NCBI RefSeq assembly: GCF_026571515.1
Contig: NW_026861764.1
Location: 186,001-250,000, forward strand
DNA from: Ruditapes philippinarum
Taxonomy: Eukaryota
DNA: 64,000 nt
Direction of reading: 5' to 3'
A program made the position numbers and the translations under genes. This document shows positions 1-64,000 of this stretch, one piece after another (position 1 is the stretch's first letter; the number at the start of each line of letters is the position of its first letter). The notes under the pieces are model-generated. The model was not told the origin of the DNA and ran no database searches. It worked only from the letters and a program-made list of their open reading frames with translations.

Positions 1-540
1 ATAGTGTGATGTTCAATCAAATGGGAAATTAAATCTCTGTATTTGCCCGTAGAAAAAGAACAGTAATAACACTGAAAATGCATTGTTGAATCTGAAATAT
101 TTGAATAAATATCATATAAACAGTACATTATCAGCAGAATAAAATGGAATCGATAAACAGATGTAAAAAAATAGACAAAAATATCGATTTTCCATACTAA
201 TGTGCTTCTTCTGTTACACTTAAGTTGGGCTATTTTGCAATACTCTGTATACTTAAAATCAATACTCGTTACACTTCTTGTATCTTTTTTGGCCTGTATC
301 TTTTTTGTACTTTCACACTTTTTGCCTGAAATTTGGAAAAGCATACTTGGGTTGTGAATAAAAGAATTGCTCGATTCAATTTTTTTTATTGGTAATATAA
401 TAATTTCTTACGATTCTACAGTATAGCGGTCAGTATTTTCAAGTGAGCAGCGGATCGTATAGGTGTAGTTTAATCAATTTAACAAGTACCTGTAATACTT
501 TTATGTCTTTCAGAGCTACAAAAATACCTCTAGATATATA

Positions 541-1950
541 AAATATGATAAACAAGATCGACAAGGAAAGGCGGCGTTCAATGAACGCAACCCCCACCCG
601 ACCCAGCAATAAGAGCCAGTGAATGAATCTGAGTCTGAGCCCGCTTAGATGAATGAAATACCAATTAGTTTGGAAAATATCTTCGCTAAACTTACCTTAG
701 TTCCCCGTTCAAAGTCGCGGAATGGGATGAAAATCCTCATAATATCGAGCAGTATCCGGGGTACGGTATACCGCAGTGGTGATGTTTAGATCTGGTGACT
801 TGGGATGCAGGAGCTGCTGGAACTCGAGGAAGCCATTATTCAGTAATGGAGAAATATTCTTTGGGAAACTATGTCATTTCCATGAGACAGGTGTTTACAC
901 GTTGTTATAGCCATGGGAGGACACATAAAATATTAGAACTGGTAAACGTACATGTTAAGTGGGATTCTGATACTTTTCATTTTGTTACGATAATTACAGC
1001 CATTTGTAATTTTTCATTTTGCAGTAGCATATTTGTTTTGTTGCTGTCTCTATTTTCTTGTCAATGAATTGTAAATAAAATTATAAGTTATATGTATGAT
1101 ATGTTGAATATTTTATGATCCAAGGTTGAACACAATCCGTCCACAAATAACGAATTTATAATACCGAAAAATTTAAGTGTCGGGTTATAACTGCATCTGA
1201 GTGAATGATAATCATATGTTGTATTTACTGAGTTGATAAAAATAAGTGTTTTGATTCTGTATGTTCTTAAAACAAAATCAACGTGCAACACAAAAAGGAA
1301 TCTTAAGAATAATTGGTGTATATATCAGAAAAATGAGTAGGTCAAATGTAAAAGTTTTAATTTTTAGAGGGGCAATAACGAGACCTCTTTTATTTAGAAG
1401 CCATTGAGTATAAAATGTACTTTCACTGTAGATCAAAATACGTTCTGAAGTCGACGTGATCATCATTTGTGTGAAATTTGTGGTAATGCTATGTCTAAAG
1501 ACATGGAGACAGTTCATTGATAAATTCTTAAATTTACAAAAAATAAAATTTAGGTCTGGAGGTAATCGTCCCCTTGATGTTGGAGTATTGTACATATTGG
1601 ACAGTGTTACTTAAAATTAGTTGAAACTTAGTCTGAACAAGTTAAATGTTGATGTTGCACATCAAAGACGTCGCCAAATGATGTGAACAGTCAATCGGCA
1701 TTGAAAATCGTTCTATATTGCAGTTCAATATCCGAAGCACAAATCAATTTTTCTCCATGTTCTTGGTATGTGCTCGTTGTTTCATAATTAAGTTGCATAT
1801 TGTTCGTGAAAAGGTAGAACCTAATGCATAAAATCACAAAGAAATGCCATGTCAAAATTCTGAAATATTTGTCTGTTGCGACAAAGATTGAAACGTCTGG
1901 TGGAAGCAAAACAAATTGGATAACAAGTAAAATTGAAATGATTGGTATAG
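541..1950 (-). mobile_element. Decayed dispersed repeat, possibly a Helitron/Helentron coding remnant
   Basis: 541-625 matches 42870-42950 (aaaggcggcgttca..cccgacccag..agagccagtga) and weakly 22095-22150; minus-strand peptide hints only. Confidence 0.4.
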
Positions 1951-2559
1951 ATTACTTAAAATAAATGCAGGACAATATGTGCCGAAAATATGTCTATTTA
2001 AATATTGATGCGAACTGCATAATGTGCGAATGATTTTGAGGACGAACTGTTCTGCAGTGGTCTGCCCTTACTAGCCGTAGCGTAACCGTTGCGCAGAGTT
2101 TGTCGTGCTTTCTTAACGGTTGAGGGATAATCGCCTCTCTGATAGAAGGCATGGTTTAGGCTTTGTAACTTGTTATTCAATGATTCGACAAGTGATATTA
2201 ATCAACGTTGTCCTGATTCCCTTCCGCCGCGTCAAAGGAGAAATGGTAGCATACGAAGCATCACATTAAATTTTGCGGCAATTTAAAGCGGAGCCTTACT
2301 TCAACAGAAACGAAGCAAATGAATTGAGTGACATTGCCTCATTCGTTACCTGAACTCAACGGTAAAGTTTTAGAACGATCGACTATAGACTGGCTCATTG
2401 GAACGTTATTTATTAGGAAGATAAAATTAGATACTGATGAAAAGAATATGATATTCAAACATGGCACTTAAAAACATTATCACTTAACCTTTATTCTAAT
2501 CCCCTTAAGCTCTGTGACATAGTGAACAGAAGAGCTAGTTAGACTTAGTTTCAAATTTG

Positions 2560-2810
2560 CACTAGATCTTGCTGAGATGTGTATGTTGACAAATAGATAA
2601 TATTACATACCAAATATCAAAGTTGTGTGTTTAAAGACTTTTTTTTCAAATCGGGTAACCTCAATGGCGGGGCGTCTTTTCTACCAAGTTTCATTAAATT
2701 TGGCGGAGAAATCAATTGAATAAAAAAGTTAACGGGCAGACTTATGAACGACGGACGACAGACGACATGGTGCCACAAAAGCTCACCTTTGTGACAGGTG
2801 AGCTAAAAAA
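2560..2810 (-). mobile_element. HINE/pearl-like element end fragment
   Basis: gacggacgacagacgac microsatellite plus agctcacc..ggtgagct hairpin at 2780-2804. Confidence 0.5.
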
Positions 2811-3294
2811 GAATTTGAGAATCAAAATAATATTTAAATATTAAATTCAATTATGGAAAGTTGGACTGGTCTACTTCCATTTTACTTCCATATTACATGT
2901 ACAATTATAGCATCACCTGGGGGAGAAGTCTTGAGTGATAAAAAAAATTCCTTTTTAGAATAATTTAACAAATCATCCTAGACAAGATTGAGCAAGCAAT
3001 CCCGGCTTCCAGCTGCAGGTCAAGTAGGCAAAAATCGACCCATGGTCGAATGATTAATGTAAACAAGTGGTAAATGAAAGAATTAAAAACAACCAATAAA
3101 AATAAAAAGTAAAGTGTTAATAAATTATTATTATTTTTCATTATTGTTTTTCAATAATTCAAAGGTTAAGTGACAGATATGATGAATGATAAAAGCGATG
3201 TAATTAAAGTTTACTTCTCGTTTATATAAAACAAAATTGCAGGTTTATGATAACATCAAATTTTATATACTGATAACCATCCGTTATGATCTGA

Positions 3295-6200
3295 CAGTTG
3301 TGTTCACACTAAAGTTCTCACCCTTCTGCACTTCTAGTGCACTAGAGCTGAACTTAAGTGCAAATCAAGGACACTTTTAGTGCACTAAACCATATGACCA
3401 GACAGGCCAGGGAAGGAAACACCTAAATAATTTATTTGGATAAGTGCATAACAGGTGACAGGTGCCATCCATTGTTATGCTGATTTAGAAAAAAAACTCG
3501 GCATATTCGTGAAAATAAATAAGTAAATTTTAAATCAGCAGTTTTATCATTTTAGATGACATCAGCTAAAAATTATTTTCTTTTTATTTAGTATTGTTAT
3601 TATATTCTTTATTAAATCTAACCAGTATTTAGCTGTATTATAAAAATAATACCCTTTAAAAATCAAATTCATAGAATCAATATAGTTAAATTTAAATATG
3701 CTCTCCCTGTAATGGATATTTAAATGCAGTGTTTCTTTAAAGTTTTTTTGTTTTAAACATGACCATGAATTTTAATTTTTCTAGTGTACAAATGGGAAAA
3801 TTAATGTGATAATTCTGGCCCAATTAGTTTGTAACAACATTAACTTTTTTATTCAAGGTAAGATTTATATTTAAGTTAAAATATTGTTTTTATAGATTTT
3901 AATTAGATGCAATTTCTCATGTTCAGTATTGAAGGAAGAAAATTACATTGATATTTCAATAAAACCTTTATATGCCAAACAATCCATATACTTTCAAATG
4001 TGAATAAAATGCTTGCATATTTTTATAGAGATATAAAGAATTAAAATATTATCCATAAAATAAATAAATTCGCTAACTTTATTTACGATTTCAATATTAA
4101 AAATGTTATTTTTCAAGGGAATACTTTGATAGAAAAGGAAAGTCTCTAGTCTTGCTATGTATTGGTATTTTTCTGAGAACGACCGGTCTCCTGCTGATAA
4201 GAGGGCATTAAGGCAAATAACAATAATGCAGGTTTTAAGTATGCAATGCCTATTTGAATTTCCCTTGTTTTTCAAAATACAAGTTAGATATAGATAAATG
4301 ACCATTAGTTTTGTATAATCAAATAAAAGAAATCATAATGGCATAAATGCATAATTATTCATTATTGTCTATAAAGCAGAATTTTCTATTTTTTTTTGTT
4401 TAAAATCTGTTTGAAATCCATATCAGTGTAAACTATTTTATAAATACTTTATATCAATATTAATCAACATTTTGGCCATTCTGCATTATACAATATAACT
4501 TAGAGGCAATTCCTTCTGTTCACTATTGAAAAAGAATACTGATACATTGATTCTTAAACAATCCATATACTGCGCTAATTCAGTATTCAACCGTAAAATG
4601 CTTTCATATTTTTAAAAGATAAAACTGAGTAAATTTTTTCCTTGAAATAAAAAAAGGTAAACTTTATTCATGATTATAATATATAATGCATAAACAGAAT
4701 ACTTTTAAAGAAGCGGAAAGTCTCAAGTCATGCTGTGTATTGGTATTTTTCTGAGAGCGACTGTTTTCAATATACCAAACTCCTGCTGATAAGAGAGCCT
4801 CAGGGTAAATAATAAGCATGCATATTGTAAGTATGCAATATATATTAGAAATTCACTGTTTATTTTTTCAAAATACATTTTGGACATAGATATATGACCA
4901 TCAAATTAAAAAATATAATCATTAAATAATGACATAAATGTATCCTTAGATATTATTGTCCCTAAAGTGGAATTTTTTAATCTTATTATTAAAATCTGGT
5001 TTAAAATCTATATCAGTGTCAACTTTTCTAGAAAGACTTCATATCAATATTTTTTTTCACATTTCCTGCCATTTTGCATTAACTTTAAAGCATTGTTTCA
5101 TTTCGAACTGGAAAATGTCTTACATGAGCAGAAAACATTTACAGAAAGTTAAAGTGTCGAAAGTCATTCATGATTTGCAGTGGTGTTTTTATATAAAATC
5201 CTGCTGATAAGAGAGCCCCAGGGTAAATAACATTAGGCAGATTATTAGTAGGAAATGTAATTTCCGTACCCCTTGGATGTTGATGCAATAAATTTCATTA
5301 CCAGTAGTACAAAAAGAGAAAGGAAAACTAAAATAGTTTTGCAATTTATTATAAACTCAAAAAAATATTCATGTTGCATAATTATGTTATAATGCATGAA
5401 AAAAAGAATGTTGTACAGGTACATTATGACAACACGTTTTGGCCTACCCCACCCTCCAGTATAAATAAACTTAACTATTTAAAAAATATAGCCAAGCGAA
5501 ATATGGCTATATATATGCGCCTCAGTACTCTCGACTCTTTAGAAAAAAACAACAACACACTTTGAGTGTGATCTTAAGAAACTGTGGACATTAGTATATG
5601 ATAATAATAATAATATGTAAGAAAAGGCGACCAAATTGACCGACGAAGTTGAAAGCCTTTAATTCTCTCTTAATCAAGCGCAATGTGAAATATCAAACTT
5701 GCAAGGACAATTTGTTATATGTACAATCTCAGTCAATGAGAAACAATTTAGTGTTTTCAAATATTCAGAAGTCCGAGCACGAGAAACCCAAGATTGCGAG
5801 AGAATTGTACGTCATTTCACTGTAGATAAATGAAAGCTGACTCAAGATACTGCGGATAGCATTGGTCTCGAAAGGCTACAAAGGACGGGCAATAAAACGT
5901 CAGGGGTACACGACAAGCCTAGAAATATTGTCGCTAAATTTACTTACTTAAATTAAGGAAAAAGAGATAGTGCTTCGCAGTAAGGGCAAGTTAAAGGGCA
6001 CTGAATTATTTGTGTTTGAACAATTTACCGAAGAAATTGCTGATCGCCTTAGATATCATCTTCCAAAATTAAAACAGGCGTTACGTGACGGCAAACGTGC
6101 TTGGCTTAGCTACGACACGTTATACATAAACGGCCACCCAGTGCGTGATGGAAACCAATAGTACTGCGCGGAGGCTGAACTTAAAATTGCTTCATGGAAC

Positions 6201-6931
6201 GTGCAGGGTTTAACTAAAAATAAATTTGAAGATACCAATTTTATAAGCTACATGTGTGAACATGAAATCTTTTCCTACCTCCATTATATATAAATGTCTA
6301 TTTTCAGAATAAAATACTAGTATGTCATTGATAAAGATATTATGTAAATCTAACATTGAGAAAGGTAGAGAGATACTGAGATAAAATTGATAAAATAAAG
6401 GCCAATTATAAACATATTAATTCTTTAATGGCTATCCACGCTTAAAATCATTAACTACTACTAAAACAACCATAATTTAAAATAAAAAACTAATTGGTAT
6501 GATTTGCGCCCCCCCCCCCCAAAAAAAAAAAAAAAAAAAAAAAAATTGACTTCCATTTAGCATTTCACAGTTTAATATTTCATTACCAGATCATTATACA
6601 ATAGAATCATATCAGATATCAATTAGTTTTGTTTATTTATGCACTTATCTGCATTAAAGTTATAATTAATATTTATATTTACTTATTATAACAAATATGT
6701 ATTAAAGTACCAAATCAATAAAATTGATGAATAAAAAAAATAATATTGTTTAATATTTTACACCATATTTTACGCAATCCAAAATTCTCATCTTCAAATT
6801 CATAATGAAAAACTATTATACAGATATGTTTTTTTGTAAAGGCTAATTGTTTTTATTAACTGCTTAAAACATATAATAGATTTAGTGCACTTCAAGTGCA
6901 CTTTGTGTAACCTTTAGTATGACCACAACTG
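3295..6931. mobile_element. About 3.6-kb non-autonomous TIR element (Tc1/mariner-like ends) with internal tandem repeats and a nested LINE piece
   Basis: Left cagttgtgttcacactaaag vs right ctttagtatgaccacaactg|ta; internal repeats share ctcctgctgataagag near 4188, 4780 and 5200. Confidence 0.6.
5610..6275 (+). mobile_element. LINE fragment: ORF1 C-terminal part plus start of ORF2 AP-endonuclease
   Basis: MRNNLVF..KPRNIVAKF..KLKGTELFVFEQF..KRAWLSYDTLYING, then ELKIASWNVQGL; frameshifted. Confidence 0.8.
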
Positions 6932-8012
6932 TACTTTAGCTTGAAGTTCTAATAACCCCTCCATGAACCACAGTTTGTACAAACAAAACCAAATTTGAAT
7001 AAACAATATCCCACTTTTATCATGCATCGAATCTGTCATTTTTTATTACTTACGATTTTTTTTATTATTATTATCTTTTTTATCATAAGTAGCTATAAGT
7101 ATTCCCTGTTCCAGCCCTCCAAGTCTCTAAGAAAGGATATCATTTTTATTCGCGTATTTTTTTCTCTTTTTTTTCTCTAAAAGAGTATTGTAATAAATAG
7201 CTGAATTTTCCTTTAATATTTTTAACATAAGTATGTCAGTACTTTTCAGGTTTGGCGTTAGAGCTATATAATTGTTGTTTACCCGAAGAAATTTTATCGC
7301 GATTTAAACTACATACATATACATTTATTCGTGATTGTTGGTAATTTAAATTAACTGGATCTTATCCATCAAGTGTTACTTGAGAAGATACTGATCATTA
7401 TTCAAACATTAACATATATTAGTGGTGTTAAATTTTAATAGATCAGATATTCTTGACATACTCTCTCAGCTTTCTATAACTAGAGGTGACTTCAGACTAT
7501 AGCTTTATTAACTAATTCCTCGGATTTTTATGTTGGCTGATTTTTACCATGATTCATGTTTTCGTCTCGTGCCCCGCCAAGCGAAAAGTCTAGAATTAAC
7601 AAGTTAAAATTGCAGAGCGAAAACATGGTAATAAGCAAGGGTGCGGGGCGAAGTTAAATAAATAAAAACACGCGAAAACACGCCTCGAATAATAAGTTTT
7701 TTTTTCTCCGCGACCCCAAATTTCATCGTCAAAGCATAGCAGTCATATGACTTCGCACAAACACGTGAAAAGCATGACAAAGGAAAATCGTTACACAAAA
7801 AAAGTTATAGAAACATGTACTCTAACGACTTTTATACACTAATGACAATCCCTACAATCCCACATGTAATTGAAATAACCCTAAGGATAGTTAAATATAT
7901 TAAAACGCAATAAAGTAATTATTTTTTTCCTTTGGCTGTTTCGAATTTTTTAATAAATACTCGGATATCTGTATAATTTTTATCTATCTGTTTGTATAGC
8001 TGCAAATACACA

Positions 8013-8049
8013 ATGGATAGCTTGAAAATATTTTTTCTTGTTATGCTAT
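8013..8049 (+). CDS. Exon 1: start and signal peptide (MDSLKIFFLVML-W, continuing QVDSVVA)
   Basis: acaATGG start, hydrophobic core, donor T|gtaagt at 8050 (phase 1); an acceptor tttgtatag ending at 7999 suggests an upstream 5'UTR exon. Confidence 0.75.
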
Positions 8050-11000
8050 GTAAGTATATATGTTTATTCAGCGAAATTGTAATATTTTGAGAACAATTAT
8101 TTCAATCTTTTCATTTATGGTGACTTTTCTTATTGAAAGTCATCAGTAAATTTAAAGAAACTGTTTATTTTATAGCGGATCCATTTATTTATTCTACATT
8201 GTCATGTATTTTTCATGTTCTGACTTTAGGGCAAGTGGACAGCGTAGTCGCGCAGAAGCTACTAAGTAGGAGAGCCAACACTTTGAGGTCAATAGAAAAA
8301 TTGATAGTGTATATAAAACTTGGGAATGATGAGGTTTGTGCTGGTGTACAAATGTCTGACGCTTGGATACTCACTCTTGCTGACTGTGTCGATACTAAAA
8401 TGTAAGTTGTATCATATTTTATATCCAAGTTAGGAATATCTGTTACATATTAATATCTATTCTTTTAAATGAGGTACGTATACGTTTTTTTTTTACCACT
8501 ACCGCTGCAGTAGAAAGTAACATATTTTTGTTAAGTAATTCGGAAAAACGATGCGTCATAAAAAAACAGAATTGTTGTTATTAAAGAATAAAGTATTCAT
8601 ATCATTAATGATAGTACATATTCGTTTTATATAGATACACTGAAGTAAACCGAAACGTACTGATCAGTAGACCGACCCTAAAACATAACCTACACTTTAA
8701 AGAGTAAATCACTGTCAACTGCATTGAAACTGAGGGGCGTGGGTCAAACCCCAGAAGGGGCAACATTTTTTTCATTTTTTTAACATTATTTATGTATCTC
8801 TTAGATCCCTTATGGAAAGAAAATAGTGTTTGATTTTAATAAATAAATATAATTATTGTAGGTGTTTATTTGCTAAATAATTTCAAATTTAATAGTAAAT
8901 AGGATACAAGATGTTTTCAAAGTTAAATAAAATAGAAACTACACGGTAAAAGTATTTTATATGTTGCAAGATCTACTTATTTACTTTTTAAAAAATCAAG
9001 GCAAATTTTGAAAACAGTCCCTCATTGTTTTAAATTAAGTGATATTTTGAATAAGGCTTTTTACATAGGGAAATGGTCGAAATGAATGTTTAAAGTGTGT
9101 GAGCAGGGTAACATTTTATACATATTAAAAACATTTTGTTTAGCATCAATTATTTTGTTCGTTAAATTGGTTTCCTGAATGTCATAATGATTATTATTTA
9201 TTAACAATGAGCAATAGAAAAACATTTTTTTCATAAAAACGATATTATAGATTATTTCCTCATTTCTGAAAAAGTGCCCTTCTAAGTGTCGAACGCCCAT
9301 TAACCGCACTGTAAATTTTGTATAAATTTTCATGCAGGTGACCTTTAAGGCATATAACAGTCCTTTGTTGTCAATTTTACAGTTCTTTATAGTGCCCATA
9401 AGGGGTATTCTTCCTGAAATATACATTACCATATTTGTTTTAGGAATTTCATTGGAACTCTACTGCACTTATTTGGTCATGTTTTAAACCCTGGAGAAAA
9501 TCATAGTTTTATGGTTACAAACTATTGGTTTTCTAATGGGACTTTATAAGTGTATAGAAATGAAAAATAGAAATTTAACTGTCTGTAATTTTGTTAAAGG
9601 TGTAAATTAAGAATGCACCAACAAAGTCGGAACTGTTGGTCCGTGTTAAAAATTATTATGCGATAAAACCCTAAAATCATACTGGGTCAGTTGTCATATC
9701 TCAACATATTTATAAATTGAGTAATTACCTTTTATTCTACCCATAAAATATTGTTAAAGTCAGATGCAAAGTGCAAGAAAATCGTAAATTAACAATAACA
9801 TATTACGAAAATAGTGTTAAAGCGTCAAATTTTGTTACTATTAATAGAAATAACTAAAAAAATATGATGTATTTGTAATTGTAGTCATTTTGTCGCAGGT
9901 CGTCTAAAAGGAAACATGGCCGATAAAAGTAATATTTTTTATTAAAATATTTTAAACTTTGTTTAATGTAAAATGGAATTAAAAAAATCGTTTTAAATAG
10001 TTATTTTTGCATCAATAAAGTTCGTTATTTTATATTGATTCGATTAATATATGGATAACAATATACGATATTATGATAAAATAGTATGTACATCTTTTTA
10101 ATTTCTCGGTAATGCCGGTTAGGCGGGATTTTCTTTTATTTATAACACAATAATTTCATTCTTAATATAGAATATGAAATAAGGGTATGATGAATCAGTC
10201 CCGTTCCGTGTACTAAAATAATGATCTTTAAAAACAATCGTTATGTCATTTTAAATATAAATTCTAATACTTCCGGAAATTAAGATATGAAATAATTATG
10301 AAATATTGACAATAGTACGATGTGTCATTCTCCTTATATACTCCAATAATGCTGCCGAAAGTGTGCATTGGTGGTCTTAAAGAGTCCCCTTTACTACTGC
10401 TGCCTATTGTGTATGCATTGTTCTTTTTCTATGTTAATACCACTATGTCATAAAATAAGTGTAACTTTATTTCTGTTTGATATCTACACTTATTTTCTAA
10501 ATTAAAATATATAATCACTTCTGCTGGAAAATTTAAAAAAAGAAGATATGTTTTTACACTGCTTATATCTTACTAATATTCTTTATAATTCAGTCAATTG
10601 TACGTACGATTAATTATAGGAAATTAATCTTTTGTTTAATAACATAATTGTTTAGAAAGTATGTCTCTGAGTAAAAGCACACACAAACTTATGTTTAAAT
10701 TTTCTTGCTTTCTGTTGACAAATAAAGAATGAATTCTTTGTTTCTAAGAATGTAAGAAACTTAAATCCGAATATTAAATGAATAATGGGAGAATGTCTAT
10801 AATATCAACAATATCAATATTTATGAATTCTAAAATCTTCAAATTTAAGAATTCAATTTGGCTTAACAAATGTAAAGTTTTGGAATTTAACACGTTTGTA
10901 TTAGGTAAAGAATGTATTGTCTTGGTACAATACTTTTATAAAAACATGTTAATTCTACCAATGAAATGTGGTGCCATTGCAGCCTTATATATTTCATATT

Positions 11001-14000
11001 TGTAAAAAAGAAATATTTAAAAAATAAAATAAAAATGAACGTGGGCGTATCAAAACTAATGTTTATTTTTAGGACTACTTTCTTAGATGCTTACCATTTG
11101 TAATGACTATCTTCATCGTCGGAATTATCTTATTATGTTTCTTCTTTTCGAAACAGTTATGGCTGCTGTGCCGAGTCACCGAGTCATTACTGCTCGCTAT
11201 ACAATTGCAACTGCACTAAACATGATAAAACTTTTATTAAAATTACACATGTCACTCGGCTTTCCGGCTTGTGAAAATGTATGGAATTTCATCATGTTTC
11301 AGCAAAATATATTCCATATTTGATTCAAGCGATAAAAATATCCTCTTAATAGTCACACATCTGTACGCATGAAAAATTAAATTTACATTATTTTGATAGA
11401 CAAAAACATTAGATTGGAAAGTATTTAAAATTAAGATATTGGAAACATTTTAGCAAATATCGGATAGTTTCTTCATATGTAAGGACAATAATTTAATTAT
11501 GTACAGAAACAGCAGAAGATAACACAGCAAACATCTTTCCTGGTTTATTAGATTCATTTGTATTTCTAGTAAAATAAAATGACAGTCCTCGAAATAAATT
11601 GGTTTTGTTACAATAATTCTTAAACTTTGATATTAAACTACTGAGCCCAAGTATGATGTTGGTCTTTGGCGGACTGCTGATCTTTACATATTTCAAGTTT
11701 GATACCATATAAATCATAAGTTTGCGTACGATTGTTTACTAAGACATATGCAATATAACTATCTCATTCATTTACCTTAGCATTTTAAACAGACGGCCAT
11801 ATTTGCACACATACAAAAAATAAAAGAAAAATAAATCATGAAAAATGAACAAATTTGGATAGTTTTGATGTACATTTGTGATACTTTTTGAAAATATCTC
11901 CTGTATCATTTATGTCATGAGTATACGTATATAATTTCTCGCTCATGGCTTTATTTCTTTTATATATGAGCCACGTCACGACAAAACCAACGCATTCTGA
12001 TCCAGATCCATGCTGTTTGCTATCAGTTTCTCTACTTATAATATATACTTGTCATATGGTTGGTAAGCGAACAGCTTGGATCTGTAATCAGACTGCGCGG
12101 ATGCGCAGGCTGGTCTGGATACATGCTGTTCGCAAACGCACTATGTTGCTTTTGTCGTCACACGACTCATATATTTATATGTATGTGAATTCTCAATTTA
12201 ATATAATGCCGACCGGTATCTATATCATCAGGGCAAATAAACATAAAACCATAGTAACCAACGTCAGCTAACGTTATTTGTGTACACATGTGAACGCAAC
12301 GTAAAAAATGTCGACGTCATTATCAATTTTTGTATAGTTCTGTTTTCAACATATCAGAACAATAAAGCTTACTAAACAAAAATTGATGATAGCGTCAATA
12401 AAAACTTCTCAAATAATTCATTTTTCTTATAAATATATATATTTATGTGTGTGTATGCAAAATTGCCCGTCTTTTTATAATGTAAAGGTTATTTATTCTT
12501 TGAAATTTTAGCAAGCTCGGAAAGTACAGTATCAAAAATCAAGATGGCTTAAAACAGGTTATTGCTGAAGACAGGGTGAGTAAGATAGGTTTTATTATAT
12601 GTGCATTATACTTTATATTTTTTTTTCTAAATACTGATAAATAAATATATCATTTTGGATATTCTGATAGCTAGGGAAATAATGTTGATAAAGGTCTTAT
12701 TAATTTATAATGATCATTTATATGATGAATATGATATTTTGTTCCAGAACATTTTAAAATATGTTATAAATATATATATATAATATCGGATCATGTATCT
12801 TAAACTTGGCAACAACTTCCAAAAATAATAATTTCGTGATTTGATGTTTCTGGTACTTAATATTCATTGTATTAAAGACCTTTTTTTTTACTCAACAGTT
12901 CTTCAACTGTTGTGTAAGTTTAAGAAAATTCCGAGAAAGTTGTACAAAGTTAAAAAATACCGATACGTTGTCATTCTACATAAAATGGATATGAACTAAT
13001 GTTTTTCTAGCATTGTACATGATTTAATTGCAATTTTGTTGAGTTTCAAACATTTCAGTTAAGAACGATTGAAATCAATGGTGAAAAATACTTCATATCA
13101 AACGCGATTTTATTACTCTATTACAGCAGTAGTTAAATGGAAATTACTTTTTATACATAAAATAACTTATTTCCTAACACGACGAGGTTTAAACGTTAAT
13201 AATGCAAACTATGCCAGTGTCGACGGTCTTTAACACCAATACACTCAGATCCAGACATACCTCCGTAGTATAAAACTTTTAAGTATCAGTTTTCCTTCTT
13301 TTTTTCCAAAATGTGTGGTGAATATGTCTCAAGTCTCTTTTTCTAGTCAATATCAAATCTGATATCAAATTTCAAAAATGTATGTTTAAGCAGCTAATGG
13401 CAAAATATTATTCTTTATATTTCAGGACTCCGTTGGCGAAGAATTCGTTCTTCTTCAGATTAAGACAACTAAGAAAACAAAAACTAAATTTGCAAAACTT
13501 TCTAACTTAAGATTGCCCTCACCCGGCTACGATTATCAGCTCTACAGTAAAGACGAGGCCGGTAAATTGTTTGATTGTTTTAGAATTGCATTGCCATTAT
13601 TTCCTTCTTTTCTCAACATTCCAATTCGCTAAAGAATATTTAAATCGGTTTATCAGGTTGAAGTTTGATACATTTATTTTTATCGTCTGTATACGACATT
13701 TCATCAATTCCTGTGCATTATAAACAAAGCGACAGTCACTTTTCGTTTTCTTTTAGAAAAACAATTCTGTACTGTTTCTAAGTAACTATTTCAGAATTTT
13801 TATCTTGTCATATTTCTATATAAACGTGTTAAGTGATATGCATTTGTTTGCTTTATAACTTATTTTTTCAATTTTGTTTATAAAATCCCTGTCTTTGATG
13901 AACTATCTATAATGAGGTACGAATTTGGCCAGCTATTTTATGTGGCGCATCCAAAAGTATCTATACTACTTGTTTGTTCACTCTAATCTAAGTTCAATTA

Positions 14001-17000
14001 TGGATAATTCTATATCTTTGAGTTGCCCTCTGTGGAAAAGTACATGTTCGAATGTTTGCGCCTATTTAAACGTTAGACAATTGTTATATGCCCTTTAAAT
14101 CTTGAGTAGTCTAATTTTAGGCATGAATATATTCCATCAAATTTTCTTTTATTTTGATATGGGATTAATTTGTTAGGCGGAATTCTATTATCTCTATACT
14201 ATTTATATTCCAATATTCCTTCCATAACCTGTCTTTTCTGTTATTTTTCTAATTATGAATGTGTATTTCTCTTTCATAATAAGTGTTACGTGTAGATTTA
14301 AATCGTCACTGCCAGTTTCGAGCATTTATAAGCTCGCTCATTTCGGAAAGACCTACATGACTAGGAATTCATACTATTGCTTTTTTAAGATTTTCCGTTA
14401 TAAATTCGGATTAATTTTTCAATATAAGGGCATTTAGATTTACCCTTGTCCGTCCGTCTGTACGTCCGTCTTTCCGGGCAAACATCAAATTGTCTATGAG
14501 CTTCATTTCTTCCATAATCTTAGTCAAAAAGAGAAAGGAAGGAAATTTCATTAACCGACTGGTTTATGTGATAATTTTACTGGTTTATTGAGGAAAATAC
14601 CACATAAAAGTCAAAGAAACAGCACAAATGTTGGCACGTCCGTCAGTTTTCATTTTGTGTCGCACATACCTTAGAAAGAGTTTGACCTAGAGTCATGAAA
14701 CTTTACAGAAATGATAGTCAGCATGTGTTGTAGTGCACCTGGGTATTTGCATGCGGCTTTATTCAGTATTTGAAGAGTTATTGCTCTTGACTTAGTAAAT
14801 ATTTGCAACTATCAAATTGTATTGCAAGTAGCTCAAAAAGTATTCAACCAAGAGTCATGAAACTTTACAGGAATATTGCTCAGCATGTGAAGTTTTTCAC
14901 ATGGGGTTTCATTTGTATGTTGTTGTTTTTTTGCTTATTTTTGGTCAGAGTACATGTAATTGCATTTTGACTTGAAAATTTTCCAATTTTCAATTTGTTT
15001 TGAGCGTAGTACAAAAAGTATTTAACCCTGAGTCACGGAAATTAATAGAAATTTTGGTCAGCAAGTGTAGCTGTGTACCCTTCTGTTTCGCTTCTGGATT
15101 TATCCAGTAATTCTAAAGTTATTGCCATTGAATTATTACAGAAAATAAGTTTTCAACTTGGGTCTAGTGTGGCAACAAAAAATACTTGACCTAAATAAAT
15201 GAAACTGTAAAAAGTGTTGGTTGGCATGCGGTGTTGTACACCGGGGGTTAGATTGTGGATGTATTCAGTATTTGAAAAGTAATTGCACTTAAATAAGTAA
15301 ACACCGTTCCATTCTGTTATGTTCCTTGAGTGCTTGAGTTGGAATCAACAACTTACAGAAATAATGCTCAACATCTCTGTCTGTGAAGCTGTGCACCAGG
15401 TGTCTTGCATACAGATTTCTGTCAGTTTTGTTAGAGTAATTCCCCTTGTTTTATTATAAATTTAAAATTTTAAACTTATTCATGCATAGCTCAAAATGTA
15501 TTTGACCTGTAGGCCTGAAAGTTTTCAAGAAAGTTGGTCAACATGTGTACTTATGTACCCTGGTGTTTGCTTGAGTATTTATTTATTATCTGTAAAGTTA
15601 TTGCCGTTGACTTAGTAAAACATTTTTAGTTTTCACTTTGTGTCACGTGTAGCACAAAATATTTGATCTAGAGTCATAAGATTGACAATACGGTGGAGTG
15701 TAAAAACACCTGTGTCCTATGGACACATTTATAATTTTATTTGTACCGCTTTTTGGGAGTATACCAATACTGTTAATTAGTTAAAACAACGAGATTAATT
15801 TATGACAAATTTTGCCTTCAGATGAGAGATCGTTTGTTCATATTGTACAATTGTTATCATATAACCAATGTCTTTTTTAACAAATACGTCAGTAAAGCTA
15901 TACTACGAAGATTTAGATTGCTTATACTACATTATAAATTTATTAAATTAGCTTATTGCTTTGATATTACAGATAAAGTAACTGCAAATGATGTTGTTTT
16001 TGTCAAAGGCAATCAATGTGTGAAGAAAGGCATTGAAGGCAGTTTTGGAGAGACACACAAATGTTTTCAAGTCAACATAGGCAAAACTACTAAATGTTTC
16101 GTATGTTCAATTGTTGCATCTCTATATGAAACTTTTTTTACTTTCTACTTTCTACTTTCTAATATATTTTAACTTCCAGTATATGTTAATATCCAATTAT
16201 GTTATTAAATAAATGCATAAATTGGACACTTTAAAGTAAAAAAGCTATATACAAGCTGCATGCAGTTAAAACAAATATTTTAAAACAATTTTGGAAAAAG
16301 AAACACCTGCAGATTATATAAAAGTTATATTATAGTTTATATATTTCTTATGAAGAAAATGACGCATGTACGGTGAAACCGGTATGGTATTCAAGAAGCT
16401 GCACGATTTTTTTCCGAACGCTTCATTCTGTTAAGTTAACGTAAAAATATTTGAATATCAGAGACACCCTTTTACATTATTTATGAGAATTGACCAAATG
16501 ATTAAGGAAACAGCAAGATTTTAATCTTATTCATTTTTGAAATATTATAAAATGCATTCAAGCAAAAAGAAAATACATTTGCATGCAAATGTAGCTTAAA
16601 GTTTAGTTTGCAACATGAATAAAAAACTTATCAGTTAGATTCAACGCACATATAAATAATGCTATTCTTTTTATGTGCTTTGTCTTGTGGCAGTAATGAT
16701 AAGGCTGCATTGAGATCTCAATTTGTTTCGAAAATGTTCACCTGCTCAAGTTTACAAAAACTAGTTTTGATTAGGTCTTGATGTTTTTGAAATTACATTT
16801 CAAAGAAATTGATATCTAAGGGAGCATCTTTTTTATAATTTAAGCCGGGATACCCAATATTTGGATCGAAGAAAAACACAATTATGTTGCAAGGTTTAAC
16901 AGTTGGATCATCAGATTCTTGTTCATCATCGTTTTATTCATATGCGGTCATAAAACCGCAAGTGAGATGGATTAACACGGTCATTTTGGGTATTTATCTT

Positions 17001-20000
17001 TATTCAATAGTCCTGTTTTTGATATTGTGATTATGTACATAATGGTGATAGAATTAAGATTTTCTTACTTGTACTAAACGATAGAAAATTATAACTAAAG
17101 AAATTCATGTACATTCTTGCCCGAGGAATTCCGGCGTCAATCGTTATACACCTGGTTTTGTGTCTGTTAGTCCGTCTATTAGCTATTTCGTATCCTGCCA
17201 GCTTTTTTAACCAATGGAAGGGGATCACGTAGTTAATATATACTTACATGTATATGAGTTTTATTGTGTCAAACTAAAGTGTCATATAAATGTTTAGTAT
17301 GTAGCATTGCTTTGTTGACCTCTACAAAAGTGACATAAATCATGATCTTTATATATGGAATGGCCCGTCTCTTCTATTTTATGTTTACTTGTAAAATTAT
17401 CTTGAAATGTAATATTCCTATACTTAATAAAGCAAAAAGCTTTGATAGTGGTATATACCACCAATTTCTAGTCTTTCAGCACGCACGTATTAAGCAGGAT
17501 CTTAACAACCTTAACGCAAAATCAAAAGTATTCATCTACTGATTCTAGGAGGGGGGATAGGGGGTTTCACCCATATTTTTGAGAATTTCCCCCTATTTTT
17601 TTCAGAGGAAGGGGGAAAATTGTACATAGAGAAAGAAGAAAAAAGATCAAATAATGTAATAAATTCTCACTTTTCGATAAAAATTCCCCCTGTTTTTTCG
17701 AATCTTAGAATAAACACAAGGTGAATAAGTAAGAGGATCGAGGGCCAATGGGCTGTCGTGTTATTGGTTTGAAAACCTATTTAAATACAAGTCAATGTGA
17801 TCCTGACTTTTGACCCCTTGACAAAAATAATTTGGGTCATCAACTGGACATGACCAATGCAGGTATGTCTTGACATTTGACCACTTACTATTCTAACTTC
17901 TCTATACACGAAAAAGCAATACAGCTGAATGTGAAAAAAGCCGAACGAGGAACAAAAAAAAACAACAAAAAAAAACAAAACAAAAAACAAAAAACAAAAA
18001 AAACTTCTTAGTATTTACATTCTTTTGAATAAAACAAATGTTTCCTTACTTTTTCGGATCTGTTTCCCAATTTAATTGAGAAAATCAGTACATGAACTGT
18101 ATTTCTTATATCATACATGACTTATAAAGAAACTGTTTGAATGTGTTAGATTTGGTGTGTAAGGAAAACCTTATAACAGATTACAGATCAGTTGGAAAAT
18201 ATAAAAATTGAAAAGTGACGTTTGAAAGACTTTCAACCGTAAACAGGAGCATCGCGATTGTTAAATGTGATAATGTTTTTAAAGCAGACCAAAAGAAAAT
18301 ATTTAATCTTAAGAAAATCCAGATACAGCTTTCAAAATTAACAATAACAATATTTTAATTATTTTCTGGAACTTTCATTTTAACTGAACTGATGTACATG
18401 ATGTAATCACCTATATTTGTTTTCATACTTGTCTTTGAACTTGTGGGGTCTTATATGAGTTACTTCGCATTTAAGGTGAAAAAGAGCCAGTGAAACAAAA
18501 CAAATATAAAAACGATAAGATACAACAATACAAACACATCGTGCTTTTGTAATGTAATATAATAAACGCACGAAAGATTTGGAGATAAAAAAAAAAACAT
18601 TTTGCAGATTGTGGCTCAGTCGAAAACATTAAAAATGGACAGGTTTCTCTCAACAAAAAATCAAAAACGTCCGTTGGAGCTACGGCGACTATTGAATGCG
18701 ATCCTGGTTATCAAGCAAGTCAGCAGAAAATTGTCTGCCTAAAAACCGGTAAATGGCAAAAATCCATTTGCGCAAAAAAAGGTAAAATTAAATTGATATT
18801 ATAATAGTAATAATAATTTCTTTATATAATATTATATGATTTCACACAAAGAAATTATATTTATATCTTTGTAAGAACAACAATGCATCGGGCAAGAAAA
18901 TACTATTAGGCTGTCACAGAGGTCGTAGATGTTCTGATTTGCCTTGTTGTTTCTATAAAATAAAGCACAGGTTACCAATTTTAGACTTTGAAATTCAGAG
19001 TTCTCTCTATGTTGATTTCAATTAAAATTATAAATACAGTTTTTCAAAATCCGCACGATTTGTGGCTTTAACAGCGTGATGTGTAATGATGAGCTAACAT
19101 AGGTACCACTGAGATGCTGTAACGTCTAAAGTAAACGTTATTTGTTAAACAAGTAGATATTTTAATTAAAATTTAATTGAAAAAGAAATGAGATAACTAT
19201 AGGTAGTGATGCTATAAGATATAACTTTCATTGATTACATTTCCCTTATAGACTTTGTTTAAGTCACATAAAGACATTAAAAAGTTGATAAAAACTTATT
19301 CATATCGTATGTTTAAGGATATAGATAAGTGCATAAAAGTTGATAGACATGTGTCTGTTATATGACTGAAGTTGATATTTAAGTCTTTATACCTGCTTTT
19401 TATGAGGGACATGTAGTTGAATTTCCAAACAGCAGGAAAAACCAGTATGAGGACTGGCAGTGTAAAAAAGATATAAATTACCTTGCAAAATTTCGAATAA
19501 TTTCCCTTATTGCTGTACCTCATATATACGCCTTCTTTTTAGGCTTCAAATAGTGAAACATCTTGTTTGTGTCCCAAACAAATGTTTTTGTTGGGGAAAT
19601 GTTGTAAGAAAAAGTGATCTAAGTTTTTGGCGCCGTTCTAAACAGAAAGATAAATCAGGGGGTACGGGTGCCAGAGGGGTGATGTGCCCTTTTCTGTTTG
19701 AGAGTTTAAAGGGTCAGCTGACCCCCCCCCCTCATCGCCAAGAAGATTTTTGACCTGTGAGAGTCAAAAAGTAGCCTCAGATCAATCATAAGATAACAAG
19801 TAACCAATGCTGAAAAAAACCTTTCCCTGTATCTCAATTCATTGAGTTGCAGCACTTTGAAATCAGTTTGGATGGAAAATTTCAACGCAAAATAGTGATA
19901 TTTGGCAATTTTGATATGTCCCAACGTTGCTTTGGAAACAGGAAATGTAAGATTGAACATGTCGTTACAAAGGCCATGGTGCAGTCAACTATTTGTGCCA

Positions 20001-23000
20001 AGTTTGGTGAATATTGAAGCATCTTTTAAAATTTCATAGCAATCTGAACTTGTAACAAGAGGCTTTCATTGAAAAAAGCCATTGTTTACAAAGTGCTCAT
20101 GTAGTTAAGGGTTTTATTACATATCCGTGCCGATTTTGCGACTCCTTAAAAACGGTATTGCACTGCCGTGTATATCTTTTGACATGACGTCATTAGCGTT
20201 ATACAAGCTTGTGTAAAGACGCGCTAAATGTTACAGTAACTGTTATACTATAGGCGCGTCAATAAAAAAAGACTCTTTTTCACTTAAAACGGTCTTTATT
20301 TTGGGTATGTGATAAATAGAATATTAAATTCGCGTATAGTCATTACTGAATTTATTCAACTCGTTGAATTAAATAATATTATCCTCACCAGAGGCTCGCA
20401 CATTATACTTTTATTCGACTTCAAGTGTATAAATAATTCGTTAATAGAATCAAGTTCTTTGGTTTTGTACCATTACTCATAGCAATGTAATGTCATTAAC
20501 AGGTCTATGCGATCGGTCATTTCTTAATGACTTAAAAGAATTATAAATTATAAACTTTGTAAACGTTACTCCTTTTGACTGAAGTTTCTTTAAAGGATAC
20601 CCTTTTATAATGTTACATAAGTACCATCATGCATTGTCTTGTTATCGTAATACTTTATTGAATTTAAGTGGGTAAACGTGATCTGCTTTGAATGTTTCTA
20701 TTTTAACCATATTTCTATGCATTGTCAGACTGTGGTCCTGTGAAAAACATTGTACATGGACGAGTCATCCTTGACAAAACAAAAACGTCGAGATTTGGAG
20801 CAACAGCGACTGTAAAATGTAGCCCTGGTTATAGTGCAAATCAAAAGAAAATAGTTTGTTTAGATACCGGAAAATGGGAAACAGCAAGATGCAATCTCAA
20901 AGGTATGTTCAGTATTTATTAGATAGAAATTAATTACCGACGTTAATAGCTTCTCAATATAAGATATCAAAAATATAATTAAAATGTTTGATAGTACATT
21001 TATATACTTTTAACTCCTTATTATACTTGAAATATTGTCTGATTTTCTGAAGTACTGCATGTAAGCTATGTTAGGCAGGTAATAGTCAAACAACTTTTAC
21101 AATTAGAAATCTAGAACATGTTAAATCCTTTGGAGGTTATAACAACAAAATGATTATTTGCAAAATGTGAAAACATGTTTAATTTTTAAATAGCTTTTTG
21201 AAAAAAGTAGCTTACTATTTAGTTATGTCATCGCATTCTTTGTCAGTTTTTTTTCGTTCTTTGGTCTCACATTTCATGACAACACCATTGTCGCTAAATG
21301 GTTCTCACAAGCTTTGAGGTTTTTCCATTTTTACGAGTCATAACGTAATGTCTTGTTAATGAATTCCTCAAGATATGAATCAAGAGGAATATGATAAACA
21401 TAAATAACAAATATGTAAAGATACAAGGAAATATGCCTCTTGCTTCATAAAAATACATTTTGTAAAAGAGCAAAATTGAATAAATGCAAACAAGATCTTA
21501 CTTATTGTATCAAATTATCTATCAAGTATGTGAAACAATACTTTATTACTTTGAAGTACAAACGTTGAGTGAAATTCAATTAAAATGTATTTATTATAAC
21601 TGTTAATGTATAGTCGTACAATAGTGAAGAAAATGTAATTACATATTTAATTGGTAAAGATTTTGATTAAACAGATTATGCACAATGCCAGTAGAATCAC
21701 AAAAGCACTACAAAACAAGTCGGATGTATAAGAATCTATTTAATATTGGGACAACAAAATATAAAAGCAATTCACTATAGACAGCCTGACAAGTAATTGC
21801 AGCTACACCTGTATTGTTCGTTGTTAGACACACATTTATGAAGCAGAATTATTTTACCGAACTTTTCCTTGAAATGTTGTATTATTCATACTTTATTTGC
21901 CAATTGTCCTTAGAACTATGATATTTCTAAATTATATGCCAACCTTGTATGACATGAATTCATTGACGTCCCTTCGTTGTTTCTACAGAGTATAAAGTTT
22001 TAAAAAACGTTTGGTATCACTTCGAACGTATAAATAATTTGTTAACTGAATTATATGGTTTTGTCACTTTACTTATTGCAATATAATAAAACAACGAGAA
22101 TAAAGATCAACGAGGCAATGACAACGTTCACAGGACGCAGCCCCCGACACACCCGAGCAGGGCACCAAACCAAAACCGGGAGTGGATGTAAGGACGGCGA
22201 AAGGAGAGGGACACATAATGTGTGGATTGATAAAAACTAAAACTTGCACATATGCAAATTAAATGGTGAAATGAGGGGGGAGGGTAAACATGGGAAAGAG
22301 GTGAGAAAATAATGTTAAAACTGGTCACTGCGACCAGCCAATTTCTTATTATGACGTTTACCTTTTGAGTGAACATTGTTCAATAACTGTACATAAGTAC
22401 CGTCGTGCATTACCATGTTATCGTTATACTTTATGGATTTAAAGCGGGTGTATATGATCCATTTTTCATGTTTTAATTTTAACCTTATTTCTGTACATTT
22501 TTCAGACTGTGGTCCTGTTAAAAAAATTGGAAATGGAAAGGTCACCCTTGACAAAACAAAATCGTCGAAGGTGGGAGCAACAGCGACTTTAAAATGTAGC
22601 CCTGGCTTTAGACCAAATCAAGAGAAAATAAGTTGTTCAGATAACGGGAAATGGGAAAAAGCAAGATGCATAATCATAGGTATAGTTCAGTATTCATTAA
22701 ATACAATTGAAGCACAGCCGTTATTAACTTCTCAATATATGATATCAAAATAATTATTTTTAAACCGCTTGATTATACCTCTGTCAAAATTCACGTCTTA
22801 CTGCTTATAATACTTTTACATATTGTATATTCATTTTTCTCTTACATAAATAGTGTTGTCCTTTAATATTTGTCTGTGTACTAAATGTAAGCTATACTAG
22901 ATTGAGATTGCCAGTAAGATAACTTTATCGACTAAAAATGTTGAACACATCTATTCCTTTAATCGTGATTTCAACATTCGAAATACAATAAATAAACAAC

Positions 23001-26000
23001 AAAAGAGATGTTACAATAACATTGTTTTTTATGGCTATAAATCTGGAACATGGAAATGTCACTATATCTTTTGTTATTACTTTTAATCACATCTTGAAAT
23101 GTTCTAGAGCGTCAACGTAACCTTCAAGATTGAGAGAATCATTTTACTCAAAGTTAAACTTCTTGAGATAATTACGCTGGTAAAGTAAAACATAGCTTTG
23201 TTTTTGGTTATTGACGCTATATCTATGCAACTTTAAATGTAGATTGATAGAAGTCTTGCGATTAATCACTTTCAACTTGTTTTTTTCCGGAGTATATTGA
23301 GAGCAGTCGCTTCTGTGTCCAGATGGTTTATTAATTCTTTTAAGACAGTAAAACAATTTCACTGTAACTACTTTATTTCGTACTTCAATTATATGTTTAT
23401 GTTCATAGACCACATTATATTTGACAAAGTTACTAAGTAATTCGCCAAGATAATGAAAATTACCACCATTCAATTTAGAATGTTCATGAAAAAATATATT
23501 TTTGTATTATTTCTTTCTTTTTAAAGCTATCTACTTCAAATTATCACGTACATCACTTATGGCAGAGTTATTAATAATAGCAATTATATTGTCAGAAATG
23601 TTATCCTTGAATTTAGAATGTTTAAAATGTTTTCGGGAGTTTTCATATAAACATAAAACTTATGAAAACTCCGGAAAACGTCTTTATTGAAAAAAATTTT
23701 GGTTTGTATAAGTTCATTCTTTGTAAGGTATCTACTTCAAATTTCAGTCAATCAGCACAAGTATTATATAATACTTAACTTTAAAACATTTTTATGCATT
23801 CATTGAATGCGCATATATCTGTTGTTTTGTTTGTCATGTGATCCTATGTAGAAATTAAAACCAGAAAATTTATGTCTTTTTTATAACCTTATTTATATAT
23901 ACGGAAACAGAATAAAATGTCCCAGATTAAATATTTGACATTTGTTTTTCGTTAATTGAACGATAGTTTCACACATGTCCCAATCGCTGTCAATAAATAT
24001 ACTGAGGAATTCTTTCTATCTGGGTTTTCTATAATAATTGTGATAAGAATGTAAACAATAATCTACCGATATAAATGTTAAGCTTTAAACACTTGAGGCA
24101 AAGAAAACATAACCACTAAAATAAAATAACATATTACACATAATTTGAAATTATTTTATCATATATTTTTGTACATTTTTTATCTATTTGTATATCTCAT
24201 TTGTTACATCTTTTCTCTTACCTTAACAGTCTTCATTTGTCTGTGTTGATTTTTTTTAACAAAGAACTATTATGTTAGCTATGTAAGAAATTTTGTTGCT
24301 AACGTATGTCTGATTCGTTTTAAATCATTTTCATCATGATCTTGACCAATTTCATGAAAAGGCGGTAAGAGGTTTTAAAAAAATGGCTTCATTTCTGAAG
24401 AAAATGTTACTGCGTCATTTTTTCTCAGGATGAGGAAAAAACATCTTACTAAGTTTTTTTGCATAGGATGACTTTCTGCGTAAAAGGCATAAAATCCAAA
24501 CATTAGTTTTGGTTCATGACGTATAATGTCAAGATCACAGCCCTCTTGAATCAAAAGGAAATTTCCTCTCGTTGACACACGAATGATTTATTATGCACTT
24601 CTCAAACATGTTATTAATTTCACACTTTTGTATATTTTTGCATGTCACAAAATCTATTGTCGCCGATACAGATATATTGAATATAACACCATCATCTTCT
24701 TATATTTTTTCGTCAAGATTTAATTCAAAATATTTATGAAAGTACTTTCTCTTACCATTACCTTCCATGAACAGGCTCAATCAATCGGAGCCTGCAACTT
24801 TTTCAAATTTGTTGATATGAACGTGTTTTAAGAATTCTGTTTTCCCTATTTGATCATTATTTAGACTGTGAGACTCCTTCAAATGTGGTCAATGGTACTT
24901 TGCACTTTTCCACAACAACGTATGGATCGAACGCTTCTGTTGTTTGTGATAGAGGGTATAATGGAAGCCACACAACAATAAGTTGCCTTGACAATGGTAG
25001 TTGGGAAATACCAACATGTGCAATTAAAGGTATATTACAATTATTATAGATATCTTCATCTTTCAAACGTTACAAATCTTTGTCCACATACTTTTTCATC
25101 TTATAATATACCTCTATTAATTATTAATAATGCAGCGTCGTTAAAACCGCTCGATATAGACTTAACAGCATCATTAAACTGTTTGATAATTCTGGTTTCA
25201 AGATTAACATGAACCTATTCAAGATATGTGTACATATTCCACATACCTAGTGACCCCCTTTAAAATATGTCATTTATTTTTCAACATACAAATGTAAACT
25301 ATATACGAGAAGGGCATTTTTACAATAATCTGTTTTATGGGAGTACAAGTACTTTGTTTGTCATTACGTTTTATTCACAGTCACTCTAAAATGTTGAAAT
25401 GTTTTTGAGTGTTAGCTTTTTCTTCAAGATAAAGAGAATCATTTCTACTTTTATTTTTACTTCGTTAAATATACCTTAAATTTAATTGTAGTATTTAATG
25501 TCAGAGTCACAGTAACCTGAAGCCTATAAAGTGACCTCCCTCCGATAATGCAAGAATCATACCTAACCTTTTAACTTTTTTTCTTTAATTGCACGCAGTG
25601 AGTCACACATTCCTGTGCTGTTGCAAAGATCAAATGATCAAAGATCATCGTTACAATGATGTTGAATGATGTTGTGCATCTCATTGTAATTGTGCTTCTC
25701 ATCTGTTACTTTGTTCACAAACTTTATAATATGTTCGAAATAATACACTGTATATATATAAACTACGAATAGGTACCAGTCAGACAACTTTTACGATTAT
25801 TTATTTTGAACACGTTAAAACCTTTGAAACTGATTTCAGCGAAACGATTGATTTAAATACCCAAAATTGTGTTATTAATGATCCGTGCTCAAATGTGTTT
25901 ACATTTGTTTTGTCCACGGACCCGATTTTGATCTATTAATCCCTTTGATTTACAACTGGAAATGAATTCAGAACTAAAGAATCCTTTCGATTTCTATATT

Positions 26001-29000
26001 AATGTAAAGTCATAAATAGGTTTCCCCTTTGGTGATTCGCAGTTTGTCTTATTAATAAAGGAGAAAGGGAAACAAAGTTCAAGACGAAGGCAGTATAACA
26101 GACCAAAAAAAAAAAAACAACAACAACAACAAATGAAAAAAAGTTGATTATTTATTCCTTACATTTGAAACTCCTACAGGAATTTACTATTTATTTTGTA
26201 GTCCGCGGTGGGTTATAAGTAATTATTTTACTACTGCTGAAGACTTATTATGTGAATTTTGTAAGCTGTAAATATATGACATTAACATCGTGAAAATCCG
26301 ATAATCTATTTAAAGAAATAGTTTTATTTTTGAGTCTGAAACTGTTCTTGAAAAGATATTCAAAAATAACGAATCAGGCAAAATGAACTGCTAAAACAAT
26401 TGTACTGATCAGAGACATATATTACATTTCAAATACAGGTACATGTGAACTTCGGTAAGAAACTAATGCGTAGTATCCCTTTGCCATATGAGTGTATTCG
26501 ATTTGTGTCCCTTTATTATATCATGATTAAAACGGACCTTGATAAATACAGTCGAAAATCTTCATAGTTTGATATTTAATTATCATCTTTTCTTACTTAC
26601 TAATCATACAAACAGAAGAATGTTGCACTACTGTCATGTCAAATTAAAAGTCATGTAAGTCTTGTTTGCATTGGAAGTACTTTTCCTTGCTTGGCAAGAA
26701 TTAGTGAAACCATATTTTTCATTTAATATCTGGCCAGTCTCTCATGAACAGTGCATACTTTAAGTATAATTATGCAAATTTAAATGGTTAACAAAACATC
26801 CGAAACGATGAATAATAGTTATCTTAATAGAAAATGACCCGTGCACCGGAATGGTTTGGCAAGGTATTTTTAATTAGGTCATATTTTGCGCGGAGCTTCT
26901 CAATTAATGCATTGCAGCAACATTTGTTCTTGTTATAAATTGAATTTGAGGAATAGGATATTACTGTTTGATAAATGATTGCATGTTTGAACATTTCTAA
27001 CCTGCGTTATTTTGTGTCAAGATGAAGTGAATCATTTTTACATTTTTCTTGTTTACTAAAGTGAACGCAAATATAATATAAAGACGACAATCATTGATTT
27101 CGGTTTAGAACGCTTAAACGTCATGTTAGCAGTAACTTTAAGTCTGTACAAAAATCTCACACAAGAACACACGTATTAAATACTATGCAACTTTAAAACA
27201 TTGTGTTTTTTTCTTGTTTACTTAAATGACCGAGAATATCATATAAAGACAGCCAACATTGATTTCAGTTCAGGACACTATAACGTCAAGTAAACAGTAG
27301 CTTTAAGTCCGTACAAAAATCTCCCAGGAATTCAAGTATTCAATACTATACAACTTTCAAACATTGTGTTTTCATTGCACTCTGTGAGTGAACCCCTCTG
27401 TTGTTTGCATGTGTCAAGTGATCAATGGAAATCGTTACAAAAAAGTTACATATAAACCGATTTCCGCTTATGTTTAACGTCTTGATATTAATTTTATATT
27501 ATATTATATGAATTTATTCAGACTGTGGGTTTCCATTAAATGTGACCAATGGTAATTTGCAATATATCGCAACAACGTTTGGATCAACTGCTTCTCTAGC
27601 CTGTGATAGAGGATACATGCATGATGGAAACGGGACAATAAGCTGCCTTGACACAGGCAGTTGGGAAACACCACCAAGATGTTCTATTAAAGGTCAACTT
27701 TAATTTGTATCACTTTCAATCTTTGTTAAATTTCACTTTACTTTACTTGACACCAAAGTCAGTAGGTGGATACTTTATACAAGACCCAACATGGGATGGC
27801 TGCCCAGGTGTCTGTGCTCAAGGTCAAGGTCACTGTTACTAAAAATGAGATCAGTTTCTGCTCACTAACTTTGAGTTTACTTTGGCCTATTGACACCAAA
27901 CTTCTTGTATATGTAGATTATATCAGAAGGCAGCTGGGGATTGCTTCACTGAGGCCTATTATAAAGGTCAAGGTCACTGTTACTAAATAGGAAAATGTAG
28001 TTTTTGCTCAATAATTTGCTTTGGCCCATTGACACCAAATTTGGTCTATATGTAGCATATATAAAGAGGCCGTATGGGTCAAGCAGGTGTCTGTGGTCAA
28101 GGTCAAGGTCAATGTTACTAAATATAGGTTTTTTTGACAATTTGACACTTTCTGTGTGGCAGCTTGGTATTGCCACTTAGATATCTTGGATCAAGGTCAA
28201 TGTCATTTGCTTACAAAAAGATTTATTTTTCAGCTGCTACTCAATAATTTAAGTGCTCTTTGACCTATTGATTCTTGTCACATCAAAACTTGGTCGTTGA
28301 AAACCTGGTTTCGTCTCGGTGCGGCGCTTCTTGTTGAAATATTATATGTAGCTATTCAAATTGCACCGCCAGGACAACGTTACAGAATTAAAATATGAAA
28401 GAGTGTAACAGGAAAATTCAACTCCATAGTAGGATAACGCTATCGATAAGATATTAATTCTAGTTTATGTTGTTTAATGTTTAAGATCACAGTCATCTTA
28501 TTCAAGATACATGTATATTTTTCAACCTTATTCTTTACAAATATGTTATTTATTAATCAATCGATCCATAAGTTTCTCAAACAATTGTAAAAATTTGCTT
28601 TTTGTGTATTACTTTTCTATCGTTTCATTAATTAATAATCTGATGTAATTATCGAAAAATCATATTTATATATTTAAAAATGTACCGCTATGACAACGTT
28701 AGAGACTTAAAATCTGGAATAGGAAAATACAACTTCGTGGTAGGATACTGTTACCAATAAAACACAAAATCTTGTTCATGACGTTTAAGATTTAAGATCA
28801 CAGTGTTCTGATAAAGATATATGTTAACCCCCAAAGCCTTACAATTATGTTAAATATTCATCAACTGAACTCTGAGTTTCTCACTTAAATACCTTGACAC
28901 TCACTCGCTGTCAATAAAAAATACTGAGGAATCTTTCATTCTAGTTATTCTAGTTAATCGTTATTATAAATATGAACCATTTTCCCACTTATGTTTAACG

Positions 29001-32000
29001 TCATAATAATAAATTTAAAAGTAATTAATAAATGTAATCATTATTCAGACTGTGGTTCTCCATTGAATGTGACCAATGGTAATTTGCAATATATCGCAAC
29101 AACGTTTGGATCAACTGCTTCTCTTGTCTGTGATAGAGGATATAATGGAAACAGGACAATAAGCTGCCTTGAAACAGGCAGTTGGGAAACACCACCTAGA
29201 TGTTCTATTAAAGGTCACTTTTAATTTGTATCAATTTCCATCCCTGCATTTTTAGAAATTTTGTCAATACATTTGATATGTATATCTTTAACTACAATGT
29301 AAACCCGGACGTTAATGAATTATAAATATGTTACGTACACTACTGTATAGGTGAATTTAGAAATAGATCTGTCAACGATTGACCTTATAGGTATTACACA
29401 TATAATCTGCTTTTTGTGTATCACTTATGCTTTGTTTTTATTTTTAATTCTCTTATTTCATTATTGAATAATTTAATTTATCAATCCAAAAATTACCGCT
29501 AGGACAATGTTAAAGAATCAAAATCTGGAAAGAAAAATACAACTTCGTTGTGAGATACTTTTACCAATGAAACACTGAATCTGGTTCATGACATTTAAGA
29601 ATTAAGGTCACAGTGATCTGATAAAGATATATGTTTCCTCCTACTTCCTTACAATTATGATAAATATTAATCAATAGACCCTGAGTTTCACACTCAAATA
29701 TCAAATCATGGTGGTTGTATTTTAGCTGACCAGAACACATTCAGCTAGCGTTTGTAGCTCATCAAAAAACAACAATCCTCATGTGATGTTTTGTGATTAT
29801 ATACAGTTTGTCGTCCTATGTCAGTACCTCTGTGTTTAAATTTTGTTTTTTATGCGGTCATGGTTATAATAGGAGACTATTGATTGTATTTGTTTAATTC
29901 ATTTGGTTAAAAATGATTTCTCTAAAATGGCTTTATGTGATTAAAAATAATTCGGGTATATGCTTTGTTGATATTGGCATTTGGGAAACTGTGCCGTCAA
30001 AAGTATATTTAAATGTGTGCATTATTCGTCTTTTTAAACCTTTGAGAGCTCGTTTGTATGCATTAAGACTTGTATATATAAATTGGAAATCAAAAGAGTA
30101 TAAAGCTATATCTGAAGGTACTTTTCCTTAACATAAAACGGTATCATTATGCCGTTTTCATATAAATGTTGAACGGAAATAGAATGAAATAGTCTAGAAA
30201 CAACATATTTAGACAACATATTTAGATGCTTTTTGTTGTAAATTGGACGATTATTTTATGAATGCCTCACTCGCTGTCAATAAAATATACGGAGGAATCT
30301 TTCATTCTAGTTATTCTAGTTAATCGTTATTATGAATATGAATATGAACCATTTTCCCGCTTATGTTTAACGTTATGATATTAAATTTAAATGTAACTAA
30401 TGAATGTAATCATTCTTCAGATTGTGGGTCTCCATTGAAGGTAACCAATGGTAATTTGCAATATATCGCAACAACGTTTGGATCAACTGCTTCACTTGCC
30501 TGTGATAAAGGATATGATGGAAACGGGACAATAAGCTGCCTTGACACAGGCAGTTGGGAAACACCACCAAGTTGTTCTATTAAAGGTCAATTTTAATTTG
30601 TATCAATTTCCATCCTTGTCAAATATGAAGATTTTTTGTCAAAACATTTGATATGTATACGTTTAACCAGAATGTTAGCCCGGAGATTAATGAATTATGA
30701 ATATATTATGTGTATAGGTGAGTTTTAAAAAAAGATTTGTCACTGTTTTTTATAGGTATTCTACAAATTATCTGCTATATGTGTATCACGTTTGTTTCGT
30801 TTTCATTTATCAATTGTCTTATTTTATTATCGAAAAATTATATATATCTATTAAAATATGTACCGCTAGGACAATGTTAAAGAATTAAATCTGGAAGAAG
30901 TAAATACAAGTGCGATGTAGAATAATGTTACTCATAAAACACTGAATCTGGTTCATGACGCTTAAAAATTTAAGGTAACATTGATCTGATAAAGATATAT
31001 GTTAACTCAATTATAGCAAATATTAATCAATTGAATATGAATTTCTCACTCAAATATCAATAAAATGGTGGTTGTATTTTAGCTGCCCAGAGCACATTCT
31101 GCTCACATTCGCAGCTCAATAAAGAACAGCAATCCTCATATGATTTCTTGTGATTATATACAGTTTGCCTTCCTAATACAGCATGTCTGCGTTTAAAGTT
31201 TGGTTTTTATGTGGTCAAAGTTATAATAGGAAACAGGTGATTGTCATTGTTTCCTTCATTTGGTTAAAAATGATGTTTCTAATATGGCTTTAAGTGGTTG
31301 AACATAACTCAGGTATATGCTTTGTTGATATTGGCATTTGGGAAACAGAACTATTTGCCGTCCAAATATATTGAAATGTATACATTATTCGTCTTTTTTA
31401 ATCCTTTGAGAGCTCTTTTGTATGCATTGTGACTTGTATATATTAAACAAAAATAAAAGAGTATAAGGCTATAGCTGAAGGTACTTTTCCTTAACATAAA
31501 ACGGTAAAATTATGTCGTTTTCATACGGTTATTGTACGGAAATAGAATGAAATATTCTAGAAACAACATACTTAGACAACATTTTTGGATGCTTTTATTT
31601 GTAAGTTGGAAAATAATTTTATGAAAGCCTCACTCGCTGTCAATAAAATATACTGAGGAATCTTTCATTCTAGTTATTCTACAAAATTGTTATAATGAAT
31701 ATGAATATGAACCTTTTTTCCGCTTATATTTAACGTTATGATATTAAATTTAAAAGTAATTAATGAATGTAATAATTCTTCAGACTGTGGGTCTCCATTG
31801 AATGTTACCAACGGTAAATTGCAATATATTGCAACAACTTTTGGATCAACCGCTTCCCTTGCCTGTGATAAAGGATATGATGGAAACGGGACAATAAGCT
31901 GCCTTGACACAGGCAGTTGGGAAACACCACCAAGGTGTTCTATTAAAGGTCAATTTTAATTTCTATCAATTTCTATTTTTCTTAAATACTAAGAACTTTT

Positions 32001-35000
32001 GTCAATTCATTTGATATGTAATTATATGTTTAACTACAATGTAAACCCGGACGTTCATGAATTATGAATATATTATGTGCATTACTGTATTTACGAGTTT
32101 AAAAATAGATCCGTCACCGTTTTACTTTATAGATATAGTACACATTAAATGCTTTTTGTGCATTACTTTTGTTTTGTTTTTATTTTCAATTGACTTATTT
32201 TTTATTACCGAAAATTTCTATCCATTTATTCAAAAATATACCGCTAGGACAACGTTAAAGAATTAAATTAGGGAACAGGAAAATACAACTTCGTTGTAGC
32301 ATAATGTTACCAATGAAACAGTGAATCTGGTTCTTGACTTATAAAAATTAAGGTCACAGGGATCTGATAAAGATATAATGTCCCCTCCTACGTCTTTACA
32401 ATTATGATAAATATAAATCAATAGACCCCGAGTTTCTCACTCAAATAGCTCAACGAAAAACAACAGTCCTTATATGATTGTTTGTGATTATATATCGTTT
32501 GTCGTCCTATGTCAGTACCTGAGCGTTTAAATGTTTGTTTGTTTGTGTTCATTGTTATAATAGGAAAAAATTAATTATCCTCGTTTATTTCATTTGGTTA
32601 ATATTGATGTTTCTAATATGCCTTTATGTGGTTGAATAAAACACAGGTATATGCTTTGTTGATATTGGCATTTTGGAAACAGGAACATGTGCCGTCAAAA
32701 TTATATTTCAATGTGTACATTATTCGTCTTTTTTAAACCTTTGAATGCTCTTTTGTGTGCATTGTGACTTGTATATATGAAATACAAATGAAAAAGTATA
32801 AAGCAATATCTGAAGGTACTTTTCCTTAAAAAACGGTAACATTATGCCGATTTCATATGAATGTTGTACGGAAATAGAATAAAATAGTCTGGAAATAACA
32901 TATTTAGACAACATATTAACTTAAAGATGCATTTTTGTAAATTGGACGATTATTTTATGAATGCCTCACTCGCTGTCAATAAAATATACTGAGGAATCTT
33001 TTATTCTAGTTATTCTAGTTAAACGTTATTATGAATATAAATATGAACCATTTTCCCGCTTATGTTTAACGTTATGATATTAAATTTAAATGTAACTAAT
33101 GGATGTAATAATTCTTCAGACTGTGGGCCTCCATTGAATGTAACCAATGGTAATTTGCAATATATCGCAACAACGTTTGGATCAACCGCTTCTCTTGTCT
33201 GTGATAAAGGATATGACGGAAACAGGACAATAAGCTGCCTTGAAACAGGCAGTTGGGAAACATCAGCAAGGTGTTCTATTAAAGGTCATTTTTAATTTGT
33301 ATCAATTTCCATCCTTGCTCAATATTTAGAACTTTTGTCAATACATTTTACATGTATATCTTTAACTACAATGTAAACCCGGACGTTAATGAATTATAAA
33401 TATGTTACGTGCACTATTGTATAGGTGAATCTAGAAATAGATCTGTCAACGATTGACCTTATAGGTATTACACATATAATCTACTTTTTGTGTATCACTT
33501 ATGTTTTGTTTTCATTTTTAATTCTCTTATTTCATTATTGGATAATTTTATTTATCAATCCAAAAATGTACCGCTAGGACAATGTTAAAGAATCAAAATC
33601 TGGAAAAGGAAAATACAACTTCGTTGTAGATAAAGGATAATGTTACCAATGAAACACTGAATCTGGTTAATGACATTTAAGAATTAAGGTCACAGTGATC
33701 TGATAAAGATTTATGTTTCCTCCTACTTCCTTACAATTATCATAAATATTAATCAAGAGACCCCGAGTTTCTCACTCAAATATCAAATCATGGTGGTTGT
33801 ATTTTAGCTGACCAGAACACATTCAGCTAACGTTTGTAGCTCATCAAAAAAACAAAAAACAATCCTCATGTGATGTTTTATGATTATATACAGTTTGTCG
33901 TCCTATGTCAGTACCTCTGTGTTTAAATTTTGTTTTTTATGCGGTCATGGTTATAATAGGAGACTATTGATTGTATTTGTTTAATTTATTTGGTTAAAAA
34001 TGATGTCTCTAAAATGGCTTTTTGTGATTAAAAATAACTCGGGTATATGCTTTGTTGATATTGGCATTTGGGAAACTGTGCCGTCAAAAGTATATTTAAA
34101 TGTCTTTTTTAACCTTTGAGAGCCCGTTTGTATGCATTAAGACTTGTATATATAAATTGCAAATAAAAGTCTAAAGCTATATCTGAAGGTACTTTTCCTT
34201 AAAATACGGTAACATTATGCCGTTTTCATATGAATGTTGAACGGAAATAGAATGAAATAGTCTAGAAATAACATATTTAGACAACATATTTAGATGCCTT
34301 TTTTGTAAATTGGACGATTTTTCTATAAATGTCTCACTCGCTGTCAATAAAATACACTGAGGAATCTTTCATTCTAGTAATTGTAGTTAAGCGTTATTAT
34401 GAATATGAATATGAACCATTTTCCCGCTTATGTTTAACGTTATGATATTAAATTTAAATGTAACTAATGAATGTAATCATTCTTCAGATTGTGGGTCTCC
34501 ATTGAAGGTAGCCAATGGTAATTTGCAATATATCGCAACAACGTTTGGATCAACTGCCTCACTTGCCTGTGATAAAGGATATGATGGAAACGGGACAATA
34601 AGCTGCCTTGACACAGGCAGTTGGGAAACACCACCAAGTTGTTCTATTAAAGGTCAATTTTAATTTGTATCAATTTCCATCCTTGTCAAATATGAAGATT
34701 TTTTGTCAAAACATTTGATATGTATACGTTTAACCAGAATGTTAGCCCGGAGATTAATGAATTATGAATATATTATGTGTATTACTGTATAGGTGAGTTT
34801 TTTTAAAAAAAAGATTTGTCACTATTTTTTTTCTTTATAGGTATTGTACACATTATCTGCTATATGTGTATCACGTTTGTTTCGTTTTCATTTATCAATT
34901 GTCTTATTTCATTATCGAAAAATTATATATATATGTATTAAAATATGTACCGCTAGGACAACGTTAAAGAATTAAAATCTGGAAAAGGAAAATACAAGTG

Positions 35001-38000
35001 CGATGTAGAATAATGTTACTAATAAAACACTGAATCTGGTTCATGACGCTTAAAGATGTAAGGTAACATTGATCTGATAAAGATATATCAATTAGAGCAA
35101 ATATTACTCAACTGAATATGAATTTCTCACTCAAATATCAATAAAATGGTGGTTGTATTTTAGCTGCCCAGAGCACATTCTGCTCACATTTGCAGCTCAA
35201 TAAAGAACAGCAATCCTCATATGATTTCTTGTGATTATGTACAGTTTGCCTTCCTATTACAGCATGTCTGCGTTTAAAGTTTGGTTTTTATGTTGTCAAA
35301 GTTATAATAGGAAACAGGTGATTGTCATTGTTTCCTTCATTTGGTTAAAAATGATGTTTCTAATATGGCTTTATGTGGTTGAACATAACTCAGGTATATG
35401 CTTTGTTGATATTGGCATTTGGGAAACAGAAACATTTGCCGTCCAAATATATTGAAATGTATACATTATTCGCATTTTATAATCCTTTGAGAGCTCTTTT
35501 TTATGCATTGTGACTTCTATATATTAAATACAAATAAAAGAGTATAAAGCTATAGCTGAAGGTACTTTTCCTTAACATAAAACGGTAAAATTATGTCGTT
35601 TTCATACGGTTATTGAACGGAAATAGAATAAAATATTCTAGAAACAACATATTTAGACAACATATTTGGATGCTTTTATTTGTAAATTGGAAAATAATTT
35701 TATGAATGCCTCACTCGCTGTCAATAAAATATACTGGGGAATCTTTCATTCTAGTTATTCTACGAACTTATTATCATGAATATGAATCTGAACCATTTTT
35801 CCGCTTATATTTAACTTTATGATATTAAATTTAAAAGTAACTAATGGATGTAATAATTCTTCAGACTGTGGGTCTCCATTGAATGTTACCAACGGTAAAT
35901 TGCAATATATTGCAACAACTTTTGGATCAACCGCTTCCCTTGCCTGTGATAAAGGATATGATGGAAACGGGACAATAAGCTGCCTTGACACAGGCAGTTG
36001 GGAAACACCACCAAGGTGTTCTATTAAAGGTCAATTTTTATTTCTATCAATTTCCATTTTCCTAAATACTAAAAACTTTTGTCAATACATTTAATATGTA
36101 TATGTTTAACTTCAATGTAAACCCGGACGTTCATGAATTATGAATATATTATGTGCATTACTGTATAGGTGAGTTTAAAAATAGATCCGTCACCGTTTTA
36201 CTTTATAGGTATAGTACACATTAACTGCTTTTTGTGTATTACTTTTTGTTTTGTTTTCATTTTAAATTGACTTATTTTATTACCGAAAATTTCTATTTAT
36301 TTATTCAAAAATGTACCGCTAGGACAACGTTAAAGAATTAAATTAGGGAACAGGAAAAAACAACTTCGTTGTAGCATAATGTTACCAATGAAACACTGAA
36401 TCTGGTTCTTGACTTATAAAAATTAAGGTCACAGTGATCTGATAAAGATATAATGTCCCCTCCTACGTCTTTACAATTATGATAAATATTAATCAATAGA
36501 CCCCGAGTTTCTCACTCAAATAGCTCAACGAAAAACAACAGTCCTTATATGATTATTTGTGATTATATATCGTTTGTCGGCCTATGTCAGTACCTGAGCG
36601 TTTAAATGTTGGTTTGTATGTGTCCATTGTTATAATAAGAAACAATTAATTATCCTTGTTTATTTCATTTGGTTAAAATTGATGTTTCTAGTATGCCCTT
36701 TTAAACCTTTGAATGCTCTTTTGTGTGCATTGTGACTTGTATATATGAAATACAAATGAAAAAGTATAAGCAATATCTGATGGTACTTTTCCTTAAAAAA
36801 CGGTAACATTATGGCGATTTCATATGAATGTTGTACGGAAATAGAATAAAAAAAGAAAGAAATAACATATTTAGACAACATATTAAGATGCTTTTGTTGT
36901 AAATTGGACGATTATTTTGTGAATGCCTCACTCGCTGTCAATCAAATTTACTGAGGAATCTTTCATTCTAGTTATTCTAGTTAATCGTTATTATGAATAT
37001 AAATATGAACCATTTTCCCGCTTATGTTTAACGTTATGATATTAAATTGAAATGTAACTAATGGATGTAATAATTCTTCAGACTGTGGGCCTCCATTGAA
37101 TGTAACCAATGGTAATTTGCAATATATCGCAACAACGTTTGGATCAACCGCTTCTCTTGTCTGTGATAAAGGATATGACGGAAACAGGACAATAAGCTGC
37201 CTTGAAACAGGCAGTTGGGAAACACCAGCAAGGTGTTCTATTAAAGGTCATTTTTAATTTGTATCAATTTCCATCCTTGCTCAATATTTAGAACTTTTGT
37301 CAATACATTTTACATGTATATCTTTAACTACAATGTAAACCCGGACGTTAATGAATTATAAATATGTTACGTGCACTATTGTATAGGTGAATCTAGAAAT
37401 AGATCTGTCAACGATTGACCTTATAGGTATTACACATATAATCTACTTTTTGTGTATCACTTATGTTTTGTTTTCATTTTTAATTCTCTTATTTCATTAT
37501 TGAATAATTTTATTTATCAATCCAAAAATGTACCGCTAGGACAATGTTAAAGAATCAAAATCTTGAAAAGGAAAATACAACTTCGTTGTAGATAAAGGAT
37601 AATGTTACCAATGAAACACTGAATCTGGTTAATGACATTTAAGAATTAAGGTCACAGTGATCTGATAAAGATTTATGTTTCCTCCTACTTCCTTACAATT
37701 ATCATAAATATTAATCAAAAGACCCCGAGTTTCTCACTCAAATATCAAATGATGGTGGTTGTATTTTAGCTGACCAGAACACATTCAGCTAACGTTTGTA
37801 GCTCATCAAAAAACCAAAAAACAATCCTCATGTGATGTTTTATGATTATATACAGTTTGTCGTCCTATGTCAGTACCTCTGTGTTTAAATTTTGTTATTT
37901 ATGCGGTCATGGTTATAATAGGAGACTATTGATTGTATTTGTTTAATTTATTTGGTTAAAAATGATGTCTCTAAAATGGCTTTTTGTGTATGCATTAAGA

Positions 38001-41000
38001 CTTGTATATATAAATTGCAAATAAAAGTCTAAAGCTATATCTGAAGGTACTTTTCCTTAAAAAAAAACGGTAACATTATGCCGTTTTCATATGAATGTTG
38101 AACGGAAATAGAATGAAATAGTCTAGAAATAACATATTTAGACAACATATTTAGATGCCTTTTTTTGTAAATTGGACGATTTTTCTATGAATGCCTCACT
38201 CGCTGTCAATAAAATACACTGAGGAATCTTTCATTCTAGTAATTGTAGTTAAGCGTTATTATGAATATGAATATGAACCATTTTCCCGCTTATGTTTAAC
38301 GTTATGATATTAAATTTAAATGTAACTAATGAATGTAATCATTCTTCAGATTGTGGGTCTCCATTGAAGGTAACCAATGGTAATTTGCAATATATCGCAA
38401 CAACGTTTGGATCAACTGCCTCACTTGCCTGTGATAAAGGATATGATGGAAACGGGACAATAAGCTGCCTTGACACAGGCAGTTGGGAAACACCACCAAG
38501 TTGTTCTATTAAAGGTCAATTTTAATTTGTATCAATTTCCATCCTTGTCAAATATGAAGATTTTTTGTCAAAACATTTGATATGTATACGTTTAACCAGA
38601 ATGTTAGCCCGGAGATTAATGAATTATGAATATATTATGTGTATAGGTGAGTTTTAAAAAAGATTTGTCACTGTTTTTTTTATAGGTATTGTACACATTA
38701 TCTGCTATATGTGTATCACGTTTGTTTCGTTTTCATTTATCAATTGTCTTATTTCATTATCGAAAAATTATATATATGTATTAAAATATGTACCGCTAGG
38801 ACAACGTTAAAGAATTAAAATCTGGAAAAGGAAAATACAAGTCCGATGTAGAATAATGTTACTAATAAAACACTGAATCTGGTTCATGACGCTTAAAAAT
38901 TTAAGGTAACATTGATCTGATAAAGATATATCAATTAGAGCAAATATTACTCAACTGAATATGAATTTCTCACTCAAATATCAATAAAATGGTGGTTGTA
39001 TTTTAGCTGCCCAGAGCACATTCTGCTCACATTTGCAGCTCAATAAAGAACTCCTCATATGATTTCTTGTGATTATGTACAGTTTGCCTTCCTATTACAG
39101 CATGTCTGCGTTTAAAGTTTGGTTTTTATGTTGTCAAAGTTATAATAGGAAACAGGTGATTGTCATTGTTTCCTTCATTTGGTTAAAAATGATGCTTCTA
39201 ATATGGCTTTATGTGGTTGAACATAACTCAGGTACATGCTTTGTTGATATTGGCATTTGGGAAACAGAAACATTTGCCGTCCAAATATATTGAAATGTAT
39301 ACATTATTCGCTTTTTTATAATCCTTTGAGAGCTCTTTTTTATGCATTGTGACTTCTATATATTAAATACAAATAAAAGAGTATCAAGCTATAGCTGAAG
39401 GTACTTTTCCTTAACATAAAACGGTAAAATTATGTCGTTTTCATACGGTTATTGTACGGAAATAGAATAAAATATTCTAGAAACAACATATTTAGACAAC
39501 ATATTTGGATGCTTTTATTTGTAAATTGGAAAATAATTTTATGAATGCCTCACTCGCTGTCAATAAAATATACTGGGGAATCTTTCATTCTAGTTATTCT
39601 ACGAAATTATTATCATGAATATGAATATGAACCATTTTTCCGCTTTTATTTAACCTTTATGTTATTAAATTTAAAAGTAACTAATGAATGTAATCATTCT
39701 TCAGACTGTGGGTCTCCATTGAATGTTACCAACGGTAAATTGCAATATATTGCAACAACTTTTGGATCAACCGCTTCCCTTGCCTGTGATAAAGGATATG
39801 ATGGAAACGGGACAATAATCTGCCTTGACACAGGCAGTTGGGAAACACCACCAAGGTGTTCTATTAAAGGTCAATTTTAATTTCTATCAATTTCCATTTT
39901 TCTTAAATACTAAAAACTTTTGTCAATACATTTGATACGTATATGTTTAACTTCAATGTAAACCCGGACGTTCATGAATTATGAATATATTATGTGCATT
40001 ACTGTATAGGTGAGTTTAAAAATAGATCCGTCACCGTTTTATTTTATAGGTATAGTACACATTAACTTTTTTGTGTATTACTTTTGTTTTGTTTTCATTT
40101 TAAATTGACTTATTTTATTACCGAAAATTTCTATTTATTTATTCAAAAATGTACCGCTAGGACAACGTTAAAGAATTTAGTTAGGGAACAGGAAAATACA
40201 ACTTCGTTGTAGCATAATGTTACCAATGAAACACTGAATCTGGTTCTTGATTTTTAAAAATTAAGGTCACAGTGATCTGATAAAGATATAATGTCCCCTC
40301 CTACTTCTTTACAATTATGATAAATATTAATCAATAGACCCCGAGTTTCTCACTCAAATAGCTCAACGAAAAACAACAGTCCTTATATGATTGTTTGTGA
40401 TTATATATCGTTTGTCGGCCTATGTCAGTACCTGAGCGTTTAAATGTTGGTTTGTATGTGTTCGTTGTTATAATAAGAAACAATTAATTATCCTTGTTTA
40501 TTTCATTTGGTTAAAATTGATGTTTCTAATATGCCTTTTTAAACCTTTGAATGCTCTTTTGTGTGCATTGTGACTTGTTTATATGAAATACAAATGAAAA
40601 AGTATAAGCAATATCTGATGGTACTTTTCCTTAAAAAACGGTAACATTATGGCGATTTCATATGAATGTTGTACGGAAATAGAATAAAAAAAGAAAGAAA
40701 TAACATATTTAGACAACATATTAAGATGCTTTTTTTGTAAATTGGACGATTATTTTATGAATGCCTCACTCGCTGTCAATCAAATTTACTGAGGAATCTT
40801 TCATTCTATTAATTCTAGTTAATCGTTATTATGAATATAAATATGAACCATTTTTTCCGCTTATGTTTAACGTTATGATATTAGATTTAAATGTAACTAA
40901 TGGATGTAATCATTCTTCAGACTGTGGGTCTCCATTGAATGTAACCAATGGTAATTTGCAATATATCGCAACAACGTTTGGATCAACCGCTTCTCTTGTC

Positions 41001-44000
41001 TGTGATAAAGGATATGACGGAAACAGGACAATAAGCTGCCTTGACACAGGCAGTTGGGAAACACAAGCAATGTGTTCTATTATAGGTCAATTTTAATTTC
41101 TATCAATTTCCATTTTTTCTAAAATACGAAGAACTTTTGTCAATACATTTCATATGTATACCTAGAACTTAAATGTAAGCTCGGACGGTAATGAATTATA
41201 AATATAATATGTTAATAACTGTATAGGTGAGTTTATAAATAGATATCCGTCACCGTTTTACCTTTAAGGTATTCTTCACATTATCTGCTTTTTGTGTATC
41301 ACTTTTTTTTCATCAATTGTATTATGTTATGATTGAAACCTTATATTTATCTATTCAAAAATGTTCCGCTAGGACAACGTTTAAGAATTAAATTAGGGAA
41401 CAGGAAAACACAACTGCGTTGTAAGATAATGCTACCAATAAAACACCGAATCTGGTTCATGACTTATAAAGATTTAAGGTCACAGTGATCTGATAGATAT
41501 ATGTTCCCTCCCAAATCCTAACAAAATATTAATCAATAGACCTCAGAGTTTCTCACTCAAATATTTATCAAAAACATGGTTGTTGTATTTAAGCAGACCA
41601 GAGTTCATTCCGTTAACGTTTGTAGCTCGACACAAAACAACAATCCTCATGTTTTTCTCGCTTGTGATTATATTCCTATTTCAGTATGTCTGGGTTTAAA
41701 TTTTGGTTTTATGTGGTCATGGTAATAATAGGAAACGATTTATTGTCCTTGTTTCCTTCATTTGGATAAAAATGATGTTTCTAATATGGCTTTATGTGGT
41801 TGCAAATAACCCAGGTTTATGCTTTGTTGATATTGGCATTTGGGATACTGGAACATGGGCCGTCAAATCTTTATTGAAATTTGTACATTATTCGTCTTTT
41901 TTATACCCTTGATAGCTCTTTTGTAATAATTGTGACTTGTATATATGAAATGCATATAAAAGATTATCAAGCTATATCTGAAGGTACTTTTGTTTAAAAA
42001 ACGGTAAAATTATTCCGTTTTCATATGAATATTGCACGGAAAAAGAATGAAAAACATTCTTGAAACATTATATTTAGACAACATATGTAGATGCTACGTT
42101 TTGTAAACTGGACGATTATTTTATAACTTCCCCACTCGCTGTCAATAATATATACTAAGGAATCTTTCATTCTTGTTAATCTTGATAAAATCGGCAAGGC
42201 TTCAAAAGACGGTAAGATTTTGAAATACAAACCAATTAAAACTAAAGCCCCAGTCACACTAGAGCTTACGACCAGTGAAGACCAGTTCACGATCACCAGT
42301 GACCTCTGGTCGCGGACAATCTTTAAAACGTCTTACGACGGTCATCGGTGATCTTTGACAGTCGCAGGTTATCTTATTTAGGTCCCACGACCAATTTCAG
42401 TCGTAAAGAGGTTTTTGAGCTTGCACAAAAACCTCCTTGCGATCAAACAGGTCGCTAGTGATCTTATAAGGTCTTAAGACTGTCGCACGATGGTCGTTCG
42501 GAAGTGCGACAATCTTACGACAGTCTTTACAAATTGCCACTAGTCACTGATAATCCTAAGTAGTCTTTAGTAATCGTGTGATGGTCGTACGACAAGTTGT
42601 AGGTGATCGCATGTTATGACACGGGTAGTCGTAAGTAATCCCAGGCAATCTTGAGACCATCGTACGTTTACTTATGACCTGTCGTACGATTGTCAATGAT
42701 GACTTGTCTTACGATACTCGCAAACGTAAATTTATCTGTGCATAAATGGTTTTGGTCGCAGACAATCGCTGATGATCGTCAGTTTTACAAGTCGCCGGTG
42801 GTCGCAAGTAATCGTAAGCTCTAGTGTGACTGGGGTTTAAGATGTACAAGCAAATCTTAATTTGTGAAATATTATAAAAAGATCAACAAAGAAAGGCGGC
42901 GTTCATTGAAAGCAACCCTAACCCGACCCAGTTACAAGAGCCAGTGACAAGGAGCCCAGAAGGACCCCAAACAAAAAGGCTACTTTTTCTTAAATTCGTA
43001 GATCTTAATACTAGATGTAAGGGATAGGACATGTTCTATTTTGAAAATCTTGTTGCACAGACCTGCTGCAATGGCAAGTTACAGATTGCCAAATTATCTC
43101 CTGATAACGGGTGTAATGAATGAAATTCCAGAACAATTAGGGCTAAAGGTAAACATAGCAGTAAGATGGTGTTAAAAAAATGTTGAAAAAATCTTCATGA
43201 GACCCAAAGTTGTGGTATGTTGGAATCCCAGATTATTCCGAAAATGATTATGTCACGGTATTGAACTGTTCTCTAATCATGGGAGGTAGTTTGTAGGCGG
43301 CTGGATAGCTCTGTCAGTAAAGTCGTAGTCCAAGGTCCCGAGGGTCCCAGGTTAAAGTCTCGGTCAAACTGCACATTAAAACAAATTGACATTAAAATTT
43401 TAAAAAATGAAGGTGTTTCAATCATAACACATGGAGAAAAAATATTTAGTGAGTAAAGTATGTAAGAGATCAATTGGGAGGAACATTTCTTAGGGAAACC
43501 ACAGATGATTCCTACAATGCAGAATGATCGTCTGAATGTGAGTGTTGTATTGCTTTGAAAATTGTAAATCTTATCTCTAAGTAGTGTTGAACAACTAAAT
43601 CCCACTGTTTGTTAAGGCATTTACAATGAAGATGAATATAAACCATTGTCCTCTTATTAGCTCTCCTTCAGGGTGAGCTATTAGTATTAAAGGGTGATAC
43701 ACCGGCGTCCGTCGTCATGCATCAACAATTGCTTTCTTCTCTGAAACTGCTGGGTAGATTAACCTCAAATTTGTCTGTAGCATCCTTGTGTTAGTCACAC
43801 TTAAATTTTCACATGTAATTTCAATTGGCCCCTTTTAGGGGTCAAGAAAGCTAAAAAAGAAAACTTTTTATCATCTTCTACAAAAGAACCAACTAATGGA
43901 GGATCACCAATTTTTGTCTGTAGCATTCTTGGTTAGGCTTTATCAAGTTTGCTCATATTAATTGATTGGCCCCTTGTAGGGGCCACTAAAGCTAAATATA

Positions 44001-47000
44001 GGAATACATTTAAACGTCTCATTTTACAGAACTAAGTGATGACTGATCAACAAACTTTAGTTGTAACATTCTTAGGTAGTATTTTATCAAGTTTGCTCAT
44101 ATGAATTTGATTGGACACTTGAAAGGGGGGGGGGGGCACTAAAGCTAAACATAGAAAAGCCTTTTAAGATCATTTTCTACTGAAATAATTGATAAATTAT
44201 CACCAAACATTATCTGTAGCAGTTTTAGTAGTCAGTTTATCAAGTTTGCTCATATTTATTTGATTGGCCCCTTTTAGGGGCAGCTAAAGCTAAAAATTGA
44301 AATACATTTAAACGTCTCCTTCTACAGAACTAATGGATGGATGATCACAAAATTTTGTCTGTAGCATTCTGAGATAGTGTATTCTTTTATCAATTTGGTT
44401 TATATTATTTTGATTGGCCCATTTTAGGGGTCGCTGAAACTTAAAATAGTAAAACCTTTAAATAATCTGGTATCGTCTCCTAATGAAATAATTGAAGGAT
44501 GATCACCACACTTTGTTATATACTAAGGTAGTCTTTCATCAAGTCTGCACATATTAATTTGATTGACCCCGTTTAAGCTAAAGCTTGAATGGCCCAGGTC
44601 AGGGCCATCATTGCCCTCTTGTTTTTCACCGTCATGATATAATTTTTAAATTTAAGTAATGAATTTATTCAATTTAACCATTTTGCAGACTGTGGGTCTC
44701 CATTGAATGTGATCAATGGTAATTTGCAATATATCGCAACAACGTTTGGATCAACCGCTTCCCTTGTCTGTGATTCAGGATATGATGGAGACGGGACAAT
44801 AAGCTGCCTCGACACTGGCATGTGGGAAATACCACCAAGTTGTTCACCGATTCCAGGTCAATTTTAATTTTTATCAATTCCCATCTATATAAGTTAAAAA
44901 AAAACTTTTGTCAAAACGTCTGTGTAATGGGCGACCAGGGTTCGATTCCCGGACGGCGCAGGTCACTTTCGTTGTGATTGATCATGAAATCCTTTATACG
45001 GTCACTCGCACTGTACCTCTGCTATGGTATGTACAAAAGTTTCAGTTCCTTTCAAATGTGACAGCATGCCCAGGAACGATGCGGTTGTTGAACTGTACTC
45101 TGGTTAATTAAAGGTTGCTTACTGCCGTGATCCGGAGTGAATACTATCAACACCATCACCAGTACAATGTAAGTCATTATGAATATATTATGTGCATTAT
45201 TGTATAGGTAAAAATAGAACTGACACCGTTTTACCATATAGGTGGAGTACACATAATCTGATTTTTGTTATCATCTTTGTATCGTTTTCATTCTTCATTG
45301 TCTTATGTGATTATTGAAAATAGACCGCTTGGGCATTGTTAAAGATTTAAAATCTGAAATTGGAAAATACAACTTCGTGATACGATAACGCTACAGATGA
45401 AAAAATTATTTGGTCCATGACATTCAATTAAAGTTAAATTCTCAATGATCTTTAACAAGACTCTCGTTTCCTCAAAATAACTTACAAATACATGTATGTA
45501 GCATTTTAATTATTCGAAAAAATTAGAAGTAAAGAATCCCCAAAGAACGCATAGGTCACATTGTCGAAGGTAATCATTACAATGACGTTGAATATTTAAC
45601 ATATTTCCGTTAACTTTTATCTTTATGATTCTATTCTAAATATCTATCCATTACCTATTAATGACCGCCTCCGTGGTCGAGGGGTTAGAGTCGATGACTT
45701 CTAATCCAGTTACCTCTCTGGCGTGGGTTCGATCCCCGGGAGATGCTTTGGTAGTTTAGCGCGGAGGAAGGTAGTCTAGTACTGGTATAACTCTCCAGGA
45801 ACGATGGTTAGGAAACTACCCGCCTATATGACTGAAATACTGTTGGAAAAAGGCGTAAAATGAAACAAACAAACAAACAAACATTACCTATTAATGTTAA
45901 ATGTACAAAAATACTTGATATTTTTTTTGTCCTTTTTAAAGACTTAAGATATCTAGCTGGTCTCTGTTAATGTACTTTAAGTAATACAATTTAGCAACGA
46001 CGTAATACTTTATTGATATGTCTGTAATAAAATGCTTTATTTTAGAAATGATATCGGTCTTAGCGATGTTTATCAGCTATTTAACACCGGTTCAACAAAA
46101 GAAATAATAAGAAACAAACATTATTTTATCAAGTTTTCAACAATGAAATATCGTCTTAGAATGGATTGTATTTTGTTTACATCAGTGCCCAATTTATCGT
46201 GTTTGAAATGACGTCAGCATTTATGAATGAGTTGTATACTTAAGATGACGCCATTACGCTGCTTACAGATTGGCGCCGTCTTGTCAAAATATTTATTAAC
46301 TGATATGGATCAAATGTATATAGCAAACGTGTATGTGATATATCATTTCGATATTGTATGAAAATCAAACGATAGGAACTGAAAATATAAGTAAAATGTT
46401 TTTTTATTGTTGCTTTAAAAGGCTTTGTAAACTATATAATCGAGGGAGAATACATAACAGCCGCACTCTCAAGTAGTTCATAACCAGTGTTTATTGGCAG
46501 TTTTACACCCTTTTCTTCTTCTTTGTCTATAGTGACAAAATTACAAGTAGTGTAGGAATAAGTATTTGATGATTTGATTGTAAATTCTCACACCTTACTG
46601 CTCAAAATAATTGTGTATAGCATTGTGTTTCTTAACGTACCTTATTGTTTGGTTTTATTAACCTGTCAACTACATACTGATTACACGGTCGATGCACACA
46701 GTATATAAATCTTCGGCAGATGTTCGGTAAGTTCCGTGAGATGTACGCTGTACGATGGAATTGAATTTAATTTGTATCTCTATACAAAGTGTCCTCCGCG
46801 TTATAGCGCATTAGGGTAATTCACGAGTTTATAATCTAAATGCCATACGTGTTATAAGTTCGAGGCCGCGTTGGTTCATGTTTTTTTTTTCTTATTAATA
46901 CTTTCAACATTATTTAATCTATACATGATTATTTTATATTGTTCGTTTTTTATTATGTTTTACTTAATTTGTTATGTATATACTCTTTCTAAATAACATG

Positions 47001-50000
47001 TTTTTTTTCAGAATTCATGTTTAAAATTAAAAGAGATTGAAGTCAATAAATGTCTTTTCAATGCCGTAAAACACACTACAAATCTGTTCCATTAAAATAT
47101 ACTGCAAAAAAATAAAGAGTACTGAAACAATGGCAACAGTAAGGATCGAACCACAGACCTCTCAATTATCAGGCATTCTCTTTACCGACTGTCCTTTTGT
47201 GAATTTACGAAAACCTTCACATTAAGCTGGCGTGACTTTCAATCAATGACTAATATAAACAAAATTAATTCTCGTAAACTACACGGACAAAACCGAAGTG
47301 GGATCGAATATTTAATTGAGTCCTATAATGTATTCATAATTGACAGGTCAATAAAATCAGACTATAATAATGCTCTCCTATTGTATTCTTCTATGTAATT
47401 TTGTCGATATGTGTTTACTTTTAGAATGTCCTGAGGGATGGACCAAGTTTGCAAAGAGTTGTTATCTGTTTCAACAAAACAAAGTGCTTTTTAAAGAAGC
47501 CAAAGTAATACTATTTCTTTTATTATCCTATACTGTTTTGTAAGTCGTCCCACTAATGTTTAGCCTCTCATGACTTTGTATGTAAACTTCTCCATCTATA
47601 TCATGTTTATAGAAACACTGGCTCCAAATATGGATATAAGAACATATATACCATGCAAAACAATCTTTATTAACCTAGGTGATTTTTGCCTGAGCAGTAT
47701 TATCACTTTTAAGAGTAGTAGAGGGTCGGTTTAACGTAACGTTCTACTCGTACGCGGCGGATTCTAAATCAAGAATGACAAATCGTTTAATATATAGAAT
47801 GACATCATTATTAAATTATCTCTTTGAAGTATACTCGATCTAGGACATGACATTGGAGGTCAGGTCCTTAACAGAGAAATAAAAAAAGCAATATAAGTAA
47901 ATGTGTTTAATTACAGATAAAGAGAACTATATACTTAATATATTTAAATATTATATAGAATTATCAATACACAAAGTGAATAAATATTTTTATATACATG
48001 CAAAAACAACTATTTAAAACAATTTTTTTCTTCCATTTTAGAATTAACAACGTTAGTAATATATACATTTTAACCGAAAATACTACTTTTATGACAATGC
48101 TAGACGTTCAGCAATAGAAAGATTCTTATCATCTCTTAATGCGCATATCATATTGTTCGTTACCTATATTTTCATTAAAATCATCAGTACGAGGCGGCAT
48201 TATTGGTTTCTACAGTCATGAAGAATGACACACCGTTCTTTTTCATAATTACATCATTATTTTAAATTTAATCTCCCGGAAATATTAGATTCTATATTTA
48301 AAATGACATATAGTACAATCCCTGGGGACCTTTTGTGTGCAAAAAAGGTCCATGGATGAATGTTATACCAATGTAAAGATAAATGTTTGAAGTTTGCAAA
48401 AAATTTGGGTAGACATGTCAAATCATGGTACGTTTTGAGAAATCCAAGATGGCCGCAAAGATGGCTGCCAAATTATTGAAAAATGGCTTATACGCATTTT
48501 ATCTGATTAAATTAGGGTTTTTGTTGTATTCATTTTAGAAACAATGATGTAAGAACTTCACATCCTATTTGAACAATATGAAAATGGAGGAATTTCCATT
48601 ATTTTTTCCTATTCTCTGAATTTCATAGATAAATTTGCTAAAAAATGCATGAAAAAAATTATCAAAAATTGATATGGGGCTGACATTTTTTCCTACCAGC
48701 TAAGGCATAGCGGTGTAAATGAATATTTTTTACCATATACTACAAAGACTTGAACAATATCATACTCATATCACTCTTATTTTTTTATCTTTATTGTAAA
48801 AGAATTTGGATTCTGATATTCTTAAAGTGGGTGGGGTAACGAAAATTAAATTTTAATAACTGGTTTGTTATGATAATTAAAACTATGAATAGTCAACATG
48901 TATTGCACTTTGGCATGTACCTAAAGTTATAAGTAATTAAGAAACTTACACTGATATGTTGTTTATCAATATTCAACATGTTATGTTGCCATGGCAACGG
49001 AGAAATAAAATGAAAGACACACCTGAAACGTATGACACTTTCAACTTTTAGCATTTTAAACATGTTGATAAGAATGACACAAACTTAAAGATAAATAATC
49101 TGTACACAATGCCATGGTAACAAATTGAAAAAATGTAACATTAAAAGAAGTCCAATTAATTCTAGCAAATTATCAACACAGATAACAGCCGATATTTTGA
49201 AATTAGATGAATAAATTTATTTCAAGAATTTGCATCATGCATTTGATTTTTTCAAATTGCTATACATAGAAAAAGGTCATGTCAAATGTGCATGTAGTTA
49301 TGTTTCGAAAGGATAGTTAATGGTGATAATAATAAGTAAAAAGCATTCTTAAGGTAGAAATGTATATAAACATTTAAATTATCAAATGTTTGAAACTGTA
49401 TATATATAGGCTAAACATTTAAGACTTTGTAGCTAAAACGAGAAATAAGTAAGTCACTGGTTCAAATTCTAGGTCAACCAATATCAAATATCAATGACAA
49501 TCGAATTTATTGTTGAGTTCAAACTTTTTAGTTGTAGCTTATATTATGAAACTTGAATTGTATTAGCTAAAATTCTAGGTCAACTGATCTCAGTGTATAA
49601 TTTTTCATCTGAAATTTTACAATCAAAATACAAAGAGGTCACTAGTACAGATTAAGGTCAGCTGGCATGTCATATTGTATCAAATTTCTTTAGCTTCAAA
49701 AACAAGAAAGTAGGTCACGAGGTCTTAAATTCTATGTCACCTCATACCAGTGGGGCCATGATTTGAACAATCAAAGAAGAGCACAAGACAAGTCTTCCAA
49801 CCAAATGATCTAACATTGTGGTTTCTGACATAAAGAGTTTTTTTATATAAAAATCGACACCTAGGCAGGGCCATATTTATGCTCCCCGCAAACTTTCGGC
49901 GGAGCATATAGTCGCCGGGCGTGTATCCAAAACCTAGTCGGGGAGCATCACCCGGTTCAACCGGCTCTTGTTTTAATCCAGACTCATAATTGCAAACTTA

Positions 50001-53000
50001 TCACTTTACGGAGAGTGTCGGATGTGAAGTCCAGGCGTCCAACAAGTGATCTCGGACATTGAGTTTTACGGTCATTTGTCTGTCAAATAAAGTTAAAAAG
50101 TTAGTACCGTAGCATAGTAGAAATTGGTCATTACTCTTCTGTTTATTTATTCATGAAAGTCAGATAGTTTAACCGACCTTCAAGCAACAAAGAAGTGTTG
50201 AAATTGGCGTATAACCCAGGCCCGGCCCTATCATGATTTGAAGAAACATGGTAAGTCTTTTAGAAATTGTTTCATATGGTTCAAAGGATGATTTTTACAA
50301 AGGATAATATATATAAAATAGACTTTGTGAATCAATTGACCCTTGGGAAAGGTAATTATAATCAAACGGATCATGACTTAACCAAGCTTAGTAGTTGTGT
50401 ATTATATTGTGACATTAATTGATATGATCATAGAATGAATGCTTCACACTTTAATCAAAGCATTTAATTTATGGAGAGGAAAGTTTCCAAAGCCTTTTCT
50501 TTAAAACACAAAGTGAAATGACTCCTGGGGTTAAGTCAACTTTGACCAGATTGTCAAGATTTGAAAAATAAATTTAGGTATTTTTGACAATGCTTTTAGA
50601 AAAGGCATGGCTTTATCATACTTTAAAAGGGACAATAAATATAACAGCTTTTTAATCTAAGTCGGCTGTCAGAAATTACAATACTTTCTTTGAATACTAG
50701 GTAAATATTTAATAAAATTTTAAAAAAAACAAACAATTAAAAATCTTTAAAAAAAATGTGTATCTATTTAACAAAATCGAATGAAAAAATATGAACGTAT
50801 CGGGCGGTGAATATAACAAACAGGCGGTTAATATAACAAACGTAACTATTTCGATATTCCATTGATAAGTAAGTACATTGTAATTCTTATAACTTAAGAC
50901 ATGTAAAATACACGTTCCTGGTTATACGCTCATTTCAACGATTGCATTTGATTTTTTAAAAGCACTTGTGATACGTATAATTTAAAAACTAAAATAACTT
51001 GACGTTTAATAAATTTGATTCATTGTTCACTAGCTTATTTAAATAAGGTCTTTATAACGTACAATATAGAATATCGTGAACAAATATATAAGGACTAAAG
51101 ATAAAATTACGTCTCATTCTATTTCAATTGTATGTTTAATGAATTTGAAATATGTTTTGCGGATATAGCGATGTAATATATAGTAATAACTAGTTAGAAC
51201 CTTCAAATATACCCTTGACAGAAAATCTATCGAAAAAATATATATTTCCTTTATATGTCGAATCCTTGAATGAATACGCTGACACTGTATGGGACAACAT
51301 CACAAAAGGCGAACAAGAAGATGTTTAACGAATCCAATTAGAAGCCGCTTGAATCATTTTCGGTGCTACTCAACTTGTTTCTCTTTCTAAACCATATTAA
51401 GAAACTGCATAAGAATCAAACCAGAAGGACTAAGCACAAACTAATTCTTTTCTATAAAATGATAAACTCTCTCATTCCGCCCTATCTCTTTAATCTTGTT
51501 CCAACATCAGTTGGTAGTGAAACTCCTTATGGGCTTTGCAATTCTGAAAATATCAGAAACTTCCTCTGTAAGTCTCAGCTATTTTCCAATTCTTTCCTTC
51601 CGTCAACTTTTAACGCTTGGAAGAATTTAGCACCAAACGTCCGAAACTCATCCACTTTATCATCTTTCAAACATGCTTTAAATAGAGACATTACAAAAGT
51701 TCCATTTTACTATTACACTGGAAGCAGAGAAGTGTCTTTCCAACATGCTAGATTACGAATGCATTGCAGTTCTCTTATAGAACATCTTTTTTAAAAAAAA
51801 TATATATAATTGAAAGCCCAATATGCACTTGTGGAGAAATTGAAGACACAAAATTCTTTCTTCTTGCATGTCCAATGAAAGAACAACCATGTTAAACAAC
51901 CTCAGTAATATCACACCAATCACTGAAAACATTCGACTGTTTGGAAATGAATCTCTCGACTCGGACAAAAATCCTTTTTAAACATGTGCAAGGCTTTATA
52001 ACACATACACAAAGATTTAAGCGCTAATTAAAACCCAGTATCGCTTCGTCCCTGAAAAAGACCCTCACATCTCAAATCTTTCTTCCGCTCCAAATCTTAC
52101 TCCATGGACTTTCCATACCTTTATTTTCTCTCTTTGATAATTACTTAAGTTAAAATGTTTTAGAAATCAAAACTTTTTTCCCTTTTGTTTTTTTGTTTGT
52201 TTTATCTGTTTTTCTTTTTATCTCAAACCAGGTCTACCTTTTCGTTTATTTATTTTGTTCCGGTTCATAAATGTTTCAAATGAAGTTACATCGTCAGTGC
52301 AGATTCTTATGACAGACAGAAGCGAGGCTTAGTATAAGCTACAAAGCCTTATCCTCTATTCTGTATGCTATACTAACACAATGATTGTATTGTTTTTATT
52401 ATATTTTTTTTGTTATTACTAAATTGTGTATAATTGTTGTGTGTTTGGAAAATATATATTGTTAAAAACAAACCAACAAAGAAATTTTAATATCAAAACT
52501 GTAATACAGAACAGAAAATTGTTCCCAGAACGGTCTTCATTTTCGGAAAAACAAATTAGCTACACTAATAAAAATGTAAACAATTTTCTATCTAAAGATA
52601 AGAATGTAACTTTTAATTATTATAATGAAACATATTTTTTTCTGATTTTTTCAGGTAATGTCAAAAATGCAATGCGTCATTAAAAGTCGGTTTAAAAGAA
52701 TTAAGTATTAACTGAAGTAAAACAAAACGTATCAATCAAAAAAGTATTAAACATGCATCATCATATTTGTTTAAGGCATTTCATTAGAACGTTTCTTCAC
52801 GAATAAGGTCATGTTTGAAACCCTAAAGTTTTTAAATAGTAACAAACTATCGGTTTTCTAATAATTTTTGTAAGTTATATAAATGAAAAACAGAAATTTA
52901 AGTTTCTGTTCTTTTGTTAAAGGCGTAAATTTAGAATACGCTTACAAAGTCGAAACTGTTGTTCCCTGTTTATAATAATGACGCGATACAACATTCAAAT

Positions 53001-56000
53001 CACATTGTGGTTTGTTATTGCATCTTAACGTATTTTTAAATTACGAGTAATTACCTGCCTGTTGTTGTAGCCCGATGCAAAGTGCAAGAAAAAAAACGTA
53101 CATTAACAATTGCATATTACAAAATAGTGTTTAAACGTCAAATTTTGTTACTAATCTTATTTAAATAGAAACCCTCTGGGTTCAGGTTCAATAAAGATGA
53201 TGCATTCATTATTGTAATCATTTTGCCGCTAGACGTCTAAGAAAAAAAATTGTCGATAAAAGTAATATTATAGGTTAAAATGAATGTATAAACGAATAAA
53301 ACATTCGTTTTAAATAGTAATTTTTGCATTTATCGTATTTTTTTATATCAATTCGGTTAAAAAATGGATATATCTTTATTATATTAAACGTATATACATC
53401 TTCTAATTTTCTCGGTTATGCCGGATTTTCTTTTTGTTTATAACGTGATGATGTCATTCTTAAAGTGGAATATAAAATAAGGGTAATGCCGGCTCTACGG
53501 GTGAAATTATTCTAAAAATACAAAATGAAATAAGGGTATAATGAATCAGTTCCGTATGCTGAAATAATAACCTTTATAAGGAATCGTTATGTCATTTTAA
53601 ATATAGAATTTAATACATGCGGGAGATAAAATATAAAAATGAGATCATTCTGAATATGGAACGATGTGTCACTCTTCATATAGAATCCAACAATATATTA
53701 ATCTATCTGTAATTAAGTCTACGGTGCACAAAGGTGACACATGTGTTTGTTTTATTTTATCGTGCGCTCGAGATACTATGTCGTGGCCACGAGTTACTAA
53801 GTCGTTGCCACGATTTAGTTAAGTAGTTGGAACGAAATACTATGTCGTGGCAATGAGATAATTAAGTCATGGGCACACGAAAGTTGAGTCCTAAGATCGA
53901 GATACTTTGTCGTTGTCACGACTTCCTAAGTCGCATGCACTAATAAAGTCATGAGAACAAGATTCTATGTCATGACTGCGAGTCACTTAGTCGTGAGAAC
54001 GAGATAATTAAGTTGTGCGCACAGGACAAAAAACCATTCAGATTAAACTATTTATATGAAATTTTCTAATAAACGAGACATGTGCTATTGTTCAATGATG
54101 CCCTTGCCTATATTAGTGTCATTTATACAAGTTATTGATTGGCCAATGATTTTACATTTACCATCAAAATTACCCTGATTTTTGACCTTAATACCTTAAA
54201 ATTATTAGGTGTCATCTACTGATTAGGTGCAATGAGCATTCTAAGTTAATATACTTACCATTGGTAAATTATTTAACAGACACGGATTATACAGCAAATG
54301 TAATTGTTACCTTTACCCTTGACTTCAAACATCCTTATAGACTATCTACTGTCCAAAGGCAATGTTCCTACCAAATGAAATAATCCAGGACGTATTCCTT
54401 CTCAGGTTATCGTATAAACAAAGAAAACAGGCAAAACGGACCAATTCTACATGTATAAACAAAGAAAACAGGCAAAACGGACCAATTCTACATGTTGTAT
54501 CACAGAATTGTCCCAAAAGGGCTATAACTCAGTCAAAATTAATGTCTAATTTATGAGACTTGGAAGATGACTTTCCAATATGGTTCTTGTGCATATATAC
54601 TCGTATAAAAAAAATCTGACTGGTTAATTATATCGATGACTCAGCTATCTCTAAGCTACGACATAGTATTTCGTGGCCACTACGTTGTACATATCTCGGG
54701 TCCATGACTGAAATATCTTGTTCCAACCAACGACTTATTTATATCGTCCCCACGACTAAGTAAATCGTGGTAACGACATAGTACCTCGTGGCCTCGACAT
54801 AGTATCTTGTTCCCACGACTTAATTATCTCGTGACCACGATTAAGTAACTCGTAGCCACGACAAAGTTTCTTGTTCCCACACTTTAACTATCTCGTGGCC
54901 ACGACTTAGTAACTTGTAGCCACGACATAGTATCTCGTGCGCAAGAGATAAACAACATCACACACATTTGTGCCACCGTATATACTGCTTTAGAAGTTTT
55001 ATCATCTCTCCGTTTAAGACTGAGAATCTGACCCAAATATTATGCCCTAAATTAGGTATACTTCTTGAAGATGATAAAATGATGTCATTCCAGAAAAAAA
55101 ACGACGTGTAATTGTTTGTATAGAATCCGCCGCGTACGCGCAGTGCATGACGTTAAACCAAATGCTACTTTGAAGGATAAAATGTGTTTGCTTAATTGAA
55201 CATCTTTAAAAAGATATCGTTTTAAATCATATGAATTCCTTATATCATTTCTTTGCAAACTTTAAACAAGAGAACCATAATTGCCCTGAAATCTCTCATT
55301 TGAATTTAAAGATTCTCCACGACAAGGTACAAGTAAAATATTGTTAACTATAAACAAAGCAGATACAAGGTGTAAATCTAAAACTGATATCACAGTTTAT
55401 TGGCGATGCCGGTGAGCGGCATCGTCTCTTATGGAATCCTTTTTATTTTGGCCTATGGAAGGAGCTGTTATTATTAGCAGTTAATGCCATGTTGTGTTAA
55501 TTAGTCTTATTTTGATTCGTAAAAATCAAGTAAACATATATGTTGTTATATTTGTATTTACTAACTTTATGTAAAAAGCATGTGCATTGTGATATTATTT
55601 TCACGAAACTGAAGGTTAAGTTTAACAACTTGTCCCTTAGTTTTATTGACAATACTAAAACCCGGATTTCGAATATCATTGTGGTCTACATTGATGCCGT
55701 ATCCATTCATTTATATATTTTCAAAATTTTCCTACAAGAATAGGTTGGAACTGTTGCAAACGATTATCCTATTGATTTTATCCTTATTATGTTTATCTGT
55801 TGCGCAGAATGGTTGTTTTTACAAAGTGTACCAGTATCCGGATGTTGAAAGCTCTCCGATTTTCTGCAATTACTGCTGTCACATGGCCATCTATTTTTGA
55901 CAGAATACTTTACCATTAATTTGCATGCCTTAATAAAACTGAGACCGCAACATTTCATAATATTGCTGTTAAGGGTGTACTTTTGGGTTTCAGGTTTTCT

Positions 56001-59000
56001 CTATTTTAAGGGGAAGTAACTCATGTTTACTAAATTATCTGTTCTTTTCTGTCTATCTTAGGTATTACTTATAATACTATTTTTGTTGTATAAAATTTAA
56101 ATTTGAAATGTACAAAGGCAGTATTGCATGATACTTTTAGATCTACAAAGGGCATTTGATACAGTTGATCAAGACTATACTGCACATGAAGAAGTTCTTT
56201 TTCTTCTTCTTCATGAAACTTCAAGCATCTGCCATATGTAATGAAATTCTTACATGGTTTAAGTCTTATCTCTGATAGACAGCAGCTGGTGGATGTGGCT
56301 AGTACTCATTCTAGTACTGCTCTGAGTACCTATGTTGTCCCCCTGATGTTCATTTTTAGAAGACATATGACCAGATTGATAAAAAAACCCGTGTTCATCT
56401 TAAAAGTGTCAAAACCAAAATAAAATGTAAATAATGACCCCCTTAAAAATATACTTTAAGTAAATAGTATATTTTTAAAGGGGGTCATTATTTACATTTT
56501 TGTTTTGTTTTTATGAACACAGTTTTTTTTTTATCAATCTGGTCATATTTTTCTTCCCAGGTTATGATTATATGCTGATGACTCAGGAATCCTTGTGTCT
56601 GGTAAAATAAATCTGAAGAAATTCTTTCTTTTAGTATGAGTCTTATAAGACTGGTCAATTGACTATAAATTGTCTTTGCATCTTAGAAAGTCTATTCTTT
56701 TTGGTATAAGTTTCAACTTAAACTATGCCTAGCCTCCAGGTCACATGTAATTGAACTGTTATAAAGTACAAATCTTTTGTTAAGTATTTAGGTGCAAACC
56801 TGGATAAAATTCTTTTGGCGTCGCCCTTTGATGCTTTGCAGAAATGCTTTTCTTGTATTTGTATCTGAAATAGTGCATTAATAAAACATTACTGGTAACT
56901 ATTGCTAATTGAACAACAGTTGCAAAATATGTGTACATGTTAAGGAAATCAATAAACCTTTGAGGCGAGGCCAATTTTGACCCCAGGGTTTTTATTTGAA
57001 AAAACTTGCTAGACACTCATTAGATGATGCTCCTTGCTAAACAGCTAATCTCTAGCTCTTTGAGGTTTTTAAAAGAGGACTTCTAAGTTTCTCTATATAC
57101 ATATAAGATAAATCAATGACCCAGGGGCGGGGCTTAAAGTTGTGAACGCATTAGGAATGCTGAATTTTGATACTAAACAACTGAACTTTTGTTTTTAAGT
57201 TGTGCAGTAAATAAAGCTACTGATAAATTGCAAATCTTTGTTCAGTTTTATAAATAAACTCAAATGTGATGAATTAAAAATGCAAACGTGAGGAATTAAA
57301 ACAAATATTATAAGAACATTTAAAATGAAGCAGATTTGTCATCAATGAAAACAATTATTTCAGTTTGATAAGGCAACAGTGACAAATGTTTCCCTCTCTG
57401 TCACGATATCGAATAAAGACACATTGGTTTTCAGCGAAATTAAATAAAAATAGTTATATCTTTATGGAGAGATAACTACATGTATCAAATAGATCTTTTT
57501 ATATTTCATATAGATGGCACAACTCCTATTCATTTGAAGCTGTTTTGGTATATTTTTCTTGGCAAATACTCTCGCAGAAAATGATTTTGTAACAAGAGAA
57601 ACAAAAATGGATGACAAAAATCACCTTAAACTTCTGCACTGAAATACAATATGGCATTTATTTAAAATCGTTAAAATAATTATGAAATTGCTTTATCTCC
57701 TGCAGAATGACTGCGAATCAAGAAAAGGATATCTTCTTGAAATCACCTCTCCTTCTGAAAACTATTTTGTAAAAGGTCTGGTCGGCTACAATTGTAAGTA
57801 TAGAAAGTTATAACAGTATAGCATTTTAAAGTGAACAGCTTATTATTTTTTTATATTTGGTTGGAGTTACAATTAAACACAATAAAGACCATATGGCCAC
57901 TTTCCTTAGTTATTTAGTTCATTTTGTGTGTTTAACCAATTGCACACTACAAATGTTTTAAACGTCAGAAGCAAAACCCATTCCTGAACGCATGCCTCTC
58001 ACTAAAAATAACACTTTGCTCTAACCAATAAGTTGTTTTCATACAAACTACACATGTACGTTCGAATTGATTTTGACTATAAAAATAAAGGTTGCAAAAG
58101 TTTCATTTTGGAAATCTGATTGCTCCATTTAGAATCTTCAATCATCTGTAGCTCAAATTTGGTATTTTGACAACAATGCAATCTGATTTTTTCTAAAGGA
58201 CTCTTTCAAACAATTTGATTTTAACATTTTTTGAAAGCCTAAGGTCATTTAAAACAGTCTTTTTCTGTCATACAATTTTCTAACATTTGCGTAAACATGA
58301 TGACATTATGCAGATTGTAGGTGCACAAGTGCATATTTACAGGAAACCGCCAGTGGGGAGTTGCATAACTCGTAATAAATGTATGATATATCTTTATTCT
58401 TTGTTTGGGTCGTCAGACCAAACAAATAATGGTTGCGAAATTTCAGACCCTGATATGCTTATTTGCAAAACCCGAAAGTAGTCAGAACTCCTCGAAGTGG
58501 TTACTTCTCTTTATGTACACTAACCCCGAATATTAAAGAGAGATCACTGCTTAAAGATTGTCAAAAGACAGATGCATTATTTTTCAACCTTTTTTGGGGA
58601 AGTAAAAATAGTTCCCGATTGGTCGAACATTTGTAATATGGTATAATTCTTTACAGATAGATATACATGCTCCATGATTATTTACGTAAGTATTTTACAA
58701 CAGGTGTACCGTAAAATATATCTCGAAGTTAATTAGTGTGAAAAAACCCTAATTCAGAATAATGTGATTTTCTTCAGACTGTTATCTTATACCTTCCCCG
58801 TGGTCGAGGAGTTTCATGCTCGTTTAGGTAGCTAGAGAGTTTGTTTTGCTGAACTAACATTAAATTGAATATCAATGTTGCAATTAGCCATATAGCAACT
58901 TTACTACAGATATAACACTGGAAACAGCATTGGTAGCACTATAGAAAAATAAATTGGTTTAATTTCCCACAACTGTCACCTTTCTTTCATTCTGAGACCA

Positions 59001-62000
59001 AAACAAAGTCAGCGCCTTCTGTTATAATATTGATATGTGATATCTCAATTATATCTATTATGCTTTAGAAAATCATATTCATGTAAATTTTGTTTAACTT
59101 TAAGATTTTTAAAGGGGGTCTTGGAGATGGCCTTTGACTTAGTATGGGACTGTCTACGCGCCGTACACTTGTGACTATGATCATACATTTAATTTAGAAG
59201 GACTTGAAGACCAAACATACCTTTTGGTATCAACGAAAGACCACTAAATTTATGTGTAATACTTTAAAAAAATAAAATAATCTCAGTTTTATTTACAAAC
59301 AAGAGCCGGCTGAACCGGGTGATGCTCCCCGACTAGGTTTTGGACACAGAAAAGTATATATATCTTTATATCTTATATAGTTTGATAGTTATGTCCCAGA
59401 CAATCAGTGATAATTCAACACTTAGGCAAGGCAGAGTTACTGTTCTTTGTACTGCACTTCTACTTAATGAGATCTATATACCGACTTGCGCGCCACACGT
59501 CGTCTCAATATGGTGATCATTTATGTGAAAAAAGTGTAAAATCCGACTTCAAATAACAAAGTTATGGACCGGAAACGATTTTGCTGCAAGGTCATGTTGT
59601 GACCTTGACCATCCAAGTAGCGACCAATATACTAGGCGCGATACGTCCTCTCAATATGGTGATCATTTCTGTGAAATATTTGTTAAATCCGACTTCAAAT
59701 AACGAAGTTATGCAACGGACACGATTAAGCTTCAAGGTCATGCTGTGACAGTGACCTTAAATATAGCGACCAAAATGTTCCACCCGACGTGTCGTCTCAA
59801 TATGGCGATCATTTCTGTGAAATATATTGTACTGCACTTCTACTCAATGAGATCTATATACCGACTTGCGCGCCACACGTCGTCTCAATATGGTGATCAT
59901 TTCTGTGAATAAAGTGTAAAATCCGACTTCAAATAACAAAGTTATGGACCGAAAACGATTTTGCTGCAAGGTCATGTTGTGACCTTGACCATCAAAGTAG
60001 CGAACAAAATACTGGGCGCGATACGTCCTCTCAATATTGTGATCAATTCTGTGAAATATTTGTTAAATCCGGCTTCAAATAACGAAGTTATGAGCCGGGC
60101 ACGACTTTGCTACAAGGTCATGCTGTGACCTTGACCTTCAAGGTAGTGACCCAAATGTTGCGCACGACACATCTTCTTAATATGGAGATCATTTATGTGG
60201 TATAGCTGTAAAATACGACTTCAAATAACGAAGGCCAGACACGATTTGGCTTCAAGGTCATACTGTGACCTTGACCTTCAAGGTAGCGACCCTAATGTTG
60301 TTCGCAAGACGTCGTCACAATATGGTGATCATTTCTATGAAATAGTTGTAAAATCCGACTTCAGATATCGAAGCTATTGGCGGACACAATTTTGCTTCAA
60401 AGTCATGCTGTAACCTTGACCTTCAAGGTAGCGACCCAGATGTTGCGCGCGACACGTCTTTTGAATGTGGTGATCATTTTTGTGAATTTGTTTTAAAATC
60501 CGACTTCAAATAACAAAGTTATGGGCCGGACACGAATTCGGGACGTAACATGAAAGACGTGCTTTATTTAATTATATACCTTTCTAGAAAAATCAGATTT
60601 ATATTTTATGCCATATGAAAAACCTTCCAGTCCATATGCTCGTATCTATAGTAAAAGGTATGAAGAAATGTTAATAAATTTGAAAAAAAATACACGTTTT
60701 CCCTCATAGAAAAGATTGCGAGGGATATGGTAATACGATAATTTTCGTCCGTGCGTCTACCCGTTTTTCTTTTTTTGATTAATATATTAACTTTATTTAA
60801 GTTACAGATATACTATAGTTTATAAAGTTAAATATATCTTCTAACATAGATAAAGAGGCATACAATGAAATCTTTATGAGCACCCAGGTCTGTCCAGTGC
60901 ATCTCTTATATGAATAATTGTTAACAAAGAAAAACCGCCATAATTTATAAATTGAAATTTTAGAGCATCACCTAAAAATGCAAACTGCGCTTGCTACCGA
61001 TGGAACTTTGACTATCTGTACACATTAGCATTATAATCGGATATATAGCTAGACAGACCCCCTTGAAGAAAAATGCAATGAACAGGAATGGGAACCCCAC
61101 CCTTTTATGGTTTCGGAGTTATTACTCTTTTTTTTTTAGTGTTCCACTTTTAGTAGAAAAGTTGAGCTATTATCACAAACATCTTTTATAAATTTAAAAT
61201 GTCGGTGCAAAGGAATGATCCTCTTTTTATGGCACATTTTTCTGTTCGATGTGAGATATTACAGTCTGTAAAATAAATGTTTCTTGTTTTACATTAAAAC
61301 AGGGGGTACAACGTAATTTTTGAACGTTTGATATCTTAAGGACGAAATTGTACATTGGGACTATAAAATGTTATTTTTCAGATGCTTGGATGGGATTAAA
61401 CGACATAGAAACAGAAGGTACATTTTTGTGGGGATATACAGGAACAGTATTTGACTCAATCTTATTAGGCAAAACCATTCTCAGAAATGATGAGGATCCC
61501 GGAAGAGATTGTGTATATTACGATGGAATATATGATGATTGGTATGCAACATACTGTGACGACGACTCCGCATTCAAATACGTGTGCGAAATTTCACTCA
61601 GTGAGTAAAATCATTATTATAATAATTTCTTTTTACAAGTGTTGAAATGACATATGATTTAAAAAAAAAATCTGTAGCGTTACAATATTACTGTAGCTTT
61701 ATTGTGTTACATTGTAATCATTTGTAGACCAAGACCAAGGATACTATCCTTGGACCTAAGATTACTGTCCTACAGTTTTACTAAAGAGCTTTCGATATCG
61801 ATAACAAGTGAACGGTTAGTTACAATGACATTAAAAATAAATATCATTGTTTTTGATAACTAGAAAATTGTTGATTGTAACGTTTGTTGTCGTAGTTGAT
61901 GTATAAGGTCCAGCGTCTTATATTCTTTTAATGATAACGAAAACTGTCAATGTGTTTCTTTATTTATTAAGGCTTATCATATTGTATCGACAACTTAGTA

Positions 62001-62154
62001 ATATTGTTCATTAAATGTAAACCCAACTCAATAGAAGTATATAATTTTTAATATCAACATAGAATCAATAAGTGTCTTTAAAAGATCTTTTCGGAGACGG
62101 TTGTGCACTATGATTCAGTGAATATTATGCATTTCTTCTCTTTCAGAAATATAA
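8013..62154 (+). CDS. Whole gene (26 coding exons, 1250 aa): secreted trypsin-like pseudo-protease + 16 CCP/sushi + C-type lectin domain protein
   Basis: Exon lengths 37+172+64+136+128+145+3x174+165+171+10x165+168+80+88+219+8 = 3753 nt, all GT-AG, phases compatible, no internal stops; domain motifs recognised by eye. Confidence 0.85.
8230..8401 (+). CDS. Exon 2: pseudo-protease N-terminal part (...EVCAGVQMSDAWILTLADCVDTK)
   Basis: Matches trypsin CGG.LI...WVLTAAHC motif with H->D; acceptor ctttag, donor gtaagt (phase 2). Confidence 0.85.
9420..10350 (+). repeat. Dispersed repeat, copy 1 (homologous to 52750-53690)
   Basis: Shared blocks such as gatgcaaagtgcaagaaa, gtcaaattttgttacta, gaaataagggtat. 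Confidence 0.75.
11964..12172. mobile_element. MITE
   Basis: TIRs atatgagccacgtcacgacaaaacc / gcttttgtcgtcacacgactcatat. Confidence 0.75.
12512..12575 (+). CDS. Exon 3: pseudo-protease (IKLGKYSIKNQDGLKQVIAEDR)
   Basis: aattttag acceptor, AGG|gtgagt donor, phase 2->0 bridges exons 2 and 4; KLGKYSI resembles VRLGEHNI. Confidence 0.75.
13426..13561 (+). CDS. Exon 4: pseudo-protease (DSVGEEFVLLQIKTTKKTKTKFAKLSNLRLPSPGYDYQLYSKDEA)
   Basis: tttcag acceptor, G|gtaaat donor; only one frame open; EFVLLQI aligns with DIALLKL. Confidence 0.8.
14420..15735 (+). mobile_element. HINE/pearl-like non-autonomous element with internal about 145-bp tandem array
   Basis: gtccgtccgtctgtacgtccgtc head, repeated ttgacctagagtcatgaaact units, tgtgtcc-tat-ggacaca 3' hairpin. 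Confidence 0.7.
15973..16100 (+). CDS. Exon 5: pseudo-protease (DKVTANDVVFVKGNQCVKKGIEGSFGETHKCFQVNIGKTTKCF)
   Basis: ttacag acceptor, gtatgt donor (phase 0); Cys at C168, C182 and C191 equivalents. Confidence 0.8.
16845..16989 (+). CDS. Exon 6: pseudo-protease C-terminal part (PGYPIFGSKKNTIMLQGLTVGSSDSCSSSFYSYAVIKPQVRWINTVIL)
   Basis: Aligns with GDSGGPLV...LQGIVSWG..C.....YTRV..Y.DWI; weak aag acceptor after T-tract, G|gtattt donor (phase 1). Confidence 0.75.
18608..18781 (+). CDS. CCP/sushi exon 1 (Lys-rich)
   Basis: DCGSVENIKNG...CDPGY...IVCLKTGKWQKSICAKK; tttgcag / gtaaaa; 174 nt phase 1-1. Confidence 0.92.
20729..20902 (+). CDS. CCP/sushi exon 2 (Lys-rich)
   Basis: DCGPVKNIVHG...CSPGY...CLDTGKWETARC; 174 nt phase 1-1. 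Confidence 0.92.
22506..22679 (+). CDS. CCP/sushi exon 3 (Lys-rich)
   Basis: DCGPVKKIGNG...CSPGF...CSDNGKWEKARC; 174 nt phase 1-1. Confidence 0.92.
24865..25029 (+). CDS. CCP/sushi exon 4
   Basis: DCETPSNVVNGTLHFSTTTYGSNASVVCDRGYNGSHTTISCLDNGSWEIPTCAIK; 165 nt. Confidence 0.9.
27522..27692 (+). CDS. CCP/sushi exon 5 (6-nt in-frame insertion)
   Basis: DCGFPLNVTNG...CDRGYMHDGNGTISCLDTGSWETPPRC; 171 nt. Confidence 0.88.
27740..28335 (+). mobile_element. HINE/pearl-like element with about 135-bp tandem units in the intron after CCP5
   Basis: Repeated ttgacaccaaa...aaggtcaaggtca...gttactaaa; 3' end gcggcgcttcttgtt. Confidence 0.7.
29049..29213 (+). CDS. CCP/sushi exon 6 (type A)
   Basis: 165 nt, ttcag / gtcact, 4 Cys + Trp. 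Confidence 0.9.
30421..30585 (+). CDS. CCP/sushi exon 7 (type B)
   Basis: 165 nt, ttcag / gtcaat, 4 Cys + Trp. Confidence 0.9.
31784..31948 (+). CDS. CCP/sushi exon 8 (type C)
   Basis: 165 nt, ttcag / gtcaat, 4 Cys + Trp. Confidence 0.9.
33120..33284 (+). CDS. CCP/sushi exon 9 (type A)
   Basis: 165 nt, ttcag / gtcatt. Confidence 0.9.
34488..34652 (+). CDS. CCP/sushi exon 10 (type B)
   Basis: 165 nt, ttcag / gtcaat. Confidence 0.9.
35865..36029 (+). CDS. CCP/sushi exon 11 (type C)
   Basis: 165 nt, ttcag / gtcaat. Confidence 0.9.
37082..37246 (+). CDS. CCP/sushi exon 12 (type A)
   Basis: 165 nt, ttcag / gtcatt; not in the ORF track but intact. Confidence 0.9.
38350..38514 (+). CDS. CCP/sushi exon 13 (type B)
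   Basis: 165 nt, ttcag / gtcaat. Confidence 0.9.
39705..39869 (+). CDS. CCP/sushi exon 14 (type C)
   Basis: 165 nt, ttcag / gtcaat. Confidence 0.9.
40921..41085 (+). CDS. CCP/sushi exon 15 (A-like, divergent 3' end WETQAMCSII)
   Basis: 165 nt, ttcag / gtcaat. Confidence 0.9.
42246..42837. mobile_element. PIF/Harbinger-type MITE
   Basis: TIR (a)gccccagtcacactagagcttacga at both ends; TAA target duplication at 42243-45 and 42838-40. Confidence 0.85.
43650..44625 (+). mobile_element. HINE/pearl-like element with about 145-bp tandem units
   Basis: agctc..gagct hairpin plus cgtccgtcgtc head, repeated gattggcccc..aaagctaaa, end gccctcttgttt. Confidence 0.7.
44689..44856 (+). CDS. CCP/sushi exon 16
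   Basis: DCGSPLNVING...CDSGYDGDGTISCLDTGMWEIPPSCSPIP; 168 nt, tttgcag / gtcaat. Confidence 0.9.
44916..45160 (+). mobile_element. 5'-truncated tRNA-derived SINE
   Basis: B box ggttcgattcc, gattgatcatgaaatc core; interrupts the intron repeat unit after CCP16. Confidence 0.65.
45664..45881 (+). mobile_element. tRNA-derived SINE with (AAAC)n tail and 15-bp TSD
   Basis: A box gtggtcgagggg, B box gggttcgatccc, TSD cattacctattaatg at 45649-63 and 45882-96. Confidence 0.9.
46643..47370. mobile_element. Old foldback/MITE with long degenerate inverted arms
   Basis: ttttattaacctgtcaa vs ttgacaggtcaataaaat; cttcgg / ccgaag. Confidence 0.5.
47425..47504 (+). CDS. C-type lectin exon 1 (ECPEGWTKFAKSCYLFQQNKVLFKEAK)
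   Basis: Long-form CTLD CP.GW......CY.F motif; ttttag / gtaata; phase 1->0. Confidence 0.9.
49876..49973 (+). mobile_element. Minimal (about 100 bp) HINE-like element, both ends only
   Basis: 3' half is the reverse complement of 59297-59348. Confidence 0.65.
51255..52470 (+). mobile_element. 5'-truncated CR1/L2-type LINE: ORF2 C-terminus plus 3'UTR
   Basis: EYADTVWDN..IQLEAA..RRTKHKLILFYKMIN..NSFLPST..HARLRMHCSSL; disrupted. Confidence 0.85.
52750..53690 (+). repeat. Dispersed repeat, copy 2 (homologous to 9420-10350)
   Basis: See copy 1. Confidence 0.75.
53722..54978. mobile_element. TA-flanked foldback MITE with about 21-bp subrepeat arms and a nested insertion
   Basis: ta|cggtgcacaaa ... 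tttgtgccaccg|ta; arms of gagatactatgtcgtggccac-like units. Confidence 0.75.
56110..56810 (+). mobile_element. Decayed LINE reverse-transcriptase fragment interrupted by a palindromic insert (56366-56548)
   Basis: LDLQRAFDTVD, WFKSYL, YADDSGILVSG, YLGANLD motifs with frameshifts. Confidence 0.75.
57706..57793 (+). CDS. C-type lectin exon 2 (NDCESRKGYLLEITSPSENYFVKGLVGYN)
   Basis: C....G.L..I.S..EN.FV motif; ctgcag / gtaagt; phase 0->1. Confidence 0.9.
59297..60550 (-). mobile_element. HINE/pearl-like element with about 150-bp satellite array (includes a 380-bp internal duplication)
   Basis: Terminus aacaagagccggctgaaccgggtgatgctcccc; repeated ccgacttcaaataac..tgaccttgacc. Confidence 0.75.
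61382..61600 (+). CDS. C-type lectin exon 3 (AWMGLNDIETEGTFLW...DCV...W....CDDDSAFKYVCEISL)
   Basis: WxGL, EG.F.W and YVCE motifs; tttcag / gtgagt; phase 1-1. Confidence 0.92.
62147..62154 (+). CDS. Probable terminal coding exon (K-I-stop), followed by 3'UTR
   Basis: Strong acceptor tttcttctctttcag; A|AA ATA TAA. Confidence 0.65.
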
Positions 62155-62282
62155 AAGAACTTACCAGGAAAAAGTATTTAAAAAGATGTACTTGCTACGA
62201 TCATTCGGTTGTTATTTTATTCTTTTCAAAGTTGAAATGATTCAAACGAAGAAAAGTAATCAAATATTGAAAGTTTAGCAAT

Positions 62283-62288
62283 AATAAA
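62283..62288 (+). terminator. Polyadenylation signal AATAAA
   Basis: About 130 nt after the stop, followed by a GT-rich tract (ggtgttgtttattt). Confidence 0.55.
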
Positions 62289-62630
62289 TAACGTTCTGAT
62301 AGACTGGTGTTGTTTATTTACCAACCTCAGATGACATTTGTACGTCGGTACTCGCTATTGATGTAATAATCTACATGATCTATATTTGTCTGATAAAAAA
62401 AAAAGTTTTTATGAAAGGTCGTAGTCAGAGTCCCTATTGATGATACAAAGTAAAAGCGCAACATATGGAACATTGTTTGTGTATTAAAAAGACACATAAG
62501 ATTTTATGATGTCTAAATAAAATGTGATGTTTTTATATAATATACCTCACTGTATAAATCGTATGTAAAATGGTCTGACGTGTGGTATGTTTAACAGTTA
62601 ATTTAAATACTTTGGTGTCAAAAGAAGTAT

Positions 62631-62757
62631 GTAGTAGATATAAGCCGAAAACTGTCCAATATGTAAAACATTGAATTCCATGCGCGAAGCGCCGAAGTGA
62701 ATTCAATATTTTACTTATTGGCCAGTTTAAGGGTTATATCTTACTTAAATTACTACT
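62631..62757. repeat. Imperfect palindrome/hairpin (MITE core)
   Basis: gatataagcc..ttgaattc..gaattcaa..ggttatatc symmetric about 62690. Confidence 0.55.
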
Positions 62758-64000
62758 TTTACTATTAAATATCATGTTATTTATCGAAAATTTATAAGCA
62801 ATTTATTTTTGTGCATAAGATTTACAATTTTAATGTTTTAACAATTATCTTTTTCTTACTTGCAAAACCCTATTGGTAGCCTCTTAGATAACAAAATGTC
62901 CGTAGCATGAAATTTTCGTGTTTTGAAGTATGACCAATTATGTACATGATCACAATGATATACACAAAATATACCAGTTACACAAAATGTTGGACTTACA
63001 CGTATATAGTATACACCAATTTACATTAGGGATTTTTATATGAAATGATAAGGAAAATTGTTTTCAAATTTGTGTTAAATCTCGGATATTTTGAATGATT
63101 GACTGAGACAATTACTGATGTAAAATGTTCTGTAAAAAATGCCATTAGTATGAATTTTGGATATCTACGCAACAAAATGATATTTTCTTATTTTTGAATT
63201 GATATTTGTCATATCACAGGAGTCTGGAATCGTTTCTATATATATATGTAAGCAGTCAAACATAACCACTTTTGTTTTTGATAGATGAATTTATTTTCTC
63301 TATTACATTTATTTGAAAAGCTGATCATTACATTTATTTGAAAAGTTGACCTTACTGAAAACATAACGTACATACAAATCAAGTATGATTGTCAACTAAG
63401 CGTATGAAAAAAAAAACAAAAAAAAAAACAAAAAACAAAAAAGATGAAAAATAAAACGATCACATTAAAACCATATCCTAACTGACGCTTCGCTACCTTT
63501 CACTTGGAAAGCGTAAACAGTGATATGATGTTATGAGCTCAGGCTTGGAATAAGTATTCGTTAAAAATGTATTAGGCTCAAATTTGATATTTGAAAATAT
63601 TGATAATTGATACACAGTTCCTTTGCAAAGGTCAAATTAACATGTTTTGAGTACACACGCGGTACATGTTTAATGTTTTGAACTCTATGCACTGCCAGTT
63701 GACACAGTATGATTAAAAATGGCATTTTTTTTAAGAAATAGCTTACTTTGCTTGACTAGTAATTGGGAATGAAGTTTCCAATACACAGTTTGTGCATTCT
63801 AATATTCAAATAAAGCATAATTGGTAAGACTTTCATAGATGTGGATGAATTTCTGCAATGAAACTATTTTACTAAAATATGAGCAAAGTATATCTTTGAG
63901 CAAATAAATCATCATCAATTATTGTTCTTTTCGTAAAATTCTGTAAATGCGTAATGGGCGAAGGAAAGACGTTGCATTTCTCGTTATGAGGTTACATTTT

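What the first reader, a model, noticed from the sequence alone, without database searches (positions are those of the whole stretch)
8013..62154. Secreted protein with an inverted complement-like architecture: dead protease - 16 sushi - C-type lectin
Seen: a frame-consistent 26-exon ORF of 1250 aa with a signal peptide and no transmembrane segment. Known: in CCP-bearing S1 proteins (factor B/C2, C1r/s, MASPs, haptoglobin, horseshoe-crab Factor C, which also has a CTLD) the protease domain is C-terminal, and in selectins the lectin is N-terminal to the CCP stalk. Here the order is reversed and both end domains have lost their canonical active motifs. I do not recognise this architecture from any characterised protein. 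Inference: a long two-headed rod acting as a bridging molecule (opsonin/agglutinin, or shell, mucus or egg-coat cross-linker). Automated annotation would probably call it SVEP1/factor-H-like and miss the protease head.
Basis: partly seen in the sequence, partly recalled or inferred. Interest (0 to 1): 0.9.

Follow-up and report, generated by a model that had tools for sequence, protein, structure and literature searches.

The report
Clam dead-protease–sushi–lectin secreted protein family
The window holds one long clam gene for a secreted rod-like protein with a dead trypsin-like head, 16 sushi modules and a non-canonical C-type lectin tail. It belongs to a family of about 16-20 such genes in the Manila clam whose lectin end evolves much faster than the head, so it looks like an undescribed immune-type recognition family, but its function is untested.

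Summary
On the + strand I rebuilt a frame-consistent model of 25 AG/GT exons and 1250 aa. It has a signal peptide, a five-exon S1 (trypsin-fold) domain with the whole triad lost (H57D, D102E, S195P with D194 deleted), 16 phase 1-1 sushi exons that all pass Pfam, a three-exon C-type lectin domain with its Ca2+/sugar site lost (EPN to LRN, WND to WYA), and no transmembrane segment.

RNA contigs show GT..AG joints exactly at three predicted borders, linking the head to the sushi array. The genome is Ruditapes philippinarum. It holds at least 16 loci with this head. All six loci I could read in full repeat the same exon order with 5-15 sushi exons.

RefSeq models of paralogs are fragments named "SVEP1-like" or "uncharacterized". 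One of them runs from the last protease exon through to the lectin domain. Among close paralogs the head is under purifying selection (dN/dS 0.16-0.56), while the lectin domain evolves at or above the neutral rate (0.75-1.77).

Best reading: a soluble bridging or recognition molecule with a constant pseudoprotease docking end and a variable lectin end. That function is inferred. I found no characterised protein with this domain order. I rate it a new variant of known mosaic immune lectins. The same window's head and sushi array were also noted by the scan (s1-794030, s1-794076).

The parts
8013..8049 (+). Exon 1: ATG and signal peptide (MDSLKIFFLVML + 1 base), donor GTAAGT
   Evidence: model. 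RefSeq paralog models P0021 and P0022 start with the same peptide and the same junction. The only hydrophobic 19-mer window of the protein lies here.
8230..8401 (+). SP-a: end of the signal peptide (predicted cleavage after VVA) and the first S1 exon. Holds Cys42, WILTLADC (His57 to Asp) and Cys58.
   Evidence: Pfam Trypsin 15.2 bits, profile 15-46. Genome search gives 16 strong paralogous copies, 19 at E<0.001. Local HMM alignment.
12512..12575 (+). SP-b: second S1 exon (IKLGKYSIKNQDGLKQVIAEDR)
   Evidence: Conserved in order in 5 of 6 paralog loci by tblastn. Present in RefSeq paralog models.
13426..13561 (+). SP-c: third S1 exon. GEEFVLLQI holds the Asp102 position, which is Glu here.
   Evidence: RNA contig joint 13561|15973, GT..AG, in runs X1 and X2. 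HMM alignment.
15973..16100 (+). SP-d: fourth S1 exon with Cys168, Cys182 and Cys191
   Evidence: RNA joints 13561|15973 and 16100|16845. Invariant Cys columns across paralogs and canonical trypsins.
16845..16989 (+). SP-e: fifth S1 exon. PGYPIF stands in place of GDSGGP (Ser195 to Pro, Asp194 deleted). Also holds Cys220 and the C-terminal WI motif.
   Evidence: RNA joints 16100|16845 and 16989|18608. 18 copies in the genome. HMM alignment.
18608..25029 (+). CCP1-CCP4, four phase 1-1 sushi exons of the proximal types: 18608-18781, 20729-20902, 22506-22679, 24865-25029
   Evidence: Pfam Sushi E 1.7e-12 to 5.9e-8. An RNA contig runs from SP-e into CCP1, and its loose end after 18781 reads the start of a CCP2.
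27522..41085 (+). CCP5-CCP15, eleven phase 1-1 sushi exons of the distal type: 27522-27692, 29049-29213, 30421-30585, 31784-31948, 33120-33284, 34488-34652, 35865-36029, 37082-37246, 38350-38514, 39705-39869, 40921-41085. They include a roughly 4 kb three-exon cassette repeated three times.
   Evidence: Pfam Sushi 32-43 bits each. Self-blastn gives 93-95% identity between 4 kb units against about 83% between neighbouring 1.37 kb units.
44689..44856 (+). CCP16: last sushi exon, 3 nt longer, ending ...CSPIP and linking to the lectin domain
   Evidence: Pfam Sushi 28.4 bits. RefSeq paralog models P0020, P0023 and P0026 splice their last CCP straight onto ECP(E/G)GW.
47425..47504 (+). CTLD-a: first lectin exon (ECPEGWTKFAKSCYLF...)
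   Evidence: Phase-compatible AG acceptor. Homologous exon in the same place in six paralog loci. The junction is used in RefSeq paralog models.
57706..57793 (+). CTLD-b: second lectin exon (NDCESRKGYLLEITSPSENYF...)
   Evidence: Pfam Lectin_C profile 11-35 in register, E 0.16. Paralog colinearity.
61382..61608 (+). CTLD-c: third lectin exon with WMGLND, the long loop (LRN in place of EPN), WYA in place of WND, and stop TAA at 61606-61608
   Evidence: Pfam Lectin_C 23.2 bits against a cut-off of 22.6. Alignment to CD23 and mannose receptor chains. 22 copies in the genome.
62147..62154 (+). It would be used only if the GTGAGT right after ...EISL acts as a donor. It changes the C-terminus from SE to KI.
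   Evidence: Sequence only. The GTGAGT is conserved in five of the six paralog loci read, but it also encodes the stop. Undecided.

Best explanation
SHOWN. The window (contig C10251 of a Ruditapes philippinarum assembly) carries one intact + strand gene of 25 coding exons spread over about 54 kb. It encodes a 1250-aa secreted protein built from these parts, in order:
- a signal peptide;
- a catalytically dead S1/trypsin-fold domain that starts straight after the signal peptide, with no pro-peptide, no Ile16 and Asp194 deleted. The triad is H57D, D102E, S195P. The three core disulfides are kept;
- a stalk of 16 sushi/CCP modules, one exon each;
- a C-terminal long-form C-type lectin domain whose canonical Ca2+ site 2 is destroyed.

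It is one member of a clam family of at least 16 head-bearing loci with the same layout. Family members differ in stalk length (5-16 CCP). In at least one member the tail is PAN/Apple instead of a CTLD.

INFERRED. The protein is a soluble, elongated two-ended adaptor. The fast-evolving lectin end recognises variable, probably non-self ligands by a non-canonical and probably Ca2+-independent surface on the long loop and beta4 region. The conserved pseudoprotease end binds a constant host partner: an active protease or serpin, a C3/TEP-type protein, or a haemocyte receptor. In this it would resemble other pseudoproteases such as haptoglobin, the HGF/MSP beta chains and arthropod serine-protease homologues. 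The CCP stalk sets the reach and is easily lengthened by unequal crossing-over of exon cassettes. The net effect would be opsonisation, agglutination or recruitment of an effector to a target.
For: Gene model: frame-consistent, with all AG/GT sites.

Domains: Pfam Sushi for all 16 CCP exons. Lectin_C above the cut-off for the last exon. Pfam Trypsin above the cut-off for five paralog models, including P0021, which is 92.5% identical over the head. A local trypsin HMM aligns the joined head from end to end and places the triad substitutions. All 30 nearest ESM Atlas clusters are trypsin families. Foldseek hits of a weak model are all S1 fold, with the HGF beta chain first.

One gene: RNA contig joints with GT..AG lie exactly at 13561|15973, 16100|16845 and 16989|18608, and the contig continues into a CCP2. 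Six paralog loci repeat the order SP-a..e, then n CCP, then CTLD-a..c. In five of them the intron between SP-e and CCP1 is only about 190-350 bp. RefSeq model P0023 runs from inside SP-e through four CCPs into a complete CTLD and maps at 100% identity to locus C4573. P0020 and P0026 join CCP to CTLD. P0021, P0016, P0018 and P0017 join signal, head and CCPs.

Secreted: only the N-terminus is hydrophobic.

Function: head dN/dS is 0.16-0.56 and bootstrap-significantly below 1 in most pairs. CTLD dN/dS is 0.75-1.77 at similar dS. The variation is concentrated in the long loop and beta4 segments while the Cys and core motifs are kept. In one paralog the tail module is swapped for PAN. In the oyster, a CTLD+CCP lectin binds a MASP-like protease and triggers C3 cleavage (PMC8605247). 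That shows this combination of modules works in bivalve humoral immunity.
Against: - No single transcript or annotated protein covering the head through to the CTLD was seen for any family member. All RefSeq models are 292-744 aa fragments.
- The RNA contigs are 95-100% identical to the window, and their CCP2 end differs at 2 of 30 bases. They may therefore come from an allele or a close sister copy.
- Junctions from CCP2 onward in this window, including CCP16 to CTLD-a and the 10 kb and 3.6 kb introns inside the CTLD, rest on homology only.
- Two deep RNA runs (X9, X15) showed almost no exon signal and no joints.
- CTLD dN/dS above 1 is not individually significant. Bootstrap P(dN>dS) is 0.19-0.97, which also fits relaxed constraint.
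- No tissue, ligand or partner is known.
- AlphaFold models of the head were poor: pLDDT 46 and 52.
Confidence: 0.55

Rival explanations
1. The locus does not make one 1250-aa protein. It makes shorter products instead: a head plus one or two CCPs ending in an alternative 3' exon, and/or a CCP-CTLD or plain CTLD protein from an internal start. On this reading the 'inverted complement-like' rod exists only on paper.
For: - Every RefSeq model of the family is short.
- Two paralog models (P0021, P0024) end after CCP2 or CCP1 in a shared extra exon (...KQCQLGNNRMTFKSGV).
- The window has a degenerate copy of that exon at 21674-21724, between CCP2 and CCP3.
- An in-frame ATG at 47370 gives a hydrophobic leader in front of CTLD-a.
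- RNA support in this window reaches only as far as CCP2.
Against: - All 24 junctions are phase-compatible, with no stop over 3.75 kb.
- P0023 bridges SP-e to the CTLD in one model.
- The order is kept in six loci that have diverged to 55-60% identity in the head. That is not expected for independent neighbouring genes with 190-bp spacers.
- The ATG at 47370 lies in the polypyrimidine tract of the acceptor. In the other subfamily stop codons lie about 20 codons upstream of CTLD-a, leaving only a short in-frame Met that cannot form a signal peptide.
- Several short RefSeq models end by reading into an intron, which is typical of truncated predictions.
Confidence: 0.12
2. Same protein, but with a non-immune role. 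It would be a gamete-recognition or egg-coat protein, or an extracellular cross-linker of mucus, byssus, periostracum or shell matrix. The fast-evolving lectin end would then reflect sexual conflict or relaxed constraint.
For: - Rapid evolution of a lectin-type module and a variable repeat number are also typical of bivalve fertilisation proteins (my own knowledge, not tested here).
- The canonical sugar site is lost.
- Two large RNA-seq runs of the species show next to no expression.
- The oyster CTLD-CCP lectin is also high in gonad.
Against: - A family of at least 16 loci with interchangeable tails (CTLD or PAN) and conserved heads is more typical of immune repertoires than of gamete proteins.
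- The protein has no low-complexity or acidic matrix-type sequence.
Confidence: 0.2
3. The CCP array is the working part. On this reading the protein is a factor-H or CR1-like regulator that binds clam C3/TEP, and the head and lectin domain only help with localisation.
For: The best PDB sequence matches of the family profile are CR1, factor H, CR2 and DAF. The distal CCP exons are the most conserved part across paralogs, at 85-94% identity.
Against: The high similarity of distal CCPs is better explained by recent cassette duplication and gene conversion, given 93-95% identity including introns. The number of CCPs is not conserved (5-16). Similarity to complement regulators is generic to sushi modules.
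Confidence: 0.1
4. The window copy is a young pseudogene or non-functional duplicate of an expressed sister gene.
For: The RNA contigs fit a sister copy at least as well. The CTLD here has lost the helix-1 Trp that the paralogs keep (LFKEAK against TWENAK). The CTLD introns are long and filled with repeats.
Against: The ORF is intact over 25 exons with all splice sites canonical. CCP1 contigs are 100% identical to the window (records 8 and 16). Head dN/dS against C4573 is 0.45.
Confidence: 0.05

Closest known systems
Oyster CgCLec-CCP (Crassostrea gigas C-type lectin with a CCP domain; PMC8605247)
   Same: A secreted bivalve protein that combines a CTLD having a non-canonical motif with a sushi module. 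It works together with an S1-family module (CgMASPL-1) in humoral immunity.
   Different: It has one CCP and one CRD and no protease domain of its own. Its partner protease is a separate, active protein. In the clam gene the S1 module is fused at the N-terminus and is dead, the stalk has 16 CCPs, and the WND-type site is gone.
Limulus Factor C, and vertebrate C1r/C1s/MASP and factor B/C2
   Same: Secreted immune mosaics built from CCP and S1 domains. Factor C also has a CTLD.
   Different: There the protease is C-terminal, catalytically active and made as a zymogen. Here it is N-terminal, with no pro-region, no triad and no Asp194.
Haptoglobin; HGF and MSP beta chains; protein Z; arthropod serine-protease homologues (masquerade, PPAF-II type)
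   Same: S1-fold pseudoproteases used as protein-binding modules. Haptoglobin also carries CCP modules. The HGF beta chain was the top Foldseek match.
   Different: None has a CTLD or a long CCP stalk. Their pseudoprotease domain is C-terminal. The arthropod SPHs need a clip domain, which is absent here.
Selectins and Drosophila Furrowed
   Same: A CTLD attached to a variable-length CCP stalk.
   Different: In those proteins the lectin is N-terminal, followed by EGF and ending in a TM anchor, and the Ca2+ site is canonical. Here the order is reversed, there is no EGF or TM, and the site is lost.
SVEP1/polydom (the name RefSeq gives to paralogs)
   Same: Many sushi repeats.
   Different: No vWA, EGF, HYR or pentraxin domains were found. 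The name reflects sushi similarity only.
Snail FREPs and CREPs, and bivalve-specific CTLD-containing mosaics (PMC10140915)
   Same: Lineage-specific, expanded families of secreted proteins with a variable lectin-type recognition domain on a constant scaffold. Sushi+CTLD combinations are reported as bivalve-specific architectures.
   Different: The scaffold here is a pseudoprotease plus CCP stalk, not IgSF. The paper does not mention a trypsin-fold head.

Membership tests
Peptidase S1 / Pfam Trypsin (PF00089) fold | Significant match to the family profile over the whole domain | tested here: met
   Window exons tested alone: SP-a scores only 15.2 bits, below the cut-off of 20.6. Paralog models pass: P0021 at 26.6 bits (92.5% identical head), P0024 at 28.2 bits over profile 16-220/220, and P0022, P0002 and P0016. 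A local HMM of 20 canonical domains aligns the joined window head over 14-227/227 at 27.9 bits. The joined protein was not sent to Pfam.
Peptidase S1 / Pfam Trypsin (PF00089) fold | Core disulfides Cys42-Cys58, Cys168-Cys182, Cys191-Cys220 | tested here: met
   Six Cys columns are invariant across family heads and canonical trypsin domains.
Active S1 serine protease | Catalytic triad His57, Asp102, Ser195 and the GDSGGP motif | tested here: not met
   WILTLADC (H57D), GEEFVLL (D102E), and CF--PGYP (S195P, D194 deleted). The same losses occur in all family members aligned.
Active S1 serine protease | Zymogen activation: a pro-peptide cleaved to expose Ile16, which pairs with Asp194 | tested here: not met
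   The domain begins right after the predicted signal cleavage (…VVA|QKLL). There is no IVGG-type N-terminus and Asp194 is absent.
Sushi/CCP (PF00084) | Profile match with four Cys and the conserved Trp, one module per phase 1-1 exon | tested here: met
   16 of 16 exons score 28-48 bits against a cut-off of 20.7. Phases are given.
C-type lectin-like domain (PF00059) | Profile match; the WIGL motif and the Cys framework of a long-form CTLD | tested here: met
   CTLD-c alone scores 23.2 bits against 22.6. CTLD-b matches in register. Paralog CTLDs score 54-55 bits. The CPEGW...C, NDC, WMGLND, DC and YVCE elements are all present.
Ca2+-dependent carbohydrate-binding C-type lectin (CRD) | Ca2+ site 2 ligands: EPN/QPD, the following Glu, and WND | tested here: not met
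   Aligned to CD23: EPN reads LRN, Glu reads Arg, WND reads WYA. The paralogs also lack these motifs.
Selectin | N-terminal CTLD, then EGF, then CCPn, then a TM anchor | tested here: not met
   The order is reversed. There is no EGF hit and no TM segment.
SVEP1/polydom | vWA, EGF, HYR and pentraxin domains besides sushi | tested here: not met
   No such Pfam hits in the window exons or in paralog models.
Clip-domain serine protease homologue (arthropod SPH) | N-terminal clip domain before the dead protease domain | tested here: not met
   Nothing lies between the signal peptide and the S1 domain. There is no CLIP hit in family members.

The most novel reading that the evidence does not exclude
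The family is a clam-specific, germline-diversified recognition system. It has a constant pseudoprotease effector-docking head, a length-variable CCP stalk made by cassette duplication, and an interchangeable, positively selected tail (CTLD or PAN). It would work as a fused, non-catalytic version of the mollusc lectin pathway pair (lectin plus MASP-like). It would either recruit an active protease or C3/TEP to targets, or act as a decoy regulator of that pathway.
Probability: 0.2. Interest if true: 0.75.

Novelty: new variant of a known kind. Interest (0 to 1): 0.5.

Why it matters
Bivalves have no adaptive immunity and rely on greatly expanded lectin repertoires. How recognition is coupled to effectors is mostly unknown.

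This family hard-wires a variable lectin to a conserved dead protease through an adjustable stalk. That gives a concrete and testable candidate for such coupling, and a natural case of an S1 pseudoenzyme kept under purifying selection.

It also matters for annotation. RefSeq splits these loci into fragments named 'SVEP1-like' or 'uncharacterized'. The architecture is therefore invisible in protein databases and in domain-architecture surveys.

The Manila clam is a major aquaculture species troubled by Vibrio and Perkinsus. A new class of recognition molecules could be relevant to resistance breeding.

Tried and rejected
Joined protein. Exons were searched one by one by reference. The joined sequence was used only inside local scripts, for the frame check, hydropathy, alignment to fetched proteins and a local HMM.

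AlphaFold.
- On a 6-row family alignment it gave pLDDT about 25 for the head.
- On a 16-row alignment that included canonical trypsins it gave pLDDT 52 and pTM 0.52.
- Foldseek then returned only S1-fold chains. This is weak and not independent, because trypsins were in the alignment.

Database searches.
- The PDB profile search with whole paralog models was swamped by sushi proteins. Only complement C2 matched the head region.
- The search of protein representatives with SP-a found only two true relatives, a 62-aa fragment and P0002.
- The search for homologous proteins on the heads of P0021 and P0017 found only R. philippinarum proteins and no full-length model. Length limits and the need for shared words mean longer or more distant relatives could have been missed.

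Tools that stopped.
The closest paralogs (C8699, C7445, C15444, C6256) could therefore be mapped only by coordinates.

RNA. Raw reads of X9 and X15 gave intronic repeat signal but no exon joints. Only one read-laying run of at most 6 kb was allowed, so the CCP16 to CTLD junctions were not tested.

Other checks.
- Pfam on nine other ORFs of the window found nothing.
- MAFFT global alignment misplaced the C-terminal half of the head. I replaced it with the HMM alignment.
- I rejected the ATG at 47370 as a real start.
- I rejected an extra protease exon between 13.6 and 15.9 kb, because the RNA joint goes directly from 13561 to 15973.

Full report
What is in the sequence

The window is AT-rich (about 30% GC). 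Its + strand carries a long series of short open exons. I rebuilt the gene independently from splice sites and phases.

The model has 25 exons and 3753 nt, and encodes 1250 aa with no internal stop. Every acceptor is AG and every donor is GT. Exon 1 (8013-8049) gives MDSLKIFFLVML. Five exons follow for a trypsin-like domain: 8230-8401, 12512-12575, 13426-13561, 15973-16100 and 16845-16989. Next come 16 exons of 165-174 nt between 18608 and 44856, all in phase 1-1 and each beginning (D)CG. Three lectin exons close the gene: 47425-47504, 57706-57793 and 61382-61608.

It would be reached from a GTGAGT that overlaps the last codons, and it would change only the final two residues. That GTGAGT is conserved in five of the six paralog loci read, but there it also encodes Cys-Glu-stop. 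One RefSeq paralog model ends in KK instead. I leave this point open.

Exons were searched by reference, and the joined sequence was handled only in local scripts.

Domain identity

All 16 sushi exons pass the Pfam Sushi gathering score at 28-48 bits.

The last lectin exon alone passes Lectin_C (23.2 bits against 22.6). The middle exon matches in register.

The head is too diverged to be recognised exon by exon: Trypsin scores 15.2 bits for the first exon and nothing for the other four. Complete paralog proteins do pass Pfam Trypsin:
- P0021, 26.6 bits, 92.5% identical to the window head;
- P0024, 28.2 bits over profile 16-220 of 220;
- P0022, P0002 and P0016.

A local HMM that I built from 20 canonical trypsin domains aligns the joined window head over positions 14-227 of 227. 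In that alignment TAAHC reads TLADC (His57 to Asp). NDIAL reads EEFVL (Asp102 to Glu). C-Q-G-D-S-G-G-P reads C-F-(two-residue gap)-P-G-Y-P, so Ser195 is Pro and Asp194 is deleted. The six cysteines of the three core disulfides are invariant.

The domain starts straight after the predicted signal cleavage site, so there is no zymogen step.

ESM Atlas feature neighbours are all trypsin clusters, which counts as a lead only. The AlphaFold models were poor, at pLDDT 46 and 52. Foldseek on the better model returned only S1-fold chains, with the HGF beta chain first. That alignment contained trypsins, so I count the result as weak.

In the lectin domain, alignment to CD23 shows EPN as LRN, the next Glu as Arg, and WND as WYA. 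Four of the five Ca2+ site-2 ligands are therefore gone.

Hydropathy finds no segment other than the signal peptide.

Is it one gene?

Three kinds of evidence say yes.

1. RNA. In two 2015 runs of the same species (X1, X2), assembled contigs skip 13561|15973, 16100|16845 and 16989|18608 with GT..AG ends, exactly at my borders. A contig that ends at 18781 continues with the first 30 bases of a CCP2 exon. These contigs are 95-100% identical to the window. The CCP2 tail differs at 2 of 30 bases, so an allele or a close sister copy may be the source. The splice pattern is nevertheless the predicted one.

2. Paralogs. The genome (1.41 Gb, 15,874 contigs) has 16 strong copies of the first head exon (19 at E<0.001), 18 copies of the last head exon and 22 copies of the last lectin exon. 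In ten contigs all three lie on one strand in the right order within 17-75 kb. I fetched six loci in full. All show SP-a..e, then 5, 8, 8-9, 6, 10 or 15 sushi exons, then CTLD-a, b, c. In five of them the intron between SP-e and CCP1 is only about 190-350 bp.

3. Annotation. The genome is Ruditapes philippinarum. The relatives found are RefSeq proteins of that species, lying on contigs of the same lengths as mine. P0023 maps at 100% identity to locus C4573. RefSeq has only fragments, but they overlap:
- P0021, P0022, P0002, P0016, P0018 and P0017 join signal, head and 1-9 sushi modules.
- P0020 and P0026 join sushi modules to the lectin domain.
- P0023 starts at an internal Met in the last protease exon and runs through four sushi modules into a complete lectin domain.

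What is missing is a single read or model from exon 1 to the lectin domain. Direct RNA support in this window for the junctions after CCP2 is also missing. I could lay reads only once, on at most 6 kb. Two deep RNA runs (X9, X15) showed only intronic repeats.

An in-frame ATG at 47370 in front of the first lectin exon lies in the acceptor's pyrimidine tract. In the other subfamily stop codons lie about 20 codons upstream of that exon, leaving only a short in-frame Met that cannot form a signal peptide. I do not take the 47370 ATG for a start.

What the family adds

The head was found only in R. philippinarum proteins, with the caveat that these searches have limited reach.

The distal sushi type occurs only in head-bearing loci or in contig fragments of such loci.

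The sushi array in the window contains a roughly 4 kb three-exon cassette repeated three times. The cassette copies are 93-95% identical, introns included, whereas neighbouring single units are about 83% identical. This agrees with scan note s1-794076.

One paralog (P0018) carries a PAN/Apple domain where the others have the lectin domain.

Codon comparison within a five-locus subfamily gives these values:
- Head: dN 0.02-0.06, dS 0.08-0.21, dN/dS 0.16-0.56.
- Lectin domain: dN 0.19-0.32, dS 0.15-0.25, dN/dS 0.75-1.77.

The lectin-domain changes are crowded into the long loop and the stretch before the last strand, while the cysteines and core motifs stay. The pairwise bootstraps for dN above dS are not individually significant (0.19-0.97). 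I therefore call this fast, possibly diversifying evolution, not proven positive selection.

Between the window and its nearest fully read paralog (C4573), the head is 86% identical and the lectin domain only 56%. Synonymous divergence is also higher in the lectin domain (0.40 against 0.16). The two ends therefore have partly separate histories.

How it most likely works

Shown: a secreted, cysteine-rich protein with 23 N-glycosylation sequons, a dead S1 head, a 16-module stalk and a non-canonical lectin tail.

Inferred: the conserved head is a docking module for a constant host partner, as in other S1 pseudoproteases. The variable tail recognises diverse ligands without the classical Ca2+ site. 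The stalk sets the distance and changes length by unequal exchange of exon cassettes.

The oyster lectin CgCLec-CCP (one CRD plus one CCP) binds a MASP-like protease and drives C3 cleavage (PMC8605247). The three module types therefore do cooperate in bivalve humoral defence. In the clam gene the protease-like module is fused and inactive.

A survey of bivalve CTLD proteins lists sushi+CTLD mosaics as bivalve-specific and uncharacterised, and does not mention a trypsin-fold head (PMC10140915). I give the immune bridging reading about even odds.

The rivals are separate or short isoforms, a reproductive or matrix role, a factor-H-like role for the stalk, and a dead duplicate. They are weighed in their own sections.

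Comparison and novelty

The protein is a member of the S1 fold, sushi and CTLD superfamilies by profile. It fails the tests for an active protease, a Ca2+-dependent CRD, a selectin, SVEP1 and a clip-domain SPH.

The order pseudoprotease, then CCPn, then CTLD was not found in any paper or protein I could reach. Mosaic, lineage-specific immune lectins and pseudoproteases are both well known, and bivalves are notorious for domain shuffling. I therefore rate it a new variant of a known kind, of moderate interest.

Limits

- The tissue of origin of the RNA runs is coded and unknown.
- The function is untested.

Noticed in passing
window 21674-21724 (+), between CCP2 and CCP3: A degenerate copy of an extra 3' exon. 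RefSeq uses that exon to end two paralog models after CCP1 or CCP2 (P0021 ...DYKQCQLGNNRMTFKSGV; P0024 ...ECKQCQLDHNRTTIKSGV). In the window it reads DYAQCQ and then a stop. It may give a short isoform of head plus two sushi modules, or it may be a relic.
   Followed up: partly
window 28900-41800: A higher-order tandem array. A roughly 4 kb unit of three sushi exons with their introns is repeated three times at 93-95% identity, while neighbouring 1.37 kb sub-units are about 83% alike. This matches scan note s1-794076.
   Followed up: yes
window 14280-15860 (intron between SP-c and SP-d): Short repeat elements with very high depth in all four RNA or contig runs (up to thousands) and many chimeric joints and loose ends. 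They are probably abundant transcribed interspersed repeats and not part of the gene.
   Followed up: no
window 59447-60535 (intron between CTLD-b and CTLD-c): A satellite-like tandem array with periods of 146, 234, 285 and 380 bp, 78-90% matches, 2-4.6 copies. It creates several spurious ORFs on the + strand.
   Followed up: no
window 47370-47426: An in-frame ATG followed by a hydrophobic run (MLSYCILLCNFVDMCLLL) directly in front of the first lectin exon. It mimics a signal peptide. It lies in the acceptor's pyrimidine tract. C4573 shares it, but in the other subfamily stop codons lie about 20 codons upstream of the lectin exon, leaving only a short in-frame Met.
   Followed up: yes
paralog P0018 (RefSeq, contig of 616,457 bases; probably C1293): [quoted passage not shown] The tail module is therefore interchangeable within the family.
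   Followed up: partly
L011-L013 (G000:C10283:127001-155000, minus strand): Directly after the complete gene comes a partial duplicate of two sushi exons plus a second three-exon lectin domain. This is a tandem duplication of the 3' end.
   Followed up: no
paralog models P0022 and P0024 (RefSeq): Both models look chimeric. P0024 has about 190 residues of unrelated, transposon-like sequence in front of the head. P0022 continues after CCP2 into a Lys/Arg-rich tail with no domain hit.
   Followed up: no
window 61606-62154: The sequence CTC-AGT-GAG-TAA at the end of the ORF is both Ser-Glu-stop and a good GTGAGT donor. The motif is kept in five of the six paralog loci read. In C10713 the stop is lost (GAGTAT). 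C4573 stops directly after CELSL.
   Followed up: partly

What the first reader, a model, noticed from the sequence alone, without database searches (positions are those of the whole stretch)
8230..16989. Cryptic trypsin-fold pseudoenzyme: whole triad lost, disulfides and ancestral intron phases kept
Seen: TLADC (for TAAHC), EFVLLQI (for DIALLKL) and KCF|PGYPIF (for SCQ|GDSGGPLV; two residues shorter, Ser replaced). There is no IVGG activation N-terminus. Six Cys fall at C42-C58, C168-C182 and C191-C220 equivalents, and both C136/C201 partners are absent together. Intron phases are I, II, (0), I, 0. Known: trypsin/kallikrein genes have the I-II-I-0 pattern with the last intron just before GDSGGP. 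Inference: the fold is maintained for binding rather than catalysis, as in azurocidin, haptoglobin and arthropod SPHs, but more degenerate.
Basis: partly seen in the sequence, partly recalled or inferred. Interest (0 to 1): 0.8.

Follow-up and report, generated by a model that had tools for sequence, protein, structure and literature searches.

The report
Dead trypsin-fold domain heading a clam Sushi-repeat gene
This Manila clam gene segment encodes a trypsin-like domain that has lost all its catalytic machinery but is still kept by selection; it is one of about 16-19 copies in the genome and is probably the front end of a secreted Sushi-repeat protein, so it is a new example of a well-known kind of "dead enzyme" and not a new kind of thing.

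Summary
Window 8230-16989 (+) holds exons 2-6 of a gene whose first exon is at 8013-8049. All splice sites are GT..AG, intron phases are I, II, 0, I, 0, and the quoted motifs and six cysteines are present.

The domain is a catalytically dead chymotrypsin-fold (S1) domain:
- His57 is Asp, Asp102 is unconstrained, Gly193-Asp194 are deleted, Ser195 is replaced (Pro), and there is no IVGG N-terminus.
- Full-length database paralogues pass Pfam Trypsin's curated cut-off (21-30 bits).
- A confident model of one paralogue matches S1 structures at Z about 20.
- Three introns match canonical clam trypsin genes in position and phase.

- It is one of about 16-19 loci in Ruditapes philippinarum, with a relative in Mercenaria. 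dN/dS is 0.31-0.45.
- NCBI already models paralogues, with Pfam Trypsin precomputed, so it is only borderline "cryptic".
- Exon 6 most likely splices into Sushi/CCP exons; 16 follow at 18.6-44.9 kb.

RNA reads did not confirm splicing of this copy. A binding role is inferred. This is a new member of a known kind, of moderate interest. I never joined the window's exons; searches were exon by exon or used database proteins.

The parts
8013..8049 (+). Exon 1: start codon and hydrophobic signal-peptide-like N-terminus (MDSLKIFFLVML), followed by a phase I intron
   Evidence: Same N-terminus in RefSeq paralogue P0057. Signal-peptide function is inferred; no predictor was run.
8230..8401 (+). Exon 2: start of the S1-like domain. 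Holds the C42 and C58 equivalents and TLADC (His57 replaced by Asp). No IVGG. Followed by a phase II intron.
   Evidence: Pfam Trypsin profile 15-46, 15.2 bits; 204 PDB matches at E<=10; all 60 shown are S1 proteases; canonical clam trypsin genes have a phase II intron 1-2 codons after HC.
12512..12575 (+). Exon 3: 21 codons (KLGKYSIKNQDG...AEDR). Followed by the 'extra' phase 0 intron.
   Evidence: conserved in paralogues. The extra intron is not matched in canonical clam trypsin genes.
13426..13561 (+). Exon 4: EFVLLQI aligned with the Asp102 strand (Asp102 replaced by Glu). GWG strand replaced by YSK. No C136. Followed by a phase I intron.
   Evidence: canonical phase I intron 3-5 codons after GWG. 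The exon-4 profile alone finds nothing in PDB.
15973..16100 (+). Exon 5: three Cys, equivalent to C168, C182 and C191. Followed by a phase 0 intron one residue after the C191 equivalent.
   Evidence: canonical clam genes L032 and L034 have a phase 0 intron exactly at C-x|GDSGG. The exon-5 profile alone finds nothing in PDB.
16845..16989 (+). Exon 6: PGYPIFGSKK in place of the GDSGGP loop (Gly193-Asp194 deleted, Ser195 replaced), the C220 equivalent, and the C-terminal WINTVI helix. Ends at donor G|GTATTT (phase I).
   Evidence: The donor is conserved in all 17 copies, while the downstream read-through frame is not. Paralogue models splice here into Sushi modules.
16990..17030 (+). In-frame read-through (GIYLYSIVLFLIL, then stop). 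Judged to be intron, not a C-terminal membrane tail.
   Evidence: the tails differ between paralogues by 1-nt indels and stop positions vary. The T-rich intron start explains the hydrophobic codons.
18608..44853 (+). 16 Sushi/CCP exons, each flanked by AG/GT and phase 1-1. Approximate coding ranges: 18607-18780, 20728-20901, 22505-22675, 24864-25028, 27521-27691, 29048-29212, 30420-30584, 31783-31947, 33119-33283, 34487-34651, 35864-36028, 37081-37245, 38349-38513, 39704-39868, 40920-41081, 44688-44852. At least the first two to four are probably spliced to exon 6.
   Evidence: splice signals; Pfam Sushi 47.9 and 27.1 bits. The first four correspond one-to-one with the Sushi modules of paralogue model P0059. 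How many belong to this transcript is not shown.

Best explanation
Window 8013-16989 encodes a signal peptide and a catalytically dead chymotrypsin-fold (peptidase S1) domain of about 210 residues. It descends from an ordinary clam trypsin-like gene.

What it keeps: the double beta-barrel fold, three core disulfides, and three ancestral intron positions and phases.

What it has lost: the Ile16 activation N-terminus, His57 (now always Asp or Glu), Asp102 (free to vary), the oxyanion-hole Gly193 and Asp194 (deleted), Ser195 (replaced), the GWG strand, and the C136-C201 disulfide. It therefore cannot work as a serine protease.

Context: it is one of about 16-19 paralogous loci in Ruditapes philippinarum, with a relative in Mercenaria mercenaria. 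The family is under moderate purifying selection. In annotated paralogues the domain is the N-terminal module of a secreted protein that continues into 0-9 Sushi/CCP modules. In the window, exon 6 most likely splices at 16989 into the Sushi exons that start at 18608.

Inferred mechanism, not shown: the dead S1 domain serves as a protein- or ligand-binding module. The former active-site region, which is the family's most conserved stretch (PGxP[IV]FGxKK plus the invariant acidic residue at position 57), is the likely contact surface. The Sushi array provides reach or further binding. The most plausible setting is haemolymph recognition or complement-like regulation.

My probabilities: dead S1 fold 0.9; part of a Sushi-repeat gene 0.7; binding role in immunity or recognition 0.4.
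For: Sequence homology:
- The exon-2 profile gives 204 PDB matches at E<=10. All 60 shown are S1 proteases, at chain residues about 14-46, best E 1e-3.
- The exon-6 profile hits S1 C-termini in 5 of 6 matches.
- Pfam Trypsin (cut-off 20.6 bits) on full-length database paralogues: P0004 29.7 bits (profile 5-220), P0058 28.2, P0057 26.6, P0001 24.0, P0030 21.3.
- The family profile aligns over a whole S1 domain in P0056.

Fold:
- The ESM Atlas's own model of P0004 has pTM 0.78 and matches Trypsin clusters at TM 0.67-0.76. Every feature row shown for P0004 and for P0057 residues 14-228, covering all 30 nearest clusters each, is PF00089.
- The AF2 model of P0004 has pLDDT 83.8 and pTM 0.81.
- Foldseek finds at least 500 PDB matches at E<=0.001. 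All those listed are S1, and HGF-beta ranks first.
- VIA-align gives Z about 20, rmsd about 3 A over 190-204 residues, mapping to chymotrypsin numbering 18-245.

Catalytic residues: mapping comes from the HMM and MAFFT alignments.

Introns: canonical clam trypsin exons break at profile positions about 46, 134 and 176. Phases II, I and 0 at these positions in L032-L034 match the family.

Family and selection: paralogous exons at 16-19 loci. dN/dS is 0.31-0.45 in all 21 pairs of the close group.

Architecture: RefSeq models P0057, P0059, P0001, P0061 and P0005 run from the S1-like domain into Sushi modules. The window has matching Sushi exons in the same order and phase.
Against: - The window's own exons, scanned singly, do not reach Pfam's cut-off. 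Exon-4 and exon-5 profiles find nothing in PDB.
- The AF2 model of the closest proxy P0057 with an 8-sequence alignment was unusable for the S1-like part, with pLDDT 25-45.
- The good P0004 model used an alignment that contained real trypsin domains, which biases it towards that fold. The Atlas model does not have this problem, but it is also of P0004.
- In four RNA-seq runs only X6 covers the exons, at about 1-4x. Some X6 intron bins are covered as deeply, and no predicted joint is among the 15 listed. So transcription and splicing of this copy are unconfirmed.
- No database protein for this locus was recovered in the 160-511 aa range.
- No experiment or ligand supports a binding function.
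Confidence: 0.85

Rival explanations
1. The family is functional, but this particular copy (C10251) is a silent or decaying duplicate that is not expressed.
For: Only run X6 covers the exons, at about 1-4x, no higher than some X6 intron bins, and no predicted joints are listed. No protein of this locus appeared among the 160-511 aa database relatives. The family does contain broken copies: C1578 has stops, and C7548 has a TAA in exon 4.
Against: All six exons are open with canonical GT..AG sites. dN/dS against the nearest paralogue is 0.34, like the rest of the family. The 16 downstream Sushi exons are also open with intact splice sites. Only 4-25% of each of the four runs was read, and the tissues are unknown. 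A product longer than 511 aa would have been outside the search range.
Confidence: 0.15
2. The S1-like protein stands alone. Exon 6 reads through the donor to the stop at 17028-17030, giving a 240-aa protein with a hydrophobic C-terminal membrane or GPI-type tail, and the Sushi exons belong to another gene.
For: An in-frame hydrophobic tail follows the donor in many copies. RNA depth in X6 continues past 16989 at about exon level.
Against: The tails differ by 1-nt indels, and the stop positions range from 7 to more than 40 codons after the donor across paralogues, so there is no coding constraint. The G|GTAT donor is conserved in all 17 copies. Five RefSeq paralogue models splice here. The T-rich intron start yields hydrophobic codons by composition. 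The tail would begin inside the fold's last helix.
Confidence: 0.07
3. The domain keeps some non-canonical hydrolytic activity, for example using the conserved acidic residue at position 57.
For: Asp or Glu at the His57 position is invariant in the family.
Against: The nucleophile Ser195 is replaced, the oxyanion-hole residue Gly193 and Asp194 are deleted, position 102 varies freely (E, L, D, G, N), and there is no activation N-terminus. From my own knowledge, no S1-fold member is known to be active with such a set.
Confidence: 0.03
4. The resemblance to trypsin is a chance motif match, and the fold is something else.
For: Exon-4 and exon-5 profiles find nothing. The window's single exons fall below Pfam's cut-off. 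The AF2 model of P0057 has low confidence.
Against: Five paralogues exceed Pfam's curated cut-off, some over the whole profile. Two separate exon profiles hit S1 proteases at collinear positions. An MSA-free Atlas model matches at TM about 0.7. Z is about 20 against solved S1 domains. Three introns are shared in position and phase.
Confidence: 0.02

Closest known systems
HGF and MSP beta-chains (plasminogen-related growth factors)
   Same: S1-fold domains used as receptor-binding modules. HGF-beta is the top Foldseek hit (4k3j_A, 1shy_A, E about 2e-11, TMq 0.66-0.68), and MSP-beta 4qt8 also matches.
   Different: From my own knowledge, those proteins keep Asp102 and the activation cleavage that inserts a new N-terminus, and they follow PAN and kringle domains. 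Here all three triad positions, Gly193-Asp194 and the activation N-terminus are gone. The domain comes first in the protein and is followed by Sushi modules.
Haptoglobin (CCP plus inactive S1 domain)
   Same: It combines Sushi/CCP module(s) with a dead S1 domain that binds a protein ligand (my own knowledge). The same two Pfam families occur in P0057, P0001 and P0058.
   Different: The order is reversed. In haptoglobin, C1r/C1s/MASP and factor B/C2 the CCP modules precede the S1 domain (my own knowledge); here they follow it. There is no detectable close sequence relationship. This is a resemblance in architecture and way of working, not membership.
Arthropod serine protease homologues (clip-domain SPHs such as masquerade, spheroide, scarface)
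   Same: Secreted, catalytically inactive S1 domains that act as cofactors or sensors in immunity and development (abstracts of PMC5718610 and of bioRxiv 10.1101/2025.09.30.679548, listed; PMC1761132, listed).
   Different: From my own knowledge, typical SPHs change mainly Ser195 and carry N-terminal clip domains. The clam family has no clip domain (Pfam finds only Trypsin and Sushi above the curated cut-off), loses all three triad residues and the oxyanion hole, and has a shortened domain: model residues 23-230 map onto chymotrypsin 18-245.
Scabies mite inactivated protease paralogues (SMIPP-S)
   Same: SMIPP-S-D1, an inactivated protease paralogue by its PDB title, matches at Z 19.6 (3h7t_B). 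From my own knowledge, SMIPP-S is also a lineage-specific multi-copy expansion of S1 paralogues with mutated triads.
   Different: From my own knowledge, SMIPPs are single-domain gut proteins of a parasite that bind host complement. The clam proteins are fused to Sushi arrays, and their ligands are unknown.
Canonical clam trypsin-like genes (for example G000 C12537, C11365, C7286)
   Same: Same genome, same Pfam family. They share phase II, phase I and phase 0 introns after His57-Cys58, after the GWG strand, and before the Ser195 motif.
   Different: They keep IVGG, TAAHC, the Asp102 motif, GWG and GDSGGP. The family has none of these. The family's extra phase 0 intron is not matched.

Membership tests
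Peptidase S1 / Pfam PF00089 Trypsin (as a non-peptidase homologue) | Sequence match to the family profile above the curated cut-off (20.6 bits) | tested here: inconclusive
The window's exons could only be scanned one at a time. Exon 2 scores 15.2 bits (E 0.02) and the others score nothing. Full-length paralogue proteins pass: P0057 (about 92% identical to the window's exons) 26.6 bits, P0058 28.2, P0004 29.7, P0001 24.0, P0030 21.3. So the feature is met for the family.
Peptidase S1 / Pfam PF00089 Trypsin (as a non-peptidase homologue) | Chymotrypsin double beta-barrel fold | tested here: met
   Met for paralogue P0004, which is about 40% identical to the window. AF2 gives pLDDT 83.8. Foldseek finds at least 500 S1 matches. 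VIA-align gives Z about 20 over 190-204 residues. The MSA-free Atlas model matches at TM 0.67-0.76. The closer proxy P0057 gave an unusable model, but every feature row shown for it is PF00089.
Peptidase S1 / Pfam PF00089 Trypsin (as a non-peptidase homologue) | Conserved core disulfides C42-C58, C168-C182 and C191-C220 | tested here: met
   All six Cys are conserved across the family wherever the region is present. They align with these columns in true trypsin domains.
Active S1 serine peptidases | Catalytic triad His57, Asp102, Ser195 and oxyanion hole Gly193 | tested here: not met
   His57 is Asp or Glu. Position 102 is E, L, D, G or N. Gly193-Asp194 are deleted. Pro sits at the Ser195 position. 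It is therefore not an active peptidase.
Active S1 serine peptidases | Zymogen activation N-terminus (Ile16, IVGG type) paired with Asp194 | tested here: not met
   No IVGG-like motif follows the signal peptide, and Asp194 is deleted.
Metazoan trypsin/kallikrein-type gene structure | Phase II intron just after His57-Cys58, phase I intron after the GWG strand, phase 0 intron just before the Ser195 motif | tested here: met
   Family: phase II 4 codons after DC, phase I 3 codons after the GWG equivalent, phase 0 at C-F|PGYP. Canonical clam genes L032-L034: phase II 1-2 codons after HC, phase I 3-5 codons after GWG, phase 0 at C-x|GDSGG. Conservation of KLK intron phases is stated in PMC3707919 and PMC5725587. 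The I-II-I-0 formula itself comes from my own knowledge.
Arthropod clip-domain serine protease homologues | N-terminal clip domain(s) before the S1-like domain | tested here: not met
   Pfam scans of P0057, P0058, P0001, P0004 and P0005 show Trypsin and Sushi as the only relevant families above the curated cut-off. The S1-like domain starts directly after the signal peptide.
Haptoglobin / complement C1r-C1s-MASP type (CCP followed by S1) | CCP modules N-terminal to the S1 domain | tested here: not met
   In all family models the Sushi modules are C-terminal to the S1-like domain. The window's Sushi exons lie downstream.
Sushi/CCP repeat proteins (PF00084) | Sushi modules above the Pfam cut-off in the same transcript | tested here: inconclusive
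   Window exons 18610-18780 and 44643-44864 pass Pfam Sushi at 47.9 and 27.1 bits, with the right strand, phase and order. The paralogue models include them. No RNA evidence links them to exon 6 in this copy.

The most novel reading that the evidence does not exclude
Venerid clams have evolved and expanded a lineage-specific class of secreted proteins in which a fully disarmed S1 domain sits in front of a variable Sushi/CCP array, the reverse of the haptoglobin and complement-protease order. The dead active-site cleft, with the conserved PGxP[IV]FGxKK loop and an invariant acidic residue at position 57, acts as a specific recognition site for microbial or complement-like ligands. That would make the family a new type of invertebrate humoral recognition or regulatory factor.
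Probability: 0.2. Interest if true: 0.55.

Novelty: new member of a known kind. Interest (0 to 1): 0.35.

Why it matters
Inactive S1 homologues are a recurrent way of turning a protease scaffold into a binding module; HGF, haptoglobin, protein Z, azurocidin, arthropod SPHs and mite SMIPPs are examples. This clam family is an unusually thorough case: the triad, the oxyanion hole, the activation N-terminus and one disulfide are all gone, and the domain is shortened, yet it is still under purifying selection.

It is multi-copy and appears restricted to venerid clams in the databases searched. It also has an architecture I did not find described (S1-like domain first, Sushi array after). For bivalve immunology it offers candidate recognition or regulatory factors that are currently labelled only 'uncharacterized' or 'SVEP1-like'. 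For annotation, it shows that exon-wise profiles plus intron phase can recognise such a domain even where single exons fall below family thresholds.

It does not change any general view of pseudoenzymes.

Tried and rejected
- Pfam on single window exons: only exon 2 touched Trypsin, below the cut-off.
- Exon-4 and exon-5 paralogue profiles against PDB: no hits.
- RNA evidence: four runs from four studies laid on 12300-17800 gave almost no exon coverage and no predicted joints. The strong signal came from a repeat in intron 4.
- AF2 on P0057 with only the 8 family sequences: pLDDT 25-45 in the S1-like part, so unusable. I did not run a fold search on it.
- Read-through hydrophobic C-terminus as a real membrane or GPI tail: rejected, because the frame and stop are not conserved among paralogues while the donor is.
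- Equivalence of the extra phase 0 intron with the position-80 break of some clam trypsin genes: rejected. In L033 that break is phase I, about 4 residues away.
- Search for the short C-terminal exon of P0057 and P0058 in the window: not found, so the 3' end of the window gene is unknown.
- Recovery of the window's own annotated protein: not among relatives of 160-511 aa. I ran no further search on it.
- Literature: no description of such a clam family in three full-text searches.
- Measuring disulfide distances: the model coordinates are not exposed.

Full report
Scope and rules. The window gene was searched exon by exon, and every whole-protein analysis used natural database proteins returned by the tools. 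The joined step was left out.

1. Observation. Reading 7800-17400 and locating boundaries by script gives these exons:

| Exon | Coordinates | Phase of the intron that follows |
|---|---|---|
| 1 | 8013-8049 | I |
| 2 | 8230-8401 | II |
| 3 | 12512-12575 | 0 |
| 4 | 13426-13561 | I |
| 5 | 15973-16100 | 0 |
| 6 | 16845-16989 | I |

All exons are flanked by AG..GT. The motifs TLADC, EFVLLQI and KCF|PGYPIF and the six cysteines are present.

2. It is a gene family with annotated members.
- Exon peptides 2, 4, 5 and 6 each find 16-19 open-frame copies in the 1.4-Gb assembly, on the same contigs and in the same order.
- A close group is 80-93% identical, a distant group 45-70%, and a pair on C14633 about 40%. 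Two copies carry stops (C1578, and C7548 in exon 4).
- A search of 1.84 billion representative proteins with the exon-2 profile found only five or six family representatives. The other hits are multi-trypsin-domain proteins.
- The genome is Ruditapes philippinarum. Family members are RefSeq 'uncharacterized protein LOC...' or 'SVEP1-like' models, and one relative is from Mercenaria mercenaria.
- P0057 is the model of the closest paralogue (contig C7445) and is about 92% identical to the window's exons. It has exactly the junction residues that the window model predicts. This supports the exon structure by homology.

3. Homology to S1 proteases.
- Single window exons are weak: exon 2 scores 15.2 bits on Pfam Trypsin at profile 15-46, and the other exons score nothing.
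- Exon-wise paralogue profiles do better. The exon-2 profile gives 204 PDB matches at E<=10. All 60 shown are S1 proteases at the C42/H57/C58 region, best E 1e-3. The exon-6 profile hits S1 C-termini in 5 of 6 matches. Exons 4 and 5 find nothing.
- Full-length database paralogues exceed Pfam's curated cut-off of 20.6 bits: 29.7, 28.2, 26.6, 24.0 and 21.3 bits, and for P0004 and P0058 the match runs over essentially the whole profile.
- PF00089 is already precomputed for two of them, so the domain is borderline, not truly cryptic.

4. Fold.
- AF2 on P0057 with the 8-sequence family alignment failed for the S1-like part, with pLDDT 25-45.
- The ESM Atlas holds its own MSA-free model of paralogue P0004 (pTM 0.78). 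It matches Trypsin-family clusters at TM 0.67-0.76 over 187-211 residues. Every feature row shown for P0004 (0.97) and for P0057 residues 14-228 (0.95), covering all 30 nearest clusters each, is PF00089.
- AF2 on P0004 with an alignment of the family plus 18 two-trypsin-domain proteins gave pLDDT 83.8 and pTM 0.81.
- Foldseek found at least 500 PDB matches at E<=0.001. All those listed are S1, and HGF-beta ranks first.
- VIA-align gave Z about 20, rmsd about 3 A over 190-204 residues, mapping model residues 23-230 onto chymotrypsin numbering 18-245. Protein Z, MSP-beta and the mite SMIPP-S-D1 are among the tied hits.
- Caveat: that alignment contained true trypsins, and P0004 is only about 40% identical to the window product.

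5. Catalytic apparatus. HMM and MAFFT alignments to true trypsin domains place the residues as follows.
- Asp is at His57 in the window. The position is Asp or Glu in every family member.
- Glu is at Asp102 in the window. The same position is L, D, G or N in other members, so it is unconstrained.
- Two residues are deleted at Gly193-Asp194, and Pro sits at the Ser195 position.
- YSK replaces GWG.
- No Cys aligns with C136 or C201.
- There is no IVGG N-terminus.
- The six retained Cys align with C42, C58, C168, C182, C191 and C220.
- The most conserved family segment is the replaced active-site loop, PGxP[IV]FGxKK.

6. Introns.
- In the same genome, canonical trypsin exons break at Pfam profile positions about 46, 134 and 176.
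- In three canonical genes I fetched, the intron after His57-Cys58 is phase II and lies 1-2 codons after HC. In the family it is phase II, 4 codons after DC.
- The intron after GWG is phase I and lies 3-5 codons on. In the family it is phase I, 3 codons after the aligned YSK.
- In two of the three canonical genes, a phase 0 intron lies exactly at C-x|GDSGG. The family has phase 0 at C-F|PGYP.
- The extra phase 0 intron is not matched: in L033 the nearby break is phase I and about 4 residues away.
- Papers confirm that kallikrein intron phases are conserved and that plasma kallikrein likewise splits the third exon (PMC3707919 and PMC5725587). The I-II-I-0 formula itself is from my own knowledge.

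7. Extent of the gene.
- Paralogue models continue after WIN[ST]VI[IL] into Sushi/CCP modules: 1 in P0001, 2 in P0057, 4 in P0059, 5 in P0061 and 9 in P0005. P0004 has none.
- The window has 16 Sushi exons on the same strand between 18608 and 44853, all AG/GT-flanked and phase 1-1. The first four match P0059's modules one-to-one.
- The in-frame hydrophobic read-through to 17030 is intron. Its frame and stop are not conserved among 17 copies, while the donor is.
- How many Sushi exons this transcript uses, and where it ends, is not known. A C-type-lectin exon lies further downstream.

8. Selection and expression.
- Nei-Gojobori dN/dS, computed per exon and summed as counts, is 0.31-0.45 in all 21 pairs of the close group, with dS 0.11-0.25. 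These are diverged paralogues under moderate purifying selection, not alleles or dead copies.
- RNA-seq reads from four studies gave coverage of the window's exons only in X6, at about 1-4x. That is comparable to some X6 intron bins, and no predicted joints were listed. Expression and splicing of this particular copy remain unconfirmed.

9. Interpretation.
- Shown: a dead S1-fold domain that belongs to a conserved, expanded, venerid-clam family, with ancestral gene structure.
- Strongly suggested: it is the N-terminal module of a secreted Sushi-repeat protein.
- Inferred: a binding function, by analogy with HGF/MSP, haptoglobin, protein Z, SPHs and SMIPPs, possibly in haemolymph recognition or complement-like regulation.
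- Rivals considered: a silent copy (0.15), a stand-alone tail-anchored protein (0.07), residual catalysis (0.03) and a chance resemblance (0.02).

10. Novelty.
- Pseudoproteases of the S1 fold are common and well studied. This is a new, unusually degenerate member with an apparently unusual domain order and a lineage-specific expansion.
- It is not described in the literature I could search, but automated annotation already partly recognises it. Interest is moderate.

Noticed in passing
window 29048-41081 (and 27521-27691, 44688-44852), + strand: Near-identical Sushi/CCP exons recur about every 1.2-1.4 kb in an A-B-C pattern. This is the array flagged separately as finding s1-794076. It lies downstream of, and in phase with, the S1-like gene, so it may be part of the same transcript.
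   Followed up: partly
window 61324-61605 and 47355-47540, + strand: A C-type lectin domain exon (Pfam Lectin_C, 25.1 bits), and an upstream open piece with a CPEGW...CYLF start typical of that domain. This is either a neighbouring lectin gene or the tail of the Sushi-repeat gene.
   Followed up: partly
window 14324-15800 (intron 4): A diverged repeated element with heavy RNA-seq pile-ups, up to about 200x in X6. Almost all reads fit only partly, and there are many internal 'joints'. It is an expressed dispersed repeat, not part of the gene.
   Followed up: no
window 11962-12174 (intron 2): A MITE-like element with 30-nt terminal inverted repeats (83% complementary) and an inner 27-nt inverted pair. 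A similar sequence lies upstream of a trypsin exon in L034.
   Followed up: no
window 59447-60535: A tandem array with nested periods of 146, 234, 285 and 380 nt (TRF scores up to 1254). It carries short repeated open frames.
   Followed up: no
G000:C13291:231497-232153 (+): An uninterrupted 230-aa open frame that matches Pfam Trypsin positions 15-220 at 215.6 bits. It is an intronless trypsin gene in a genome where the other trypsin genes are split. It could be a retrogene, a horizontally acquired gene or a contaminant contig.
   Followed up: no
P0058 (RefSeq model on C6256), residues 1-190: The N-terminal about 190 residues are unrelated to the family and weakly resemble reverse transcriptase (RVT_1, E 0.07). 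The model probably fuses a retroelement fragment to the family gene.
   Followed up: no
L031 (G000:C1578:192800-197800) and L022 (G000:C7548), exon 4: Broken family copies. C1578 has stops and frame breaks in exons 2, 5 and 6. C7548 has a TAA inside exon 4.
   Followed up: partly
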